Part shown: positions 1 through 64,000 of the stretch, piece by piece
Position numbering within the stretch: position 1 is the first letter of the stretch
Layout: each line of letters opens with the position of its first letter
Source: Bilabrum cf. latius
Taxonomy: Eukaryota
Length of the DNA stretch: 64,000 nucleotides
NCBI GenBank assembly: GCA_965178125.1
Contig: OZ237764.1
Span: 620,001-684,000 of the forward strand
Reading direction: 5' to 3'
Translations under genes and position numbers: made by a program
Notes under the pieces: model-generated
Seen by the model: the letters and a program-made list of their open reading frames with translations, nothing else
The model's database searches: none
What the model was told of the DNA's origin: nothing

Positions 1-723
1 TCCGCAAGCACCACCACGCAGCGGGTGCTGTTCAGCGCGCTGCCCGCACTCCGCAGCGGCGCCACCGGAGCCAGCCACGGGAACTGCGCGGCGCCCGTCT
101 CTGGTTCCGCAGCGATGGACTTGGCGTTGCGGTGCACCATCCGGCCCGTGGGCGCGTGGAGGATGGTGAGCTGCGGAATCTTCTGCACCCTGCACGCCAG
201 GGCCAGCTGCTGGCTCACGGCCCCGGCACCCGCCCCCGCATCGCCGCCGTCTGCGTCAAACCGCAGCATGGGGAAGGGCATGGTCCCGGCGTACTCCTCC
301 GTCTGGCCCCTGTCCGTGTCCGCCGACACGAAGATCACCTCGGACCCGGGCCGGATTGGCTCGTCGGACTTGCTCTCCTCCTCCTTGGCTTCCTGCTCGG
401 CCCCTGACGCTGCCCCGGCTCCAGAGGCGGCTCCAGCCTCGGCATCGGCCGGCGACGCAGCCTTCTCCAGTGCGGAACCGGCGCCGTGCGATCCGATCAT
501 AGCGATGGCGGGATACATGCGCGCCAGCCGGGCAGTGAAGGTCTTGCACGGCTTGCAGAAGGCAGCGCTGAAGTACAGAGCCACGTACTCGCTGCGAGCG
601 CACACCTCCTGTAGCGTCTCTTCTCTCCCGTCCTTGTGCTGGATGACGGCGTCTTTGCGGCGAGCGATCTGGGCGAAGGTGGGCCGGCTGCAGGGGAAGT
701 TCAGTCCGGCGGGATCATCCATG
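1..723 (-). CDS. Host nucleoredoxin/thioredoxin-like protein, copy 1 (3' part runs off the window start)
   Basis: Near-identical to the 4790-5938 copy; encodes VALYFSAAFCKPCKTF. Confidence 0.65.
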
Positions 724-1224
724 ACTTTGGTGTGTTCCGTTTTGCTTCAGCCTCTTGTTTTGCCTTTCAGCTTCTGAGGTCGGCAGGGCTCAGGCGGGTC
801 CAATCACATATGAACGAAGACCCTTTTGCCAATCACGCGACTGTTGCGTTCGATTCATGGAGATTCTGGTTTATTCTAGAAACTGCATCGGATTGGCCAG
901 CGTGTACTTCAGGGCTCAAGCTGAAGCCAAATCTGGTGCGGCTCCATGCAAACGGTACTGGTAAAGATGGCGGCTGTTGCTGCATTCTTGCTAGTGATGC
1001 TAGTGGTCGCTCCTGCAGCTGTGGCCGAAGAGCAAGGAGATTCGTTGATGCTGCGGCATGATACCATGGTACAGCGGCCTGTTGGTATTCCGAAAGCCGC
1101 CAGGAACTTCTAAAAGAGGGAGCAAAAGAGACGAGCTGGCTAGAAAGGGAGGCGCAAGCAAGGAACCTAGCCTTCGGGCGGTCAATCGAGTAAGATCTCA
1201 GCCCAAGGTAGCACAGTCCATTCA

Positions 1225-3267
1225 GTGCTGAAAGTCGGCATGATTTATGCATGGCCGCAGACCTTATCGATTGAGGTAAGTGGCAAACTAGAGCACATCG
1301 ACATGGGTGTCAAGGTTGGCATGACCAGCGATCGTTTCGAGCTTGACAAGCTCGATCCGGACAGCCTGGTCCTAGCCACTCAAGTCGGATTCGGTGCAGA
1401 GGCAGCACAGGCTGCCGGCAGTGCGTCATTCAAGCCATACATCACTCAGGTATCGTCCAAAGATCCGCCGATTGCCGCTGTGGCCGGAAGCTCGGGTCTC
1501 AGCGTCGATTCATAGGGCGCTGGGAGCAAGGCCCAGTCTGGCTAGCCTTCCGGTGCTGTTGATTCTGCGGGTCAATCCGGCACGTTAAAATCTTCATCCT
1601 CTTCCGGTGCTTCGCGCGAGCCGACGTCCACCAGCTCCAGCGCTTGTGCTTAGAAGCCAGCCGCTGGAGCGGAGTTCCCATCCGATGGCACCGGCGCAGT
1701 GGGCTCTGGTGCTGGATAGGACAAGGCTTCGACGGCAACTGGAGGGGCAGCCACCGCGGCCCATAGTGAGCATACCTTGCCTGCCGGTGCATCTGTCGGT
1801 CCCTCAGTGCCCATGAGCGGGGCATCGGCGAGTGCTTCCTACCAGCAGTCCCCAGGTGGTGCCAAGGATGGACAGAAGATCTGGAGCGGCTTCCTCGAAC
1901 TGAGCCACAGGGTTCTATCGCGCGCTCTGGGCACGCTTGCGAGTGGGAATCCCGCCATCCTTAACTTCTGGCGCGAGGAAGTGCAGGGGGACGAGGGATC
2001 AGTCGTGTCATCCGATGGCTCGTCCACGGGGTCATCGCCACACAAGAAGCCGAGGCAATAAGACCACGCCGGGGACGGTTCGGATGGTTAGGACGGTGAC
2101 CATGGTCAGCAAGCCAGTGGTGGCGCGGCTTCCAAAGCAGGGGTGCCCGAAGCCGGCTACCCGCTCAGGATGGTGATGCCGCCCGTCGACGCGGACCAAC
2201 CCATCAGTTCACTCACGAGGATCACCAAGATGTCCACTCTGCTCGTGAGCATGGACCACTTCTTCGCAGCGCATTTCCTGGTAGATGCAGGGCAACATGC
2301 CGGGCCTGCACCGGTGATCCCTGAGCCACTTGATGCGGGCAAGGTGGAGGAGTCATCCAAGGTTGCCCTGGACAAAGCCGGCGATGTGCTTGCCAAGGCT
2401 CGTACCAGCGATGTAGTGCAGCGATTCTTGTCGCGGTTCCCAGACTCGGATGGGGAGACGCATAGCGGACCAGCAAGGTCGGCCGACTCCAGCGGGAGCA
2501 TGGCAATGGCATCCGGGCCGGCGTCTGGGCCTGGTGCAGCAAACCCAGTCCCATGGTCTGGCGCGAAGCGTCCTCGCACGATTGCAGTGCGTGGTGGCAA
2601 GGTCGATCATCCTGCCGGGCAGCCGATGCATTACTCGCATGGCGCGCAAACTGTGGAGAGAATGGCCCACCTGAACCTGCAAGCATTCGGGCTGGTGAAG
2701 CTGGGCTCCCTTGCCGGCACGACGGAGACATTCATACCTCTGGTCCAGGTCACATCTGGGATGACGACTGCCGACCTGAGAACACGTATCACGACTGCAA
2801 TTGATGCCGTGAAAGATGACGCGAAAGTGTTTGCAGTTCTGCTCGACCATGATTTGTTCCGAAGGATCATGCGTGAGGTGTACGCATTCAAGCAGAAGCT
2901 GGCCCCTGGTTGGCGCGCCGGAGGGATCGATCGTTCCAAGCTGAACCAAGACTACATTGCCCATTTGCGCGCTGCACTGACCGAAGCCATGGAGACCTGC
3001 CAATGGGTGGCTCTTTTGGATTCTTTGGTGGACGTGGGCGAGATCGCGATTCGCCTGGCGGAGCTGGGTGTTGTCGTGAACATGCGACCAGCAGAGGGCC
3101 AAGAATGGCTCAAGACCTTCACGCCGTCCAAATTGCAAGACTTCAACGAGATGGACTTGACTCCAGCACCCGATGAAGACGAAATAGCGATTGAGGCCGT
3201 GACATGGGCAGGCCCAATTCACTATGCGCACCACATGCTCCTGCTTAGAGACTGCCCGATGAATTGA
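1225..3267 (+). CDS. Host hypothetical protein, copy 1 (several in-frame TAG, one TAA at 2059-2061; may be a pseudogene or spliced)
   Basis: ORFs 1225-1515, 1777-2061 and 2143-3267 share one frame and are collinear with copies 2 and 3. Confidence 0.45.
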
Positions 3268-3280
3268 AGCGTTTGTCGTA

Positions 3281-4323
3281 TCATACTTGCTGCTTGCTTC
3301 TGACACCCATCAACACACGCACGCAGTCCGCATGGCCTCCCGCCCTTGCTGCTTCCAGCACGTCCATATCCACACCATCCACCACCCCGATCACCCACGC
3401 CCCACCAGCCAACTTGCCAAGCCTCAGCCGCTTCTCCAGCTCCATGGGCCTCCCCTCCCTCGCGGCCTGAAACACCATCGAGGCATCCCTGTGCGCTTCA
3501 TGTGCCCGCCGCCACCGCACCAGCTGGTCCCCCCGTCTGGGATCCAGGTGCTTCACACGAGCCAGCTCCCCTGCGGGCACTAGCTCAAAAAGCTTGCCCA
3601 GCACCTCTCGGGGCCTGGCTCCCCGCTTGCTGCTGTACAGAGCTTTAGGCACCGGCAAATGCTCCGTCATGCTCCCGTACGACTTGTGCGATTGCGTTTC
3701 CCTGCATGCCACATCCAGCCACGTCGCACCGGTCTCGCTGTCTAGCCCTTGTTGGTACACCCTTGACCCCCAGTGCAGGAGGATCGCGAGAGAGGCAGCT
3801 GATTTATAATCGCATGCTTGCCGTACAGCATAGACTACTACAGCTCGCCGCTACCGATCAAACCAGAATCTCAATATCTCTTCATGCGTCAAAGACTACC
3901 AACCTGTATCCAGGGTACCGGCTCGACACATATACTCGAGGGATTGCAGCGCGCTTTGGCGTATGAAGCTCGTAACCAGTGGCACTTGTTTCTGCGTGAT
4001 ATCGATCAATGCGAGCTCAATCAGTCACTCACTGAACTTTCACTATCCAAGGCAGGACACTAGCATAACATGAGGCACGGGGTAGACTTCTTGCTCACAC
4101 ATCGCAATCTTGCAGACTTTGACAGAGCTCGCTACAGCACTGCAGGGCGATCGAACGCTCCAAGTGCATCAGTTATACTCATAAACTGCGTGAAAGGAAG
4201 ACACTCTGTGTTCCAATGAACCATGGCGACAATTGCTGTGCATGTCTTGACTAGATTTGCATCGTGCTCACGCTGTGGAGCTCGCCATCGAGTGTCAAGT
4301 TCCTGGGCCAATGTGTCCTGCAT
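3281..4323 (-). CDS. Host hypothetical gene (probably spliced), C-terminal ankyrin-like segment, copy 1
   Basis: C-terminal LEAARAGGHADCVRVL; upstream ALGAFDRPAVL block conserved in all three copies and followed by a GTGAG donor-like site. 5' end uncertain. Confidence 0.4.
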
Positions 4324-4789
4324 AGCTTCGCTTCATACTTATCGAACAATGCAATGGCGACGGCATCATTGCGATCATTCAAGGCTTGAAGAAAGCGCCT
4401 TTTCAATGCTGCCCATTCCCTGCAACCAATAAAACCGAAGATTGTAGCAGAAATTTCAATCAGGAATGATACAGCAAAAGCTCATATATGCACCCATACA
4501 ATAAGCCCTACACACCTCATCTGGTCAACGCAGCTATTCTCAGGGCAGTCCTCGCGTGGACGATAGCCAACCCGAAGTGTACTTGTGTAAGCCTCTCTCA
4601 AGGATTCACGCGATACCATCCTACACAACTATCCACACTTTGCAAACGAGTAAATGCGAACTCAAGCTCAAATGTATTGTTGTGTCCAGACACCAGCAAA
4701 CTATGATTGATACTTTAGCTTCTGTGAGAGTGAGAACCAAACAAACCTTCCACCGCCGGCGTGACCAAAGAGCACCTAGCAAGGCAACC

Positions 4790-5938
4790 TCAGAATCCCA
4801 CACCAGCTATCGACCCGCCCTCCACACCCTCCACAAACGCACTCAAATCGAAACTACTAGGCACTTCACCACAACCAGACCCTCCCGCACTAGCCTTGCA
4901 ACCAGCCGATGCAACGGATGGCCCGCCAGCCCCACCATCACCAGCCCCGCCATCATGCGCTCCGCCCCCCAGCACGAACTTCACCTGCCGAGGCACATCC
5001 AGCACGACCACCCGCACCGAATCATCACCGTCCCCGTCCCGCACCCAGGCCTTGTCGCACGCCATCCGCACCTCGTCCGCAGCCGTGTCGTCCTCGGGCC
5101 CCGCGAAGAAGAAGCGCGTCTGCCCCTCCGCCCCCCTCGTCACGTCGAACCGCCGACTGGCCACCTCCTCCAGCGCAGAGCGGAGTTTCTCCGATTTCTC
5201 CGCGTCCGTCATCCTGTCTGCAAGCACCACCACGCAGCGGGTGCTGTTGAGCGCGCTGCCCGCACTCCGCAGCGGCGCCACCGGAGCCAGCCACGGGAAC
5301 TGCGCGGCGCCCGTCTCTGGTTCCGCAGCGATGGACTTGGCGTTGCGGTGCACCATCCGGCCCGTGGGCGCGTGGATGATGGTGAGCTGCGGGATCTTCT
5401 GCACCCTGCACGCCAGGGCCAGCTGCTGGCTCACGGCCCCGGCACCCGCCCCCGCTTCGCCGCCGTCTGCGTCAAACCGCAGCATGGGGAAGGGCATGGT
5501 CCCGGCGTACTCCTCCGTCTGGCCCCTGTCCGTGTCCGCCGACACGAAGATCACCTCGGAGCCGGGCCGGATCGGCTCGTCGGACTTGCTCTCCTCCTCC
5601 TTGGCTTCCTGCTCGGCCCCTGACGCTGCCCCGGCTCCAGAGGCGGCTCCAGCCTCGGCATCGGCCGGCGACGCAGCCTTCGCCGGTGCGGAACCGGCGC
5701 CGCGCGATCCGATCATAGCGATACCGGGGTACATGCCCGCCAGTCGAGGAGTGAAGGTCTTGCACGGCTTGCAGAAGGCAGCGCTGAAGTACAGAGCCAC
5801 GTACTCGCTGCGAGCGCACACCTCCTGTTGCGTCTCTTCTCTCCCGTCCTTGTGCTGGATGACGGCGTCTTTGCGGCGAGCGATCTGGGCGAAGGTGGGC
5901 CGGCTGCAGGGGAAGTTCAGTCCGGCGGAATCATCCAT
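4790..5938 (-). CDS. Host nucleoredoxin/thioredoxin-like protein, copy 2
   Basis: 382-aa ORF with YVALYFSAAFCKPCKTFTPRL (CxxC), EVIFVSAD and VQKIPQL, typical of the tryparedoxin/nucleoredoxin fold. Confidence 0.75.
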   Translation of the reverse strand: MDDSAGLNFPCSRPTFAQIARRKDAVIQHKDGREETQQEVCARSEYVALYFSAAFCKPCKTFTPRLAGMYPGIAMIGSRGAGSAPAKAASPADAEAGAASGAGAASGAEQEAKEEESKSDEPIRPGSEVIFVSADTDRGQTEEYAGTMPFPMLRFDADGGEAGAGAGAVSQQLALACRVQKIPQLTIIHAPTGRMVHRNAKSIAAEPETGAAQFPWLAPVAPLRSAGSALNSTRCVVVLADRMTDAEKSEKLRSALEEVASRRFDVTRGAEGQTRFFFAGPEDDTAADEVRMACDKAWVRDGDGDDSVRVVVLDVPRQVKFVLGGGAHDGGAGDGGAGGPSVASAGCKASAGGSGCGEVPSSFDLSAFVEGVEGGSIAGVGF

Positions 5939-6381
5939 GACTTCGGTGCGTTCCGTTTTGCTTCAGCCTCTTGTTTTGCCTTTTGCCAATCACGCGATTG
6001 TTGCGTTCGATTCATGGAGACTCTGGTTTATTCTAGAAACTGCATCGGATTGGCCAGCGTGTACTTCAGGGCTCAAGCTGAAGCTAAATCTGGTGCGGCT
6101 CCATGCAAACGGTACTGGTAAAGATGGCGGCTGTTGCTGCATTCTTGCTAGTGATGCTAGCGTTCGCTCCTGCAGCTTTGGCCGAAGAGCAAGGAGATTC
6201 GTTGATGCTGCGGGAAAATACCATGGTGCAGCGACCTGACGGTATTCCGTAATCCGCCAGGAACTTCTTAAAGAGGGAGCAAAAGAGACGATCTGGCTAG
6301 AAAGGGCGGCGCAAGCAAGGAACCTAGCCTTAGGGCGGTCAATCGAGTAAGATCTCAGCCCAAGGTAGCACAGTCCATTCA

Positions 6382-8433
6382 GTGCTGAAAGTCGGCATGA
6401 TTTATGCATGGCCGCGGATCTTATCGGTTGAGGTAAGTGGCAAACTAGAGCACATCGACATGGGTGTCAAGGTCGGCATGACCAGCGATCGTTTCGAGCT
6501 TGACAAGCTCGATCCGGACAGCCTGGTCCTAGCCACCCAAGTCGGATTCGGTGCAGAGGCAGCACAGTCTGCCGGCAGTGCGTCATTCGAGCCATACATC
6601 ACTCAGGTATCGTCCACAGATCCGCCGATTGCCGCTCTGGCCGGAAGCTCGGGTCTCAGCGTCGATTCACGGGGCGCTGGGAGCAAGGCCCAGTCTGGCT
6701 AGCCTTCCGGTGCTGCTGATTCTGCGGGTCAATCCGGCCCCTAGGAGTATGAATCCTCTCCCGGTGCTCCGCGCGAGCCGACGTCCACCAGCTCCAGCGC
6801 CTCTTTGCAGCAGCCAGCCACTAGAGCGGAGTTCCCATCCGATGGCACCGGCGCAGTGGGCTCTGGTGCTGGATAGGAGAAGGCTTCGACGGCAACTGGA
6901 GAGGCGGCCAGCGCGGCCCATGGTGAGCATACCTTGCCTGCCGGTGCATCTGTCGGTCTCTCAGTGCCCATGAGCGGGGCGTCGGCGAGTGCTTCCTACC
7001 AGCAGTCCCCAGGTGGTGCCAAGGATGGACAGAAGATCTGGAGCGGCTTCCTCGAACTGAGCCACAGGGTTCTATCGCGCGCTCTGGACACGCTTGGGAG
7101 TGGGAATCCCGCCATCCTCAACTTCTGGCGCGAGGAAGTGCAGGGAGACGAAAGATCAGTCGTGTCATCCGATGGCTCGTCCACGGGGTCATCGCCACAC
7201 AAGAAGCCGAGGCAAGAAGACCACGCCGGGGACGGTTCGGATGGTGAGGACGGTGACCATGGCCAGCAAGCCAGTGGTGGCGCGGCTTCCAAAGCAGGGG
7301 TGCCCGAAGCCGGCTACCCGCTCAGGATGGTGATGCCGCCCGTCGACGCGGACCAACCCATCAGTTCACTCACGAGGATCACCAAGATGTCCACTCTGCT
7401 CGTGAGCATGGACCACTTCTTCGCAGCGCATTTCCTGGTAGATGCAGGGCAACATGCCGGGTCTGCACCGGTAATCCCTGAGCCACTTGATGCGGGCAAG
7501 GTGGAGGCGTCATCCAAGGTTGCCCTGGACAAAGCCGGCGATGTGCTTGCCAAAGCTGGCTCCAGCGATTTGTTGGATGCAGTACAGCGATTCTTGTCGC
7601 GGTTCCCAGACTCGGATGGGGAGAAGCATAGCGGACCAGCAAGGTCGGCTGAGTCCATCGGGAGCATGGCAATGGCATCCGGGCCGGCGTCTGGGTCTGG
7701 TGCAGCAGAACCAGACCCACGGTCTGGCGCAAAGCGTCCTCGCACGATTGCAGTGCGTGGTGGCAAGGTCGATCATCCTGCCGGGCAGCCCATGCATTAC
7801 TCGCATGGCGCGCAGACTGTGGAGAGGATGGCCCACCTGAACCTGCAAGCGTTCGGGCTGGTGAAGCTGGGCAACCTTGCTGGCACGACGGAGACATTCA
7901 TACCTCTGGTCCAGGTCACATCTGGGATGACGACTGCCGACCTGAGAACACGCATCACGACTGCAATTGATGCCGTGAAAGATGACGCGAAAGTGTTTGC
8001 AGTTCTGCTCGACCATGATTTGTTCCGAAGGATCATGCGTGAGGTGTACGCATTCAAGCGAAAGCTGGCCCCTGGTTGGCGCGCCGGAGGGATCGACCTC
8101 CCCACGCTGAACCAAGTGTACATTGCCCACTTGCAGACTGCGCTGAACGCAGCCATGGAGACCTGCCAACGAGTGGCTCCAGTGGATTCTTTGGTGGACG
8201 TGGGCGAGATCGCGATTCGCCTGGCGGAGCTGGGCGTTGTCGTGAACATGCGACCAGAAGAAAACCAAGAATGGCTTAAGGGTGTTAAGTCATCACAATT
8301 GCGGTCATTCGTTGAAGTAACGCTTCGGCGGCCAGACAGTCGACGTGAAGCGGCTATAACAGCCATGACTTGGGCAGGCCCAATCCACCATGCGCACCAC
8401 ATGCTCCTGCTTAGAGACTGCCCGATGAATTGA
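6382..8433 (+). CDS. Host hypothetical protein, copy 2 (ORFs 6382-6702 and 6934-8433 joined in frame across TAG codons)
   Basis: Only TAG codons separate the two ORFs; ends in TGA. A signal-peptide-like MAAVAAFLLVMLAFAPAALA starts in the same frame at 6124. Confidence 0.5.
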
Positions 8434-8441
8434 AGCGTTTG

Positions 8442-9109
8442 TCATACTTGCTGCTTGCTTCTGACACCCATCAACACACTCACGCAGTCCGCATGGCCTC
8501 CCGCCCTTGCTGCTTCCAGCACGTCCATAGCCACACCATCCACCACCCCGATCACCCACGCCCCACCAGCCAACTTGCCAAGCCTCAGCCGCTTCTCCAG
8601 CTCCATGGGCCTCCCCTCCCTCGCGGCCTGAAACACCATCGAGGCATCCCTGTGCGCCTCATGTGCCCGCCGCCACCGCACCAGCTGGTCCCCCCGTCTG
8701 GGATCCAGGTGCTTCACACGAGCCAGCTCCCCTGCGGGCACTAGCTCAAAAAGATTGCCCAGCACCTCCCGGGGCCTGGCTCCCCGCTTGCTGCTGTACA
8801 GAGCTTTAGGCACCGGCAAATGCTCCGTCATGCTCCCGTACGACTTGTGCGATTCCGTTTCTCTGCATGCCACATCCAGCCACGTCGCACCGGTCTCGCT
8901 GTCTAGCCCTTGTTGGTACACCCTTGTACCCCAGCGCAGGAGAATCGCGAGCGAGGCAGCTGATTTCTCATCGCATGCTTGGAGTGCAGCATACACAGAT
9001 ACCGCTAGCAGCTCCCGGTCAAACCAGAATTTGCGTATATCCTCATGCAACACTGTTGGCCAACCCGTATCTAAGATGCCAGCCCGACACACGTACTCGA
9101 GGGATCGCA
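8442..9109 (-). pseudogene. 3' part of host minus-strand gene copy 2, interrupted by the virophage (5' part lies right of 56503)
   Basis: Frame is open up to the junction; rejoining the flanks gives VKLILSLIRHGALRSLEYVCRAG, and the IRHGALRSLEYV core matches the uninterrupted copy near 63600. Confidence 0.55.
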
Positions 9110-9531
9110 CCCCCCCGCTACGGTAATAAATAAATTTATTCCCTTCGGTTAAGGAAACAAGTTTCAATAATTACGTTCAGTCAGAGCTAAAGCTCTTCCC
9201 TCTCTCCATTCCTTTTCTCGCTAGTCGCTCCAAAAGTCAAGGTGAGCCTCTTCATACTGCTACTTCATATAACTGCTTTATCCTTCTAATTATATAAAAT
9301 CAATTATATATAAAACTCTATACGATGACCATATCCATAAATTGCGTATTAGTATATGTAAGTTCTAATCAAAACGTGGATGTAGCCCTCTTGTGAAGGT
9401 GTTATGGGACTCTAGCCATTTTCTAGCCAAAAGTTCCATCACTTTATGGGACTCCATTATTCAACCTTCTAAACTACCTTCATTATACCCCCTTATCCTC
9501 GCTTATACCTTCACAAATGGAACAAACGCGC
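9110..9531 (+). repeat. Left terminal inverted repeat of outer virophage
   Basis: Reverse complement of 56073-56498 with a few mismatches/indels. Confidence 0.95.
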
Positions 9532-9810
9532 AACAGCAACTCGCTACACTCGTCATCGTCAAAATGAACCTGAACCTGAATATTGGAGTTCAGCATTTCT
9601 TAGGAAATATGAGGGTCTAACCAACAGGATTTAATATTAAAGTTTAAACCTTTATTAAGGGTGTATATGTTTTAAAGTATTAATCTATGCCTATACATCA
9701 CATAACCCCCATCATAACCCTAGTCTATAGGCTAAGGATAACCCCCACATAACCCCCCCACCTCTAAGCGTTTTTTTAAAACTCAAAAATTATAACTTAG
9801 TATTATAGAT

Positions 9811-10581
9811 ATGAACTTTAATAATTATGTCATTGAAAATCCCGTCCTAATGAAGCAGATTTATAAGGCTACAGACCATATTACAGATAGTACGCAAAAA
9901 ATTTTAGAGACCATTACTACGTATGTAGATTTAGGTGGTAAGTTTACAAAACCTAAATTAATTAATAAAAATATAGTTAGTGATATTAAAGAGAAAAAAG
10001 CCGTCAAAAAACCCAAGAAAGAAGAGAAACAGAAGACACAACACGATAATAACGACCAGCTTGAAATTAACCAAACATACATTCTAGATAAATTTAATGA
10101 CTATAAACCACAGAATAATAAAATTTATAATGATGTAGATGATTTACAACCGCCAGAATTAATTAGATAGACCGCAATAGATGAAAAATTAACCGGTATG
10201 GAGCCTGACAGTGAAAGTGAAATAAACAGCGTTAGTACCGAACAAGACTAGATAGAAGCAGAAACTGATGACGAAATGATACCTGAGGAAGAGAAAAAAA
10301 TAATAGGTGATTTAATTAAATTAGAGAATCAGGATTATAGGTATAAAGTGTCCGTAAATGGAAATGATGTATTTTTTGGTGAAATTAATTTACCCGATGT
10401 AGAGGCTCTTAAGAAATAGTTTAGCCCTCGTAAATTACAAATTATGATTTGTAAAATTAAAAGGAATTATAATATTAATAATAGCGATGATATCAACAGC
10501 CCTGAGTTTTGGAATAGCCGGGTATATTTGACCCTTGATGTGAAGGCCGAACACGAAAAACTACAAGATATCTATAATTAA
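9811..10581 (+). CDS. Virophage hypothetical protein (256 aa with TAG=Gln)
   Basis: Open frame through 3 TAG to TAA; C-terminal NSPEFWNSRVYL resembles SPAFWSRFVLW in the 21176 gene. Confidence 0.7.
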
Positions 10582-10944
10582 AAGCCCCTACAACTTAATA
10601 AACGGGCTAGAATTTAATAAAATATTTTAATATAACCGCTATATTAAAATCTATACGATGGCTATATCCACAAATTGCGTATAATTATATAGTATTTCTA
10701 GCAAAATGTGGATGTAGGGCCTCTTGTGAAGGTGGTATGGGACCTTTAGATAATTTTTTAAAATAGTTCCATCACTTGAGAAGGTGTTAAAATACACCAT
10801 TCATATCTCAATCTATTTTTTAGGGCTAAATGGCAAAAATCACCTTTTACCTTCATTAATTATTATAGCCCCTTTAAGCCCTCTATAATTAAATATGGCG
10901 TTTAAAATAGTTTAAAAATATATTTCTAATAATATATATAGAAA

Positions 10945-13900
10945 ATGAATAATAAAAACCTCGTTAGTTTCCCCATCAAGCACAATCAAAAAATACCTGA
11001 TGTTAAAAGCTGGCGATATCTCACCAAACCCGAGCCTAAACGATTTAATAATCAGAATATGGCAATTATCACCGGAGAAATTAATAATATAACCGTGTTT
11101 GATATTGATTCATATAAATGGAGCGATAAGAAGGAGCATTTATTCATCAAGAAATTTTCAGATGACTTTGTGAAGCGGTTCAACACATTCACGGTTAAAA
11201 CAGCGGGTGGAGGGTATCATTTATATTTTAAATATGATTAGAATATATTAACTACCACCAATAGAGATATTGACGTTGATATTCGTAATGATGGGGCTTA
11301 TGTAGTGGCACCACCAAGTGGCATAAATGGGTCAAAATACGAAGTTATTAATAATGTAGAAATAAAAAAATGTCCTAAGGAGCTTTATAAATTTTATGAA
11401 AAGTATATTATTAAATCCTCTAAGAAATCCAACGTAAAAGGGGCGAGTAAAAGGATATCAAAAATTGATAATCAAGATGTGAATAACTGTATGATGAAAT
11501 TCATTTTAAATGGTAAAGACTGGTCAATTATATTAAATAGATTAGATAAGAAATATTTAAATAATTATAGTGATTGGTATAAAGCAACCCTAGCGAGTAA
11601 ATATTTAGGATTTAAGAAGGAATGGTAGGAGTGGAGCAAGAAGGGCAATAAATACGACTACCACAAAAATAACAAGGTGTGGAACTCTATCCATTATTTT
11701 GATAAGTTAAAAACCTTTAATTTAGTTAATTCAATAATTTAGAATGATAAAAGTTTAAAGGCATTTGTGAAAGATAAGTATATTTCAAAGTGTTATTATC
11801 GTCCTTATGACGAGAATATTAACGGGTATACAGAAATTAATAAACCTAAATTAGATGATATAGAGAAGCCCGAACGATTTTTTAAATATGAATATAATTA
11901 TGTGGTAAAAAGTGATACAGGAACAGGTAAAACAACAGCATTTAAGAAATACATTAAACAGGTTCAAACGCCGTTCTTATCCATTGTATCCCGTGTATGT
12001 TTAGGCACAGAGCAATACGAGAGCTTTTTAAATGAAGATATTAAATGTGAGTTCTACCAGAATAAAACTTTTGATTTTGGATAGTCTCTTATTATTACGC
12101 CGGAAAGTATCCCCCAAATTGTGAATTATGATTTTTCTAAATACATCGTATTTTTGGATGAATTCAATAGTATTATAGAGCATATATTAAGTTCTACCAC
12201 GATGAATAATAATAGGGTTCTTGTATTATTTATTATTTTAAAAATGATCCGAACGTGTAAATAGTTTATTGCTGTAGATGCTGACATATCCCAGATAGCG
12301 ATGAAATTTTTAAAATGTGCTGGAGTAGAATTTAGCTTCATTAAGAATAAATATAAGCATTTTAAGGACGTAAAAGTATATTTTGAAAAAGACCAATAGA
12401 AATTTTACGATAAATTAAAAAGTGAAGATAAATTTATACTGGCGTGTGATAGCAAGAAGAACGCAGATACATTTTATAAAATGTTATGTAAAGATGGTAT
12501 AGAGGACGTTAAATTAATTACTAGTGATTTATTACCTGATGAGGATGTGAGCTTAGATAAATATGATAAAATTATATTTAGTCCTAAAGTCATTTACGGA
12601 TTAGATAGTGTAATGGAGCGCCCAGTGTATGGATTATATAAAGGAAAAACGATTCTACCGCCGTAGATGATGTAGCAACTGGCAAGATGTAGAAATCCCG
12701 AATATATGAATATATATTTTGAAGATGTAAAATCCATTTATCCAAGATATGAGAATTTAAAGGAGGTATAGACGACCTTAAATATGGAAATTAACGCATA
12801 GACAGATTTATATACTAAATTAGAAAAATACGAAAAAAGGATAATGTAGGAGAATGATATTGACATTGATATTTTTGAGGGAGAAGATGATGAAGAGATA
12901 GCCCATAAAGCAATGATAGAGGCATCATATAAGGTTTATTTACCACTCAAGAAATTATATAATTTCAAATGTGATACATACGAAACAAATAAATATATTC
13001 ATTTATAGCTTATTCTTAAAAACAGGGGTGCCGATGTATAGGTGGATAAGGAATTACCACAACGAATGAATAAATAGCAGATGAAAGAGGCGACAATGGA
13101 GATACTACAAGAATAGATTAATTCATTTGATGTAGAGAACGACCATATAAAAAGAAGAATTGAAATTTTAGGGCTACCAGAGATAGCCATAACGGAGGAT
13201 ATTAAAATGTTATTAATTGATAATTACAAATTAATGAATTATTTTAATTATGCTAATTTTAAGAGAAAAGATAAATATAAACTAATGACAGAATTAAAGG
13301 ATAGAAAGGATTTTAAGGATGAGAAAGCAAAAAGTACAAAGAATAAAATAATCATATTGTAGGAGATGTTATAGACGCTTAAATTGAATAAATTTGATTT
13401 AAGTTATACACGTAAAAATGAGAAATCCATTAAATATATAGAAATGGGTAAAAGATATGTAGAAGTAAGCGGGGCGAGATTATAGAAGCCAATAGAAACC
13501 GATAGTGAATTACACGGGGCAATAGTAAAATTATATAAGTAGTTATTTGGAAATATCAAAACCTCCTGGAGTATGGGGAATAAAAAGGATAAAAAGGATA
13601 GAGAATTAAGAATTAAATTCACCAAGGAGAAAGAATTATTTGATGAAGTTTATTAATGCTAACGCCGAATGGGGTTCGGGGTTGATGTGGCGATGCGTTC
13701 GAGACTCGAACACAGGCTCCGGTCTACCAACGCGAGGTTGCAACCGCCAGTGCGACCAGCAGCTTGCGAGGCATTCCCTCGTCTCCTTCCTTAGGGAAGG
13801 GGGCGGGGCAGCGCGGCAGTGGCCGTTCCGGCTCATGCCGTTGTTTTGTTTAGTATTTATGTTCGGTTTGGTGCTCACACGGGTAGTGCTTAACGCCGTG

Positions 13901-16900
13901 TCAACTATCGCGCGTGTCCATGTGGGTCCGTTCGGCCTACATCGTGCATCCATCCTCGGCCTACTTGGCGCTCCAGTGGATCCGAACCAATATTTACTTC
14001 GATGTGATCCATCTTTCTCGGCACATCGATGGGACTTCGGTCCGTTGGGCTCGGCTGCTGCTTGCGCCACGGTCTCCCGGGTGTGTGCTCGCCGATGGCA
14101 TTTTCGCGCGATCTCTGCGTCCCTCCCTTTCGTACTTGTTCCTACGCACGGCCATGCATGTAGAAACATATTCAAATGGTTCGATCTTACGGTTTTCCGA
14201 CGACCCAGCCTTTCCGTTGGCGAGGCGCGCTCCGCTTTTCCGGTCGCACCTCGAAAGCAACCACTTTCGGCCAGATCAGCCATCGTACCAGGATACAGCA
14301 CGATTTGCACCTATCGAGTGACTGATCATTTGAATTGTGCAGGGTGGGCACGTAGTCAGCTTGGACTCCATCGTCCTCTGGCTGCCGACGACAGCAGGCT
14401 CGGTGAGCCTTCGTCATCGTCCAGACAACCCTGCAGCTCGCACCAGGCGTGCGTGCAGGAGGTCGAAGCGAGCAGCGCGGTGTGGCGCAGCTCGTAGACG
14501 GAGGCCGGCCTGGAGCCTGGTCGGTTGACGCAGCATCAGTGGTGGGCTGGTGCTGTGTCTTGCGCGGGTGCCGGAGCTTGGCCACGGTGGCCTGCTGCTC
14601 CCTGCGCCCCACGCGCAGTTCCTCCCGCTCCGGCGGATGAGTCAGCAGTGGCACGTTGCCACCGGCTGACGACGACAGCAGGCTCGGTGAGCCTTCGTCA
14701 TCGTCCAGAAAACCCTGCAGCTCGCACCAGGCGTGCGTGCAGGAGGTCGAAGCGAGCAGCGCGGTGTGGCGCAGCTCGTAGACGGAGGCCGGCCTGGAGC
14801 CTGGTCGGTTGACGCAGCATCAGTGGTGGGCTGGTGCTGTGTCTTTGCGCGGGTGCCGGAGCTTGGCCACGATGGCCTGCTGCTCCCTGCGCCCCACGCG
14901 CAGTTCCTCCCGCTCCGGCGGATGAGTCAGCAGTGGCACGTTGCCACCGGCTGACGACGACAGCAGGCTCGGTGAGCCTTCGTCATCGTCCAGAAAACCC
15001 TGCAGCTCGCACCAGGCGTGCGTGCAGGAGGTCGAAGCGAGCAGCGCGGTGTGGCGCAGCTCGTAGACGGAGGCCGGCCTGGAGCCTGGTCGGTTGCCGC
15101 AGCATCAGTGGTGGGCTGGTGCTGTGTCTTGCGCGGGTGCCGGAGCCTGGCCACGATGGCCTGCTGCTCCCTGCGCCCACGCGCAGTTCCTCCCGCTCCG
15201 GCGGATGAGTCAGCAGTGGCACGTTGCCACCGGCTGACGACGACAGCAGGCTCGGTGAGCCTTCGTCATCGTCCAGAAAACCCTGCAGCTCGCACCAGGC
15301 GTGCGTGCAGGAGGTCGAAGCGAGCAGCGCGGTGTGGCGCAGCTCGTAGACGGAGGCCGGCCTGGAGCCTGGTCGGTTGACGCAGCATCAGTGGTGGGCT
15401 GGTGCTGTGTCTTGCGCGGGTGCCGGAGCTTGGCCACGATGGCCTGCTGCTCCCTGTGCCCCACGCGCAGTTCCTCCCGCTCCGGCGGATGAGTCAGCAG
15501 TGGCGCGTTGCCACCGGCTGACGACGACAGCAGGCTCGGTGAGCCTTCGTCATCGTCCAGAAAACCCTGCAGCTCGCACCAGGCGTGCGTGCAGGAGGTC
15601 GAAGCGAGCAGCGCGGTGTGGCGCAGCTCGTAGACGGAGGCCGGCCTGGAGCCTGGTCGGTTGCCGCAGCATCAGTGGTGGGCTGGTGCTGTGTCTTGCG
15701 CGGGTGCCGGAGCTGGGCCACGATGGCCTGCTGCTCCCTGCGCCCCACGCGCAGTTCCTCCCGCTCCGGCGGATGAGTCAGCAGTGGCACGTTGCCACCG
15801 GCTGACGACGACAGCAGGCTCGATGAGCCTTCGTCATCGTCCAGAAAACCCTGCAGCTCGCACCAGGCGTGCGTGCAGGAGGTCGAAGCGAGCAGCGCGG
15901 TGTGGCGCAGCTCGTAGACGGAGGCCGGCCTGGAGCCTGGTCGGTTGACGCAGCATCAGTGGTGGGCTGGTGCTGTGCCTTGCGCGGGTGCCGGAGCCTC
16001 GCCACGATGGCCTGCTGCTCCCTGCGCCCCACGCGCAGTTCCTCCCGCTCCGGCGGATGAGTCAGCAGTGGCACGTTGCCACCGGCTGACGACGACAGCA
16101 GGCTCGATGAGCCTTCGTCATCGTCCAGAAAACCCTGCAGCTCGCACCAGGCGTGCGTGCAGGAGGTCGAAGCGAGCAGCGCGGTGTGGCGCAGCTCGTA
16201 GACGGAGGCCGGCCTGGAGCCTGGTCGGTTGACGCAGCATCAGTGGTGGGCTGGTGTTGTGTCTTGCGTGGGTGCCGGAGCCTGGCCACGGTGGCCTGCT
16301 GCTCCCTGCGCCCCACGCGCAGTTCCTCCCGCTCCGGCGGATGAGTCAGCAGTGGCACGTTGCCACCGGCTGACGACGACAGCAGGCTCGGTGAGCCTTC
16401 GTCATCGTCCAGAAAACCCTGCAGCTCGCACCAGGCGTGCGTGCAGGAGGTCGAAGCGAGCAGCGCGGTGTGGCGCAGCTCGTAGACGGAGGCCGGCCTG
16501 GAGCCTGGTCGGTTGACGCAGCATCAGTGGTGGGCTGGTGCTGTGTCTTTGCGCGGGTGCCGGAGCTTGGCCACGATGGCCTGCTGCTCCCTGCGCCCCA
16601 CGCGCAGTTCCTCCCGCTCCGGCGGATGAGTCAGCAGTGGCACGTTGCCACCGGCTGACGACGACAGCAGGCTCGGTGAGCCTTCGTCATCGTCCAGAAA
16701 ACCCTGCAGCTCGCACCAGGCGTGCGTGCAGGAGGTCGAAGCGAGCAGCGCGGTGTGGCGCAGCTCGTAGACGGAGGCCGGCCTGGAGCCTGGTCGGTTG
16801 ACGCAGCATCAGTGGTGGGCTGGTGCTGTGTCTTGCGCGGGTGCCGGAGCCTGGCCACGATGGCCTGCTGCTCCCTGCGCCCCACGCGCAGTTCCTCCCG

Positions 16901-19900
16901 CTCCGGCGGATGAGTCAGCAGTGGCACGTTGCCACCGGCTGACGACGACAGCAGGCTCGGTGAGCCTTCGTCATCGTCCAGAAAACCCTGCAGCTCGCAC
17001 CAGGCGTGCGTGCAGGAGGTTGAAGCGAGCAGCGCGGTGTGGCGCAGCTCGTAGACGGAGGCCGGCCTGGAGCCTGGTCGGTTGCCGCAGCATCAGTGGT
17101 GGGCTGGTGCTGCGTCTTTGCGCGGGTGCCGGAGCTTGGCCACGATGGCCTGCTGCTCCCTGCGCCCCACGCGCAGTTCCTCCCGCTCCGGCGGATGAGT
17201 CAGCAGTGGCACGTTGCCACCGACTGACGACGACAGCAGGCTCGGTGAGCCTTCGTCATCGTCCAGAAAACCCTGCAGCTCGCACCAGGCGTGCGTGCAG
17301 GAGGTCGAAGCGAGCAGCGCGGTGTGGCGCAGCTCGTAGACGGAGGCCGGCCTGGAGCCTGGTCGGTTGACGCAGCATCAGTGGTGGGCTGGTGCTGTGT
17401 CTTGCGCGGGTGCCGGAGCCTGGCCACGGTGGCCTGCTGCTCCCTGCGCCCCACGCGCAGTTCTCCCGCTCCGGCGGATGAGTCAGCAGTGGCACGTTGC
17501 CACCGGCTGACGACGACAGCAGGCTCGGTGAGCCTTCGTCATCGTCCAGAAAACCCTGCAGCTCGCACCAGGCGTGCGTGCAGGAGGTCGAAGCGAGCAG
17601 CGCGGTGTGGCGCAGCTCGTAGACGGAGGCCGGCCTGGAGCCTGGTCGGTTGACGCAGCATCAGTGGTGGGCTGGTGCTGTGTCTTTGCGCGGGTGCCGG
17701 AGCTTGGCCACGATGGCCTGCTGCTGCCTGCGCCCCACGCGCAGTTCTCCCGCTCCGGCGAATGAGTCAGCAGTGGCACGTTGCCACCGACTGACGACGA
17801 CAGCAGGCTCGGTGAGCCTTCGTCATCGTCCAGAAAACCCTGCAGCTCGCACCAGGCGTGCGTGCAGGAGGTCGAAGCGAGCAGCGCGGTGTGGCGCAGC
17901 TCGTAGACGGAGGCCGGCCTGGAGCCTGGTCGGTTGCCGCAGCATCAGTGGTGGGCTGGTGCTGTGTCTTGCGCGGGTGCCGGAGCCTGGCCACGATGGC
18001 CTGCTGCTCCCTGCGCCCCACGCGCAGTTCTCCCGCTCCGGCGGATGAGTCAGCAGGGGCACGTTGCCACCGACTGACGACGACAGCAGGCTCGGTGAGC
18101 CTTCGTCATCGTCCAGAAAACCCTGCAGCTCGCACCAGGCGTGCGTGCAGGAGGTCGAAGCGAGCAGCGCGGTGTGGCGCAGCTCGTAGACGGAGGCCGG
18201 CCTGGAGCCTGGTCGGTTGACGCAGCATCAGTGGTGGGCTGGTGCTGTGTCTTTGCGCGGGTGCCGGAGCTTGGCCACGATGGCCTGCTGCTCCCTGCGC
18301 CCCACGCGCAGTTCCTCCCGCTCCGGCGGATGAGTCAGCAGTGGCACGTTGCCACCGGCTGACGACGACAGCAGGCTCGGTGAGCCTTCGTCATCGTCCA
18401 GAAAACCCTGCAGCTCGCACCAGGCGTGCGTGCAGGAGGTTGAAGCGAGCAGCGCGGTGTGGCGCAGCTCGTAGACGGAGGCCGGCCTGGAGCCTGGTCG
18501 GTTGACGCAGCATCAGTGGTGGGCTGGTGCTGTGTCTTTGCGCGGGTGCCGGAGCTTGGCCACGATGGCCTGCTGCTCCCTGCGCCCCACGCGCAGTTCC
18601 TCCCGCTCCGGCGGATGAGTCAGCAGTGGCACGTTGCCACCGGCTGACGACGACAGCAGGCTCGGTGAGCCTTCGTCATCGTCCAGAAAACCCTGCAGCT
18701 CGCACCAGGCGTGCGTGCAGGAGGTCGAAGCGAGCAGCGCGGTGTGGCGCAGCTCGTAGACGGAGGCCGGCCTGGAGCCTGGTCGGTTGCCGCAGCATCA
18801 GTGGTGGGCTGGTGCTGTGTCTTGCGCGGGTGCCGGAGCTTGGCCACGGTGGCCTGCTGCTCCCTGCGCCCCACGCGCAGTTCCTCCCGCTCCGGCGGAT
18901 GAGTCAGCAGTGGCACGTTGCCACCGGCTGACGACGACAGCAGGCTCGGTGAGCCTTCGTCATCGTCCAGAAAACCCTGCAGCTCGCACCAGGCGTGCAT
19001 GCAGGAGGTCGAAGCGAGCAGCGCGGTGTGGCGCAGCTCGTAGACGGAGGCCGGCCTGGAGCCTGGTCGGTTGACGCAGCATCAGTGGTGGGCTGGTGCT
19101 GTGTCTTTGCGCGGGTGCCGGAGCCTGGCCACGATGGCCTGCTGCTCCCTGCGCCCACGCGCAGTTCTCCCGCTCCGGCGGATGAGTCAGCAGTGGCACG
19201 TTGCCATTGACTGACGCCCCCTCGTCAGGCTTGCTCCCTACATCCAGTAGTTTGGAGCACCCTGATTTCCCGCTTTGCGGATGAGTCACTGCGGGTATAT
19301 TCTCCGGCAGCTGACGATCTCTTGGGCCACATGGTTCCTCGCCCAGGAACAGGCATGTAGACACAGTGGTAGCCACTCCACTGGCCTACTTGCAGGTTCC
19401 CAATCGACTGGTTCTTCCACGGATGTCGCCGTACGTACCTCCTTTGGCACAACCCGACTGCATAGTCGATGAGTTGTGTCAACGGACTCAACGCCGGCGC
19501 GGTTTCGTCCCTGACCTACGGTCGTCGACTCGACTACCGCTATCATCGACTGTTTCCACACGTCCTACAGATGGTCCCGACAACCAGTCAACTTCAATGA
19601 TCAAGGCATGGCGATGTAAGACTTGGCTGATAGTGGAGCGGACGCGCAACCGACGGTTCTGGTGCTTTCCAACCGACGTCGGCGCGCGGTCTGCTCAGAT
19701 TGGCCATGCTTTGCCCATGTCTTGATTGAACTGGAGACGAAGTGTGTCGAGTAAGCATCGTTGCATCATAATGCTAACGCCGAATGGGGTTCGGGGTTGA
19801 TGTGGCGATGCGTTCGAGACTCGAACACAGGCTCCGGTCTACCAACGCGAGGTTGCAACCGCCAGTGCGACCAGCAGCTTGCGAGGCATTCCCTCGTCTC

Positions 19901-20199
19901 CTTCCTTAGGGAAGGGGGCGGGGCAGCGCGGCAGTGGCCGTTCCGGCTCATGCCGTTGTTTTGTCCCACCCTCCTCTCCCTGGTTTGGCTGATAGTGGAG
20001 CGGACGCGCAACCGACGGTTCTGGTGCTTTCCAACCGACGTCGGCGCGCGGTCTGCTCAGATTGGCCATGCTTTGCCCATGTCTTGATTGAACTGGAGAC
20101 GAAGTGTGTCGAGTAAGCATCGTTGCATCAAAATATTAGTATCCCGAAATGAAGGACGTATACAAGGAATCCAACGAACGATTAGATTAGAATATTTAA
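10945..20199 (+). CDS. Primase (prim-pol/PriCT-2)-SF2 UL9-like helicase fusion; coding parts 10945-13653 and 20131-20199, split by the Ngaro-like insert
   Basis: ITVFDID, GGYHLYF, DIRNDGAYVVAPPS, W*EWSKK..KYD, Walker A KSDTGTGKTT, Walker B FLDEFNS, motif VI-like *QLARCR; single frame with more than 15 in-frame TAG. Confidence 0.85.
13654..20130 (+). mobile_element. Non-autonomous Ngaro-type (tyrosine-recombinase retrotransposon) element with split direct repeats A1...B1-A2-B2
   Basis: A1 13654-13849 = A2 19769-19964 (196 bp); B1 19623-19768 = B2 19985-20130 (146 bp); GC-rich; no TSD; no RT/RNase H/YR ORF seen. Confidence 0.85.
14381..19207. repeat. Tandem array, 17 copies of a ~284-bp GC-rich unit
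   Basis: Same motif recurs at 14449, 14733, 15018 ... 18995 (283-285 bp period) with only scattered substitutions/1-bp indels. Confidence 0.95.
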
Positions 20200-20257
20200 T
20201 ACCTTTTTTATGTGTTTAAAATAACTTAAACATTATATATTTATATAATATATAGTG

Positions 20258-20560
20258 ATGAGCGATATTTAGAGTTCAAGCAATACAGAGGAACAACCAA
20301 AAAATAATTATATGTAGGAATATTACAAAACAAACAAAGACAAATGGAATAAAAAATATTTAGCTAGAGGAAATGAAAAAGTTAAATGCGATGTGTGTGA
20401 TTGTTATTATAGAAGGAAGGACAGAACGAGACACGAACGAACAAAGAAACATCAAAAAAATCTTAAAGAACCAAAAAAAGATATACTAGAGGAATATATC
20501 AAGAAACTTAATCAAACCTTGCTTAATAGCGGGATTAAACCACCGGAGATATCAATTTAA
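20258..20560 (+). CDS. Small C2H2-type zinc-finger protein
   Basis: KVKCDVCDCYYRRKDRTRHERTKKH; 2 TAG; similar to inner-element gene 43017-43289. Confidence 0.7.
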
Positions 20561-20600
20561 ATCTATCTATTTATTTATTTTTTATAAATAAAAAGATTTT

Positions 20601-21122
20601 TCAACCTTTAATAACCATCCAATTAGCCGACCAATCATTAGAGGAATTACCACCCGTTAAATGAATCGTAAATCCATCGGTTCCTGCTACTACGTGGGAA
20701 AATTCAACCGGCTCACTGGCGGGGGTGATTGTAGTAATAAAAACCAAATCACTAGAAGTCATACCCGGAACACTAGCAAATTCAGTAGCACCTCCACCAC
20801 TCCAAGTTACCCTTCCTTTATGCGCTACGGTGTTATTTGCTACTACTTCACCTTTTACGGTTAAATCACATTCGTGCCCGTCTTCATCAAAACTCATAAC
20901 TAAACCAGCAGATGCGGTATTGGCACCGAATCGTAAAGCTTCACCCGAAGTGATGTAAGAGATACCCTTACTGTCAAGATGTAATCCTGCGTTGCTAACA
21001 ACTACATCACTACTATTCACAACAGCATTTACATATAGACCACTACTATCTAATCTACCAGTTGCGACATTCTTACATTGAATAGATATATCATTAGGTT
21101 GCGATAATCTTGCTAAGCTCAT
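20601..21122 (-). CDS. Putative virion fibre/spike-like protein
   Basis: Beta-rich Gly/Ser/Val protein; GEALRFGANTASAGLVMSFDEDGHECD aligns by eye with 48965-49456. Function inferred. Confidence 0.5.
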   Translation of the reverse strand: MSLARLSQPNDISIQCKNVATGRLDSSGLYVNAVVNSSDVVVSNAGLHLDSKGISYITSGEALRFGANTASAGLVMSFDEDGHECDLTVKGEVVANNTVAHKGRVTWSGGGATEFASVPGMTSSDLVFITTITPASEPVEFSHVVAGTDGFTIHLTGGNSSNDWSANWMVIKG

Positions 21123-21175
21123 TTTTTGTATATATAAATAAGAGAAAAACTAAAACTTATATCAAACCTATAATA

Positions 21176-21883
21176 TTAAACTTTCATTAATTTTTTAGCT
21201 CTATCTACGGCGTCCATAAAGCTATCTTTTAATGTTGGTTCATTCCATAATACAAACCTAGACCAAAAAGCGGGGGATTTATAGTCTTTAAAGTCTTCAT
21301 TTATTGAATGTCTTTTAATATAATTTTTCTTTTTACGGTTTGCTTCCTTCTCTCCATCTTTATTATAATATTGTATAAAGTCCATATAAGGGGTACCATC
21401 ATTCTTAATTCCACCAAAATGAACAGTAAACAGAATATTATTACCTTGAACTACTTTAATCATATATTTTTTAATTGATTTAGTTGATTTATATAAATTA
21501 AAAACTGGTTTAGGTCTAAATGATTTCACGTGTCCGTTATTAAATTTTTCCTTCATTGCTTCCTCTATTTCTTCCGTGTCTAATTCTCCAAAGGTTAAAG
21601 GGGTCTCTTTATTTATTCTTTTAGTGGGTCTATATATATCTCCTTTTTCCTAATATCCCTTTTCTCCCTTCTAATTCTTCCAATCCTCTAATTTCCACCT
21701 TCTTAAATTTTTCTATGCTTCATTTAATTTAATTTTATCATATGTCCCCCCTAGTTTTTTATATGATTTAAAGTATGCTAATGAACGATAAGCTGAAGGC
21801 TTTTTATACGTTCTATTTACTTTCTCAACTGCCTGACGCCATAATTTAGGACTATTAATATAACTAGGTATATTATCATTCAT
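21176..21883 (-). CDS. Tlr6F-like protein fused to a second conserved virophage/NCLDV small domain
   Basis: YKKPSAYRS..YKKLGGTY..LRRWKLEDWKN*KGEKGY..DIYRPTKRINKETPLTFGEL, then KKY..VHFG..YIKRH..SPAFWSRFVLW; 3 TAG. Family recalled from motifs. Confidence 0.65.
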
Positions 21884-22077
21884 CTATATAATTAATAAAA
21901 TGATAATTTTTTAATAGCGTGAGCCGTTTTCTTTCTATATTCTTCATAGAGTCTTTTATTATTTGGATTCTTCATTAATTTATTTTTTACCTTCTTTAAT
22001 GCCTTCTTAATAGCATACTAAACAAAGATATTACTAATAATATTAATCATATATTATATAATTAATAAATATTTAAT

Positions 22078-23577
22078 TCAAAGCATTAAACCGCCTTTTT
22101 TTCCTTTCCTTGATATAATTTCTTCTTTTTCATTTACGACCATTAAATCATTCTATCCGTGGATAATTAATTTCTATCCTTCTTCATTTATCTATTCTTC
22201 TTTATATTCACCTAATTCTTTACCTACTTTAAAATTTAATCTTTTGTTAAATGTGATACTGTCGGTGTGAATTCGTATAATATGTTTAGCGTTGTTCTTA
22301 TTCACTTTCTTCATCAATCGTTGTCTTCCATATGCCAGAATAAAAGGTTTCAATTTTCCCCAGCTATATTTAAAGGGTACTTTATGTTTCAAATGATAAA
22401 TAAATTCTCCGTCATTATCCATTTCTACACGGTCAATATCAAATTTATCTATATTTATTTTTTTATCATCTTTTGATGTAATTGTCTTTTTAGAGGAACT
22501 ACATAATTTACCCCATAATGAATTTAATATTTCTTTTGCTAGATATGATTTGCTTTTTAATTTGTAGAACATTGAGACATAGGATTTAAAAAGTGTTTCA
22601 CCTTTGATATATTTATCATAGGTCATAAAATTAAATTCGTCGCTTGACATCTCTATCTCACACCCATATTTAACAAACATATTCATATCAGTAAAGACAT
22701 AATAAGTAAATTCATTTTCAAATACCTTCATCATTTGAAAGATATTCGGGTCGCATTTTCCACGGCTTACCTTACATTTATAAATCCCTATTTCGTTTTT
22801 ATTATTTATCTATTTATTATCAATTGTTTTATAAATAGGATTTCCATATGGTAGTAGTGAATTAGATGACATAATGGCGGGGTAATGACTATTTATATCG
22901 TAGGTGATAAACTCCTCATATTGTCCCTTCTTGTGATATTGAATCCCGCCACGCGTTGAACCTTCAATAAATACCGCTTCCTCTGGGGTTATATCTGGTG
23001 GGCTATCTATCATCATATTAAACATTGTAAAGAAATGAAGGGCTGTTTGTCTGATTCCATATTTCATTACATCTAATGATGGGTTCTCGTCGTGTAATTC
23101 ATCACTTGCTATACTCAGCCTTAAGCTCCATTCTTTGATATCTTCATCCTCTGGGCATTCGTGAATGGTGTAATGAAGATAATATTTCTTTGAATGATAA
23201 TCGGTTAGGCTCTCAACTCTATATTTATCTTTTTCAATTATTTCGGCTTTATCGGTTAATTTAACAACCATAGATTTATGGCACCGCACAAATAAAGGTT
23301 TCATCCTCTAGACGGCTTTAAATGAACCATCTTTATATTCTAAACAAACCCTTTTAAAACTCTTTTTTTTCCTACTTAGATAATAGACCTTTATATCGTC
23401 TTTCTCTCTAATCTCTATATCCATTTTTAAACCTGAAACAAGTTTATAAAGGTTCTTTGTAGTTATGGGCTTACCGTTAAATACCTTTTCTAGATACTTC
23501 ACGGATTGAATGGGGTTATCATACTTTTTACCAAAGCATATATTTAATTGATTTAACACATTTTCGTAATTTATCAT
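22078..23577 (-). CDS. Short family-B DNA polymerase-like protein (499 aa)
   Basis: Motif A YDINSHYPAIM, motif B KEILNSLWGKL, motif C RIHTDSI; three track ORFs join in frame across TAG; ends in TGA. Confidence 0.85.
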
Positions 23578-23655
23578 TTCCTATAGTATATTATATTTAA
23601 TATATTTTTAAGCCATTTTAAACACATATTATAAAGTTTAAATTATAAAATGTAA

Positions 23656-23997
23656 TTATTGTTTCGGAGCAGTGAGGATTAATATAAATCTCTTCACTTG
23701 CTCATCACTTAAGAAGGTATAACGAGAAGAAGGACTGAATAACATTACATCATCCTTTAATTTAAATGGTGAACCAGTTCGCCAGCCTATGGGGTAGAGA
23801 GAGCTAACATACGCATCATAATTCTTTAAATGGGGCTTTTGTTTTAATAACCTCTAGATATATTTTTTTAATAAAGTCTTCATTTCTAAATCATTATATC
23901 CATCATCTGGACGAGGAGGGAACACGAAATTATATACGGGCTTATTGTTTTTAACAAGTTGAGTTCTAACAATTTGAATATCACTTAATTTAACCAT
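23656..23997 (-). CDS. Hypothetical protein similar to the N-terminus of the inner-element PolB
   Basis: RTQLVKNNKPVYNFVF...GWRT vs RTKLRLNGKPIWSMRF...GWRT (41174 gene); 1 TAG. Confidence 0.6.
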
Positions 23998-24089
23998 TTT
24001 TATATATATACTATAGATATTTTATTTTTAAGCCAAATACACGCGTTTAAAATGACTTAAAGATTTTATTTTATTATAATATATATAGA

Positions 24090-24635
24090 ATGTCAAAATT
24101 TGAGAGTTATGAACCAAGCGAATTAATGGAACTTTTAGAAGAGGGAGCCGTAAAGAAAGCCAAGAAATATATTAATCAATTCTTCTTTAAAACTTTTAAA
24201 GGGATATTTTTTAATAATACCGTAGAAGATAAATTTGAACTAGTGGATGAAGACGAATTAAATGGTTTGTATCTAACCCCTGATATGAAAACCGACAGTG
24301 CCAAAAATCCATTTGTTCCATACATTTATATGTTTTCTAGTGAGCCCCCGATTTATTATACAGGAAATTTTGAGAGTAAAGACCCCATAATGACAATTAA
24401 AAAGAAGGACAAACCCATCAAATATATTAATTTGTCATACGGTCAATTTATACCCGAGGAAGTAGAGGAACCAGAAGAAGAAGAAGAACCAATAAGACCC
24501 AAGAAAAAGACTAAGAAGAGGAATAAGAAGAAACAAAAACGTGATAATAATAGAAATGTTGATAAACCAGATGATGAAGATGATGATGAAGAAACCTTTA
24601 GAGACCAACTAAACGAGGCATTAAAAGATTTCTAA
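24090..24635 (+). CDS. Hypothetical protein similar to the N-terminal domain of the inner-element SF3 helicase
   Basis: SYEPSELMELLEEGAVKKAKKYINQFFFKT vs AYSSKSLMDLCNAGKQEECIQYLRQYFYRT. Confidence 0.65.
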   Translation: MSKFESYEPSELMELLEEGAVKKAKKYINQFFFKTFKGIFFNNTVEDKFELVDEDELNGLYLTPDMKTDSAKNPFVPYIYMFSSEPPIYYTGNFESKDPIMTIKKKDKPIKYINLSYGQFIPEEVEEPEEEEEPIRPKKKTKKRNKKKQKRDNNRNVDKPDDEDDDEETFRDQLNEALKDF

Positions 24636-24957
24636 ATAATTTAATATTTATACTAATATTAAATATGATATCTTTATTAATAATTGAACACCTTGACCAT
24701 CTAATAAAAGGGCTAGAATATTAAAATATATATGGTTATCTCTATAATAAAATCCATACGATGGCTATATCCACAAATTGCGTATTAGTATATGTATTAT
24801 TTAGCAAAACGTGGATGGATTAGTTTTATGAAGATGATTTGATTGATATCGTATTTCTAGCCCAAAAGTTCCATCACTTTAGAAGGTTGTAATATAGCCC
24901 CTTCTAACTCCCATCATCAATATGTTAAATATTAATTTTATCATTAATATCTAATTA

Positions 24958-25509
24958 TTATTTACCAATATGACATTTATAACAAATTGAATATTTCATA
25001 TCTTTAATTCTAGACACTCCGCATTTTTTACACGCCTTTTTACCATATTTTGTAATCGTATAACAAGACTTACAGGTTGTCCTCCAATCACTTCTAAGCA
25101 TTTTACAAAGACACACATCACATCTTTTTTCATTCCTCTTTTTTTCCTCTAACTTATTCTATTTCTTTTCTAACTCAATATGTCTTATTCCTTCACAGTG
25201 CTTATTATATCGGTCTCTTGCGACATCCTTTTTACATATTCCACACCACTTATATAAACATTTTTTACGAATTTGATTTTCTTTATCCTTTATCATCTAC
25301 TTTATACAACTAGAACCCACTTTAAAAACATATCCACTAGGGGTATGCTCTATTTCGTGCTCGGTTCGTATCTCGTGCCCACAAATACAATTACCCAATT
25401 TATCACCTTGAATAACGGTTGAGCCAATATGAATTAATTTCTTCTAAATGTCCATCCATTTTATATTACCGGTATGTTCCTATATTTGTTCAATACACTT
25501 TTTACACAT
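24958..25509 (-). CDS. Cys-rich zinc-ribbon protein
   Basis: CICGHEI...VGSSCI plus several CxxC pairs; open through TAG to TAA. Confidence 0.7.
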
Positions 25510-25649
25510 TCTCTATATAATATCTATATAATATAATCTTTAAGTCATTTTAAACGCGTTATATTATAAAAAAGGGGCTTTAAAATAGACACTATAGAAA
25601 TAGATGATTATAATAATTAATAATTTAATAATATTAATTAATAAAATGA

Positions 25650-25940
25650 TTATCTTGCCTTATATAATTGAATGGGTTTCTTTTCTAACAGACAAACAGC
25701 CAAATAATGAAGTACAATGTCATCATCTCTATACTTATTCCTCGTCTATATAATACATTTATAGGTTGAATATTTGAGATATAATAGCTTCTCTCTACTG
25801 TCTTTTTTTAATTGCTTGGTGATTTCTTTTACCTAATCACTGTTTGTAAAAATTACGGTCAAAACTCCATCAATTTCTGTCTGGATATAGACATCGTGTG
25901 TAGGCGGTAGATTCTCAATAATTTTATTTAACTTTTCCAT
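25650..25940 (-). CDS. Hypothetical protein (96 aa)
   Basis: Open through 2 TAG to TAA; preceded by the element's upstream motif. Confidence 0.5.
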
Positions 25941-26027
25941 TTGATATATATTAGTTAGTTAATATATATTTAAGTCATTTTAAACGTTTAAGATGTGCTT
26001 AAAAGATTATTTAATTGATTGAATTGC

Positions 26028-26687
26028 TTAGCTTGTTTCTTTGTCCTTTAATTCCTGTTGTATCGCTTGACATTTCTTCGTTTTTTGGTGCCTTTTTATA
26101 TGTCCTACATCAGACTTAGCACCACAAAATTCACAAATAACTGGCTTTCTCTTTCTTGCTCTCTCTCGGGCTATACGCTCCTCCGGTGTGTATATTTTCA
26201 TTGGTTCTTTCCCCTCTGCTTCTCTTTTCTTTCTCCGTTTCTCTTTATCCTTATGTAATATTGTTTCTTTATTCTCTTCATAATATTTCTTCTTCTTTAT
26301 TTTGAGTTCCTCTTTGTTTCTTTCTCTCCATTTTTTTGTTAGTATAGCTTGCTCTTTTTTATGTTCTTCTCTGTATTCCTTTTTGGTTCTTCCCGCTACT
26401 ATTTTATTAACACAATCAAGTTTTCTAATCCATTCTCCTTCACGCCTTTCTAGTTCTCTTTTAGAGCTACACGGGTAATCTTCTATTAGTTCAATTCTAG
26501 CATCGCCACAGTCCATCACCTTTAAACTAGTTAAATAGACTGCTTTATGTTTGAGAGTTTTATTCCTCCAATCCTTCTTATGTTGGGCAAATCTTTTACA
26601 TAGTTCCTGAATGCTTGAACCTATATATTGAAGTCCAGTTGAAGGAGACCATAAACGATAAATTTTCCCTTTTGAGTAGTCAGGCAT
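26028..26687 (-). CDS. GIY-YIG endonuclease with C-terminal zinc finger
   Basis: GKIYRL...QYIGSS...KRFAQH, LERREGEWI, CEFCG..HIKRHQKTKKC. Confidence 0.9.
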   Translation of the reverse strand: MPDYSKGKIYRLWSPSTGLQYIGSSIQELCKRFAQHKKDWRNKTLKHKAVYLTSLKVMDCGDARIELIEDYPCSSKRELERREGEWIRKLDCVNKIVAGRTKKEYREEHKKEQAILTKKWRERNKEELKIKKKKYYEENKETILHKDKEKRRKKREAEGKEPMKIYTPEERIARERARKRKPVICEFCGAKSDVGHIKRHQKTKKCQAIQQELKDKETS

Positions 26688-26754
26688 ATTATTATTTGTA
26701 TAATGATATACTAAAATTATTTATAAGTAGTTTTTTTGCGTATTTTCTTAAGTC

Positions 26755-28644
26755 TTAACTCGTACTGAGCAGGGCTTCTAAATCGTCTGTTTTCATTGCC
26801 GCACCTCCACGTGCTTCTAATCTTCCCCCTAACTTATTAAGTTCTCCTCCTCTATTTCCATATCCTAGACTAGACGCCGCTTTGCCAAGAGCGGTATTGT
26901 CTCCTGTTAGACTTTTGAGTGGTCCTATATTCCTAATGGTTTTCGCTAGGTTTTTAGCCTAATCACTTTTTGCCCAATCTTTAACCTTGTTCCATCCGTG
27001 TTTAAAGGCTCGTCCAATCTTAGACCAGAAACGACCTTTTCCACCCATAACATTAGCATAATTATCTAAATCCTCAAATACAGGCTAGAAACCTTTAGAA
27101 CCACTCTCAGCATCACCACGTTTAGCAAGTTCAGAAAGCACTTTGGAAGGCTCAATAAGGGCACCAGCCTCAGTATAGACACCGTTATCATTCACAAGAA
27201 CATTATCATAAAACATCCATACTTTTATCTCGTATTTATCCTCATTCGCACCATCCGCATATTTATTATAAGGGTTGAAGCACTGAAGATTAACTTTAAG
27301 ATTAAATCCAGTATTTACATTAGATTGAACACCAGCAAGTGTAGCAACATCTGAAGGTTTTAAAATCATATAGCAACCAGTACCGCGGTTTCCATCACTT
27401 CCATCAATTGATGAACCATAAAAGGATGAAGGAGGAAGAGCATATCCGTTCTTTCTACTAATTCTATATAATTCGTGTGGATTATCTACAGCCCCTAATT
27501 CCTCAGCACTTCCATTGAGTGAGAAACCTATTCTTCTAATTGGTAAAGTTCTATTAGCCCAGTTAGGGTTATCATCACAACCAACAAGGCGGGCACATAC
27601 CATAATAGCACTAGGGATACCATTCTCACGGGATAATTGATAATCAAAAGAAGTTAAAGAATTTTCAGTTGCGGATTTAGGTACAGGGACAGGCGCCTAA
27701 GACTATAATTTAATTGTAGGCATATTATACATACAACGAGTCGGGGGGGCGTATCCACTCTAAAATTCAACTTCATCAACAAGAAGGGTCGTATTTGTTT
27801 CTCCTATAATTGACTAACCCGTTATTTTATTAATATCTCCGTTATCTTTTGTAAAACTAGCCTTACACAGTCTTTGAATAGCATTTACGTGATAATCTAA
27901 ATCAACTTGAAGGCTTCTCACACCGGTGAAATATTTAGCATTCACATCAACATCTGCTCCTTTTAGTGGTATAGCTTCTTGAAAATCAATAGTCCAATCA
28001 ATTTGGTCTCTATTACCCGCAACGAAATCAGCACTTACAGTCGTAAAAGCATTCCCATATGCTCCACGATAACTAAAGCTATCACCGGCACTATATCCAA
28101 CATCCTAACCCCAAGCTAAAGGATTTTTAAGGGTATCACTTACTTCACGATAATCACCAACAGTGTCAGGGCGTCCAACGGGTGAGATTGTGGATAAGGT
28201 TTCTTCACTGTTCATAACTTCAGTAGGTTCAGCCCATTCATAAACTTTTACTGTAAAAGGCTATCCATTAATTGTTAAAACACCACCTTGAAGCATTTTA
28301 AAGGTAGGTAATGAATTAGTTCCAAACCTAGATTTAAGATAAGATTGAGCGGTAATAGCATCACCTCCAGCAGTTTGAGCTGGCACTGCTTGCTCTAGTT
28401 GTAGCCTAACTGTCATACGATGACGAAGACGAATAAACCTTGATACGGTTTTACTAGTAGGATTAACGGGGAAAGAAAGGGGAAGAAGAGAATTAGATTG
28501 ATTAGATGATGGTCTAATTTCTCGGCGGGTATATTTTTGAACACCTAGTTCTGTTCCTAAACTAGCATCTTCAGGGGTTATCATTTGAAGGCTTTTAGGA
28601 GCCTTAATGCTTACTGGTAAATTCTGAACCATTTGTTGAGCCAT
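26755..28644 (-). CDS. Virophage major capsid protein (629 aa)
   Basis: One frame across TAG codons; size, position after penton and a basic Gly-Gly tail (VMGGKGRFWSKIGRAF) fit virophage MCPs processed by the adenain-like protease. Confidence 0.85.
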
Positions 28645-28715
28645 TTTTTTATATATACACTATAGATATAAATTTTTTAATATCTAAACATATTTTATAA
28701 TCTTCTATAATTTAT

Positions 28716-29669
28716 TTAAAAATCTAAACTTAAATTATCGGTTTGTTTTTTAAATACTTGTTTAATGTGAGCTTCACCCCCGTTAAAATTCATTACGGGA
28801 TACTTTTCATTTTGTTTATCAACCCAGTAGAACGCCATTGACACGCTCTTAAAGCTTCTATCCTTCATCATTGAATACCAGCGGTAAGGATTAGAAACAT
28901 ATAATATATTTTCTATTGGTGAGCTGTCATTAGGATTATACGGGTAGCTGGTTAATATAGGGGATTTATTGACGGCTATAGAGCCACCAGTAGATGATTT
29001 AGTGGTCACCAATTCTTTATTAACTGGAATATCACTTTCTACGATAATAGATTTAACAGGGCACCAAGAATTTAAATTCGTCTATCTAGCCATAAAAACA
29101 TAATCACCACTAGCAGGGGAATTATTATATGAAAGTTTAGCAAATAAATCACTCGGTGTGGTTGTTATTCCTTCATATTCAAATTTATCAAATAAAGCAA
29201 AAGCTTCAAAATTAACAAATAAATAATAATTATCTCTAAAATCTTCAGTTGTTGATAAACTCCATTTATTATTTTCAAATTTAAAGACTGGTTTATCACC
29301 ACTTGGAAGGCTTACCAAATCACAAATTCGGCTTAACTCTTCATTAAATTCATTTACAATATCCTAATATGAATAATAAAATTTAGCTTTTTTACCTAGA
29401 ACTATATAATCGCCTGCTCTGGCTCCTGATGTTTTATTCTCAAGAGTAAATTTTAAATAGGTTTTACCGCTGTCATCCTAATATTCAGGTTTAAACACCG
29501 GTAGCATAAATTTATTTAAATCCATCTCTTCAACAGCCGTTAAATAATTTTCACTTTGTTTTAATATTAAGCCTTCACGGGTTTCATTCACTACCGCCTA
29601 TCTCGTCTAATTGTGGGGGACAGATGAACTAACTAAATTCAATCTTACAAATTCATCGCTATAACTCAT
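28716..29669 (-). CDS. Penton/minor capsid protein (317 aa)
   Basis: NETREGLILK..NYL at N-terminus, FYWVDK..YPV..IKQVFKK at C-terminus; lies between protease and MCP. Confidence 0.8.
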
Positions 29670-30005
29670 TTTATTTATATATTAAAGCTATACAAATAAA
29701 TATTTATTAATAAACCTTATCTAATATTTCACCTTGATTTTTACCCTTCACTTTTACCAATATATTTAAAAGTTTGATTGAATTTAGATGGATGAAAAAT
29801 AGCCCTTCTAAAACGATGGAACTTTTCTAAATAAAAGGGCTTATATCTTCATTTCACCTTCACAAGAGGCCCTACATCCACGTTTTGCTAGAAAACACTA
29901 TAATATATACGCAATTTGTGGATATAGCCATCGTATGGATTTTATTTTAGAGATAATCATATTTTATTATTTTATTCTAGCCCTTTTATTAGAAGGGCGG
30001 GGTAT

Positions 30006-30581
30006 TCAATGTAGAAGCAACGCCACTAACTAATCAGGACTAAGAGCCATAATTTTGGATATTCTAAACATTTCATTTACAAACTAATCATTAGTTAAGA
30101 ATGAGAAAACAGTTCTTAATAATGCCCATCTTCCACAAGTAGCACTCTAATTAGCATAACTCTAAATAGGTTTATTATTATAGTCAATTTTCCAGCCGTG
30201 TAATTTCTACGTCAATAAATATTTAACTAGTGTGTTCTCTTCTCCTTCTCCTTGATACAATTGGTTTCTATTAATAAATGGTTTCTATTGGTCGGGTTTT
30301 TCTCCATAGCTATCAAAAAAATAAATAGTTTTATTATTTTCGTCCTAAGTAAGAGCGCAATAATGACCGTATGTGCTATTTAGTCCCGTCTTTTTATTAG
30401 GATAATAAATAATTACGCCGTCATAACCATCAAAAATATGTTCAATAGATGAGGTCTATTTAATAATATCATCGTAAATAACTATTCTAGGTTTGTAATT
30501 CAAATGTGCTACACCTAATTTTTGAATTTCTAAAGGAGATAACGGTGTTTGGACTAGTCTATTTAAGTCGTTTATGTTCAT
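30006..30581 (-). CDS. Adenain/Ulp1-like maturation cysteine protease
   Basis: GHYCAL, YFFDSYG, KPI*SYAN*SATCGRW (His/Asp/Gln/Cys); ends in TGA. Confidence 0.9.
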
Positions 30582-30589
30582 TTATATAT

Positions 30590-31660
30590 TCAATAGAGAA
30601 ATATTTTTTTTGTGCTAACTACATAATTATTATCAACATTAATAGCAACATAACCAAAGAGAGGGAGAGAATGAAGGGTTTTTTTAATTCGTTTTCTAGT
30701 AGGAGCGTCAAAACTTAAGACTGTTTCTAAAATATATTTTAAACTTTTAGCTGTAATTGTTTTATAAATGATATGGGTTGTAATTTCGTTCATAATGGTT
30801 CGTGTCTTCATACCGTCGCTTATTTTGTGGGTGATGTCTAAAACACTACTTGCTGTGTGCCTTCCTGTAGTTGCTAGGATTTCCAATAAAAAATAAGCCT
30901 TTGCTTTCTGGTTCCTTTTTTTAAAGCCTTCGTAATCATCCAGAATAAATAAATTAGGTTCAGCGGTCAATTTTTTAAAAAACTCAACATTTAATTTAAA
31001 ACCTTTTTCTATTAAATCTTTCTCAGGTTTTAAATCCTCTATCTTTCTTTCAGCTTCAATAACAACATCTAAAGGTTTAGATTTCATCAAAGAAGATTTT
31101 TTATATTTAAATTCTAATTTCATTTTTTTATAATAAGCCATTTTTTCCTTATATAAAGTGTTTTCATTCTCTTTAACCAAATCATCTATATCAATGAAGG
31201 TCGCGCCTTCTCTTTTATATTTAGGGTCTTGAATTGGTGATATAACATACATATTTTTATATTTTAATCCTCTATACATCCTTATATAATGTAAAGCTAA
31301 ATGACTTTTCCCGCTTCCACTCTTACCAAATAATCGCACATATTCACGCCCCTATGGAAAGAGCATAGGAAAAGGTAAATATTGACTATTATCTTTAATC
31401 GCAAATTCCTAAACTGACCGTATATATTCATCTTGTAATAGTTTATGTAATTGTTCCCTTTTCTTGTCCTTATCAACGTTATATCTTACTCGGCTTTCTC
31501 CGTAATAAGATTTTAAAACATCATCTGTTATCTCTTCCGCTTTGACGTGTTGAATATCTTTAGCGTTCGGGTCGTAATAAATAAACCGGTTCTATTGTGT
31601 TTTTTTATATTTTTGAATAGCTACAATATGGCTATTTTCCGTATATTGTAAAGATAGCAT
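30590..31660 (-). CDS. FtsK/HerA (A32-like) packaging ATPase
   Basis: Walker A GKSGSGKS, LFILDD, TGRH; 5' extension to MLSL start across TAG. Confidence 0.9.
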
Positions 31661-31752
31661 TATATATAATAATAAAATAAAATAAACCATTTATTCACAC
31701 GGGTTTAAAATATTAAGTTGGTTCCTTCTTCTATCCTTCCTCACAAAAAAAG

Positions 31753-32568
31753 TTATAGAGACATAATTATATTTTTAATTTCCGCCCGTGTTTTCCTATT
31801 TATGTATTGGTCAATCCACGATATTATCTTATTAATATTTGCTTTAGAATACTTTGAAAATTGTTTTATTATTTCCACATTTCCTAATGCTTTTCTCATT
31901 AGTCCTTTTAGGCTTTGAAATGATTTTGACTTCTCGCTTTGATGTCCTTTTATTCTTAGCATACTTTCTAATCGCATTCTTATGGAATATAAATATCCTA
32001 ATGCTTCCCTATCAATTAAATCATTGACTCTTTTTTCATTCCTCTTCTCACCTCTTAATTTAAATAAATCCTTCAATCGTTTTAATACTTTAAAATTATT
32101 AGAACCAAAATATTTATCTACATCTCTTATTAATCCATCTTTTACCTCGTCCTAATCTATTTCATAATCACTTATATGATAAATTATGCTTATTTCATCT
32201 ATAAATTTTCCATCAAAAGCCCAAAAATCAATTTTTAAGTATGGTTTATCTCCGCTAAATATCTATTTATAAATGGTTTTAACGGGTGTAGATATGAATG
32301 CTTTTATGGTCTTGTATTTTTTATTACCAGCTTTAACCTCAATAAAATTAACCTAACTTATAAAAACCTTTACAAATCTTATTAAACTATTTATAAATTC
32401 AGGCTCTACCCTCTAATATAAATCTATATCACTAGCAAACAAGGAATAATAAGGAATAGCATACGAACCATTTAAAAATAAATTAGCCCCCTTCTTAAAA
32501 TTCACCTCATCAAATATATCGTTCTCGTATTCATTAAAATAAGCTTGTGTCAATTCATTAATTTTCAT
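31753..32568 (-). CDS. Conserved virophage protein with nucleotidyltransferase-like GS...DID motif (Sputnik V21-like)
   Basis: FLNGSYA...ASDIDLY, FIEVKAG, LKIDF, FKVLKRL; immediately upstream of the ATPase. Family recalled, not searched. Confidence 0.6.
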
Positions 32569-32625
32569 TATATATTATAAGTATGGATAAATAACAAATT
32601 ATATATACCCAATATATACAATAAT

Positions 32626-33015
32626 ATGAGCGTTAAATAGAGCATAAATGATATGACAAATAAAAGCCTTCATCATCTTGGAATAAACAGAAATGATTAT
32701 AAAAAAGAAATTGATAAAATGGTTGAAGATACCGCAAACCAAATATTAAACGCAACCACAAAAGGAAAGACAAAAGGGGGAGCTGTAAACTTTCTTGGTG
32801 GATAGCCGAACGTTCTCGCTGGAGGTCCCAATTATCTCGCTGGAGGAAAAAAGAAGGGTTCAAAGAAAGCCCCTAAAGCTAAAAAGCCCCGTAGTGCTAA
32901 ATAGTTAAAGAGGGATAAATTAATGAAATGGTGCCGTCAAAAGGGAATGACAATGAAAGCCAGCAATGCTTTTATAAAGAAACACGACCTTATGAATAAG
33001 GATATTTCATTTTAA
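32626..33015 (+). CDS. Basic Gly-Gly-containing putative core protein
   Basis: Repeated LxGG motifs, Lys-rich, C-terminal RDKLMK..GMTMKASNAFIKKH similar to 50764-51003. Confidence 0.6.
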
Positions 33016-33092
33016 AAGACAGCCTACCAATTGACAAATTATCTCTTAAGTTTATAAATTATTAATTATATCATTAATAATATATATATACA

Positions 33093-35162
33093 ATGTCAAA
33101 CAATACAATTAATGATTTACTGAAGGGTATTATGTAGAAACGGTCTAATCAACTTAGGATACAAAATGACCCACAAGTTAGATTAATGATATAGCAAGAA
33201 GAAGATGAAGCAGAAGCCAGAAGAAAAACCCTAAAAGATGATGCTTTTCTTCGTGCTAATTATGTTCCTATTGATGTTAGAATTGAAAGACAACAACAAC
33301 AACAAGGAATTGAAAATATTATTAAAAATATTAAGACTATGAACGCTAAAAAAGAATTACCAATTTATCAAATAGAAAATTTACAATCATTTATAAATAG
33401 AAATCCAGATTTACCGGATAAATTAAAAAGATAGGTTGTAGATACCATTAATAATATTAATGTAAGGTAGGTAGTAGGACCAGCAAGCGATAAGAAAAAG
33501 GTATTTGATGGAATTAAAAATATTAATATGAGATTATTTACAACCACTAAAGCACAACGGGACGCAGTATTAGAACAATTACCAAGCGATATGAGAGGAT
33601 TAAAAGCAGTTCAAATACGAAACGCTTTACGACAAGCTGGAATCACGAAAACCCCCCAAGGGTAGAATGTTTCACAATTAACAAAAGTTGATGACGCTGT
33701 TAATGCTTTATAGGATGTGTTAAATCCTCCTGAAGCCGTTCAACAATAGCAAAGAGATGACCCGCAACCTGATAGACCTGAACCAGATAACCCACAACCG
33801 CCACCAGAACCAAGACCAAAACCCCCTCCAACACCACAAGAAGCATTAAGCCCAGAACTACAAGAACAAATTGAAGCACTTGAAAGAGTAGCAAACGCCA
33901 ATCCTTCAAGTAGTAGAAAAGCACCAAAGAAAACCGAACTAGCATCAATACTTAGATAGTCAAATGTTAAAGGTGTAAAAGGACGGTCTAAAGTTGATTT
34001 TATAAAAAGTGCTTAGAAGAAATTATCAGAACTTAAACAAAAAGCACAAGAACAAGAGGCATCACAATCATCAGGACAAGAAGAAGAAGGGGAGAACGCC
34101 AGTAGAAATTTATCAGGCTAGTTTTCAAAAGTATCACCCGCACCAGTTCCACCTAGTGGATTCTTACAAGCATCACCAGCACCACAAGGACAATCACCAG
34201 AACAAGAACAAGGACAATCACCAGAACAACAACAAAGCACATTTGGTTCTTTAGGACAATCGGTTATGGATGGTATCAGTTATTTAACAGGAAAAACAGG
34301 CTCACAACCACAAGCACCCCCCGCAGGTCAAGACAGAGGAAAAGGTGAAGCGATGGCAGTAGATGAAGATGGAGAACCTATTACAGATGAATTTGGAAGA
34401 CAACTTACAGAAGTTCAATTCAGACAAAGACAAGCACAGGCAGAACGAGATGAAGCACAAAGACAACAAGAAGAAAAAGAAAGACAAGCTAGAGAACGGA
34501 GGGGAGCCCCAGATGAAGAACCAAGAGATGGAGAAGCCGTAGAACAAGCACAACCAGCAGAACCAGCAGAACCACAAGAACCAGAAGAACCACAGAAAAC
34601 AGATGATGAAATAGCCAAATCAATAGGACAATCAATAAATGTAAAAACAGGTTCAACTAAGGAATAGATATTATCACAATTACAAAAAGCTGGAATAAAT
34701 CCAGTAGAATCAAAAACCGCAACTACATTAAAATATATTGTACGAAGGCTTAAAGCCGGAGTATTACAACCTAATCTACCACCTGAGAGAATCGCTGATT
34801 TAGTAGCCAGAGCAAATACAGAAGGAAGAGATACAAGAGCAGTTAGTAGACAAGCAAAAAGTATTCTTACTGATAACGGTTATCAAATGGATGGAATACC
34901 TATATGGACATATTCACCACCAGCTCAAGGTTTCGGAAATAAAGACCCTTATAATATGTTAATGAAAGCTATTAATTTAATTATTGATTAGAAAATAAAA
35001 ACATAGAACAGGGGCGGTAGTTGTGGATGTGGCAAGCATAAAGGAGGACAAATTGAACAAGAATATTTTAATGTAGCCGGTGGTAAAGGTAATCATAATG
35101 TGAAGGACAAGGTAAAACAAATCTTATATCAACACTTTGAAAAACTAAGATTATTAAAATAA
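33093..35162 (+). CDS. Large Gln/Pro/Glu-rich hypothetical protein (~689 aa)
   Basis: Frame contains track ORF 34266-34667 and appears to extend both ways across TAG to TAA at 35160. Confidence 0.65.
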
Positions 35163-35207
35163 TTAGTCTATAGGATAATAATATTTTGTTTTGTATAGAT
35201 ATATATA

Positions 35208-35825
35208 ATGGCAGAGTTAGTAGCAACAGCAAGCACGGTTGGTGGGGTGTTGGTTCCTCTAGGATATGCGGGATGCTTCCTTTGGAACTTATGTTCCTCA
35301 CTTGCGAATCGTAAAAAATTGTGTTTAGTCCTTCCACGAAAAGGAGGTAAAAGTTCACTTAACAAAAGTTTAACGTCTATAGACCCGAATATTCTATTAG
35401 TTGATTTAGATGAAGTCCTTAAAGTTAATGCTGACACCAAACAGGTCGTACATTTGAATGACGCCGAAGCTAGGGGCGACGTATCAACAGCCAAACTTTT
35501 AAAATTTGAGCTTATGAAAAAAAGCATTGAGAAAGTTAAATCAAATTGGTTATAGAAAGCAGAACATAGAGCCGTCTTTCTTACTTCAGATTTTGACCTA
35601 GCAAAAGAAATATTCAAGCCCTCCAGCGTGTGTGTAGCAATACCAAGCGATAAACTATACAGCAATATCTCTAAAGATTTAGACGAGAAGGATAAAGCAG
35701 TAGCTAGACATTCACGAGCTGAATTTTTGAAGAGCTTTAACCCTAATGAATATAGCGTATATAATACCTTTGAAGGGCTTTCATAGATGGTGATGAATGT
35801 CTATGGTCTTACATATAGGGTCTAA
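35208..35825 (+). CDS. P-loop protein with hydrophobic N-terminus
   Basis: LVLPRKGGKSSL, LLVDLDE; homologous to inner 45275-45892. Confidence 0.7.
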
Positions 35826-35861
35826 TTATTTGAATATTATTAAATAATAAATTAATAATAT

Positions 35862-37019
35862 TTATTTAGTCTTATTATTAAAATTATCCTTTAGGGTTTT
35901 TGATATATTTTTAGCCGGCTCCGTTGTTATCTTCCATTGAATTAAATATTCATCTTGTCCCTCTTTATTCTTTCTTCTCTTTATTATTTTACCTATATCA
36001 TTCTAATATTTTCTTTTAGTAGCCTCATCAACATATGAATCTTTCCATTTAACCCTGTATGTATTATTTTTATTCTTTCTTATCAATTTTTCAATTATAA
36101 ATATATCTTGTGCTTTATTCTCGTATGGTTTAGATGCTAATAACAACTAATCTCTATTAAAGTATGTATAGGGTATGCCCTCAATTTTATATAATGGGGG
36201 GTTATCTGGTTTTATTATTACTCTTTCAATTTTATAAGGCTTTACGCTATATTTAATATCTCCCGCCCTAAATGCTCCGGTTTCCTTTATCCCTTCTATA
36301 CTTCTAGGATAATCTAATCCTATTCTTACCATTTCGCCCTCATTTAATACATCACATACTTCACCCTAACATCTAGGCGGTATATATGGTAGATTCTCCC
36401 TTTTCTTATTCAACATTTCCTATCTTGTTTTATAACGCTCGTTTAATATCTCCCTCAACTTTGGTATTAAATGTCTCCAGTTCGTAATAGTTGTCCCCGT
36501 TCTTATCTCCTATGAATTCAAATAATAAAATATAGCTCTCCCTATTTCCTCATTCAATCTCTCCACCAAAGCCATCTACGATTTACGCTTCACTCTTGAA
36601 AATATATGCTCTATCTTATTCTTCTTTAGATATTCTTTAAATGATTCATTATCAAATTCTCCCCCTTTATCTGTTCGTATCATTTTAGGTTTCATTAAAT
36701 AATTTCTTTTATAGATTTTTTGAAAAGCTTTTATCACATCCTCCGCCCCTCTATCCTTTAACTCTTCAAAATCTAACGCTAATCCGCTAGTATCTATCAC
36801 AACTAATAAATATTTTGAATCGTTCTTGGTAGCGTAAGGGAGATACAATAAATCAGCCTATTGGATAAGCCCCTCTTTAGTAGGTTTATAATATTTAACA
36901 TAATTCAATCCTTTCGGTTTCTTTATCGGCTTCATTAAATCGTTCGTGATAGACTTCGTATTAAATCCAAAACTTGATTCATTAATATCATTATCTTTTT
37001 TCTTTCCTCTCTTACTCAT
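35862..37019 (-). CDS. rve (retroviral-type) integrase with C-terminal chromodomain-like segments
   Basis: Q*ADLLYLP, YLLVVID, IRTDKGGEF, ALVERLN (DDE); YRVKWK and YLIQWK..TEPAKNI. Confidence 0.9.
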
Positions 37020-37059
37020 TATATATATTAATTGATTTTAATATTTATAAATTAATTAT

Positions 37060-37431
37060 TCACGAATTAAAAAGCCTATTAATAGCTTCATTCGTTTTAA
37101 TGTGCTCCTTGGTGTCTCTTATCTCCTAATGGATATCAACCAGCTTTAATTTTTCTTTCTTAGTGAGTCCGTTCATCCTTCCTTTTAATGCTTTTAAAGT
37201 TTTCATATAAGGGGCTATAGCTTCTGCTTTCTTTTTGCTCACCTCTTTATATTCCACATTAAGAGCGGTTAATTTACTATTCACTTTATTTTTTAATTCT
37301 GTCTCTTTTATTTTTAGTTGCTTTAACTTTTGTTCTAATTCACGATTGGTCTTCTTAAAGTCTTCTACAATATCAAGAAATTCATTCTTTAACTTTGAGC
37401 GGGTATTAATCACTTTTTGTAATTTATCCAT
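37060..37431 (-). CDS. Coiled-coil hypothetical protein
   Basis: Lys/Glu/Leu-rich ORF extended across one TAG to TGA. Confidence 0.55.
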
Positions 37432-37596
37432 TTATATATAATTACTAGATATTTTTTTTATTTTTTTTAAACTATAGAATTTTATAAAACGGGTTTAATA
37501 AATTAAAATAAAATATTGGGCTACATTATAATATGTTCGTTAAGTTCCTGTTATCAAGTGTCAACGTTAAAAAGGTATTCCAGAATAAAAGCATCT

Positions 37597-38199
37597 GGGG
37601 GGGGACAACAGGTGGTGGTAGGTACACCAAGCGTTTAGGACGAGGGCTACGCTACGCTCGCCCCTCCTTTAAAGGCATATTTAGCAACTCAAGTGTTTCC
37701 CCTATAAACCTAAATGATTTCACAGGGGGTTCCCCAAGAACCCCTATAGAACCCCTCTATGTACCCATTTTCAGATATAAAATTTACTCCTACGAAGTAG
37801 GGGTAAATTGAAGAATTCTAATATTTAACCCCCTTATAAACTCTAACAGCAAAGACAGAGATGTTTTAGTAAAGTAGGAAAAAATGAAGAAATTAACCAA
37901 GTGTCCAAAATATCTCTGTGTTTGCTGTAGGAACGGAAGGATGAATTCCCAAGAGACCAAGAGACCAACCGAGGATTTCCCCAAGAGAACAAGGTATTTT
38001 ATCAAGAGACCGAGGTATGTTCCCAAGCGACAAACCGACAAACCGACCGATGAACCGACCAAGGATTTCCCAAGATGCTCGGGCTTTGCCCTCCGCTCTT
38101 TTGATATCTTTTTCAAAGATTGGATTTCCCAAGGATTTCCCAAGCGACTAAATTGTTCTCCGAAGCAACCAAACCGATTACCCAAGAGATGATACATTA
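37597..38199 (+). repeat. Left TIR of inner virophage
   Basis: Reverse complement of ~53541-54107 apart from a 47-bp insert and short-repeat copy differences; 38195-38300 also matches 53190-53295 inverted. Confidence 0.9.
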
Positions 38200-38341
38200 A
38201 AAGGAAAATAAAAAACAAATTATAATTGTTTTCCAATTAAAAACACAAAAATTGATTGAAAAATTTTGACAATATAGGATACAAAGAAATATTAAAATTA
38301 AGCAAGGAAAAGCATACCTCTATTAAAGAACTATATAGCAA

Positions 38342-39397
38342 ATGAGTAGCGCCTTTGAAAGAATATTACAATCCCTAAACATTTATCCCAACAGTCGTAT
38401 TGTAAATTTAATGAAACGACCAAAACGACCCAAAGGAGTAAATCGACCCCACGTAAATGTACCAGAACCTCACCAAGTGGTACAAATGGATTTATTATCA
38501 TTACCCCACGACAATAATTATAAATACGCATTAACTGCTATTGATTTACATACAAAGTAGGCCGATGCTGAACCGCTCAAAACCAAGCGTTAGAACGAAG
38601 TATTAAAGGCATCAAAAAAGATTTTCAATCGTGGTAATGTCCAGAAACCGCAGCACCGTTTGGAAATAGATAATGGAAAAGAATTTAACGCTTTACAAAG
38701 ATATTTAGAAGAGAGCGATGTATTTGTACGAAGAAATAAAGCAGGTCGCCACCGACAACAAGCATTAGTGGAAAACCTAAATAAAACGTTGGGAAAAGCC
38801 ATATTTACCCTATAGAACGTTAATGAGTTAAATACAGGTAATGAAAGCGTAGAATGGGTGGATATGCTTCCAAACATCATTGAAAACTATAATGAATATC
38901 AACTAGAAAAGTATATAGAAGAACCACCTTTACCCCCAGAACACTTCGACTTTACGTAGTGTAAAGGAGACGCTTGTAATATATTGGAAGAGGGTACAAG
39001 AGTTCGTATACCATTAGAAGAACCCAGAAAGGCTACAAATTTACAGCAAAAATTATCCGGAAATTTTCGTGCTTCAGATTTACGCTATAATCCAGAAATC
39101 AAAACGATAACTAAAGTATTACTAAGACCGAGACAACCACCCTTATATGTTGTGGATTAGGATGATTTAGTGGCTTATCCAAAAGAGGAATTACAGATTA
39201 TCGACTTTGATAATGAGGACAATAACCGAGATGCTCAGACAATCTTTCTGCCAAAAAAAATAAAATCCGAGAACGAAACAGAATATCAAATAGAATGGAA
39301 AGATTTTCCAGAACCAGAACATTGGACGTGGGAACCAAAGAATAAAATCCAAGAAATTGCTCCTAATTTAATTTTGGAGTGGGATATAGAAAATTGA
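38342..39397 (+). CDS. rve integrase with chromodomain (inner)
   Basis: VQMDLLSLP, YALTAID, LEIDNGKEF, QQALVENLN; YQIEWKDFPEPEHWTWEP. Confidence 0.9.
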
Positions 39398-39454
39398 GAT
39401 GCCCCGTATCGTACCTTAAGGATTATTTTCGTATTCTATAGTACAACAACAAAA

Positions 39455-41116
39455 ATGTCATTCACTCTGCCGACTAAAGCGTATTCGTCAAAAAGCCTTA
39501 TGGACCTATGTAATGCCGGAAAACAAGAGGAATGTATTCAATACCTTAGACAATACTTCTACCGCACCCACGAGCAAGGTGGCGGGGTGTATTTTCTAAT
39601 AGCATCTGAATTAAATCGGAATAACATAAGTGATGACGAACCCCAGAAACCAGTCTGGTAGTTCCTTACGAATAAAAATATTACTGAAAATTACCTGATT
39701 GGGGGACACTGTATTTACGCGATTGTGGGCAACAAAAGAGTAAAGACTTGGTCAGCACGAGACTGGTTCTTAAATGAGAATACCGACGTATTTACGATTG
39801 TAAGAAAATTTAATTCACCTACCGTGGATTACGACAATCAAACAATTAACGTTATGGGTTCACCTATACTTACACGGGAAAACTGTGGAAACATAGAGGA
39901 TTTATCCGAAGACGCAAAAGCAGGCGCGACTATGATTTATGAACATATCCAGAAGGTGTGGACTTCAGAAGACAAAGAATAGTGTGATTTTGTGATGAAA
40001 TGGTTGGCTCACGTTATTGTGGGCGGAAAGAAGTTGGGAACAGCACTATATTTGAAATCTCCACAAGGAACTGGTAAATCGATGATTATTACCTTCCTTA
40101 TGAGAAAACTACTCGGATATACCCTTACACTATAGACGCTTACACACAAGATGCTTCAACCCGACGCCTTCAACTCAATTCTGGACGGGAAACTATTAGT
40201 CAATTTTAATGAAATTCCAAAAGCCTCGCCAACTATTTGGGACGCCATGTAGGCAACACTAAGAAATCTTATTACGGAAAAACACTTTTCCTGTAATGAG
40301 AAGTTTGTCAAATCCGAAAGTCGTCCGAATACATTCAATCTAATTATTGATACGAATGATAGTCCAATCAAAATCACCGAGGAAATCCGTAGATATTGTG
40401 TTTTGGATGTGAATACATCAAAGAAAGGAGACAAAGAATACTTTACAACACTAAAACGTTTTACAGAAAATCCAGAAGTGGCTAAGGCATTTTATATGTT
40501 ATTGGTTGAAATCTATGATAAATCACCAGACTTTACAGGACAATTCGCACCAAAATCAAAGAATTTTTACAAAGGAATTCTTGATGGCGCACATCCGGTT
40601 TTAAAAATTCTAAAAGAAGAGTGGCTGGACGAAGGCAGAGATTTTAAAATGACAGTCTTGGAATTCCGCAATTATCTAAAGCAGGAACTGAACGGTAGAG
40701 TGAAGAACCTTGGTACACCTATGATTAAAACACTATTGTCAGAGGTAGGTGTTCATTCAACGATGAACAAATAGAGAAAACAAGAATTTAATGTGAAACA
40801 CGCAGACTTACTAAAAGGCTTCCAATCTAAATTTTAGGCACTTCGTCATTCTGCTGAGATGGAAAAAGCAAAATCCGAGGTAGATGTTCTTCGAGAGTAG
40901 ATTAGAGAACTACAGAAACAAGTCGCATAGCAGTAGGAAACGATTGAATAGTTGGAATTAGAAAAGGAGATTACACCGACGGAACAAGTCCATAAGAAAA
41001 TCCAGAAACAGCTGAGTGTTGAGAATAGCATCGCTATTCAAAAATGGATAAAAGAGAACCCACCAAAGAACAAAAAAGGAAAACTTTCCAAATTCCTCTG
41101 TAAAATTGAGAAGTGA
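39455..41116 (+). CDS. SF3 (D5-like) helicase (inner)
   Basis: Walker A KSPQGTGKS, LVNFNEI, NLIIDTN, IRRY; open across TAG to TGA. Confidence 0.85.
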
Positions 41117-41173
41117 GTGAGTTCGTACCTTAAGAATAATTATCGTATTCTATAATATAATAGATACTATAGA

Positions 41174-43015
41174 ATGCCCGAAATCGATTTTACGGAACCC
41201 CAAAGAACCAAATTGCGTCTTAATGGGAAACCAATATGGAGTATGCGATTTGAGAGCGAGGACCTTATCACCGTAAAAAATGTCTTGGAATTTATTCGTG
41301 ATTACGACGATGGTGGTGAAAATCCGTTTGATGACTTTAAATTTAAGGTGAATATCAATTACCAAGATACAGGTTGGCGAACACGAAGCACTTGGATTAC
41401 TACAGATGATTTAGAAAATCAAGATAGTTTATGGGCGGGCTACGAAGACGACGATGACGACGAATATAGAAAATTGAATTCTTTTGAACTACTGCTTATT
41501 AGAAAGCCAGAACCAGAAGGCGGTGCTGACGAACATAACGATTGTTTATATAACGCTATAAAACAGGCTTTTCCTTTTTCAGTTGGTCGTAAGGTAAATG
41601 TAAAGAGCGCAAAAGGCAAATGGAAAACTACTATTAAAAGATTGTCGAAGTCCGACCTCAAAGAACTCTTGAAAATTGGACGTGATGACCCCGTTGATTA
41701 CAGAAGAATACCAGAGATAGAAGACGAACTTCAAGTACGCATTCATGTTGTAGGCGACTTTGAATACACATCTGGAAAAACTCATTTTGACCGTCTTCTA
41801 ACTGTTTCATTAACAAATGGGCATTACAAGTATGTTCCCCCCATTAGTTAGAAAGAATTATTTACACCGCCGTCTAAAGAACCGTGTACGCTAATTACCC
41901 GCTTGTATCAATCCGAGAATTCTTATTTACTATTTGATGGAGACCGTGAGTATCAATCAGAAGGCATTACATCAGTTTCCAAGGATAAATTCATCTTTGA
42001 AGTCAAGTCCAAGGAAGAACTAAGAACAAAACACGAAGAACGGATGAAAAATGTAAGGGCATTAGCGAAGGAGACGGGTGGATATATGGATTTATCACGA
42101 TTTATGTTTAGAACATCCCTATTTGTAAAGTCGTATTTCAGTAAGTTTTCCAAACTTTACCCTGCCGACCCGATTGACCAAGTTGAAGCACTATGGATTT
42201 CTAAAGCCTCGGGTGGTGGATTGAATTGGGCAAACAAGAATACTACATTAAAAAACGCATACCAGTACGATATTAACTCATTTTATCCAAGTATTATGAA
42301 GGGTACATTTACATTTCCGGTTAGAAGGGGTAAGTTCGTAAAATTTGAAGTACCTTCAAGTGGTTTCTATCCGTACGGCATTTTTAGGGTACATATTGAA
42401 AATATCAATTCTAAATTGGTACAAAAAAGAAAAAACAATTATTATACCCAATATGACATTAACCGAGCGATTGAGACGGGCGCTTAGGTGTCTCTGATTG
42501 AAGACGGTGAAGCCAACGCTTTACTTTACGATGAGACAACAAGGGTGAAGGCAAATGGACTGTTCAAAACGATGATTGAGCGATTGTACGGTTATAAAAA
42601 ATAGGGATTGAAGTGTGCGAAGGAGATACTAAATAATATTTGGGGTTCTCTATGTTAGAAAAACACAATCACAAAAACACTCCGAGATGGTGATTGTATG
42701 AATTTTAGACAATTAAAGAACGCGTATCCTAAAGCATCTGGACGACTTGTATCGGGTATACTATATGACGAAGAGTACGATTACAAAACAGCCTACGCAA
42801 GAATGGGCCCCTTTCTGACTGGACTTGGACGAAGTAAATTGTCCAAAATGATTGAGCCATATCTTGAAAACATTCACTATGTCAACACGGATGGTTTCAT
42901 TAGTGAGAAAGAATTACCTCTAAAGTTATCAACGAACCTTGGGGGTATGAAGTTGGAGCAATCAGGTGAATGTCAAATTATTCACAGTAAGAAGAAAATT
43001 TTTAGAAAAGATTGA
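41174..43015 (+). CDS. Family-B DNA polymerase-like protein (613 aa, inner)
   Basis: YDINSFYPSIM, KEILNNIWGSL, YVNTDGF; three track ORFs in one frame. Confidence 0.85.
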
Positions 43016-43016
43016 A

Positions 43017-43289
43017 TTAAATAGTCTGCTTTTCCTTTAGTCTCTAAATTTCCTATCGCAAACTATCAAGTTCATCCATAATATTAATTTGTTCCCTTTT
43101 TGTGTCTTCCTCTTTTTGAAGCCAATCAAGGTGTTTTTTGGTTCTACAATGATGTGATTTATTGTACTTCTTATATACACCACCACAGGAACACTTTATC
43201 TATTCTCCAAGTTTTTCCTTGTTTTTCCGGTAGTATTCACGGGCATACAGCTTATCCTGTTCTTTTCTTTCTGAATGACTGAGTGTCAT
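43017..43289 (-). CDS. Small zinc-finger protein (inner)
   Basis: IKCSCGGVYKKYNKSHHCRTKKH. Confidence 0.7.
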
Positions 43290-43330
43290 TTTTGTATTCT
43301 ATAGTATTATACTATAGAGTTAGATTTAAG

Positions 43331-43972
43331 TCATACATTCTACCAAGCAATTTTTAGAGCATCACTTTTCCCATATCCTCTACCTCTTAACTACTGAGCG
43401 ATTTTCATTGCTAGTTTTGCTTTTGGGTTTTTCCGACGGCGCCTCCCTTTTCCAGTTTTTTGTGGTTTAAAACTCTACTTCGCTCTTTCGTTCGAGCCCC
43501 AATCAGGCACTTCACCACCCATTCGCATTACTCTAGCCTATCTCGATGATAATAGTTCTTTCTAACTATTTCCCTTCTCTCTAGCATCAAAAAATTCACG
43601 CATAGTATCTCTCCGTTCTGACGCATATTTTCTATGAATTGCCTAATTAAAATCATCAAGTGTTGTGTCGTGTTGCTCGTGTAGTGATGGTGATAAGAAT
43701 TTTAGTATACCCACGTCATAATCACCATCACTATCTTTGTCAATTCCTAGCGTATCAAATTCTTGTTCGGTCTTTTCGGCGAGCATTTCCATCATTTCCC
43801 TTTCCTAAGGGTTTACATATACACGATTAGCGTACTTTTCCCCTATACTCTAGTGCTTCCTCAATCCTTTCAAAATTGCTAGTGCTTGTCTAGCGTCTTT
43901 CCCCAAACTCTGATGTGGCTAACTAGCCAGTAAATGTAGTTGTTCTTCGGTATAATCATCAACACCCGCCAT
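43331..43972 (-). CDS. Hypothetical protein with basic C-terminus (inner)
   Basis: Open across TAG to TGA; tail LRGRGYGKSDALKIAW resembles LRGKGISKKTALK*AW of the adjacent gene. Confidence 0.6.
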
Positions 43973-43992
43973 TTACTATACACAATCATAAA

Positions 43993-45249
43993 TTAATCAT
44001 ACGCAAACATTTTCCAAGCCTACTTAAGTGCTGTCTTCTTGGATATTCCTTTTCCTCTTAAAATGGACGCCATTTTCATAACTCTTGAACGTTTTGTTTC
44101 ACACTGACATTGACCTCCAAATATTTCCAGATACATACCCGATACTGGGTCATTCGTATGCGAATGGATTTCTTTCATAATTGGTCTTCCAACTGTTTTA
44201 GTTGCTAAATCCCAACCTTCCTTAAAATCTTGTCCAAAATCCCTTTCTGTGTTCTACTTATGCTTTTCCTAATTTTTTCTTAAAGCGTTTCTTACATCTT
44301 CCGGTAAATCATCTAAACCTCTCCCGAACCATTTGGAAAAATACCCAGCCACATCAGTAGCAGCATTAGCCACTCTCTTAGTAAATCCCGATACGTTCTT
44401 AGCAATACTCTCTACATCCTACATAATAAATTGGTTTAAGGGTGGTGTCAAAAACCCATTTGTGCGTAGAACATCCTAAATGAACTTTTGACAATTCAAC
44501 GAGAAAGCACGATACTAATAAAAATTGTATTCTCCTATTTTCTGTAAAGTGGTTTCATATAATTCCCTTACTGTTTTCTAAGGTTTTCCATTAATATTTA
44601 CTTCCATAGTTTGTGTTTTCTTGTTGGTGGAAAATCTTGAGGACAAATTAACCCTCTCATTCTTCTCAAGATAAATCTTTTTTCCACCTCCAAGGTTCAA
44701 CTCTAAGGCTAAGTGAAAAAAATCATTATATCCGTGTTTATTTTTTAACTTTTTCATTTTTCCAAGGGTAATCCAGTTAAGCAACCGATTAATCGCGCCA
44801 CTAATGGGGGTTCTAATTACTTTCATAGCTATAATTGTTCTATCCCCGTATTGCTGTAGTGTTCTCTGGACTTCGTTTGAATTCCCATACACTACTCCAC
44901 CCTTAAGCTGTTGCGCCAGCTAACTGCGCCGAGAGGGGGTGCTTCGCAAACCATCTTTTAAATACTAATGAAGTGTGTTGGATTGTGTGGATTTCTTCTA
45001 GGATTTCTTTTTTGGTTTTCCTTTTGTTCCCACACCATCTTTAAGCTGTTGCGCCAGCTAACTGCGCCGAGAGGGGGTGCTTCGCACACCATCTTCAAAC
45101 TTAATTGCTTTTTCAAGGGCTTCTTTAGAATAAGGATGTTCACTTTTCCATGTCCTTGTTGTTTTACTCTTTGGTTCTTTGACACTAATGTACGTCTTAA
45201 CAAAACCAGAATTCATTTTTCCGCCACTAAGTGTATAAAAACTATCCAT
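43993..45249 (-). CDS. Protein with putative permuted papain-like domain (inner)
   Basis: FFHLAL..LEKN..Y*YRAFSLNCQKFI (His...NC order); one frame from 45249 across TAG to TAA. Confidence 0.55.
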
Positions 45250-45274
45250 TTAGTATAGGCTTGTATTAAAAAAC

Positions 45275-45892
45275 TCATAGACGACTTCCAAGACCGAAGG
45301 TTTTCCGGACGAATTCCTCCAGTTGCTAAAAGGATGAATAGACACAGTACTAACTCTAATGTAATCCAGCGATTAAATTCGTTCTTGAGCGTTCTACAGA
45401 CAATAAGTCCCCCGATTTTTTCCCTTCACGGATTTCCTCAAAAAGACTGTGAGAAGGCACACACACAAAAATTGAACTTTCCTTAAATAAATCTTTCGCT
45501 AATTCCAACGAACCAACCATAACAATTAAACGCCTGGATTTCTTTGTGAGCCAATCCGCTTTAATTTTTTCATACACTAATCTTGACTAAGAGTAATAAA
45601 AGAGACGGTGGGTGCTTTCATCACCATCAATTAGCATTTTCTCCATTTTCTATTTTTCCTACCCTGAAATCTAACCATTTACGCATTCATCTAAGTCAAT
45701 GACCAAAGTGTCTTTATCAACACTTTCTATAGAGCGACACAAAGTAGTTTTCCCAGAGCCTTTTGGAACAACCACGCAGGATTTCTGTTTCTAAGTTCCG
45801 TCTTTCGTCCACCAAGAATATAGACACCGACTACCAGAATACATTAAAGGAGCCAAAGTCCCAGCAACCATTACAGCAGATGATACTGACAT
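45275..45892 (-). CDS. P-loop protein with hydrophobic N-terminus (inner)
   Basis: VVVPKGSGKTTL, LVIDLDE; homolog of 35208-35825. Confidence 0.7.
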
Positions 45893-45947
45893 TGTTTTGA
45901 TATACTATATACCAAGACAAATATTTATTGGTTTACCCTTTTCATAC

Positions 45948-47714
45948 TCAAGCTTGGAGCATAGCGAGTAATTGATTGCGAGAGAGAGATTTACCACCTG
46001 TTAATCCAGAACCCAACTTGGCACCTGTTAAGCCCTTGCCTTTCTTGGTAGTTTTTCGGGGTTTCCTTTGGCGTCCCATACCAGCCATTTCACCCACCAT
46101 TTTAGCGGTGTCAAATACCTACTTACCATCCTTTAATACTTTTTTGAGATTGCCTTTCTTTACCCAATCAGCGGTTTTGTGTGCGAACTTTTTTAAGGCG
46201 TGTCTAATCTTTTTCCCAAGACCGCGACCGTGTAGTCCTGATAATTGACTTTCATATACTACGGGTAGTTTAGAGGCGGAAAGAACATCTGCCCGTGAGA
46301 TGACACCCTGCTAATACTCAATCTTAGAACCATCAATCACATTCATTACTCCTTCGTACAATCCCACAACCACACACTACACATTTTGGTAATCTACAAC
46401 ATCATTATTCTTCACTCGTAGGGTGATAGACAATTGGTTAGAGCCGTTGCTTCCATTTGTCTAATCTACATCTAGGCTCAAATCCTTGGCGGGGTCGATG
46501 GAGAGAATTGCGCCTGATAGCACCCTATCCCCGAATTTACGCATAGCCCATTCCGCGTATTGCTATTCAAGTCCATTGCTTCTGGATAAGTCCCATAGCT
46601 ACTGAGGTGAAGCATCTGCGAGTAATCCACTTTGGTTATTCATCTCAATAGATATTCCCTCAATTCCAAGGAATGTGTTTCCCTAATCTACTGAGACGCT
46701 GGTAGGTGAGCGACGGGCAAACACAAATAGACGAGATGGAACTGAATTGCTAAGTTTAATATTGTTGTTCGTAAGAGTTGCTGTTGTTCCTGCGCTGATT
46801 GTTGCACCATAGCTTTGAGTATATGAAGTCATTTCAAAAATATCATAGGATACCTGTTTTGGAAGGACAAACCCTGTTTTAGGGGTAATCTATTCAAGGT
46901 ATAAATAGGGGTTCTGGACATCTACCGACTAAACGGTAGCAGTTAAGTCCTATTGTGGAATACGAGACCACACGGTTCTACTCAGTTGCGACCAATTGAT
47001 ATCCAAGGAAAGAGTTTCTAAACCGAAAATGGCTGGTTGTTCCTATTTACTTTCGTAATGGAAAGGTGGGCAAAGAACCGCCTCAGTACATTCAAAGACA
47101 AGAACACGATTTTGCGTTTGACCTGCGGGCACTGGAGTGTTATCCATTTGAACCAAGTTATAAAATCCACTTCCTCTTGCGGGTTGGTCCTAAAGCACGT
47201 CCTCATACGAAGCAAGAGCGTTATTTGTAGCCTAACTCATCATCGCGTATGAAGGCACATTGTCGCGTCTATACACACTATCAAGGCAATTCACACGATG
47301 AACATCATCATCTAAACAATGGGACACTACGTCCATTATTTCCGCGTTATTCTAAGTAAAGCGAATGTTATTGATACCAACTGTCTGTGTTGCAATGGAG
47401 CGATTAAGTGGATATGAGCGTGGAGCATCGTAATCTGGTGTAAATGGTACGAGAGCACCTGCGGTTTGATTATTCACGGAAAAGGTAATGGAAAAACGGC
47501 AAGACACGTATGCGCGGCGGCATAAACCTACACCTGAAGGCATACTAATATTCCAATTCACACCTGAATTATAATTACCGGCTGAACCAGATGGAGCGTA
47601 TCTGCGAAACGTTCGGTTCTCATAACCTTCTTGAACTTCATAAGGCTTTGGTTGTACGTCTAATGTTGCGGGAGATACTTTGACTGGCTGAAGGGCAAAT
47701 GTATTCAATGACAT
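45948..47714 (-). CDS. Major capsid protein (588 aa, inner)
   Basis: DAPRSYPL, SVPSRLFVFARR, Gly-rich basic tail (GKGLTGAKLGSGLTGGK); follows penton. Confidence 0.85.
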
Positions 47715-47792
47715 TTTTGTTTTCCTTGTATATTATATACAACGAATAAAATTCTATGGGGTCGCGTCCCCATCCGACGAATTATCATTTTT

Positions 47793-48908
47793 TCAAAGTC
47801 CTTTCCGTTTCTTAAATAAAAACTTCACACTCACACTTCCGTGGCGTAAATAAAGAGGTCTTAGATTTGAATAATTGTCTTTCCAATATAGATTAAACTA
47901 AATCCTATCTACTGAATGTGTATCTAAAAAATCAATTTCGTGGAGAATATGGGGCTGGTATTGAAGAACCTGCTAATTAACTGTTTCAGTATCATCTAAT
48001 ACACAATCCATATCCACTAATAAACTCTCGGTCCCTGAACCTGAATTTTGAACTGTATTAGTGGATTGTCCATAGGCGGATTTCTAGGATATTGCCTCAC
48101 TCCTCACTGGAAGACTTGAAGATGTGAAAACTATTCCGCGAAAAATCTAAAACTACACTAAACTCCCTCGTTCCTAGGTCATCATTAATCTGTAGTCTCC
48201 CGTTGGGTTTCCCTCGAAGTATGCCTAAGGTTCATATTTTCCAACAGAAGAGCCATCATCGAATAAAACATTGGTTCCTAGGGTTTTGAATAGAATACTG
48301 GCGTATAAGTCGTCATCTTGGATATCCATTCGTTCCATAGGAAAACCCGTCATCAGTTCGTTAAGGGCTTCATTCAACACTAATTTAAATTTCTGTCCTG
48401 AGTTTTCCTCGTCGTAATCGGGGTTTGCTACTAAACTGAACTTTCCATCTTTAAAGAGTAAAACCGGAACTGATGTAATATCCGCTGATAAAGCATTCTA
48501 TATGGTTTCGTTGAATAAATCAACAAAATGCTACACGGAATACATATAATAATAAGGAACAAACTACATAGGATTGGAAAAAGATGGTTGGTTTTCCCCT
48601 GTTAACTAGGGTCTCCACTGAATGCTTGAGGTCCACAAACTTACTCCGTCTTCATCTGTAATGCTTATTCTATACACCGTTTGATTAGGATTTGAAGATG
48701 GATTTTTCACTTTATCGGTTTCTATGTGTGGAACCCATAAAGGTATTGAATTGGTGCTTATGGAAAACCGGAATACTGACATCGTATAATCACCAACATC
48801 CTTATCTAATAATGGCTACTTGCGGGTTTCGCTATAGGTCGCTGGTTGGAAAGTATCTTCGTTATTTCGTATGTTTGCGGTAATGTAAAATCGGTCTGGA
48901 GAACTCAT
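47793..48908 (-). CDS. Penton/minor capsid protein (371 aa, inner)
   Basis: ATYSETRK*PLLD..DYDVSIFRFSI; YWKD..PLYL..SVKFLFKK. Confidence 0.85.
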
Positions 48909-48964
48909 TTTACTATAGACGTTTATAATTATGGGGTGGGTTTGATTACTTTTCTAAAGTATAA

Positions 48965-49456
48965 TTAAGATGGTGTAATAAGTGAACCTGACACTAAGGA
49001 TTTCCAACTAGATGTAGAAGAACTGCCAATCGCCACATAGACATCGTTGTCGCTTCCATTATACACTAAAGCGCCCTTGAACTTTCGCTCTGCTGACGTA
49101 TTAATAGGGGTAGAAGCGTCAGCCAATGTAGCTCCAGCAACCTCACTCAGCCCAACAACACCCTCTTGAGAAGTCTTGAATGAACCAACTAGTGAAATAT
49201 CGCATCTTTCTCCTTCTTCGCTCATACTGAACTGACAACCAGCAGACGCTCCGTTTTTTCCAAACCGTAGAACAGTTTCACCCCACTCCATATAAGGCTC
49301 TCCGTCTTTGAATTCAATACTTGGATTGCCTATGACTGCTCCCGTAGAGTTAGTAATTGCGGACACTTTAATTGCGTCGCTACTCACAACATTACACGTA
49401 ATAGTTTGAGACATAAGGTCTAGACTGTTCTTAGATAGAAGATTTGAGACTGACAT
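48965..49456 (-). CDS. Putative fibre/spike-like protein (inner)
   Basis: N-terminal/central similarity to 20601-21122 with a different C-terminus. Confidence 0.5.
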   Translation of the reverse strand: MSVSNLLSKNSLDLMSQTITCNVVSSDAIKVSAITNSTGAVIGNPSIEFKDGEPYMEWGETVLRFGKNGASAGCQFSMSEEGERCDISLVGSFKTSQEGVVGLSEVAGATLADASTPINTSAERKFKGALVYNGSDNDVYVAIGSSSTSSWKSLVSGSLITPS

Positions 49457-49521
49457 TTTATAGTATATCCACAGATATAATTTTTATCAGGTTGCCAAAA
49501 GATGTATATAAGAGGTTTTGG

Positions 49522-50703
49522 TCAATCTTTTCCTAAAAGATGTAATAGTTCCATAGCAACCTAATGATGAATATTTTTAGTGCTTCCTTTTACTTTCTTG
49601 GCTACATTCATTGCTGTATCATAGATAATTCTTTTTCCACCTGTTAATCCTTTCCCCTTTTTTGGTTTTCCACTTTCTCCTACAGTCATTGCGCGTGATG
49701 GTGGGTCTTCTAAATCAGGCTACTACATTCCATAGGGCGGACTAAACCCCGTAAATCGCTACACAGGTCTAGTAGCACGTTTTCCAATTCCCTGCTCAAT
49801 TTCCATCCTACTCGGCATATCATAGTACTCACCAGTTTCTGGGTCCCACGCCCCCGGAGTGCTTCCTTGCGGTAGTGGTCTTTCATTGCTCGCTGCGGCT
49901 AATATGGCATCTAAGTCTTTTGATGTTTTTGACGCATTACTACTTGAACCCTCTTGAAAATGCTAAAACATATTTGTCTGCCCCTGTGATGTTCTTTGTG
50001 AGAAATTCTTTCCCTATTCTAAATCCCACGCTATTCGTTGTTTTTCAGTTAAGGGTCTGTCTTGTTGTATTCTTTCTCTGGCTCTTTCCAATAACTATTT
50101 ATACGCACCCGAAGACCTTTTTGGAAGCTGTACTTGTGTTGGAGCGGAAAACGTGTTTCTTCTTGTTGTTCGAGCAGGTGTTTGTAAAGATGTTGGCTAC
50201 TAATCAATTCCCAACATTCCCTACGGTATTCGTTGTCCGGATGCCTCCTATATAACTTTCCCTAATTCTAAGAGTTGTTTTCTATCCTCAGCTGGAACTC
50301 TCTGCAGTCCTTCGTATCCTTTCCTTTGAAACCTCTCTATGTTAACGTATTGACGGGCGAGTTGTTGCTTCATTTGTGGAGACATATTGATATTACCAAC
50401 AAAATCCTTCAATGCTTTCACTGCTGGACTTACATTTTTACCCTCAATAATACCTTTCATTATACCAGATATTGACTTAGATATGATTTCCTCGTTGCTT
50501 TGGTCTGCCTATTTTCTCTACGCTGGAGTTCCATACCTTCCACTTTCTTTTAATCGTTCAATTTTTGCCCTTTTCCTTATAAAATCACTATATTCTGTTT
50601 CTAAATCTACGTCGTCTCTTGCCTATAAATCTAACATTTTAGCATTGTCCAGTTCCCTCTCTAGGGCTTGCTGAATAAGAGCATTCACTTTAGCAGTTTT
50701 CAT
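49522..50703 (-). CDS. Hypothetical protein (393 aa, inner)
   Basis: Contains track ORF 50248-50460; appears open across TAG to TGA. Confidence 0.6.
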
Positions 50704-50763
50704 TTACTATAAGCTTTTATAAAAAGCTTGGCCAAAAAATAAATTATGTTCATGTATAGTATA

Positions 50764-51003
50764 ATGGATATTGATAAGTGGATTATATAGAGAACCAAAC
50801 AACTCGCGCTATAGAAAGAACAAGACGCTTTAAATAGAGTTAAAAACAAACATATTAAAGTTGGAAAAGGCCGTAGTAAGCCTAAGCGGAAAGTGAGCGC
50901 CAAAATGAAACGCCGCAATAAACTTGTAAAAATGGTGATGTAGTAGACTGGTATGAGTTTACCTCAAGCAAGTCGGTATATACGAGAATAGAATATTATT
51001 TAA
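50764..51003 (+). CDS. Small basic putative core protein (inner)
   Basis: RRNKLVKMVM**TGMSLPQASRYIRE; similar to the C-terminus of 32626-33015. Confidence 0.6.
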
Positions 51004-51032
51004 AGAAACTTTTAGAAAAAGTTTGACCAAAA

Positions 51033-51935
51033 TTACATAAGGTAAGCCTACTTTTCTCCTAATAAATACCTCGGGTAATTCCTGTGGACACATACCCACC
51101 TAGAAGGCATTTTTAAGACTTTAGAGATTTCTTGTTTCTCAAGTCCTATATAATTTTTTAGTAAATACCTTAGAGAATGTGCGGAAGAACACTAAGGGAA
51201 TATAACGAACTTATGACTTTCCGCAAGAATAATTCGGGTACTTTTATAGTTGGTAGATAAATGACTTGTGATTAATACAGAAGTATTTGAATGTCTTCCA
51301 ACCTATAATATTTCATCCTGTAAATGATTGAGGGCTTCCCTTAACTTCTTATCTTTGATTGTATCAATATCATCCAAGATTACTAAGGCGTCCCTTAATT
51401 CCTAATGAATATCAATCGGGTTCTCCACCAGTTCCTCATTTAAAATAATCCTTTTCAGTCCTTTCACTTCATCTAAGACTTTATCCTACTATACTCGTGA
51501 AAATAAAATAATTCTCCTGTTTGGAAACATTCTATGATAATTCTTAGCATACTTGGAAACCCAAGTAGACTTCCCAGCACCTGATGGTGCGGTGATATAT
51601 ATTACCTCTCTTCCGTTTAAATTTGGTAATGATTGGAATTCACCCTATTTTAATGTAATCTCTTTATGTTTCTTTTCCTATGCTTTTTCATACAAGTATT
51701 TGATGTCTTCGTCTAGGGGTTCGACCTGTTTGATTAAGTGTCGTGCTAATAAATCCATTTTCCTCTGCGGAAATCGTTTCCCTGTAAGTGATGATACTTG
51801 AAAATCCTAAAATGACATACTATCATCTCCAAATTGGTTGTCTGTGTTTTCCGCCGTGTATAAAATACGTTTTCCGTGAGTGTCATATGCGATGGGTGTT
51901 GATTTTGTAGTTTCCTTCCAAGAAAAATGAGCCAT
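51033..51935 (-). CDS. Packaging ATPase (inner)
   Basis: YITAPSGAGKST, LVILDDID, IGRH. Confidence 0.9.
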
Positions 51936-52124
51936 TTTAGTGTATTTACTATATGTTTTTATTTTTTCTAAAGTGTTTTGTCTTTTTGTTGAAAACTTAT
52001 TTTGAATGATTGTCTTTTATGCTATCCACAAATTCCAAAACGGATTTTGTAGAAATACTTCTACGCTTAAATAGTGGTTAAGAGAATTCATCTCCCCCAA
52101 TATATGTTTCTATAATAAATATAT

Positions 52125-52661
52125 ATGGATTATGCTCTTAGCGATAGTGATATTCGTGTTCTCCTCCAAACTCCACCAAATATTAAGGGGTTTCTTCCTA
52201 CGTCGGTAAACATCGTTCCATATACAGAATTAGGATAGTACAATAGTATTGATGGATTATTTAGTCGTTGTAATTGTTGTATCATTCTATACCAAGAAGA
52301 AATAAATTCTGGACACTGGGTGTGCTTATTTAAGCGTAATAAAACAATATACTTCTTTGACAGTTATGGAATTCGTCCTGATAGGCAATAGCACACAATG
52401 AGTGAAAGCGTGCGGAAACGTTTTTATGAAGACCCTGAGTTAATATATTTAATGTATCATTCTCCGTATAAGATTGACTATAACCCATATTAGTTTTAGG
52501 CGGATGGAATGGATATAGCAACCTGCGGGAGACATTGTATAGTTCGTCTTTGGAATAGGGGAAAAAACGCTGATTAGTATAAAAAGTGGGTGGATAAGGT
52601 TTGTAAGAAACATACATTAAATCCTGATGAATTAGTGTATTTATTGACGTGTCATTTATGA
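52125..52661 (+). CDS. Maturation cysteine protease (inner)
   Basis: SGHWVCL, FFDSYG, YNPY*F*ADGMDIATCGRHC. Confidence 0.9.
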
Positions 52662-52940
52662 ACTCCAAAGGTAAAAATGTGAGAAGAACTTTGGGGTTCT
52701 TGGTTTTACTTCGATACCGTGTCGTTTGAAGTATCTAAATTGGCGGTCCGTATCTAAATGATTTAAATGGCTGTAATACCCTATTCTATCGTAAAATTGC
52801 TAATACCGCCTATCACCAAACGATGTAATATATTCATCATTTTCGTCAAAAACATCATACTTCTTATTCTTGCGTCTTGAGGGTGCTTTAAATAGAAAAT
52901 TCTCAACAACCTTTTCAAAATCGTAGGTATGTAGCTTCAT
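52656..52940 (-). CDS. Conserved small virophage/NCLDV-type protein (inner)
   Basis: SRRKNKKY..SFGDRRY*QF..YFKRH..PKFFSHFYLW; matches the C-terminal domain of 21176-21883. Confidence 0.65.
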
Positions 52941-53540
52941 AAGTACTTTATAGTATAGTCTTCTACTTATATCAAAGCCCGAGCTTCTTGTATTCCTTTA
53001 GTTTTTCGTGTAATTTTTTCCAAATACGTGGATTAATTTGCTTGACAATATGCTCTATCATCAACTCCTTTAAAAATGGGTTCATTTACTATAGTGATAT
53101 AGAATGGTCTTAATTATCATCTCTTGGGAAATCCAATCTTTGAAAAAGATATCAAAAGAGCGGAGGGCAAAGCCCGAGCATCTTGGAAAATTAATTTTAA
53201 TATTTCTTTGTATCCTATATTGTCAAAATTTTTCAATCAATTTTTGTGTTTTTAATTGGAAAACAATTATAATTTGTTTTTTATTTTCCTTTTAATTTTT
53301 ATGGTGGCATCATAGGAATTACAACATTTAATTTTAATCTTTGAAAAAGATATCAAAAGAGCGGAGGGCAAAGCCCGAGCATCTTGGGAACTTAATTTAT
53401 TTTTTCTAAGTCTCTTATAATTGACCTGTAAAATCTCTCAATTTTAATCTTTGAAAAAGATATCAAAAGAGCGGAGGGCAAAGCCCGAGCATCTTGGGGG
53501 ACTTTTCCAAAGGGACTTAAAATACGTTTTCGTTTTCCTT

Positions 53541-54107
53541 ATAATGTATCATCTCTTGGGTAATCGGTTTGGTTGCTTCGGAGAACAATTTAGTCGCTTG
53601 GGAAATCCTTGGGAAATCCTTGGGAAATCCTTGGTCGGTTCATCGGTCGGTTCATCGGTCGGTTTATCGGTTTGTCGCTTGGGAACATACCTCGGTCTCT
53701 TGATAAAATACCTTGTTCTCTTGGGGAAATCCTCGGTTGGTCTCTTGGTCTCTTGGGAATTCATCCTTCCGTTCCTACAGCAAACACAGAGATATTTTGG
53801 ACACTTGGTTAATTTCTTCATTTTTTCCTACTTTACTAAAACATCTCTGTCTTTGCTGTTAGAGTTTATAAGGGGGTTAAATATTAGAATTCTTCAATTT
53901 ACCCCTACTTCGTAGGAGTAAATTTTATATCTGAAAATGGGTACATAGAGGGGTTCTATAGGGGTTCTTGGGGAACCCCCTGTGAAATCATTTAGGTTTA
54001 TAGGGGAAACACTTGAGTTGCTAAATATGCCTTTAAAGGAGGGGCGAGCGTAGCGTAGCCCTCGTCCTAAACGCTTGGTGTACCTACCACCACCTGTTGT
54101 CCCCCCC
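53541..54107 (-). repeat. Right TIR of inner virophage
   Basis: Inverted copy of 37597-38199. Confidence 0.9.
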
Positions 54108-54512
54108 CATCTCCACTTTTATGTCAATCGTATATATTTATGTTGAGAAGCACAAACCATCAATGTTAAAGCATTTTCAACTTGATGACCTTCGTGTCCC
54201 TCCAGATTGTAATGAACGACTTAAAAAAAGAGTATTAAGTGAATTTGAAGAAATTGATTATATATCATATTTCGTTCAACCATTTAGAATAATACACAAG
54301 CTAAATGAAGAAAATGTTGAATGCCTAAGTGAAGACTTAAATGATACCGTAGCCATAGATTTATTGGTTAAAAAAGAGAAGGAAGCCATTGAGAAATCAA
54401 TAAAGAAATAGAAGGATGACATCATCAAAAAGGCTATAGATGACTTTATCTTACCCAAGGATTAAACTATATATTAATAATAATAATAATAGTATTATTA
54501 AAATTCAAAAAT

Positions 54513-54860
54513 TTATTCTAAAAACTCAATATCAAACCATTCATTTGAATCATCATATTCTTCAGCATACATCAACGATAATTCTATATACTCTTCTAAT
54601 TCACTATTAGTAAGGTTATCAATTTCTTCTTCTTTCAATAGTTTGAAATCGGTTCCGTTGTCATCATTAAAACTTTCAACTTGACTTTCTGCTTCCTTTT
54701 TATATTCTTCTTTCCAATTATCATTCCATACAACTCTCTTCGCTTGGTCTTTTAAAGTGTCAGTATAAAGCTTTTGTGCTTCTTCCTTATTATTAAACTT
54801 TTTAACCCAGTGTGTATGATAACATTCACTACCCCACGCTAATGATACAATATAAACCAT
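54513..54860 (-). CDS. Acidic hypothetical protein (outer)
   Basis: 115-aa ORF, ATG to TAA, AT-rich leader like neighbouring genes. Confidence 0.6.
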   Translation of the reverse strand: MVYIVSLAWGSECYHTHWVKKFNNKEEAQKLYTDTLKDQAKRVVWNDNWKEEYKKEAESQVESFNDDNGTDFKLLKEEEIDNLTNSELEEYIELSLMYAEEYDDSNEWFDIEFLE

Positions 54861-54901
54861 ATCTATAATAATTAAAAGTAAAATAATTATTATAATAAAA
54901 C

Positions 54902-56002
54902 TTAATTAAAATTATCCTCTATCTCTTCTCGCTCCTCGTTATCCAATACCCATTCTAATCTTGGAGGGTGCCACGCTCTAGCTATTAACTCCTCTTTATA
55001 CTTCTTGGTTTGTTCTATTGTTTTATCTTTTCTTTTTTTATAATATGGTATCAGTGTTGTGGAATAATCAATTCTAATATCATTAATTCCATTTTCTAGA
55101 TGGTTAAGCGAGGTACAATCGTAAAATATATAATAATCCATATCATCAACATTACTTAAATCCCAATTGTTCAATGGTTGATTGAATGATTTACAATTAC
55201 TAAACATTTCACCCATACTGTTAACTTTAGAAACATTCCAATTATTCAGTGGTTGATTAAACTTTACACATTCTCTAAACATACCATACATATTGTTCAC
55301 ATTTGAAACATTCCAATTATTCAGTGGCTAATTGAATGATTCACAGTTATGAAATAAAACACTCATATTTTTCACATATGAAACGTCCCAATCGTTCAGG
55401 GGTTGATTAAATGAATCACAATCAAAAAATAAACCTTCCATATCAAAAACACTAGACACATCCCAATCAGTCAATGGTTGATTAAATAGTTTACAGTATC
55501 TAAACATAAAATTATTTTTTTTTACATTTGAAACGTTCCAATTATTCAGTGGTTGATTGAATGATTTACAATATTCAAACATCCCAGACATACCCCAAAC
55601 ATTTGAAACATTCCAAGTATTAAGTGGTTGATTAAATAGTTTACAATATTTAAACATACCACTCATAGTCTCAACATTTGAAACATCCCAATTATTAAGT
55701 GATTGATTAAATGACTTACACCCAAGGAACATAAAAGCCATATTTTCTACGTTTGAAACATCCCAAGTATTCAAAGGTTCATTAAATTTTTTCTTATATC
55801 TAAATAAAGCACTCATATCTGTAATAAATGTTGTTACTATTTCACAAGGCTTCTTATCTTTTAATAAATCTTTTAAATGGTCTTTACACCTTGCTATGTA
55901 ATAGGTTTGACCTTCAAAATAGACGTTCCAGTTTATCCTTCTATAATAATCTTTCGGTTGTGTAGCTTTCAAGGTTCCATTTTCCCATTTTAATAATTCC
56001 AT
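54902..56002 (-). CDS. DUF285/BspA-like repeat protein (outer)
   Basis: Tandem 25-aa FNQPLNxWxVSxVxxMxxMF repeats; two track ORFs joined by one TAG at 55328-55330. Confidence 0.9.
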
Positions 56003-56072
56003 TCTGTATATACCTATAATAAATATATTTTTTAAGTCAATTTAAACGCTCTATAACAATTTAAAAATAAAA

Positions 56073-56498
56073 GCGCGTTTGTTCCATTTGTGAAGGTATA
56101 AGCGAGGATAAGGGGGTATAATGAAGGTAGTTTAGAAGGTTGAATAATGGAGTCCCATAAAGTGATGGAACTTTTGGCTAGAAAATGGCTAGAGTCCCAT
56201 AACACCTTCACAAGAGGGCTACATCCACGTTTTGATTAGAACTTACTATAATATATACCCAAAGTATGGATATGGTCATCGTATAGAGTTTTATATATAA
56301 TTGATTTTATATAATTAGAAGGATAAAGCAGTTATATGAAGTAGCAGTATGAAGAGGCTCACCTTGACTTTTGGAGCGACTAGCGAGAAAAGGAATGGAG
56401 AGAGGGAAGAGCTTTAGCTCTGACTGAACGTAATTATTGATGATGTTAATCATCCTTAACCGAAGGGAATAAATTTATTTATTACCGTAGCGGGGGGG
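56073..56498 (-). repeat. Right TIR of outer virophage
   Basis: Inverted copy of 9110-9531. Confidence 0.95.
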
Positions 56499-57467
56499 TC
56501 GCAGTGCACCATGGCGAATGAGGCTCAAAATTAGTTTCACTTGTTCCTGCACAAATTCAGCATACTATAAACGATTCCACGAATCGAGAGAAATTACATA
56601 AAAACTGTACATGGCGTTGACTGCAAACTCACGTGTCTATGCAGTCTCAGCATTGCAGACTTCCTGATAACTTGCTTGAGCACCACAGGGCGATCAAATG
56701 CCCCTAGTGCACCAGAGATACCCAAAAACTGCTTTACTACTCAAGATTTGACAGGTAACTAAGCACTACATTAGTTCGTAAACTGTTTGGTTTCCAAAGT
56801 CTTGTTTGGGGTGCAGACAGTGCTCACTCGGTTGTGCTCGCCATCATTCCTAAAACTCCTGGGCCAATGCGACCGGCCTAGCTTCGACTCGTGTTCGTTG
56901 AAAATTGCAATAGCCAGATCATCCTTTTTTTCTCTCATGGCTTGAATGAAGAGCTCCTTCAATGTTGACCACTCCCTGCATCCGACGAAGGCGAACAAAA
57001 CAGCATTTCAAGGTGGAAAACACAAGAAGAACTTCTTTTCGTTGACCATCTTGAAGCCGCATATTCTCATTAACGGCCATAAAGCCATCCATACCTCATC
57101 TCATCAGCGCAAGCCACCTCAGGGCAGTCCTCGACAGAGGGATACCCCGTCTACTGAATACGTGTATCATACGCCTCTGTCAAAAATTCTTGACGTTCCA
57201 TACTGCAGGATAGGCTTCCCCAATAAGAAACGTGAAGTTACGCCGCAACACAGAGACTGGCTTGGTGTAGGGACGATAAATTTATGTGAAAAGTCGTATC
57301 GTTACATTCAATCATCATCATCATCACCTTTGAGATCTCGCACCGGACCCTCGTCCAACACTTAATCTCTGTGGCACTCATCGAGACTCCCGAGTTCACT
57401 CAGGATGATCCAGAAGCACCTATACCCCGCCTTGGTGGGGTTGTGCTGCAGCTGGAGCTCCTGGATC

Positions 57468-58329
57468 CAGACCTGTGCATGGGGGGCCCGATGCATCGGG
57501 CCCCCCCCATGGCCAGGTGGGGGGCCCGATGCCACCCCCCATCGGCCATCGGGCCCCCCTCTCCAAACACAAAACCGCCCATATCTTTCTATCTGGAGAG
57601 GATTGGGAAGCGTAAGTAGGCTCATGACATTGCCATAAGGCTATTTATCCTAATGGTGCACTAGAAACCTGTGAAACCCATATTTGTAGGCCTCAACCCG
57701 CACACCCATCCTGCTACAGGGTCGCCCACCATGAGTGCGGACGGCACCAAGGTCAGCTGCGTAGACAGCAAGGTCTTAAGTGAGATGAAGTGTGCCGTGG
57801 ACTGTGCCAGGTATATCATGGCACTACGGTTATCATCAGCCGAGGTGGAGCGCACCGGTGACCTTCTCCGTTGCCAAGCTGGTCGGTGATGTCCACCGTG
57901 CGTGCTTGAGTCCAGAGCTGCGAGTGTTCGAGACGCAGTGCAGGCTCGACTTCGCATCTGCATGCATCGTGATGCGAGATCTTTTGACTTTGCAGAGAGA
58001 GGTGGATGTTTCGATGGAACGTTTCAGGGCAGCCCACCTGACATGGAGGCGCTGTGCTGGTGATGGACAATGGCTGGCTCACGGAGCCTTGGCCTATATC
58101 AGATTTTCGAGTTGCGTTACAAATCAATAGACCAAGCTTCCACGCCTTTTGACCGATGACAAACCGATAATTTGCATATAACTTTTACTAAATAGTTCGA
58201 ATCTTCCTTTAGAATTGTGATTAGGGCAATGTGGGGTGAGATCCAGGGGGGGCCCGATGAGACCCCGGATCTGGGCCATCGGGAGGGGGCCCGATGGCCC
58301 CATCGGGCCCCCCCCCATGCACAGGTCTG
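57468..58329. mobile_element. Non-autonomous hAT-like DNA transposon (862 bp)
   Basis: TIRs CAGACCTGTGCATGGGGGG.. / ..CCCCCCATGCACAGGTCTG, 8-bp TSD CCTGGATC (57460-57467, 58330-58337), subterminal GGGCCCGATG repeats. Confidence 0.85.
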
Positions 58330-59335
58330 CCTGGATCCTCGGGCTTTATGTGATTCAAACTACACGCTACCCAGGCTAAGAAGTCACCCGAAGGCTACGT
58401 CGACTGGGAGGAACATCTCACTGACCAGCTCAAGCCATGGGGGCTGCCAGCTGTGCTGCTTCTCCGTGGAGGTTCTGCACATCTGGAGCAGAAGCTCCCA
58501 CCGCAGGTGCTGGGGGATGTATAAGACCGGCATGGTCAGGGTCAAGGCCATCTACCTCGTCCCCAGCGCCTCCAACCCCTTCAGCTGGCAGCACTCCTGC
58601 CGGGTTCGCAGCCTGCACTACCTACGCTTGTGCTGCCGCTTGCGCCGCCTCGGGGGCCACAGCTCCTGCTGGACCCGCTCCCTGCACCAGTCTCGCTTCC
58701 CGTAGCCCTGACATGTTCCGCAACTTAAGGTTGAATTGAATCGTGCGGCATCGTATAGAGAGAGAATATAATATGTCTGAGTCAAAGCACACACTACCCA
58801 ACTACAACGACCACCCCAAGAGGCAATCGCACTGGGCAGGTCGAACGGATCAGCAAGCTCACGCCATGGGCTCCGCAAGCTCGGCCGCTCCTCCGTGGGG
58901 GAGTTGCGCTGCTTGCGGTCCATCTGCGTTCGCGGTGCCTTCGTGTTCGATTGCGTTCGGATTAGCCGCCTCGTCCGGTGCTGCACCCTCAGCTCCTACT
59001 GCAGCTGCAGCAGGTACTGCGGGCACAGCTGGCGCTTCAGCTGCATCCAAACCCTACGCACCACCAGCTCCACCAGCCTGCTGTAGTGCCACTCCTAGCT
59101 GCGTAACTCCCGCTACTAGCTCTCCCACCTGGCCACCAGCTCCTGCTGCGGCCCATTATGAGAGAGAGAATATAATATGTCTGAGTCAAAGCACACGGCC
59201 CATTATGAGAGAGAAAATAGAGTTTTCGCATTGATTGATCCTTAGATCCTTACTTAAGTTGTCGTGAGAGTGAGAACCAAACAAACATTCCACACTGTCA
59301 GTGACCGCCGGCGAAGAGCACCTTGCAAGGCAACC

Positions 59336-60487
59336 TCAGAATCCCACACCAGCTATCGACCCGCCCTCCACGCCCTCCACAAACGCACTCAAATCAACAC
59401 AACTAGGCACCACACCACAACCAGACCCTCCCGCACTAGCCTTGCAACCAGCCGATGCACCGGATGACCCGCCAGCCCCACCATCACCAGCCCCGCCCCC
59501 CAGCACGAACTTCACCTGCCGAGGCACGTCCAGCACGACCACCCGCACCGAATCATCACCGTCCGCGTCCCGCACCCAGGCCTTGTCGCACGCCATCCGC
59601 ACCTCGTCCGCAGCCGTGTCGTCCTCGGGCCCCGCGAAGAAGAAGCGCGTCTGCCCCTCCGCCCCCCTCGTCACGTCGAACCGCCGACTGGCCACCTCCT
59701 CCAGCGCAGAGCGGAGTTTCTCCGATTTCTCCGCGTCCGTCAGCCTGTCCGCAAGCGCCACCACGCAGCGGGTGCTGTTCAGCGCGCTGCCCGCACTCCG
59801 CAGCGGCGCCACTGGAGCCAGCCACGGGAACTGCGCGGCGCCCGTCTCTGGTTCCGCAGCGATGGACTTGGCGTTGCGGTGAACCATCCGGCCCGTGGGC
59901 GCGTGGATGATGGTGAGCTGCGGAATCTTCTGCACCCTACACGCCAGGGCCAGCTGCTGGCTCACGGCCCCGGCACCCGCCCCCGCCTCGCCGCCGTCTG
60001 CGTCAAACCGCAGCATGGGGAAGGGCATGGTCCCGGCGTACTCCTCCGTCTGGCCCCTGTCCGTGTCCGCCGACACGAAGATCACCTCGGAGCTGGGCCA
60101 GATTGGCTTGTCGGACTTGCTCTCCTCCTCCTTGGCTTCCTGCTCGGCCCCTGACGCTGCCCCGGCTCCAGAGGCGGCTCCAGCCTCGGCATCGGCCGGC
60201 GACGCAGCCTTCTCCAGTGCGGAACTGGCGCCGCGCGATCCGATCACAGAGATCTCGGGGTACATCCCCGCCAGCCTGGGAGTGAAGGTCTTGCACGGCT
60301 TGCAGAAGGCAGCGCTGAAGTACAGAGCCACGTACTCGCTGCGAGCGCACACCTCCTGTAGCGTCTCTTCTCTCCCGTCCTTGTGCTGGATGACGGCGTC
60401 TTTGCGGCGAGCAATCTGGGCGAAGGTGGGCCGGCTGTAGGGGAAGTTCAGTTCGGCGGAATCATCCATGACTTCGGTGCGTTCCAT
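59336..60487 (-). CDS. Host nucleoredoxin/thioredoxin-like protein, copy 3
   Basis: Paralog of 4790-5938 with CKPC motif. Confidence 0.75.
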   Translation of the reverse strand: MERTEVMDDSAELNFPYSRPTFAQIARRKDAVIQHKDGREETLQEVCARSEYVALYFSAAFCKPCKTFTPRLAGMYPEISVIGSRGASSALEKAASPADAEAGAASGAGAASGAEQEAKEEESKSDKPIWPSSEVIFVSADTDRGQTEEYAGTMPFPMLRFDADGGEAGAGAGAVSQQLALACRVQKIPQLTIIHAPTGRMVHRNAKSIAAEPETGAAQFPWLAPVAPLRSAGSALNSTRCVVALADRLTDAEKSEKLRSALEEVASRRFDVTRGAEGQTRFFFAGPEDDTAADEVRMACDKAWVRDADGDDSVRVVVLDVPRQVKFVLGGGAGDGGAGGSSGASAGCKASAGGSGCGVVPSCVDLSAFVEGVEGGSIAGVGF

Positions 60488-60912
60488 TTTGCTTCAGCCT
60501 CTTGTTTTGCCTTTTGCCAATCACGCGATTGTTGCGTTCGATTCATGGAGGCTCTGGTTTATTCTAGAAACTGCATCGGATTGGCCAGCGTGTACTTCAG
60601 GGCTCAAGCTGAAGCTAAATCTGGTGCGGCTCCATGCAAACGGTACTGGTAAAGATGGCGGCTGTTGCTACATTCTTGCTAGTGATGCTAGTGGTCGCTC
60701 CTGCAGCTGTGGCCGAAGAGCAAGGAGATTCGTTGATGCTGCGGCAAAATACCATGGTGCAGCGACCTGACGGTATTCCGTAATCCGCCAGGAACTACTT
60801 AAAGAGGGAGCGAAAGAGACGAGCTGGCTAGAATAAGGCGGGCAAGCAGAAAACCTAGCCTTCGGGCGGTCAATCGAGTAAGATCTCAGCCCAAGGTAGC
60901 ACAGTCCATTCA

Positions 60913-62961
60913 GTGCTGAAAGTCGGCATGATTTATGCATGGCCGCGGATCTTATCGATTGAGGTTAGTGGCAAACTAGAGCACATCGACATGGGTGTCA
61001 AGGTCGGCATGACCAGCGATCGTTTCGAGCTTGACAAGCTCGATCCGGACAGCCTGGTCCTAGCCACCCAAGTCGGATTCGGTGCAGAGGCAGCACAGTC
61101 TGCCGGCAGTGCGTCATTTGAGCCATACATCACTCAGGTATCGTCCAAAGATCCGCCGATTGCCGCTGTGGCCGGAAGCTCGGGTCTCAGCGTCGATTCA
61201 CAGGGCGTTGGGAGCAAGGCCCAGTCTGGCTAGCCTTCCGGTGCTGTTGATTCTGCGGGTCAATCCGGCTCCTTGGAGTCTGTATCCTCTTCCGGTGCTT
61301 CGCGCGAGCCGACGTCCACCAGCTCCAGCGCTTCTGCTTAGAAGCCAGCCGCTGGAGCGGAGTTCCCATCCGATGGCACCGGCGCAGTGGGCTCTGGTGC
61401 TGGATAGGACAAGGCTTCGACGGCAACTAGAGGGGCGGCCCGCGCGGCCCATGGTGAGCATACCTTGTCTGCCGGTGCATCTGTCGGTCCCTCAGTGCCC
61501 ATGAGCGGGGCATCGGCGAGTATTCCCTACTAGCAGTCCCCAGGTGGTGCCAAGGATGGACAGAAGATCTGGAGCGGCTTCCTCGAACTGAGCCACAGGG
61601 TTCTATCGCGCGCTCTGGGCACGCTTGCGAGTGGGAATCCCGCCATCCTCAACTTCTGGCGCGAGGAAGTGCAGGGGGACGAGGGATCAGTTGAGTCATC
61701 CGATGGCTCGTCCACGGGGTCATCGCCACACAAGAAGCCGAGGCAAGAAGACCACGCCGGGGACGGTTCGGATGGTTAGGACGGTGACCATGGCCAGCAA
61801 GCCAGTGGTGGCGCGGCTTCCAAAGCAGGGGTGCCCGAAGCGGGCTACCCGCTCAGGATGGTGATGCCGCCCGTCGACGCGGACCAACCCATCAGTTCAC
61901 TCACGAGGATCACCAAGATGTCCACTCTGCTCGTGAGCATGGACCACTTCTTCGCAGCGCATTTCCTGGTAGATGCAGGGCAATATGCCGGGTCTGCACC
62001 GGTAATCCCTGAGCCACTTGATGCGGGCAAGGTGGAGGCGTCATCCAAGGTTGCCCTGGACAGTGCCGGCGATGTGCTTGCCAAGGCTGGTACCAGCGAT
62101 TCGTTGGATGCAGTGCAGCGATTCTTGTCGCGGTTCCCAGACTCGGATGGGGAGACGCATAGCGGACCAGCAAGGTCGGCCGACTCCATCGGGAGCATGG
62201 CAATGGCATCCGGGCCGGCGTCTGGGCCTGGTGCAGCAGAACCAGACCCACGGTCTGGCGCGAAGCGTCCTCGCACGATTGCAGTGCGTGGTGGCAAGGT
62301 CGAGCATCCTGCCGGGCAGCCGATGCATTACTCGCATGGCGCGCAGACTGTGGAGAGAATGGCCCACCTGAACCTGCAAGCATTTGGGCTGGTGAAGCTG
62401 GGCTCCCTTGCTGGCACGACTGAGACATTCATACCTCTGGTACATGTCACTTCTGGGATGACGGCTGCCGACCTGAGAACACGCATCACAGCTGGCATAA
62501 GAGACGTTACAGCTTCTGCGAGTGCTTTTTCAGTTCTGCTCGACCATGATTCATTCTCAGGGATCATGCGTGAGGTGTACGCATTCAAGCAGAAGCTGGG
62601 GCAACGGGCTGCTGTAGTTGACAGAGCTGGGCTCAACCGTGCATACGTCGAGCACATTAACAATGCCATACAAGCTAGACTGTCGGGTGCTCTTCAAGGT
62701 GCCCCACTGGCTCAAACACTGTTAGATGTCGGCGAGATCGCGATTCGCCTCGCAGAGCTGGGTGTTGTCGTGAACATTCGACCAGGAGAGGGCCAAGAAT
62801 GGATGAAGAGTTTAAAGCCGTTACAATAGCGGTCATTCGTTGAAGTATTGCTACAGCCGCGGGGCAATGCACGCCCTTTACATTTGGCTGCTGTTGCATG
62901 GGCAGGCCCAATCCACTATGCGCACCACATGCTCCTGCTTAGAGACTATCCGATTAATTAA
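60913..62961 (+). CDS. Host hypothetical protein, copy 3 (in frame across TAG)
   Basis: Homology continues past TAG 62827-62829 to WAGPIHYAHHMLLLRD, then TAA. Confidence 0.5.
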
Positions 62962-64000
62962 ATTGGTTTTTTTCTGACATTGATGAGCACTTCCACACAA
63001 TCAACGTGTCCACCCGCCCTTGCTGCTTCCAGCACGTCCATACCCACACCATCCACCACCCCGGTCACCCACGCCCCACCAGCCAACTTGCCAAGCCTCA
63101 GCCGCTTCTCCAGCTCCATGGGCCTCCCCTCTCTCGCGGCCTGAAACACCATCGAGGCATCCCTGTGCGCCTCATGTGCCCGCCGCCACCGCACCAGCTG
63201 GTCCCCCCGTCTGGGATCCAGGTGCTTCACACGAGCCAGCTCCCCTGCGGGCACAAGCTCAAAAAGCTTGCCCAGCACCTCTCGGGGCCTGGCTCCCCGC
63301 TTGCTGCTGTACAGAGCTTTCGGCACCGGCAAATGCTCCGTCATGCTCCCGTACGACATGAACGACTGCGTTTCCCTGCATGCCACATCCAGCCACGTCA
63401 CTCCGGTCTCGCTGTCGAGCCCTTGTTGGTACACCCTTGTGCCCCAGCGCAGGAGAATAGCGAGAGAGGCAGCTGATTTCTCATCGCACGCTTGCAGTGC
63501 AGCATACACGATGAGAGCCTAACGCCTCTGATTGAGGTGAAATACACCTATGCCGTCGGGCGAAATGCTCTTCCACCCGCTTTCCAAGATACCAGCCCGA
63601 CATACGTACTCGAGGGATCGCAGTGCACCATGGCGAATGAGGTGACTGACAGCTGTGAGCTGCTCCTGTAAATTATGGTGTACCAGTTGAGTTATGAACC
63701 AAAAGGCGCATGATTTGATGAGATGCGCGCAATTTTGGATCCTTCATGTCTGCAGCACACTTGGCAGGCATCACTCACATTTCGGAGATTCTTTGAATTC
63801 ATGAGTATATGTTGAAATACGGCAGGCCTGTCCATCGCGCCGAGTGCATCAGATACTCCTAGGAACTGCTCATACGAAATGATTTGTGCAAATTATAACG
63901 ATGCCGGTGGACGACGAATGTAGACCCTGTGAGGCCATTTTGGGGCAGCATCTTTCTCACGTTGTAATTTTCGCCGTCGAACTCAAAACTCCTTGGCCAC
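62958..64000 (-). CDS. Host minus-strand gene copy 3 (uninterrupted; contains the empty integration site)
   Basis: ORF 62958-63509 plus upstream homologous blocks; GAGGGATCGCAGTGCACC at ~63612-63629. 5' end uncertain. Confidence 0.45.

Follow-up and report, generated by a model that had tools for sequence, protein, structure and literature searches.

Two readings had been proposed in a preliminary description of this locus, in which TAG and CAG interchange among GC-rich paralogues. Either the host nucleus itself reads UAG as glutamine and its integrated virophages follow, or the host uses the standard code and TAG is decoded only with a suppressor. We asked which of these better explains the 64-kb stretch of DNA analysed here (the window).

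Nested virophages and the meaning of TAG

A 5.2-kb host unit, repeated three times in tandem, makes up the flanks of the insert; it has three genes and a GC content of about 60%. The outer integrated virophage (9110..56498) has 428-bp terminal inverted repeats and contains an inner virophage (37596..54109) with 619-bp inverted repeats of 92% identity; the nested pair amounts to 47.4 kb in total. A 5-bp target duplication, TCGCA, flanks the outer virophage (9105-9109 and 56499-56503). The insertion site lies in copy 2 of the host gene that we call M, and the empty site is visible in copies 1 and 3. The target duplication, together with the paralogues in which the site is empty, leads us to conclude that the virophage was genuinely inserted into a TAG-bearing host gene.

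The inner virophage encodes a Sputnik-type major capsid protein, a penton, a protein-primed DNA polymerase (pPolB) and an integrase with rve and chromo domains. The major capsid gene (45948..47714, minus strand) contains 14 TAG and matches PF21915 and PF22031; matches to PF21507 were found at 28716-29669 and 47793-49007. There are two rve+chromo integrases, with seven and five in-frame TAG, respectively. A GC-rich repeat element without reading frames was also found inside the virophage DNA. Across 29 chosen ORFs, 188 TAG were in frame, which is 188 of 512 Gln-type codons and up to 19 per gene. The calling method itself makes every frame end in TAA or TGA, so this carries no evidential weight. 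The capsid genes gave full-length Pfam matches once TAG was read through, and database proteins start or stop exactly at TAG positions.

The meaning of TAG was derived from an alignment of the capsid with 150 homologues (the search yielded 2264 relatives), using 12 columns and eight control codons. Glutamine was the best residue for TAG (log-odds +4.6), followed by aspartate (−2.7), and all eight control codons were recovered correctly.

If the host used the standard code, TAG would be decoded, in the virophages as in the host genes P and M, solely during co-infection by a giant virus that supplied a suppressor tRNA, and recoding would act as an expression lock. The model behind this reading is the TAG-recoded 'code 15' phages described in PMC9523058, which use TAG for glutamine in standard-code bacteria and are thus a precedent. 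Some metagenomic virophages have tRNAs, an ochre suppressor included, as described in PMC6905037. In the 64-kb window, however, no tRNA gene was detected by ARAGORN and no match by Rfam, and with these tools the 47 kb occupied by the two virophages yielded no suppressor tRNA either. A TAG-free early or maintenance gene set as in recoded prophages was not found among the virophage genes; the integrases, as noted above, are themselves rich in TAG. Moreover, the code is common to two quite different virophages.

In-frame TAG in host gene P

Gene P lies on the plus strand in three copies. Copy 1 (1225..3267, 680 codons) has five in-frame TAG and ends in TGA, copy 2 (6382..8433, 683 codons) has three TAG, no internal TAA or TGA and the stop TGA, and copy 3 (60913..62961, 682 codons) has six TAG and ends in TAA. 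These 14 TAG codons fall into eight alignment columns. Two columns have TAG in all copies (1543 = 6700 = 61231 and 1717 = 6874 = 61405); the other six columns are variable. In three of the six, TAG is paired with CAG: TAG 1513 aligns with CGG 6670 and CAG 61201, TAG 1651 with CAG 6808 and TAG 61339, and TAG 61531 with CAG in copies 1 and 2 (1843 and 7000). All coordinates given previously were reproduced, and the interchange of TAG and CAG is confirmed. In the remaining columns, TAG 6742 (copy 2 only) aligns with TTA 1585 and TTG 61273, TAG 2089 with GAG 7246 and TAG 61777, and TAG 62827 with TTG 3133 and TTG 8299. As C-T transitions are common, the TAG-CAG pairing taken by itself is only suggestive of glutamine.

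Homology had been reported to continue past TAG 62827, and it does, for 44 more codons to a stop that occupies one aligned column in all three copies (TGA, TGA and TAA). This column comes after a conserved C-terminal motif, which fits UAA and UGA still terminating. The preliminary description had cautioned that a few in-frame TAA weaken the host evidence. Only one remains, a TAA at 2059 that is specific to copy 1 and aligned with GAA in copies 2 and 3. It is the only in-frame TAA in P and M together, and in-frame TGA is absent from both.

The pattern in P goes beyond chance. In frame 0, copies 1, 2 and 3 (680-683 codons) contained 5, 3 and 6 TAG, 1, 0 and 0 TAA, and no TGA. The five other frames contained 0-6 TAG, 1-5 TAA and 3-19 TGA per copy. 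The frequency of TAG in frame 0 thus matches that of the other five frames, whereas TGA is absent (0 in 2,045 codons, compared with 13-19 per copy in the two shifted plus-strand frames). The ORF contains four indels, each with a length divisible by three. The dN/dS ratio was 0.58-0.61 in frame and 0.90-1.38 in the two shifted frames.

We also simulated the gain of stop codons in P by re-placing the derived substitutions. The expected gains were 3.87 TAG, 2.33 TAA and 1.66 TGA; those observed were 4, 1 and 0, respectively. The deficit of TAA and TGA gains is weak by itself (P = 0.094). The simulation shows no selection against TAG gains. We conclude that host frames under constraint accept TAG, whereas TGA and TAA are not tolerated.

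It could be argued that TAG is meaningless in the GC-rich paralogues because these are non-coding repeats or pseudogenes in decay. The TAA at 2059 would fit such decay, and it means that copy 1 of P may be dead; the virophage, moreover, disrupts copy 2 of M. P is also an orphan (searches gave no Pfam family, no PDB match and no related sequence), and its predicted fold is of low confidence (mean pLDDT 37). Seven of its eight TAG columns lie in a low-complexity first half, where dN/dS is 0.5-1.1, a range resting on few changes. Decay would not, however, account for the absence of TGA from frame 0 or for indels confined to multiples of three. Nor would it account for gene M, which retains its frame and its intron positions at a dS of 0.87 with a dN/dS of 0.35 (first 175 codons), and whose family has 17 relatives in public data that share a strongly conserved motif. 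We therefore consider decay very improbable.

Intron-bearing gene M and the thioredoxin-like gene

Gene M is encoded on the minus strand. Copy 1 (3281..4619) has 349 codons in four exons, separated by GT..AG introns at 4420-4515, 4186-4271 and 3992-4098, and ends in TGA. Removal of the introns leaves a single open frame with three exonic TAG (4132-4134, 3896-3898 and 3851-3853) and no TAA or TGA. Copy 2 is severed by the virophage insertion: the 3' part of exon 4 lies at 8442..9109 and has no TAG, and exons 1-3 with the start of exon 4 lie at 56504..57201, with introns at 56976-57094, 56729-56827 and 56547-56632 and an in-frame TAG at 57151-57153. Rejoined without the insert (56504-57201 and 8442-9109), copy 2 has an open frame of 353 codons. 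Copy 3 (62958..64000) is cut by the end of the window; it has introns at 63866-63960 and 63666-63778, an in-frame TAG at 63519-63521 and the stop TAA. All three intron positions of copy 1 are kept in copy 2, and the partial copy 3 keeps two of them. Intron sequences have drifted apart among the copies (55-59% identical), whereas the exons remain open, with TAG but neither TAA nor TGA in frame.

Spliced joints of M with minus-strand GT..AG borders occurred in public contigs at 3991>4099 (runs X5 and X9), 4185>4272 (X5, X8 and X9) and 4418>4515 (X8 and X9), where the classification of the runs as RNA is the tool's guess only and X5 was marked 'probably DNA'. Introns had been named as a further caveat to the host evidence. 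They are indeed present in M, but the TAGs of M are nonetheless exonic. The five TAG columns of M differ among the three copies, and one of them is paired with CAA: TAG 4132 in copy 1 had been aligned with CAA in copy 3, and the alignment confirms this, with AAG in copy 2. Since only three of six variable P columns pair with CAG and one of five M columns with CAA, the assignment of glutamine in the host genes comes mainly from the virophages.

P and M together provide 13 in-frame TAG columns (eight and five, respectively) in two families of host-like GC content under purifying selection, one of them with three spliceosomal introns. If the host used the standard code, in-frame TAG should be avoided in its genes. 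Instead, TAG in frame 0 of P is at the level of non-coding frames and the exons of M contain TAG. Both families are lineage-restricted, which is a caveat, and a standard-code host would be favoured by the third gene of the unit, the only broadly conserved host gene here. This thioredoxin-like (nucleoredoxin-type) gene is complete in copy 2 (4790..5938, minus strand, 382 codons, GC3 0.79), where it is free of TAG and ends in TGA; the other copies lie at 3-722 (partial) and 59336-60487. None of the copies contains TAG among its 12-13 Gln codons. Assuming that TAG makes up ~15% of Gln codons, the chance of finding none in one copy is estimated at ~0.12. We regard the lack of TAG in this gene as neutral, not supportive, for a host code with UAG as glutamine. 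The suppressor lock is disfavoured by the absence of a tRNA from the window, by integrases full of TAG and by constrained host genes that need TAG to be read, and we consider it quite unlikely.

UAG could also be ambiguous in the host, read through in some contexts and used as a stop in others, without full reassignment. Conserved or strongly biased genes such as the thioredoxin-like gene might then avoid TAG while weakly biased genes tolerate it. Two findings speak against this idea. TAG has been gained in P as often as neutrality would predict, and TAG is so frequent in the virophages, both overall and within single genes, that partial read-through would give almost no full-length virophage protein. 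Such ambiguity appears highly improbable.

Finally, the tandem array might not be part of the host proper. It could belong to a further viral or mobile element of high GC content, such as an endogenous giant virus possessing introns of the spliceosomal type, or consist of host genes translated only during infection. The layout is very compact, with three genes per 5.2 kb and 8 bp between the stops of P and M, and the genes of the tandem array are ankyrin-like orphans. A protein-atlas search gave a weak match, at lead level only, to a Nucleocytoviricota DUF5903 cluster (score 0.90, 82 shared features). On the other hand, three introns at conserved positions in a 1-kb gene speak against this, and the thioredoxin-like gene of a related metagenome contig (L001) likewise bears an intron. 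The chromodomains on the integrases also argue against this explanation, and the nested insertions of virophages and repeat element indicate long chromosomal residence. Either form of this explanation is quite unlikely.

A probable nuclear code of the host and comparison with known systems

A host nuclear code in which UAG encodes glutamine and UAA and UGA are stops is the best supported reading, and we consider it probable. It fits everything tested, in that two families under purifying selection contain TAG and one of them, M, has three introns. As ordinary-looking, intron-bearing host genes carry in-frame TAG just like the virophages, the host itself most likely reads TAG as glutamine. The window would then come from the nucleus of a GC-rich eukaryote that itself translates UAG as sense, most likely as glutamine, while UAA and UGA would remain terminators. 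The decoder may be a host tRNA-Gln(CUA) combined with an eRF1 blind to UAG; the window itself contains neither a tRNA gene nor eRF1. With UAG as a sense codon, host genes would be free to move between CAG and TAG by drift, as well as to other codons one step away. The nested virophages would use the host code because they are translated on the same ribosomes, and TAG would have the same meaning in host and virophage genes.

Both the code type and endogenous viruses that match their host's code are already known in other protists. Ciliate genomes are typically AT-rich with very short introns, and set against these traits the window appears not to be ciliate-like. Among ciliates, Hartmannula sinica and Trochilia petrani are described in PMC11687900 as using UAG alone for glutamine and keeping UAA as a stop, and our locus would resemble them in both respects. 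A transcriptome study of Iotanema spirale (Fornicata) describes a nuclear code with UAG as glutamine and UAA and UGA as stops (PMC5304391). The same variant appears to be used here, with TAG behaving as glutamine in the virophage capsid gene, TAA and TGA closing the frames and homologous copies ending at one column. The two cases differ in that Iotanema is known from a transcriptome, and the present host from GC-rich DNA (about 60%) with introns of about 90-120 nt. In the portion of the literature searched, nuclear codes with UAG only reassigned to glutamine are on record for very few lineages, Iotanema and the two phyllopharyngean ciliates. A further host, GC-rich and with introns, would be one more independent case for studying how UAG and UAA uncouple. 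On the practical side, gene callers using the standard code fragment genes in this genome.

Endogenous Polinton-like elements of Streblomastix strix use the host code with TAA and TAG as glutamine, from which the authors infer a long association (PMC10120064). Here, too, small integrated DNA viruses would follow the same non-standard code as their protist host. In S. strix the reassignment covers both TAA and TAG and the elements fall in a Metamonada capsid group, whereas here only TAG would be reassigned and the viruses are virophages of the Sputnik/mavirus type. The hosts of code 15 phages keep TAG as a stop, whereas here the host genes have in-frame TAG and the virophages lack a suppressor tRNA. 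Some metagenomic giant-virus genomes are best annotated with alternative codes, code 15 included (PMC13524828), and would be viruses of eukaryotes with the same code change. They stand without host context, whereas host and virophage are seen together at our locus.

If virophages follow the host code, they and their giant virus would be tied to hosts with this code. The locus would then offer a concrete candidate host type for recoded giant-virus genomes without known hosts. No report of a recoded virophage was found in the literature searched. We tentatively propose, as a possibility rather than a probability, that an undescribed GC-rich eukaryote lineage with a UAG-only glutamine code is the missing kind of host for the metagenomic giant viruses with TAG as glutamine. 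Host, giant virus and virophage would form a three-level system with one rare code, and the virophages would be the first recoded ones on record.

Cafeteria uses the standard code, and the GC-rich repeat element within its virophages is the Ngaro retrotransposon. The present virophages likewise contain a GC-rich repeat element, here without reading frames. Endogenous mavirus-like virophages of Cafeteria burkhardae are described in PMC8547959 and PMC10945749; like those, the elements at our locus are AT-rich virophages that bear rve integrases and inverted terminal repeats and reside in a protist genome of high GC content.

A host gene array interrupted by nested virophages

Composition and self-comparison resolved the window into GC-rich flanks (~60 %; 1–9109 and 56499–64000) that bracket an AT-rich block of 47.4 kb. 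The flanks are a tandem array of three copies of a ~5.2-kb unit, 88–92 % identical to one another (copy 1, 1–5216; copy 2, 5217–9109, resumed at 56504–59747; copy 3, 59748–64000). Each unit carries a thioredoxin-like gene (PF13905) and gene M on the minus strand, and gene P (683 codons, without known family) on the plus strand. Genes P and M converge with only 8 bases between their stop codons (8431–8444); the packing is unusually tight and necessarily gives the two genes overlapping 3' untranslated regions. M copy 2 is separated from thioredoxin-like copy 3 by a spacer of ~2.1 kb (57200–59330), missing at the junction of copies 1 and 2, with mixed GC content and proline/glycine-rich, mirror-like frames; no recognisable gene was found in it.

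The AT-rich block was genuinely inserted into the array. Its inverted ends measure 428 bp, a 5-bp duplication (TCGCA, 9105–9109 and 56499–56503) flanks it, and the uninterrupted insertion site is visible in copies 1 and 3. The block encodes Sputnik-type major and minor capsid proteins, two rve+chromodomain integrases, protein-primed polymerases and a primase. A second virophage (37596–54109) is nested inside it, flanked by a short duplication (ATCT); the inverted ends of this inner element (619 bp) open with a G8 run, those of the outer virophage with a C7 run. Both elements possess their own capsid, penton, polymerase and rve+chromo integrase genes. The inverted ends, the TCGCA duplication, the empty sites, the virophage gene content and the nested second element together make the labels 'host' and 'virophage' well founded.

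Further features of the virophages were recorded. The outer one encodes a 366-residue protein of DUF285 repeats (54902–56002, minus strand; PF03382, E=2e-128) containing one TAG only. A GCGTTTAAAAT..CTTAAA box precedes five outer-virophage genes, and a TATAG(T/A)A-like element stands directly 5' of many virophage start codons (example sites of upstream motifs: 10865–10944, 24010–24089 and 39375–39454); these two motifs are candidate promoters of a helper giant virus. Immediately after the primase stop codon of the outer virophage lies a GC-rich element (13654–20134) with 17 tandem copies of a 284-bp repeat (14380–19206, 98 % matches) and two split direct repeats, A1 (13654–13849) and A2 (19769–19964), which are 100 % identical, and B1 (19623–19772) and B2 (19985–20134), which are 99.3 % identical. 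The resulting order, A1...B1-A2-B2, is one that we take to resemble the ends of Ngaro/DIRS retrotransposons. No reading frames were found in this element.

In-frame TAG codons in the host genes

The preliminary description held that host paralogs interchange TAG and CAG, that several TAG are common to all copies and that homology continues past TAG 62827. A three-way alignment of the copies reproduced every coordinate it gave for gene P. Eight columns of P contain TAG: in two of them every copy has it (1543/6700/61231 and 1717/6874/61405), and six are variable. CAG is a partner in three of the six: TAG 1513 pairs with CAG 61201 (and CGG 6670), TAG 1651 and 61339 with CAG 6808, and TAG 61531 with CAG 1843 and 7000. 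In the columns of 6742 and 62827 TAG pairs with TTA/TTG, and TAG 2089 and 61777 pair with GAG 7246. Beyond TAG 62827 the alignment of the copies continues for another 44 codons, until all reach a stop at one shared column. The 'few in-frame TAA' of the same description shrank in P to a single one (2059, copy 1), aligned with GAA in the other copies; contigs of the public sequencing runs X5, X8 and X3 have a G at 2059, versus TAA 2059–2061 in the window. Given this TAA, P copy 1 may be a recent pseudogene.

All four indels within the P frame are multiples of three. TGA is absent from frame 0 of every copy and occurs 13–19 times in the two shifted plus-strand frames and 3–16 times in the three reverse frames; TAG occurs 5, 3 and 6 times in frame 0 of the respective copies and 0–6 times in non-coding frames. 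The dN/dS ratio was 0.58–0.61 in frame versus 0.90–1.38 in shifted frames. When the derived substitutions of each copy were re-placed at random, the expected versus observed stop gains were 3.87 versus 4 for TAG, 2.33 versus 1 for TAA and 1.66 versus 0 for TGA. Thus TAG is not selected against, and TAA and TGA are under-represented, a combined deficit that is weak taken alone (P value 0.094). We conclude that the coding frame of gene P is being maintained and that TAG is tolerated in it. It has no Pfam family, no PDB match and no sequence relative in a search over lengths 375–1196 only, and modelling the C-terminal 377 residues with AlphaFold gave no usable structure (pLDDT 36.9).

The strongest evidence among the host genes comes from gene M. 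None of the public runs listed as containing the sequence is recorded as RNA. Contigs of X5, X8 and X9, three runs classed as RNA by guess only, skip 3992–4098, 4186–4271 and ~4420–4515, with GT..AG ends on the minus strand; no such joints in M were found in the large run X3. Without the three introns, M copy 1 is a single open frame of 349 codons (ATG 4619 to TGA 3281) with three in-frame TAG and neither TAA nor TGA. One of these, TAG 4132–4134, lies within an 87-base exon flanked by two joints; it aligns with CAA in copy 3, as had been noticed earlier, and AAG in copy 2. One X5 contig extends at least 70 bases in each direction from joint 3991>4099, and 4132–4134 is absent from its listed differences, which is suggestive only of the TAG being retained unchanged in spliced sequence.

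M copy 2 has its introns, again with GT..AG ends, at identical positions, and the partial copy 3 shows two of the three. Between copies the introns are 55–59 % identical and differ in length; exons 1–3 are 68 % identical with the frame open. Without the virophage and one of the two TCGCA duplicates, copy 2 comprises 353 codons with one TAG (57151–57153); copy 3 likewise has one (63519–63521), and each copy gained TAG at different places. Copies 1 and 2 gave a dN/dS of 0.35 (dS 0.87) over the first 175 codons. For the last exon, public metagenomes and run assemblies yielded 17 relatives, which have a nearly invariant motif in common and match ankyrin weakly; the protein atlas also gave weak ankyrin-like leads only. 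The splice joints, dN/dS and relatives establish that M is spliced, is under constraint and belongs to a real family. In the host genes, the pairing of TAG with CAG and CAA fits with glutamine but is no proof of it.

The thioredoxin-like gene has no TAG at all, and its relatives are 59–61 % identical. A metagenome scan with its alignment returned a single contig, L001 (2,491 bases), whose thioredoxin-like exon uses CAA and CAG; the TAGs there are intronic, so this part of L001 provides no evidence on the code. Downstream, a plus-strand frame of 302 codons (1586–2491, open to the contig end, no Pfam family) contains 3 in-frame TAG and no TAA or TGA. This is only a hint that an organism related to the host may also read TAG as sense.

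A host with the standard code, in which TAG is read only through a virus-borne suppressor, would be compatible with the TAG-free thioredoxin-like gene, the orphan status of P and the unusual compactness of the array. It would require, however, that P and M, constrained as they are, be dead or have their translation confined to infection, and that the suppressor come from a virus as yet unseen; no tRNA genes were found in the 64 kb. We consider this explanation very improbable, and it and other rivals stay alive because the sample of host genes is narrow.

The meaning of TAG in the virophage genes

TAG makes up 188 of the 512 Gln-type codons in 29 virophage frames, a chosen set from which four overlapping antisense frames and any frames of the GC-rich repeat element were excluded. 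That no frame ends in TAG was discarded as evidence, as the frames had been called with TAG read through. The meaning of TAG was scored on an alignment of the inner capsid protein with the best 150 of its 2264 relatives. Glutamine best explained the TAG columns (+4.6; next aspartate, -2.7), and the same score correctly recovered the controls CAA, CAG, TAT, TAC, GAA, TTA, AAA and TGG. The signal is not uniform: at residue 275 most relatives have Y or F.

The closest capsid relatives in the database are fragments: they begin directly behind query residue 121 or stop directly ahead of residue 384, and both residues are TAG in the query. These boundaries suggest that recoding also occurs in related virophages elsewhere, whose genes were truncated by callers using the standard code. 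Similarly, the standard-code database proteins P0153, P0003, P0006 and P0050 start or stop exactly at TAG positions of window genes; public gene calls for Bilabrum cf. latius and related virophages are probably fragmented. Scans of IMG/VR found no related virophages.

Suppression in a standard-code host would further make every virophage gene dependent on the helper virus, including the integrases with their 7 and 5 TAG. The single assumption that the host decodes UAG would account for the host genes and both virophages. We therefore favour as likely a host nucleus that reads UAG as glutamine and retains UAA and UGA as stops.

Comparison with known systems

In literature on virophages with UAG/glutamine or genetic-code changes, we found no report of a recoded virophage. 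The components are of kinds already known. UAG is described as glutamine, with UAA and UGA as stops, in Iotanema spirale (PMC5304391) and in two phyllopharyngean ciliates (PMC11687900). In Streblomastix strix, endogenous small DNA viruses use the non-standard code of the host (PMC10120064). Some metagenomic virophages carry tRNAs, an ochre suppressor among them, and the authors of that study took this to hint at hosts with a changed code (PMC6905037); giant-virus genomes best annotated under alternative codes, including code 15, are catalogued without hosts (PMC13524828). A UAG-only host code and endogenous viruses matched to their host's code thus both have precedents, and Bilabrum cf. latius probably adds another UAG-only host lineage, one whose virophages share its code. 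The value of the finding is that host and virus are displayed side by side.

What the first reader, a model, noticed from the sequence alone, without database searches (positions are those of the whole stretch)
9811..56002. Both virophages use TAG as a sense codon (Gln) while TAA/TGA remain stops
Seen: most genes of both elements contain in-frame TAG (more than 15 in the primase-helicase alone). In the frames I translated there were no internal TAA/TGA (apart from the Ngaro junction) or frameshifts, and all reconstructed genes end in TAA or TGA. Reading TAG through yields full-length MCP, penton, protease, ATPase, integrase and PolB. Established: UAG=Gln with UAA as stop is rare in eukaryotic systems (e.g. 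Iotanema) and occurs in some phages. Inference: these are intact, recoded virophages that standard gene callers would call pseudogenes. I do not know of this being described for virophages.
Basis: partly seen in the sequence, partly recalled or inferred. Interest (0 to 1): 0.95.

Follow-up and report, generated by a model that had tools for sequence, protein, structure and literature searches.

The report
Virophages written with TAG as glutamine
Two virophage genomes, one inserted inside the other in a protist chromosome, only make sense if the stop codon TAG is read as glutamine, which points to an unusual genetic code in the cell or in the giant virus they depend on.

Summary
The AT-rich insert 9110-56498 is a 24-kb virophage (E1). 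It carries a second, nested 16.5-kb virophage (E2, 37597-54107) and a Ngaro-like retroelement (13654-~20130).

Under the standard code, ORFs of at least 150 aa cover 5,820 of 40,969 nt. With TAG as sense they cover 31,971 nt. With TAA or TGA as sense they cover 11,973 and 5,868 nt. The 33 ORFs hold 191 in-frame TAG and end in TAA (19) or TGA (14).

Three tests that do not depend on database annotation give TAG = Gln:
- Columns of 231 standard-code virophage loci.
- Codon exchange with a recoded relative.
- TAG:CAG ratios equal to the TTR:CTR ratios of leucine.

A CAG-specific mutation process and assembly error are both rejected. Three metagenome contigs of the E2 lineage are recoded in the same way. 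The other 221 of 224 screened loci are not.

I could not test whether the host itself reads UAG as Gln (my estimate ~0.7) or whether a helper giant virus supplies the decoding (~0.13). No host genome was available, and the host-like ORFs in the window give only a weak hint. My paper searches found no description of TAG-recoded virophages. Verdict: real, and a new variant of a known kind.

The parts
9110..56498 (.). E1, the outer endogenous virophage. It is 47.4 kb as found and about 24.4 kb without its two insertions. A 5-nt target-site duplication TCGCA lies at 9105-9109 and 56499-56503.
   Evidence: Inverted repeat 9109-9531 / 56499-56073, 428 nt, 96.7%. Junctions and uninterrupted 'empty' sites in host repeat copies 1 and 3. 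GC 0.30 against 0.59 in the flanks.
9110..9531 (.). E1 left terminal inverted repeat
56073..56498 (.). E1 right terminal inverted repeat
10945..13656 (+). E1 primase-helicase, 903 aa, 19 in-frame TAG. The Ngaro-like insertion cuts it 22 codons before its natural stop.
   Evidence: Pfam Prim-Pol 6.9e-16 and PriCT_2 3.2e-6. 3,998 homologues, the best aligned over residues 5-902. TAG codon 577 sits in a column that is Q in 80 of 80 homologues, and codon 440 in one that is Q in 51 of 80.
20131..20199 (+). Displaced last 22 codons plus stop of the E1 primase-helicase. It contains 2 more TAG.
   Evidence: Joining in frame restores a tail that matches the tail of homologue P0011.
13654..20134 (.). 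GC-rich Ngaro-like non-autonomous retroelement. Layout: A1 13654-13849, a 17 x 284-bp satellite at 14276-19220, B1 19623-19772, A2 19769-19964, B2 19985-20134.
   Evidence: Direct repeats D16 (196 nt, 100%), D19 (150 nt, 99%) and D1-D6. GC 0.66. No long ORF apart from frames through the satellite. The A1-[..]-B1A2B2 layout is as described for Ngaro in PMC8547959.
22078..23577 (-). E1 protein-primed PolB-like gene, 499 aa, 5 TAG
   Evidence: BLASTP against E2 PolB gives 4e-21 over 317 aa. No Pfam hit.
26755..28644 (-). E1 major capsid protein, 629 aa, 8 TAG
   Evidence: BLASTP against E2 MCP gives 23% identity over 568 aa, E 2e-12. Pfam MCP_V20_C is weak, 0.004.
28716..29669 (-). E1 penton (minor capsid) protein, 317 aa, 5 TAG
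   Evidence: Pfam V18-19 5.3e-7
30006..30581 (-). E1 cysteine-protease-like gene, 191 aa, 8 TAG. TAG codon 140 is a conserved Gln 9 residues before the Cys of a C-G motif.
   Evidence: 44 tblastn matches in standard-code virophage loci. The column is Q in 35 of 39. Motif seen. No Pfam or PDB family hit.
30590..31690 (-). E1 P-loop ATPase, 366 aa, 3 TAG
   Evidence: Walker A visible in the translation. 29 tblastn matches in virophage loci. No Pfam hit.
35862..37019 (-). E1 rve integrase, 385 aa, 7 TAG
   Evidence: Pfam rve 8.8e-12
54902..56002 (-). E1 DUF285/FNIP-repeat protein, 366 aa, 1 TAG among 11 Gln codons
   Evidence: Pfam DUF285 2e-128
37597..54107 (.). E2, the inner virophage, 16,511 bp, nested in E1. 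A 5-nt target-site duplication CATCT lies at 37592-37596 and 54108-54112.
   Evidence: Inverted repeats I1, I3, I4 and I6, 99-100%. Junctions. A joint 37591->54108 that skips 16,516 nt, i.e. E1 without E2, is present in contigs of all 4 runs laid.
38342..39397 (+). E2 rve integrase with chromodomain, 351 aa, 5 TAG
   Evidence: Pfam rve 3.8e-9 and Chromo 6e-6
39455..41116 (+). E2 D5-like helicase, 553 aa, 10 TAG
   Evidence: Pfam DUF5906 3.3e-15. 57% identical end to end with the 547-aa L083 protein.
41174..43015 (+). E2 protein-primed PolB, 613 aa, 4 TAG
   Evidence: Pfam DNA_pol_B_2 1.3e-5, just under its cut-off. 61% identical to the 613-aa L083 protein.
45948..47714 (-). E2 major capsid protein, 588 aa, 14 TAG
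   Evidence: Pfam MCP_V20_C 2.2e-27 and Sputnik_MCP_1st 1.9e-22. TAG codon 384 sits in a column that is Q in 109 of 153 standard-code homologues.
47793..48908 (-). E2 penton protein, 371 aa, 12 TAG
   Evidence: Pfam V18-19 1.1e-10. TAG codon 245 column is Q in 64 of 81.
51033..51935 (-). E2 packaging-type P-loop ATPase, 300 aa, 9 TAG
   Evidence: Weak Pfam AAA-type hits, best 9.4e-6. 71 tblastn matches. 61% identical to the L083 protein.
52125..52661 (+). E2 cysteine-protease-like gene, 178 aa, 5 TAG. TAG codon 125 is the conserved Gln before the C-G motif.
   Evidence: Column is Q in 50 of 59. Motif. 55% identical end to end with the L083 protein. No Pfam or PDB family hit.
6382..8433 (+). 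GC-rich orphan ORF of the host repeat, 683 codons if TAG is read through, 3 TAG. Paralogues lie at 1215-3280 and 60913-62961.
   Evidence: TAG is conserved in all three copies at codons 107 and 165, and TAG<->CAG differences occur at codons 97, 143 and 207. No homologue found.

Best explanation
The window holds two endogenous virophages of distant lineages; their MCPs are 23% identical. E2 integrated into E1, and E1 integrated into a tandemly repeated host locus. Each insertion has terminal inverted repeats and a 5-nt target-site duplication, as expected for their rve integrases. All their gene classes are written in a code where UAG is glutamine and UAA and UGA are the only stops.

Shown: TAG is a fully synonymous Gln codon, at mutational equilibrium with CAG, in both elements and in environmental relatives of E2.

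Inferred (about 0.7): the elements use this code because the cytoplasm where they are translated reads UAG as Gln all the time. That would mean the host protist has a UAG-only reassignment, presumably a tRNA-Gln(CUA) plus an eRF1 that no longer recognises UAG. The virophages, and by implication their helper giant virus, have drifted into the host's code. This parallels the polinton-like insertions of Streblomastix strix, which follow that host's code.
For: 1. Specificity. Only TAG-sense opens the genes: 31,971 nt in ORFs against 5,820 nt (standard), 11,973 nt (TAA-sense) and 5,868 nt (TGA-sense).

2. Identity of the residue, using only DNA loci that I verified as standard-code (231 loci). Over 86 TAG sites the best amino acid is Q (log-likelihood -26.7; next is D at -57.2). 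The same method decodes 56 of 57 sense codons correctly. TAG sites behave like CAA+CAG sites: 72 sites, 18 with a majority residue, 6 of them Q, against 78, 17 and 6. Mean Q fraction is 0.145 against 0.178, while other codon pairs give 0.03-0.07. TAG encodes Gln that is invariant or nearly so in the primase-helicase (80/80), both proteases (35/39 and 50/59), the MCP (109/153) and the penton (64/81).

3. Codon exchange with recoded contig L083. 36% of 87 E2 TAG sites align to a Gln-family codon (TAG 11, CAA 11, CAG 9). The figures are 32% for CAA, 40% for CAG, 4% for GAA, 7% for AAA and 0% for TAT.

4. Equilibrium. In E2, TAG/CAG is 2.35, TTG/CTG 2.35 and TTA/CTA 2.29. In E1, TAG/CAG is 4.74, TTA/CTA 4.73 and TTG/CTG 3.00. 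About 844 in-frame TAA would be expected if TAA were equally tolerated; none is seen. TAG positions are uniform along genes (KS p=0.22).

5. Long-term selection. Seven E2 genes match L083 genes end to end and two more in part, at 44-61% identity, with no TAA or TGA in either genome. Among the 27 coding variants shown between runs, 17 are synonymous and 10 are not. They include CAG->TAG and TAG->CAG.

6. Host-wide reading. Two unrelated lineages in one genome share the code. GC-rich host-like ORFs carry in-frame TAG that is conserved across paralogues, with TAG<->CAG differences and TAG/CAG ratios near their TTG/CTG ratios. Stop-creating changes are skewed towards TAG, 8 of 9, p about 0.02.

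7. Precedent. Viral insertions follow the host's code in S. strix (PMC10120064, passages read).
Against: The host's own code was not tested:
- No genome is held for this window.
- The only conserved host gene, nucleoredoxin-like with 383 codons, has no TAG, although only about one would be expected.
- The host-like ORFs with TAG are orphans and show nearly neutral change, 34:80 and 41:114 synonymous to non-synonymous.
- Their limits were set by TAA/TGA, which biases the stop count. In the third ORF family, copy 1 has 2 TAA/TGA where copy 3 is open.

Other points against or neutral:
- No tRNA(CUA), and no tRNA at all, is in the window or in L081-L084.
- 12 of the 18 conserved TAG columns have a non-Q majority residue (D 5, E 4, G, F, L). 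CAA+CAG shows much the same, 11 of 17.
- TAG use differs between genes: E1 heterogeneity p=0.0002, or 0.014 without one CAA-repeat gene.
- The 90%-identical database protein P0001, with Q at 13 of 13 TAG sites, is not independent evidence. Database proteins seem to have been called with TAG=Q.
Confidence: 0.7

Rival explanations
1. Helper-virus-gated translation. The host uses the standard code. UAG is read as Gln only in cells infected by a giant virus that brings a suppressor tRNA-Gln(CUA), with or without a release-factor variant. The integrated virophages would then be untranslatable until the giant virus arrives, as in TAG-recoded phages.
For: Virophage genes are expressed only with a giant virus (established knowledge of mavirus-type virophages). 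Giant viruses carry tRNAs and translation factors, and some giant-virus MAGs are best read with alternative codes (PMC13524828, passages read). TAG=Gln recoding that does not match the host is known in phages (PMC9523058, abstract only). The only conserved host gene in the window has no TAG. TAG use is uneven: the GIY-YIG-like and FNIP genes together have 1 TAG in 19 Gln codons.
Against: TAG occurs in every functional class, including both integrases, the replication genes and the capsid genes. There is no TAG-free 'early' set of the kind recoded phages have. TAG:CAG is at full equilibrium, which needs efficient decoding; 19 TAG in one gene cannot be passed by leaky suppression. GC-rich host-like ORFs also carry conserved in-frame TAG. 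No suppressor tRNA is on the virophages. No giant virus with such a system was seen here.
Confidence: 0.13
2. Foreign elements. Both virophages evolved in another host-virus system that reads UAG as Gln. They were integrated here by virion-borne integrase and cannot be translated in this host.
For: Recoded relatives of E2 exist in environmental metagenomes, so such particles circulate. The host's code is untested.
Against: Two unrelated lineages, a nested insertion, E1 copies with and without E2, and presence in runs of two coded organisms and two studies all point to repeated activity in this lineage. The helper giant virus would have to infect both kinds of host. Host-like ORFs tolerate TAG.
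Confidence: 0.07
3. TAG is passed by programmed readthrough, or it encodes a residue other than Gln.
For: 12 of the 18 conserved TAG columns have a non-Q majority residue. The log-likelihood for Q is negative in absolute terms.
Against: Q beats the next residue by about 30 log units. TAG sites are indistinguishable from CAA/CAG sites in column make-up and in codon exchange. There are 191 sites, up to 19 per gene, spread uniformly, which readthrough cannot serve.
Confidence: 0.03
4. Dead pseudogenes or an artefact. CAG->TAG changes arose from a context-specific C-to-T process (methyl-cytosine deamination at CWG, RIP-like) or from assembly errors.
For: Every TAG corresponds to a former Gln codon under this idea, and CAG->TAG is one transition. 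The elements are AT-rich.
Against: Out of frame, CAG/TAG equals CAA/TAA (192/275 vs 262/357, and 55/200 vs 172/664), so C before AG is not specially mutated. 62 in-frame and 247 out-of-frame CAG remain. There are no CAA->TAA or other TAA/TGA nonsense changes, although about 844 TAA would be expected at the TAG rate. No frameshifts appear against L083. Contigs of 4 runs from 2 studies reproduce the sequence.
Confidence: 0.02

Closest known systems
Polinton-like endogenous viral elements of Streblomastix strix (Bellas et al. 2023, PMC10120064; passages read)
   Same: Integrated capsid-encoding DNA virus elements in a protist genome whose genes contain reassigned stop codons read as glutamine. 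The authors interpret this as a virus following its host's code.
   Different: There both TAA and TAG are Gln (code 6), the host's code is known, and the elements are polinton-like viruses of a metamonad. Here only TAG is reassigned, TAA is strictly a stop, the elements are virophages with Sputnik-type MCP and penton, and the host's code is unknown.
Endogenous mavirus-like elements (EMALEs) with Ngaro insertions in Cafeteria burkhardae (Hackl et al. 2021, PMC8547959; passages read)
   Same: AT-rich virophage genomes with TIRs, rve integrase and protein-primed PolB inside a GC-rich flagellate genome. They are interrupted by GC-rich elements with the A1-[..]-B1A2B2 repeat layout.
   Different: Cafeteria elements use the standard code, and that host has about 70% GC. 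Here the flanks have 59% GC, the code is TAG=Gln, and the Ngaro-like element has a 284-bp satellite where its ORFs should be.
TAG-to-glutamine recoded bacteriophages, 'code 15' (crAss-like and Lak phages; PMC9523058, abstract only)
   Same: The same single reassignment: TAG=Gln, with TAA and TGA as stops.
   Different: Those are bacterial viruses whose code differs from their host's, with recoding concentrated in late genes and often a phage suppressor tRNA. Here it is a eukaryotic virus-of-a-virus system, every gene class contains TAG, and no tRNA is present.
Nuclear codes with UAG alone reassigned (Iotanema spirale UAG=Gln, PMC5304391; phyllopharyngean ciliates, PMC11687900; search listings and abstract starts only)
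   Same: UAG is decoded as an amino acid while UAA stays a stop. This is what the host-wide reading would require.
   Different: Those are cellular lineages defined from their own genes. No host gene evidence of that quality exists here.
Giant-virus MAGs best read with alternative codes (PMC13524828, passages read) and a virophage clade with an ochre suppressor tRNA (Paez-Espino et al. 2019, PMC6905037, passage read)
   Same: Signs that members of giant virus-virophage systems live in hosts with reassigned stops.
   Different: The clear giant-virus case is code 6. The virophage hint concerns TAA and rests on a tRNA, not on recoded genes. Code 15 appears only in a figure legend for giant viruses. 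The supplements that might list cases were closed.

Membership tests
Virophage (Sputnik/mavirus-type) | Double jelly-roll major capsid protein of the Sputnik V20 type | tested here: met
   E2: Pfam MCP_V20_C 2.2e-27 and Sputnik_MCP_1st 1.9e-22. E1: Pfam only 0.004, but BLASTP against E2 MCP gives 2e-12 over 568 aa. The fold itself was not modelled.
Virophage (Sputnik/mavirus-type) | Penton (minor capsid) protein V18/19 | tested here: met
   E1 5.3e-7 and E2 1.1e-10
Virophage (Sputnik/mavirus-type) | Maturation cysteine protease | tested here: inconclusive
   No Pfam or PDB family hit. An H...D...Q...C-G motif order is seen by eye. There are 44 and 71 tblastn matches in virophage loci.
Virophage (Sputnik/mavirus-type) | FtsK/HerA-type packaging ATPase | tested here: inconclusive
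   Walker A is present. E2 gives weak generic AAA Pfam hits and E1 gives none. There are 29 and 71 tblastn matches in virophage loci.
Virophage (Sputnik/mavirus-type) | Replication depends on a giant virus | not testable with these tools
   No helper virus sequence and no expression data. No RNA run was listed.
Endogenous mavirus-like element | TIRs, rve integrase, protein-primed PolB and a short target-site duplication | tested here: met
   TIRs. rve 8.8e-12 and 3.8e-9. PolB: E2 Pfam 1.3e-5 (below cut-off), E1 against E2 4e-21. 5-nt duplications and empty sites.
UAG=Gln-only genetic code (NCBI table 15 pattern) | In-frame TAG at glutamine positions | tested here: met
UAG=Gln-only genetic code (NCBI table 15 pattern) | TAA and TGA remain stops | tested here: met
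   Neither TAA-sense nor TGA-sense opens the genes. No in-frame TAA where about 844 would be expected if tolerated. Gene ends coincide with those of homologues.
UAG=Gln-only genetic code (NCBI table 15 pattern) | A tRNA with anticodon CUA and a release factor that ignores UAG | not testable with these tools
   No tRNA is in the window or in L081-L084. The host genome and the helper virus are not available.
Host-matched recoded viral insertion (S. strix type) | The host's own genes use the same code | tested here: inconclusive
   Orphan host-like ORFs carry conserved in-frame TAG, and the stop-type skew has p about 0.02-0.03 with ascertainment bias. The one conserved host gene is uninformative.
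Ngaro (DIRS-order) retrotransposon | Split direct repeats A1-[..]-B1A2B2 | tested here: met
   A 196 nt at 100% and B 150 nt at 99%, in the right order
Ngaro (DIRS-order) retrotransposon | Reverse transcriptase / RNase H and tyrosine recombinase ORFs | tested here: not met
   The interior is a 17 x 284-bp satellite. There is no real ORF, and the one long frame has no Pfam hit. It is at best a non-autonomous derivative.

The most novel reading that the evidence does not exclude
The host reads UAG as stop. The virophages are written in a private code that becomes readable only when a giant virus delivers a UAG-decoding tRNA, with or without a release-factor variant. That would be a translational lock keeping integrated virophages silent until the virus they parasitise arrives. 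It would be the first stop-codon recoding used as a gate in a eukaryotic virus system.
Probability: 0.12. Interest if true: 0.95.

Novelty: new variant of a known kind. Interest (0 to 1): 0.72.

Why it matters
Virophages are translated by the host ribosome in cells infected by a giant virus. A virophage that needs UAG=Gln therefore reports on the code of that three-partner system. There are two possibilities:
- The host is a GC-rich flagellate-like eukaryote with the rare UAG-only reassignment, and at least two virophage lineages and their giant virus have adapted to it.
- The decoding comes from the giant virus, which would be a new kind of control.

There is also a practical consequence. Standard gene callers break such elements into fragments, so surveys of endogenous and metagenomic virophages will score them as decayed or miss them. 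In my screen, 3 of 224 virophage-bearing contigs showed the same recoding. All 3 came from general metagenome contigs and none from the 155 screened loci of the viral contig collection.

The equality of TAG:CAG with TTR:CTR is a simple test, free of annotation, for a fully established Gln reassignment.

Tried and rejected
- P0001 (90% identical MCP, Q at 13 of 13 TAG sites) first looked like decisive proof of Gln. I rejected it as independent evidence after P0002 proved 579/587 identical to the recoded L082 MCP with Q at all 6 of its TAG sites.
- Host identity and code: the 683-codon host ORF has no homologue. Pfam finds nothing in 6 host-like ORFs other than the nucleoredoxin-like gene. The right flank 56500-59300 has no convincing ORF. 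The protein atlas only says 'eukaryote, nucleoredoxin-like'.
- The E1 MCP has no word-sharing homologue. A single-protein scan of viral contigs with the E2 MCP found nothing.
- Expression: no RNA holder was listed for 43331-52661. This is no evidence either way.
- Suppressor tRNA or other RNA families: none in the window, L082 or L083.
- PDB sequence search for the two protease-like proteins gave only spurious WD40 and other hits.
- A recoded E1-lineage relative: 0 of 75 viral-collection loci with a primase-helicase relative are recoded.
- Papers checked for a known host or a known recoded virophage, without result: Phaeocystales, Antarctic viruses, cryptophyte PLVs, Halocafeteria, Cafeteria genomes.
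- Only 40 of 259 variant positions were shown by read laying, so the synonymous/non-synonymous count covers that subset only.

Full report
**Anatomy.**
The window has GC-rich flanks (GC 0.58-0.59) around an AT-rich block (GC 0.30-0.36 in its virophage parts). The flanks belong to a host repeat of about 5.2 kb, present three times at 1, 5217 and 59748. The repeat carries a nucleoredoxin-like gene (Pfam Thioredoxin_8 7e-10; eukaryotic look-alikes) and two orphan ORFs.

The AT-rich block is bounded by inverted repeats 9109-9531 / 56499-56073 (428 nt, 96.7%). The sequence TCGCA is duplicated at both ends. The uninterrupted target is seen in repeat copies 1 and 3. This outer element is E1 (9110-56498).

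Inside E1, a second pair of inverted repeats (99-100% identical) and a duplicated CATCT delimit E2 (37597-54107). Contigs from all four public runs laid on the stretch contain the joint 37591->54108, which skips 16,516 nt. So E1 copies without E2 exist.

A GC-rich element (13654 to about 20130) has the split direct repeats A1-[..]-B1A2B2 that define Ngaro elements (PMC8547959). Its interior is a 17-copy 284-bp satellite with no reverse transcriptase or recombinase ORF. It cuts the E1 primase-helicase 22 codons before its stop. The displaced tail (20131-20199) matches the tail of homologue P0011.

**The observation.**
- Under the standard code, no ORF of 300 aa exists in 40,969 nt of virophage DNA. 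ORFs of at least 150 aa cover 5,820 nt.
- With TAG as sense there are 16 ORFs of at least 300 aa, and ORFs of at least 150 aa cover 31,971 nt.
- TAA-sense gives 11,973 nt and TGA-sense 5,868 nt.
- 33 ORFs (10,894 codons) hold 191 in-frame TAG, 62 CAG and 274 CAA. They end in TAA (19) or TGA (14).

Products read through TAG:
- Sputnik-type MCP and penton in both elements.
- rve integrases in both.
- A Prim-Pol primase-helicase in E1.
- A D5-like helicase in E2.
- PolB-like polymerases, P-loop ATPases and protease-like proteins.

The two MCPs are 23% identical, so these are two distant lineages.

**Is TAG glutamine?**
A 90%-identical database MCP (P0001) has Q at all 13 TAG sites it covers. I do not count this. 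P0002 is 579/587 identical to the MCP of metagenome contig L082 and has Q at all six of that contig's TAG codons. The database proteins were evidently called with TAG=Q.

The independent tests are these:
1. **Protein homologues of the primase-helicase.** Among 80 homologues, TAG columns are most enriched for Q (4.96-fold; CAA 9.2, CAG 3.3). One TAG sits in a column that is Q in 80 of 80. Two of the 80, at 45-50% identity, might themselves be recoded.
2. **tblastn against 231 verified standard-code loci.** Over 86 TAG sites, Q scores -26.7 and the next residue (D) -57.2. The method assigns 56 of 57 sense codons correctly.
3. **Column make-up.** TAG sites and CAA+CAG sites look alike: 6 Q among 18 majority columns against 6 among 17. 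Mean Q fraction is 0.145 against 0.178. Twelve conserved TAG columns are not Q in the homologues (D 5, E 4, G, F, L), about as for ordinary Gln codons.
4. **Codon exchange with L083.** TAG exchanges with TAG, CAA or CAG at 36% of sites. CAA does so at 32% and CAG at 40%. GAA, AAA and TAT do so at 4%, 7% and 0%.

**Is it selection or decay?**
- Out of frame, CAG/TAG equals CAA/TAA (0.70 vs 0.73, and 0.28 vs 0.26), so no process targets C before AG.
- In frame, TAG is common while TAA is absent. About 844 TAA would be expected if it were tolerated equally.
- TAG/CAG equals the T/C ratio at the synonymous first position of leucine codons in each element separately. E2: 2.35 against 2.35 and 2.29. 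E1: 4.74 against 3.00 and 4.73. That is the signature of a long-established synonymous codon.
- Seven E2 proteins match L083 proteins end to end and two more in part, at 44-61% identity.
- Of the 40 best-supported variants between runs (of 259), 27 are coding. 17 are synonymous and 10 are not. They include one CAG->TAG and one TAG->CAG.
- A 5.7-kb contig of a run from a second study has 10 differences, none at the 28 TAG codons of the four genes it spans.

**How common is it?**
Of 149 loci of at least 3 kb that hold relatives of the E2 MCP, three are recoded in the same way (L081-L083, MCP 59% identical). Their ORF cover is 0.09-0.14 under the standard code and 0.80-0.94 with TAG as sense. The short L084 also carries in-frame TAG. 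The median standard-code cover of all 149 loci is 0.76. None of 75 loci holding relatives of the E1 primase-helicase is recoded.

**Whose code is it?**
This is the open point. No host genome was available.

In the window, the orphan 683-codon ORF of the host repeat has TAG conserved in all three copies at two codons. It also shows TAG<->CAG differences at three codons and one TAA in one copy. A second orphan family has in-frame TAG in two copies. The skew towards TAG among stop-creating changes has p of about 0.02-0.03. However, the ORF limits were defined by TAA/TGA, and these ORFs evolve almost neutrally.

I put the host-wide code at about 0.7, because two unrelated virophage lineages share the code and are at equilibrium with it. 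The alternatives are a helper virus that supplies the decoding (0.13), foreign elements that cannot be translated here (0.07), another residue or readthrough (0.03), and decay or artefact (0.02).

**Literature.**
Five searches combining virophage, polinton or giant virus with code terms found no TAG-recoded virophage. A sixth, on UAG reassignment in stramenopile nuclear genomes, found none. The nearest cases are:
- S. strix insertions that use that host's TAA/TAG=Gln code.
- A virophage clade with an ochre suppressor tRNA.
- Giant-virus MAGs that are best read with alternative codes.

Supplements were closed and might list further cases.

Noticed in passing
13654-20134: The Ngaro-like element keeps the A1/B1A2B2 repeats. 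Its interior has been replaced by 17 tandem copies of a 284-bp GC-rich unit, and it has no reverse transcriptase or recombinase ORF.
   Followed up: partly
37591/54108, seen in runs X1, X2, X3 and X6: Contigs of all four runs join E1 across the E2 site, so E1 copies with and without E2 coexist. E2 interrupts a 145-codon E1 frame that spans the joint.
   Followed up: partly
1-9109 and 56499-64000: The host locus is a repeat of about 5.2 kb (three copies) with a nucleoredoxin-like gene and two orphan ORF families. E1 sits in the 5' part of one orphan ORF (8442-9167, minus strand). The orphan ORFs carry in-frame TAG.
   Followed up: partly
9305-9444, 10640-10777, 24743-24881, 29809-29945, 56158-56299: A sequence of about 140 nt recurs at 74-82% identity in E1 intergenic regions and in its terminal repeats, in both orientations. 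It may be a shared promoter or regulatory module.
   Followed up: no
26028-26687 and 54902-56002: Two E1 genes have 1 TAG among 19 Gln codons, where about a third would be expected. One has a GIY-YIG-like motif, judged by eye only. The other is a DUF285/FNIP-repeat protein. They may be recent acquisitions from a TAG-poor source. TAG use is heterogeneous across E1 genes (p=0.0002, or 0.014 without the CAA-repeat gene).
   Followed up: partly
P0002 against L082:6039-7799: The large protein database holds proteins translated with TAG=Q. P0002 is 579/587 identical to the recoded L082 MCP and has Q at all 6 of its TAG codons. A Q at a TAG site in such hits is therefore not independent evidence.
   Followed up: yes
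22078-23997, minus strand: The E1 PolB may be split. A 113-aa ORF lies upstream of the 499-aa polymerase ORF, in the same frame, separated by 26 codons with 4 TAA/TGA. It shows two short colinear matches (E 0.06-0.09) to the N-terminus of the 613-aa E2 PolB.
   Followed up: partly
30006-30581 (codon 140) and 52125-52661 (codon 125): In both protease-like genes, the conserved Gln 9 residues before the Cys-Gly motif is encoded by TAG. It could be the oxyanion-hole residue of adenain/Ulp1-type proteases; that role is recalled, not tested.
   Followed up: partly
33093-35162: A 689-aa low-complexity protein rich in Q, P and E has 65 CAA and 13 TAG and no family match. Its codon use departs from the rest of E1.
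   Followed up: no
L083:1-13791: This metagenome contig of about 15 kb is virophage-like throughout (GC 0.40-0.50, no GC-rich flank). It shares most of its genes with E2 (9 matched pairs). Its TAG/CAG ratio (0.67) is below its TTG/CTG ratio (1.37), so it is less saturated with TAG than the window's elements.
   Followed up: partly

Follow-up and report, generated by a model that had tools for sequence, protein, structure and literature searches.

Is TAG a sense codon in two virus-like elements that lie one inside the other in this eukaryotic DNA and, if so, which amino acid does it encode and whose genetic code does it belong to? The question arises from the cysteine protease genes of the two elements, both of which have a TAG nine codons ahead of the catalytic cysteine, where, according to the first-pass annotation, adenain-like proteases keep a conserved glutamine. 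The analyzed sequence (hereafter the window, that is, the whole stretch of 64,000 nucleotides) belongs to a GC-rich chromosome of a eukaryote and contains two nested, divergent virophages of the Sputnik/mavirus type, apparently intact. As judged from reading frames and alignments, TAG behaves as a sense codon in the virophage genes and as Gln at invariant and Gln-enriched columns, with TAA and TGA serving as stops. We hold with considerable confidence that a code with TAG as Gln and both TAA and TGA as stops (the pattern of NCBI table 15) is used in both virophages and most likely also in their host. The elements are as follows.

9109..56499: outer virophage-like element, about 24.4 kb without the two insertions that split it
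~37597..54108: inner virophage-like element of about 16.5 kb, located within the outer element

Inverted ends bound the outer element at 9109-9531 and at 56073-56499 (repeats I2, 368 nt at 97%, and I10, 47 nt at 100%; the first 30 nt of both ends are identical), and the GC content of the element is about 30% versus about 60% in the flanks. A contig of public run X9 departs from the window sequence exactly after position 56499, and the flanks of the element have just CGC in common. The inverted ends of the inner element are at least 470 nt long and 99% complementary (repeats I1, I3, I4 and I6), and the element is bordered by a target duplication of 4-5 bp, (C)ATCT, at 37592/3-37596 and 54108/9-54112. 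In contigs of public runs X3 and X5, sequence resembling 37562-37591 (28 of 30 letters) runs straight into the sequence from 54108 on, so that the outer element also exists in a copy whose insertion site is empty. Each element has an rve integrase in addition to its inverted ends, the target duplication being seen for the inner one. Considering the near-perfect inner ends, the target duplication, the empty site and the gene motifs, both elements look alive.

When TAG alone is read through, the AT-rich region from 9.1 to 56.5 kb resolves into 31 tightly packed ORFs, 19 in the outer element (6320 codons, 89 TAG) and 12 in the inner element (4346 codons, 101 TAG), which terminate in TAA (17 ORFs, the commonest stop) or TGA (14 ORFs). 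Between 20 and 56 kb, the number of ORFs of at least 150 aa is 10 with the standard code and 29 with TAG read through. Counted as Gln, TAG accounts for 33% of all Gln codons in the outer element and 41% in the inner element and is the second commonest Gln codon; the four ORFs that have no TAG contain just 2 to 8 Gln codons each. The ends of the ORFs adjoin the promoter-like motif of the next gene, and a conserved TATAG/TATATA motif is found directly upstream of the ATG in every virophage gene, which may be an indirect hint of dependence on a helper giant virus. The recognized genes other than the proteases are listed below with their Pfam matches.

45948..47714, minus strand: inner major capsid protein (MCP), 14 TAG, TGA stop (MCP_V20_C 2.2e-27, Sputnik_MCP_1st 1.9e-22)
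26755..28644, minus strand: outer major capsid protein, 8 TAG, TAA stop, alignable to its inner counterpart over 545 columns (MCP_V20_C 0.0041, a weak match under the curated cut-off)
47793..48908, minus strand: inner penton / minor capsid protein, 12 TAG (V18-19 1.1e-10)
28716..29669, minus strand: outer penton / minor capsid protein, 5 TAG (V18-19 5.3e-7)
51033..51935, minus strand: inner P-loop ATPase, presumed packaging ATPase, 9 TAG (AAA-type from 9.3e-6, all under curated cut-offs)
41174..43015, plus strand: inner DNA polymerase B of protein-primed type, 4 TAG (DNA_pol_B_2 1.3e-5, just under the cut-off), aligning with the outer ORF 22078-23577
39455..41116, plus strand: inner D5/VapE-like helicase, 10 TAG (DUF5906 3.3e-15, VapE-like 1.4e-5)
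10945..13656, plus strand: outer primase-polymerase / helicase, 19 TAG, TAA stop (Prim-Pol 6.9e-16, PriCT_2 3.2e-6)
35862..37019, minus strand: outer rve integrase with a chromo-like C-terminus, 7 TAG (rve 8.7e-12)
38342..39397, plus strand: inner rve integrase with a chromodomain, 5 TAG (rve 3.8e-9, Chromo 6e-6)

The virophage morphogenesis module (MCP, penton, packaging ATPase and cysteine protease) is present in the inner element by Pfam matches or fold, the ATPase below threshold, and the outer morphogenesis orthologues align with the inner ones. Matches to virophage families (MCP, penton V18/19, rve integrase, Prim-Pol and D5-like helicase) run across in-frame TAGs; those of the inner MCP, for instance, cover residues 8-454. 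One could still suppose that the elements are defunct and their TAGs nonsense mutations, such as would arise by C-to-T decay of CAG, as a single transition separates the two codons and surveys caution that stop codons are frequent in integrated virus genes (PMC10120064). Such decay would, however, have produced 190 in-frame TAGs while leaving all 31 ORFs open up to a TAA or TGA, in spite of 997 TAA and 704 TGA in their two off-frames, and decay of the far commoner CAA should yield TAA as well. The preservation of the inner inverted ends and of the promoter-like motifs also speaks against decay, as do the contigs of runs X3 and X5, which come from two organisms and cover all of 44001-64000 including the inner protease. 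We regard the nonsense-mutation scenario as scarcely credible.

The sense reading of TAG was examined in the two proteases.

30006..30581, minus strand: outer cysteine protease, 191 codons, 8 TAG, TGA stop; His72, Asp in FFDSYG, Gln139 (TAG 30162-30164, minus strand), Cys148 (TGT 30135-30137)
52125..52661, plus strand: inner cysteine protease, 178 codons, 5 TAG, TGA stop; His64, Asp79, Gln125 (TAG 52497-52499, plus strand), Cys134 (TGC 52524-52526)

Both motif strings, KPI[TAG]SYAN[TAG]SATCGRW in the outer protease (minus strand) and PY[TAG]F[TAG]ADGMDIATCGRHC in the inner one (plus strand), are present as previously annotated, and the distance from the TAG to the catalytic Cys is exactly nine codons in each. 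We aligned the two window proteases with 25 database homologues (alignment A1). The TAG column, which we refer to as Cys-9, contains Q in 25 of 25 homologues and is therefore invariant Gln in 27 of 27 sequences provided that TAG is Gln; with inner numbering, the seven columns without variation are G63, H64, Y81, Q125, C134, G135 and D168. In related virophage contigs from IMG/VR, a DNA-level search located the protease motif in 74 of 80 loci, where the Cys-9 codon is CAA (52 loci), CAG (18) or another codon (4; AAG 2, ATG 1, GGA 1) and is TAG in 0 of the 74; a relative from a metagenome likewise uses a standard Gln codon at this position. The relatives thus spell the Cys-9 Gln as CAA or CAG whereas both window genes spell it as TAG. 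The shared spelling is by itself not special: in the outer protease 8 of the 13 Gln codons are TAG and in the inner protease 5 of the 8, so that TAG would be expected here in both proteases about 4 times in 10. The informative point is the invariance of the Gln, and the invariant Gln at Cys-9 is a compact and checkable conserved marker of the code. The earlier assertion that two viruses have TAG at an essential site is accordingly confirmed as regards the site, but no special recoding event is involved, this TAG being one of the 190; the substantive result is a TAG=Gln code, probably that of the host. Because the TAG column is the invariant Gln of the family, an active protease would be made in each virophage only where UAG is read as Gln, which agrees with the annotated claim that function requires decoding.

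Sequence comparison and structural models predict that both genes encode clan-CE adenain-like virophage proteases of the V9 type, putative maturation enzymes that would act on capsid precursors. The adenain-like identity proposed in the first-pass annotation is borne out by AlphaFold models (pLDDT 93.9 for the inner and 88.4 for the outer protease), for both of which the best or joint-best match among solved structures is adenovirus protease: the inner model matches 4wx4_A with Z 13.2 and rmsd 2.7 A over 143 aligned residues, and the outer model matches 4pie_A with Z 11.8, alongside a match to 6ups with Z 11.9. The match to the Sputnik V9 model has E 3.8e-18, TM 0.88 and 35% identity, and the 178 codons of the inner protease compare with 175 residues in V9. 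The G-H and C-G pairs do not vary in the 27 sequences of A1, and the acidic/Asn site, the Asp of FFDSYG in both window proteases, is Asp or Asn throughout. In the models, the TAG-coded Gln is located in the loop immediately ahead of the helix that begins at the catalytic Cys. Adenain and Sputnik V9 share with the window proteases the fold, the order His, Asp, Gln, Cys-Gly and the Cys at the start of the helix, but the spacing from Gln to Cys is 7 in adenain (Gln115/Cys122; PMC4246237) in contrast to 9 here. In profile alignments with adenain, which are weak (E 0.26-0.45), the TAG column corresponds to Q112 in one serotype and to the Q115 equivalent in another. Of the earlier claim of a conserved oxyanion-hole Gln, the conservation within the family therefore stands; the pairing with adenain is ambiguous, and at the residue level the Cys-9 Gln would presumably correspond to that of the oxyanion hole.

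Comparison of the two elements extends the analysis beyond the proteases. Across nine inner/outer orthologue pairs, 19 of 94 TAGs (20%; background 4.8%) face Gln or TAG in the sister element, as do 23 of 137 CAA/CAG codons (17%). TAG was treated as Q when these alignments were scored, a choice that slightly biases this test. The overall partner profile of TAG resembles that of CAA/CAG. In the integrases, IQ[TAG]ADL of the outer element (TAG 36858-36860) pairs with VVQ(CAA)MDL of the inner element and KS[TAG]MALVE (TAG 36576-36578) pairs with HRQ(CAA)QALVE, as the earlier annotation had it. It is conceivable that TAG is a sense codon for a different amino acid (Glu, Lys, Leu or Tyr) or is ambiguous: at variable columns TAG faces Glu in 14 of 94 cases and Lys in 10 of 94, TAG is exchanged with TTG/TTA and with GAG in a family of host paralogues described below, and nuclear codes with UAG=Leu or UAG=Ser exist (PMC11687900). 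The protease column, which is Gln in all 25 homologues and in 70 of 74 loci, argues against such an assignment, as does the similarity of the TAG and CAA/CAG partners, and we consider it very improbable. Reading TAG as Gln fits both the invariant and the Gln-enriched columns.

Whether the host uses the same code was assessed from the flanks.

6397..8433, plus strand, with further copies at 1240-3267 and 60928-62961: host paralogue family, three copies, 3-6 in-frame TAGs
4790..5938, minus strand, with a second copy at 59336-60487: host nucleoredoxin-like gene, Pfam Thioredoxin_8 1e-9, TGA stop

The nucleoredoxin-like gene is the only recognizable conserved host gene in the flanks, and its clusters are 100% Eukaryota in 10 of 10 Atlas clusters listed, which identifies the flanks as eukaryotic. 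The paralogues, which are broken at TAG by standard-code gene calling, maintain a frame of 675-678 codons without TGA and with TAA only once, in a single copy. Within codons 1-309, the gene frame has 0 TGA, 0-1 TAA and 3-5 TAG while each of the other five frames has 3-9 TAA and TGA combined. Two TAG columns are common to the three copies, and at three columns TAG alternates with CAG; TAG accounts for 8 of 9 stop-type columns, a modest excess (P ~0.02 under a simple mutation model). The paralogues form a lineage-specific family that matches no Pfam entry, and their only relatives beyond one another are three fragments (321, 101 and 53 aa; 81-95% identity). Their TAG-rich N-terminal half is 94-98% identical among copies, with differences distributed 25:18:18 by codon position and no third-position bias, so that no selection is demonstrable in this half.

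These observations bear on the possibility that recoding is confined to the viruses, with a host of standard code in which UAG is read as Gln during infection by a suppressor tRNA that a helper giant virus or some other mobile element would supply, as in TAG-recoded phages. Such a scenario is in keeping with host support that is limited to one fast-evolving gene family and with the lack of TAG in both copies of the conserved, TGA-terminated nucleoredoxin-like gene. Less easily reconciled with it are the long paralogue frames with 3-6 TAGs, two of them common to all copies. Moreover, TAG is found equally in replication, integration and capsid genes. Early-type genes (integrase, helicase, polymerase) do not differ from late ones in this respect, so that nothing points to a timed switch, and searches with ARAGORN and Rfam detected no tRNA gene in the 64-kb window and hence none in either element. 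We therefore deem recoding by the viruses alone unlikely and a TAG=Gln code shared by the host probable.

Virophage proteins are translated by host ribosomes, and virophage transcription is aided by a giant virus. Under a shared TAG=Gln code, we infer that UAG would be read by a host tRNA-Gln with a CUA anticodon and that the host release factor (eRF1) would lack UAG recognition. Both virophage lineages would have evolved under this code for a long time, making TAG their second commonest Gln codon, and its rank in two divergent virophages suggests a long-standing community of host, giant virus and virophage in which UAG is Gln. As a tentative extension, the locus may represent an undescribed further origin of a UAG-only Gln nuclear code in a non-ciliate, GC-rich eukaryote, together with an entire host/giant virus/virophage system in that code, comprising at least two adapted virophage lineages and TAG=Gln helpers. 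Standard-code calling shatters the elements and splits the host genes, so that they would pass for degraded in surveys of integrated viruses. A 2026 catalogue of giant viruses states that all confirmed isolates come from hosts with the standard code and that variant-code metagenomic giant viruses are without known hosts (PMC13524828). A genome like the present one is a place to seek the host of variant-code giant viruses.

Several known systems resemble the one described here. The EMALEs of Cafeteria, the subject of work by Hackl et al. in 2021, are reportedly AT-rich elements with inverted ends and an rve integrase in a GC-rich protist host, are hit by other mobile DNA and are said to use the standard code; the window elements are alike in layout and differ in code. 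Code 15 phages, as reported by Borges et al., are said to use TAG=Gln mostly in late genes, in a host of standard code and often with a suppressor tRNA of their own. The window elements share the viral TAG=Gln with these phages but have TAG in all gene classes and no tRNA.

A closer parallel is provided by the integrated viruses of Streblomastix strix, which according to Bellas et al. (2023; PMC10120064) use the TAA/TAG=Gln code of their host, a usage that those authors take as a sign of long association. Those viruses, like the window elements, are integrated DNA viruses of the polinton-like/virophage realm that follow a variant host code; they differ in that both TAA and TAG are Gln and in that they were found by polinton-like MCPs of a Metamonada group (PMC10120064). 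In the window elements, by contrast, TAG alone is reassigned, TAA is the commonest stop (17 of 31) and the viruses are virophages of the Sputnik/mavirus kind. Nuclear codes in which only UAG is Gln, with UAA and UGA still stops as here, are described for Iotanema spirale, Protocruzia tuzeti and two lineages of phyllopharyngean ciliates (PMC11687900; PMC5304391); set against these lineages, the window has flanks of about 60% GC in a contiguous stretch of 64 kb. Integrated viruses that follow the variant code of their host are already in print, and we found no report of a virophage with a UAG-only code; what may be new here is virophages with a code in which UAG alone is reassigned to Gln.

Both protease genes, that of the outer virophage-like element (30006-30581, minus strand) and that of the inner element inserted into it (52125-52661, plus strand), were reported in the first-pass annotation to carry a TAG nine codons before the catalytic Cys, at 30162-30164 (minus) and 52497-52499 (plus), and both sites read exactly so in the sequence. 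With the inner protease as query, the protein collection yielded 29 candidates, 26 of them at E 0.001 or better; one of the 26 is the window's own product, and the other 25 were aligned with the two window proteases. Seven columns of this alignment are invariant, namely Gly-His, Tyr, one Gln, Cys-Gly and Asp, and the invariant Gln column is the one in which both window genes have the TAG. Because database proteins might have been translated with TAG as Gln, the DNA of relatives was checked; a second, narrower alignment was used for the pattern search of viral contigs. The protease was found by motif search in 74 of 80 related IMG/VR loci, where the codon nine positions before the Cys is CAA in 52, CAG in 18 and another codon in 4; with TAG at the Gln in none of the 74 loci that have the motif, no recoded relative was found among these environmental sequences. 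A metagenome search with a single protease returned one locus (L081), a standard-code relative that is 41% identical and has an ordinary Gln codon at the same position, and a search for related loci with the inner major capsid protein as sole query retained none. The parallel claim for the integrases holds as well: the inner integrase has a CAA-encoded Gln opposite each of the outer TAGs at 36858-36860 and 36576-36578, of which the former adjoins the first catalytic Asp and the latter lies five residues ahead of the catalytic Glu.

Structure prediction places both proteases among adenain-like and Sputnik V9-like enzymes of clan CE, with confident AlphaFold models (pLDDT 93.9 for the inner and 88.4 for the outer protease). 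Of the solved structures, adenovirus protease comes closest to the inner model (4wx4_A, Z 13.2, rmsd 2.7 A over 143 residues), followed by OtDUB, ASFV pS273R, poxvirus I7L and Ulp1/SENP; the outer model matches OtDUB (Z 11.9) and adenovirus protease (Z 11.8) about equally well. Of the predicted structures of viral proteins, Sputnik V9 is by a wide margin the best match (E 3.8e-18, TM 0.88, 35% identity). In the inner model a helix (134-143) starts at the Cys, and the Gln lies in the loop preceding it. The nucleophile of adenain is Cys122, and its Gln115 aligns with the oxyanion-hole Gln19 of papain (PMC4246237). The assignment of the TAG-encoded residue to the oxyanion hole, made in the same annotation, fits in invariance and position, and on these grounds the Gln is probably the oxyanion-hole residue; its exact adenain counterpart is ambiguous, since a profile search of the PDB puts adenain first but weakly (E 0.26), and the weak alignments (E 0.26-0.45) set the invariant Gln against Q112 in one serotype and against the Q115 equivalent in the other. 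PDB searches with single sequences returned nothing but noise and spurious WD40 repeat matches.

The composition profile shows flanks of ~60% GC (1-9100 and 56500-64000) around a region of ~30-40% GC, with an island of 64-68% GC at 14-20 kb. The AT-rich part has few long ORFs under the standard code and tightly packed ORFs once TAG is read through; in the window as a whole, ORFs of at least 150 aa number 59 with TAG read through versus 32 under the standard code. Summed length of long ORFs under each code was dropped as a score, being not discriminating in AT-rich DNA because TAA as sense opened as much frame as TAG. Every ORF counted as a gene terminates in TAA or TGA, and a set of virophage genes was recognised by Pfam straight through their in-frame TAGs.

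Virophage gene families matched by Pfam
Sputnik-type major capsid protein, inner copy (2.2e-27 and 1.9e-22)
V18/19 penton, two copies (1.1e-10 and 5.3e-7)
rve integrase with a chromo-like end, two copies
Prim-Pol primase (6.9e-16)
D5/VapE-like helicase (3.3e-15)
Type-B polymerase (just below the cut-off)
P-loop ATPases (below the cut-off)

Across the two virophage genomes TAG serves as an ordinary Gln codon. The outer virophage uses it for 89 of its 271 Gln codons and the inner one for 101 of 247; it is as frequent in integrase, helicase and polymerase genes as in capsid genes, and is missing from four ORFs that have merely 2 to 8 Gln codons each. In nine pairs of inner and outer orthologues, aligned with TAG scored as Q and hence with a slight bias, the partner of a TAG is Gln or TAG in 19 of 94 cases (background 4.8%), close to the 23 of 137 for CAA/CAG codons. 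In the two proteases TAG accounts for 8 of 13 and 5 of 8 Gln codons; because it is so frequent, its coincidence at the same Gln in both genes is itself unremarkable, and the best reading of the site is as a clean diagnostic marker for a code in which TAG is Gln and TAA and TGA are stops. If the TAGs were instead nonsense decay in dead copies, the same decay would have to account for 190 TAGs in 31 frames that nevertheless stay open until a TAA or TGA, the off-frames of these ORFs holding 997 TAA and 704 TGA; the near-perfect inverted ends of both elements also speak against it, as does the TATAG/TATATA motif conserved shortly upstream of each ATG, and we regard decay as excluded for practical purposes. 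The proposal that TAG is decoded as Gln is thus supported, and with it the view that two divergent, nested and apparently functional virophages have this code in common.

The two nested elements were delimited by repeat analysis.

Inverted ends of the two elements
9109-9531 and 56073-56499: outer element
37596-38065 and 53640-54109: inner element, at least 470 nt, 99% complementary

(C)ATCT stands on both sides of the inner element, and CGC is the sole sequence common to both outer flanks. Four public runs were compared, all as contigs, and one of these comparisons shows at least 40 differences. In contigs of two of them, a sequence like 37562-37591 (28 of 30 letters) is joined directly to 54108 onward, so that the outer element is present there in a copy lacking the inner insertion; a contig of another diverges from the window exactly after 56499, the end of the outer element. 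Within 44001-64000, contigs of X7 and X9, runs of two further organisms, take in the host-like flank and some of the inverted-end sequence and leave the inner virophage body uncovered, whereas runs of organisms A and B cover the whole interval; this suggests that the insertions are polymorphic between related strains or species.

The motif before the ATG lies at 3-12 nt in all 31 virophage ORFs (for example, 52100-52124 and 47715-47740) and reads TATAG(T)A in genes of the inner element and TATATA(G/T)A in those of the outer. A second motif, GCGTTTAAAATGACTTAAA, is found ~40 nt upstream in five outer genes (10945, 22078, 24090, 24958 and 54902), and the two motif types resemble two kinds of promoter belonging to a cytoplasmic helper virus. 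The outer virophage also has five copies of a conserved intergenic element of ~90 nt with an internal inverted repeat ATCCAC ... GTGGAT, two of them inside its inverted ends.

Copies of the outer intergenic element
9306-9381
10639-10714
24742-24817
29889-29969
56237-56317

A GC-rich (64-68%) insertion of 6.5 kb in the outer virophage (13650-20134) starts at the primase stop codon and contains 17 tandem copies of a ~284-bp unit (14276-19220). Enclosing it are direct repeats of 196 nt, identical to each other (13654-13849 and 19769-19964), and a further pair of 150 nt (19623-19772 and 19985-20134); the one ORF searched matched no Pfam family, and the insertion may be a host satellite or retroelement remnant. 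A DUF285 (BspA-like repeat) gene of the outer element (54902-56002, minus; Pfam 2e-128) is made of 75-nt repeats and has one TAG only. The outer ORF 26028-26687 (minus) has no TAG and no Pfam match at E 0.01; by eye, we take its N-terminus to resemble a GIY-YIG homing-endonuclease motif. Mirror-image ORFs of 125-137 codons in the inner inverted ends (37784-38197, minus; 53544-53921, plus) are probably the inverted repeat read on both strands rather than genes.

In the flanks two neighbouring genes, one nucleoredoxin-like and one for a 678-aa protein, have undergone segmental duplication, and the virophage lies between two repeat units; these flank genes bear on whether the host shares the code.

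Duplicated genes of the flanks
1240-3267
4790-5938
6397-8433
59336-60487
60928-62961

The nucleoredoxin-like gene (Thioredoxin_8 at 1e-9; 100% eukaryotic in all 10 Protein Atlas clusters listed) has no TAG and ends in TGA. The other, lineage-specific family consists of three genes, each 675-678 codons long and with 3-6 TAGs in frame; it has two TAG columns conserved in all copies, one TAA in one copy and no TGA; TAG swaps with CAG in three columns, with TTG/TTA in two and with GAG in one. The TAA is in the copy at 1240-3267, and the other copies have GAA there. Over codons 1-309 the reading frame holds no TGA, at most one TAA and 3-5 TAG, and each of the five other frames holds 3-9 TAA plus TGA. 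This pattern is the signature that would be expected if TAG were sense in the host. Three points temper it. Under a simple mutation model the excess of TAG, in 8 of 9 stop-type columns, is modest (P ~0.02). The TAG-rich N-terminal halves are 94-98% identical between copies, with no third-position bias; the C-terminal halves are much more diverged (83-90%). A whole-library search with a flank paralogue gave three fragments as sole relatives (81-95% identity) and no standard-code homologue; two of the fragments stop where the window copies have TAG, pointing to standard-code gene calling and not to translation. Overall, a host-wide TAG=Gln code is quite probable; decoding restricted to the virus, e.g. 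by a suppressor tRNA from a helper giant virus, seems improbable beside it. No tRNA genes or Rfam families were found in the 64-kb window.

There is precedent for integrated viruses written in a variant code of their host: those of Streblomastix strix are reported to use its TAA/TAG=Gln code (Bellas et al. 2023, PMC10120064). Beyond that remark, full-text literature searches, with supplements covered in part, found no report of a variant-code virophage, and code terms are absent from one supplement of Bellas et al. According to a 2026 giant-virus catalogue, the confirmed isolates all come from standard-code hosts, and for some metagenomic giant-virus genomes variant codes give the better gene calls (PMC13524828). 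Reassignment of UAG only, to Gln, is described for Iotanema spirale, Protocruzia tuzeti and two phyllopharyngean ciliate lineages (PMC11687900).

Follow-up and report, generated by a model that had tools for sequence, protein, structure and literature searches.

Under the standard genetic code, the last gene of an endogenous virophage, which codes for a protein of DUF285 repeats, is interrupted by a single in-frame TAG. Is this codon a lesion in a decaying provirus or a sense codon and, if the latter, which amino acid does it specify and does the code belong to the virus or to its host? We addressed these questions in a stretch of 64,000 nucleotides (hereinafter the window; G000:C30:620001-684000 of a 48.6-Mb eukaryotic assembly), along with host genes and related elements elsewhere in the same assembly.

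A TAG codon in the glutamine slot of a repeat array

The gene and the codon concerned are:

54902..56002, minus strand: DUF285 repeat gene, 366 amino acids, nine 25-residue repeats (PF03382, E=2e-128)
55328..55330, minus strand: in-frame TAG at codon 225 of this gene, decoded as Gln

On the plus strand, 55328-55330 is CTA, and the minus strand accordingly has TAG at 55330-55328. The frame opens with an ATG at 56002, continues for 141 codons beyond the TAG and closes with a TAA at 54902; when translated with TAG as Gln, its product scores 421.7 bits against the Pfam DUF285 model (cut-off 25). The nine 75-bp repeats extend from 55786 to about 55112, and the gene is the last one ahead of the terminal inverted repeat at the right end of the outer of two nested virophages. 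The first-pass annotation had reported a TAG in the Gln slot of this array, and the observation is real: the codon lies in repeat 7. Likewise, its description of the sister repeats bears counting. Repeat 1 has FNEPL, with GAA in the slot, while seven repeats have FNQ(P/S)L, all with CAA, and in the codon-level alignment the TAG of repeat 7 (FN-TAG-PL) sits where those seven have their CAA. The repeats run on in frame after the TAG, as had been stated, with no sign of decay: the mean amino acid identity to the sister repeats is 57% for repeat 7 and 59% for repeat 8, as against 52-63% for repeats 1-6. Repeat 9 has a lower value (46%) because it grades into the C-terminal tail, whose sequence (ARAWHP..RL.WVLD) is kept in paralogs.

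A comparison with other copies of the element, also proposed in that annotation, recovered on the C27 contig a second insertion of the outer element, whose DUF285 protein is identical down to the same TAG; hence, the TAG is not an assembly error. Two runs from different samples and studies, X2 and X5, yield short-read contigs that span the site with 0 differences, the X5 contig at a depth of 2; one of the samples may be the source of the assembly itself. A contig from run X1 covers it with one difference and no variant listed at the TAG, and X6 has no coverage there.

The further claim that the repeats identify the amino acid without any database stands only in part: glutamine is the right meaning, but this one codon is not its proof. 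The slot takes Glu in repeat 1, and in 160 repeats from seven outside viral DUF285 loci it is occupied by Gly in 58, Gln in 55, Lys in 21 and Glu in 11. Across 66 slots in distinct paralog frames of this genome we counted 57 CAA, 8 GAA and the 1 TAG. As a single codon is weak evidence, we tested the code across the element and the host, and it is these element-wide and host-wide sequence comparisons that argue for TAG as Gln. The DUF285 genes form a family in other elements of the assembly (L003-L020), in which 3-9 repeats were matched, often with two genes in tandem and with 1-5 in-frame TAG codons each.

Two nested virophages

The window contains one virophage inserted within another, with the following features:

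9110..56498, unstranded: outer endogenous virophage, terminal inverted repeats of ~390-430 bp, 5-bp target-site duplication TCGCA
10945..13656, plus strand: outer primase-helicase-like gene, 903 amino acids, 19 TAG (Prim-Pol, PriCT_2)
13658..20130, unstranded: GC-rich insert of 6.5 kb within the outer element, with a 284-bp unit present 17 times
26755..31690, minus strand: outer morphogenesis block with major capsid protein (8 TAG), penton, protease-like protein and P-loop ATPase
35862..37019, minus strand: outer rve integrase with chromodomain, 7 TAG
37597..54107, unstranded: inner endogenous virophage, 16.5 kb, own terminal repeats, 5-bp duplication CATCT
38342..43015, plus strand: inner replication and integration block with rve integrase and chromodomain, DUF5906 helicase-like protein and protein-primed polymerase B (Pfam)
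45948..47714, minus strand: inner major capsid protein, 588 amino acids, 14 TAG (Sputnik_MCP_1st 1.9e-22, MCP_V20_C 2.2e-27)
47793..48908, minus strand: inner penton (minor capsid protein), 12 TAG (V18-19, 1.1e-10)
51033..51935, minus strand: inner P-loop ATPase with a probable packaging role, 9 TAG (AAA_22 9e-6, under the curated cut-off)
52125..52661, plus strand: inner maturation-protease-like gene, TCG cysteine motif, with the Gln nine residues upstream coded by TAG

The outer element is AT-rich and spans 47 kb as integrated, or ~24 kb minus its two inserts. Both the inner virophage and the array of 284-bp units are absent at that site from the C27 copy, which identifies them as insertions. 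The 284-bp units are 98% identical, and a scan of a single frame of this insert yielded no Pfam domain and no retrotransposon domain. At a separate site, the C27 copy carries a GC-rich insert of its own, ~6.6 kb long and unlike this one. The inverted repeats of the inner element (53123-53680 and 37960-38301) include short tandem repeats (11-21 bp) and match one another in four separate blocks. The host flanks at 4790-5938 and 59336-60487 are copies of a tandem gene block that includes a thioredoxin-like gene, placing the element within a duplicated host array.

Genes for a virophage-type capsid protein, a V18-19 penton, rve integrase, P-loop ATPase and protease-like protein are present in both elements. 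Their capsid proteins are only ~20% identical, indicating distantly related elements. In PDB searches, the inner capsid protein matched Sputnik V20 (3e-30) and entry 6g45 (2e-8), which we take to be the mavirus capsid protein. The outer capsid protein has a weak Pfam match (E=0.004) and groups among the retrieved capsid homologs. The ATPase and protease of the outer element were called by sequence motifs and have no Pfam match. The protease motifs of both elements match those of outside virophage proteases; neither protease has a Pfam match, and the PDB search gave spurious WD40 matches only. The class Maveriviricetes is delimited by a virophage capsid protein and by an ATPase and a cysteine protease recognised through established HMMs, with a penton and a length of 15-45 kb expected though not required, in the description of PMC9952930; V18-19 pentons are present in both elements, and their lengths of ~24 kb and 16.5 kb lie within this range.

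TAG as a glutamine codon in the virophage genes

In the 38,360 AT-rich bases of the window, open reading frames cover a fraction of 0.27 under the standard code, which rises to 0.87 when TAG is read through (0.04 in shuffled sequences). Reading through TGA gives 0.32 (shuffles 0.04) and TAA 0.46 (shuffles 0.23). A joint read-through of TAA and TAG attained 0.96 and was rejected as the shuffles already reach 0.77. From 53 frames we selected 34 viral genes, leaving out antisense and GC-rich frames; these contain 192 TAG, 276 CAA and 62 CAG codons, with at least one TAG in 29 of the 34, and they end in TAA (20) or TGA (14), never in TAG. The 22 genes counted in the outer virophage contribute 91 TAG, 173 CAA and 19 CAG codons with 17 TAA and 5 TGA stops, and the 12 of the inner one 101 TAG, 103 CAA and 43 CAG codons with 9 TGA and 3 TAA stops. 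The last 30 codons of the viral genes hold 15 TAG against 17.4 expected, amounting to neither an excess nor a gap at the gene ends.

Several comparisons point to glutamine as the residue. Among ten copies of the capsid gene, TAG swaps with CAG in 12 columns and with CAA in 7; no other codon takes its place in more than 2. In a comparison with TAG-free sister genes, TAG lies opposite Gln at 11 of 22 positions and CAA at 37 of 62. A metagenomic protein of 95% identity has Gln at all four of the TAG positions that it spans; this fragment comes with no stated translation code and begins just past another TAG position, as expected of a gene called under the standard code. Finally, the Gln located nine residues ahead of the TCG motif of the protease, presumably the oxyanion-hole residue by analogy with adenain, is coded by CAA in all five recovered outside virophage proteases and in a relative (L184), and by TAG in both window elements.

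These data also bear on whether the TAG instead marks decay of the provirus by nonsense mutation, or separates two genes. The standard code does give two open reading frames here, 55328-56002 and 54902-55300, and the outer element does bear insertions. However, the interruptions in the viral genes are nearly all of one codon type, and no new TAA or TGA has arisen between the two diverged copies of the outer element, even though they differ by 111 synonymous and 61 non-synonymous changes over 5,854 codons. Moreover, a change from CAA to TAG takes two substitutions, the one-step nonsense codon from CAA being TAA. Some DUF285 paralogs have TAG at other positions, in some cases near codon 26, and the host genes considered below (Prp8, dyneins and eRF1) have the same kind of in-frame TAG. 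We hence consider decay or a split gene exceedingly improbable; the separate translation of 54902-55300, named at the outset as the outcome that would overturn the glutamine reading, is disfavoured both by the cover restored on read-through and by the host genes. By these sequence criteria, the TAG at 55328 is an ordinary glutamine codon rather than a nonsense mutation, within a gene predicted to make one protein of 366 residues. The codon could have arisen by a neutral path from CAA through CAG to TAG.

The recoding belongs to the host nucleus

In-frame TAG codons are also found in host eRF1, Prp8, chaperonins and dyneins. In 19 dynein frames, every one of which contains TAG, together with Prp8, we counted 276 TAG in 62,943 codons, 174 of which fall in alignment columns with at least 20 homologs. 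Where outside homologs conserve a column at 90% or more, TAG lies opposite Gln in 29 of 48 cases, closely comparable to CAA (36/55) and CAG (382/620); in conserved columns, GAA lies opposite Glu in 86 of 120 cases and TAT opposite Tyr in 64 of 85. The 19 conserved-column TAG that lie opposite other residues (6 of them Glu) occur at the same rate as seen for CAA and CAG. The residue profile of the host TAG has a correlation of 0.98 with that of the Gln codons and of 0.47 with that of Glu, and TAG is statistically indistinguishable from CAR (p=0.88) and distinct from GAR (p=2e-25). In CCT-eta, too, a TAG lies opposite Gln.

As for termination, all 13 host gene ends that could be defined by homologs are TGA (10) or TAA (3) with no TAG, a small sample drawn from 13 of 20 genes in which one end rests on 2 matches. 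Nine chaperonin tails end in TGA, one of them with a TAG five codons ahead of it. With in-frame TAG facing Gln, and ends in TAA or TGA, in the genes of the host itself, the recoding is seated in the host, and the viruses conform to it. The first-pass annotation overlooked this seat of the code in the nucleus of the eukaryotic host rather than in the element. On the strength of these alignments, UAG almost certainly encodes Gln in both host and virus. Host nuclear translation would thus read UAG as Gln and keep UAA and UGA as stops, and the integrated virophages, being translated on host ribosomes, would write some of their Gln codons as TAG.

One might instead suppose that the viruses alone are recoded, by a suppressor tRNA of their own or of a giant virus, in a host with the standard code. 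TAG does make up 32-41% of the Gln codons in the two elements, in contrast to ~9% in the sampled host genes (276/2,957). This gap, however, follows base composition, as host dyneins with low GC3 reach 47 TAG. The presence of TAG in every dynein frame, the lack of any tRNA gene in the window and the chromosomal tRNA described below likewise speak against a purely viral code, whose probability we regard as practically negligible.

A candidate decoding tRNA and the release factor

A tRNA gene with the anticodon CUA is located at G000:C23:907607-907679 (L022:1501-1573; 69.8 bits as a tRNA), in GC-rich host chromosomal DNA ~12 kb from a CCT gene. A pattern search for CUA tRNAs recovered this gene and a mitochondrial tRNA-Arg only. 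It is thus the one nuclear tRNA(CUA) found, in a survey that scored 63 of 780 first-look tRNA candidates with patterns that would miss intron-bearing copies. A second CUA-like match, on C13, was discarded, being a tRNA by neither ARAGORN nor Rfam. In its sequence, the C23 gene is a mosaic of tRNA-Tyr and tRNA-Gln. It agrees with tRNA-Tyr(GUA) at 12 of 14 positions of the acceptor stem, including the C1-G72 pair, and at 8 of 10 of the anticodon stem, as against at most 6/14 and 6/10 with either tRNA-Gln. Conversely, its D-stem is that of tRNA-Gln(UUG) (8/8), and it shares G73 with tRNA-Gln where tRNA-Tyr has A73. Separately, two nuclear tRNA-Ile genes have the anticodon GAT (L028, L064), which is uncommon in eukaryotes, and no tRNA-Ile(AAT) occurred among the 48 tRNA matches examined.

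The Tyr-like acceptor and anticodon stems of this tRNA raise the alternative that UAG is a sense codon for Tyr, or partly for Gln and partly for Tyr; similarly, Glu is the second commonest residue opposite TAG and might be taken for its meaning. Yet Glu is likewise second opposite CAA and CAG, and Tyr is outside the ten commonest residues opposite the host TAG, even though TAT does face Tyr in most conserved columns. The D-stem and G73 of the tRNA, too, are those of tRNA-Gln(UUG). Any of these meanings is very improbable. Since TAG does not lie opposite Tyr in the alignments, we infer that the tRNA(CUA) is charged with Gln, possibly after an identity switch.

The host eRF1 (L090:2050-3921, G000:C35) retains GTS, E55 and S70. 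It shows the change N30D, has TAVNIKS in place of TASNIKS and has YMCDSHF in place of YLCDNKF. The T32G change known from Iotanema is not present; it is peculiar to that lineage and no part of the definition of the code. The eRF1 gene itself has two in-frame TAG codons, one opposite human Q44 and the other at position 69, which is Gln in PDB 8ip8 and Leu in human and yeast. One of the two is the last codon of an exon. As the retained GTS, E55 and S70 could still allow UAG recognition, and as one chaperonin has a TAG shortly before its TGA, UAG might be ambiguous in the manner of Condylostoma, with Gln within genes and a stop near transcript ends; alternatively, UAG might be edited to CAG in the mRNA. 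Nevertheless, none of the 13 homolog-defined host ends is a TAG and, at the ends of the viral genes, TAG is not depleted, and mRNA editing becomes unnecessary given a cognate tRNA. We judge both ambiguity and editing highly improbable. Under the unambiguous reading of UAG as Gln, eRF1 would have lost the recognition of UAG.

The host lineage

The best named match of the dyneins is Cantina marsupialis (62%), followed by oomycetes and ochrophytes (~56%). In a quick tree of Prp8, the host joins, on a long branch, a TSA record with the prefix GECG (SH-aLRT 93), which may be from Halocafeteria. A 38-kb mitochondrial contig encodes a tRNA(UCA) and an atp1-like gene. A Cox1 search gave environmental sequences (94% and 89%), which do not point to a named lineage. 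A mitochondrial tRNA(UCA) has been reported for Cafileria and Cafeteria (PMC6723347, PMC6972860). From the best matches and the long-branch quick tree, we consider the host very likely to be a heterotrophic stramenopile and, with lesser confidence, probably a bicosoecid or another bikosian. The main 18S rRNA array, on C12, is short (~1,700 nt). A second and very different 18S rRNA gene is present on L051 (G000:C95:6099-7900); to us it appears dinoflagellate-like, and it probably comes from a contaminant or prey.

TAG-free and TAG-using virophages in one genome

In addition to those in the window, the assembly contains virophages that make next to no use of TAG:

G000:C1:619000-637000 (L145, L146), C36 (L148, L149), C40 (L150, L151) and C9:381001-391000 (L142): TAG-free or nearly TAG-free virophages, 0-1 TAG in ~3,000-4,800 codons each

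In the stretches fetched, the elements on C1, C36 and C40 have 0 TAG against 161, 115 and 119 CAR codons, respectively, and the one on C9 has 1 TAG against 109. In a close sister on C37 (L153, L154), however, we counted 46 TAG against 130 CAR codons, or a quarter of its Gln codons (C1 versus C37, p=7e-15). That no gene of the TAG-free elements stops at TAG is uninformative since just 4 of 62 genes of outside virophages end in TAG. A capsid gene at the top score is found at eight loci of the genome, the inner element of the window included. A quick capsid tree of 58 rows places the TAG-using proteins in four separate positions among outside homologs; it derives from an unfinished search, has some open forks and includes outside proteins with no stated code. 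Single-protein scans of IMG/VR and of metagenome contigs recovered no locus for close relatives of the inner capsid and ATPase, and a profile scan recovered 8 distant IMG/VR virophage loci, to which the standard code fits, with TAG read-through gaining at most 0.03 in ORF cover. Thus, no free TAG-recoded virophage contig was found in these scans.

These patterns fit a history in which viral lineages took up TAG separately after entering the host lineage, although the direction and timing are themselves inferred. The TAG-free elements may be recent arrivals or may have been kept readable in both codes. A fuller scenario, which we advance only tentatively and rate below even chances, is that a stramenopile flagellate evolved UAG as Gln independently, via a suppressor tRNA built on a tRNA-Tyr body and switched to Gln, without the eRF1 change of Iotanema. 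Virophages would then arrive TAG-free, with genes legible to any host, and several of their lineages would separately gain TAG in a one-way adaptation, extending even to the conserved protease Gln. If true, the gain of TAG would confine these virophages to hosts in which UAG encodes Gln, and the same would hold by extension for their helper giant viruses.

Relationship to known recoded systems

Nuclear codes that split UAG from UAA are described as rare, the instances listed coming from ciliates and from a single fornicate, a single rhizarian and a single green alga. UAG as Gln with UAA kept as a stop has been reported for Iotanema spirale, with a predicted tRNA derived from tRNA-Gln(CUG) and with T32G in eRF1 (PMC5304391, PMC9161772), and for the ciliates Hartmannula sinica, Trochilia petrani and Protocruzia tuzeti, with no suppressor tRNA in the two studied (PMC11687900). 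As far as these accounts describe them, the codon has the same meaning there as here and UAA is still a stop; in contrast, the present host is of an unrelated, stramenopile-like lineage, has an identifiable tRNA(CUA) gene with Tyr-like stems, and keeps the GTS of eRF1 that T32G alters in Iotanema.

Among viruses, the closest parallel we encountered is with the endogenous viruses of Streblomastix strix, which use the TAA/TAG=Gln code of their host (PMC10120064) and are thus likewise integrated DNA viruses sharing a non-standard host code. That case, as reported, involves coupled TAA and TAG and a Metamonada capsid cluster, unlike the present one with TAG alone, virophages, and TAG-using and TAG-free elements side by side. 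Further comparators are the endogenous mavirus-like elements of Cafeteria burkhardae, with GC-rich inserts (PMC8547959), and the class Maveriviricetes, with a provirophage reported from Caecitellus (PMC9952930). By the published descriptions, the window elements resemble these in being AT-rich, 15-45 kb long and resident in GC-rich host DNA. Terminal inverted repeats, target-site duplications of a few bases and GC-rich inserts are likewise shared, as are genes for an rve integrase, a virophage capsid protein and a penton, along with ATPase and protease-like genes called by motifs. The window elements differ in a capsid nearer to Sputnik V20 than to entry 6g45, in the nesting of one virophage in another, in requiring TAG as Gln, and in an insert that is an array of 284-bp units. 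TAG as Gln (code 15) also occurs in crAss-like and other phages, where it is predicted to differ from the host code (PMC9523058); here, the virus matches a recoded host and there is no tRNA gene in the window. One ochre tRNA has been reported in a virophage (PMC6905037). Some giant-virus genomes annotate better with other codes, and all giant-virus isolates are said to come from standard-code hosts (PMC13524828).

The words 'genetic code' and 'codon' are absent from the available text of a preprint on a bicosoecid genome (10.64898/2026.06.25.734631), and the only mention of codes in a review of stramenopiles (PMC11412368) is in the title of a reference. The literature searched, to which most subscription journals are external such that an earlier report is possible, has no stramenopile nuclear reassignment of UAG and no virophage recoded for UAG only. 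As far as searched, then, the type of code is known, and what is new is the lineage, the pairing of a Tyr-like suppressor tRNA with an eRF1 that retains GTS, and the coexistence of recoded with TAG-free virophages. Because the candidate decoding tRNA and eRF1 are both in the assembly, the reading of UAG with UAA as a stop is directly testable. In practical terms, standard annotation would fragment the genes of such a host and miscall its viruses as degraded. More generally, virophages that differ in their adoption of TAG within one genome, from none through a quarter to as much as 41% of Gln codons, present a natural test of whether the genetic code limits the host range of eukaryotic viruses.
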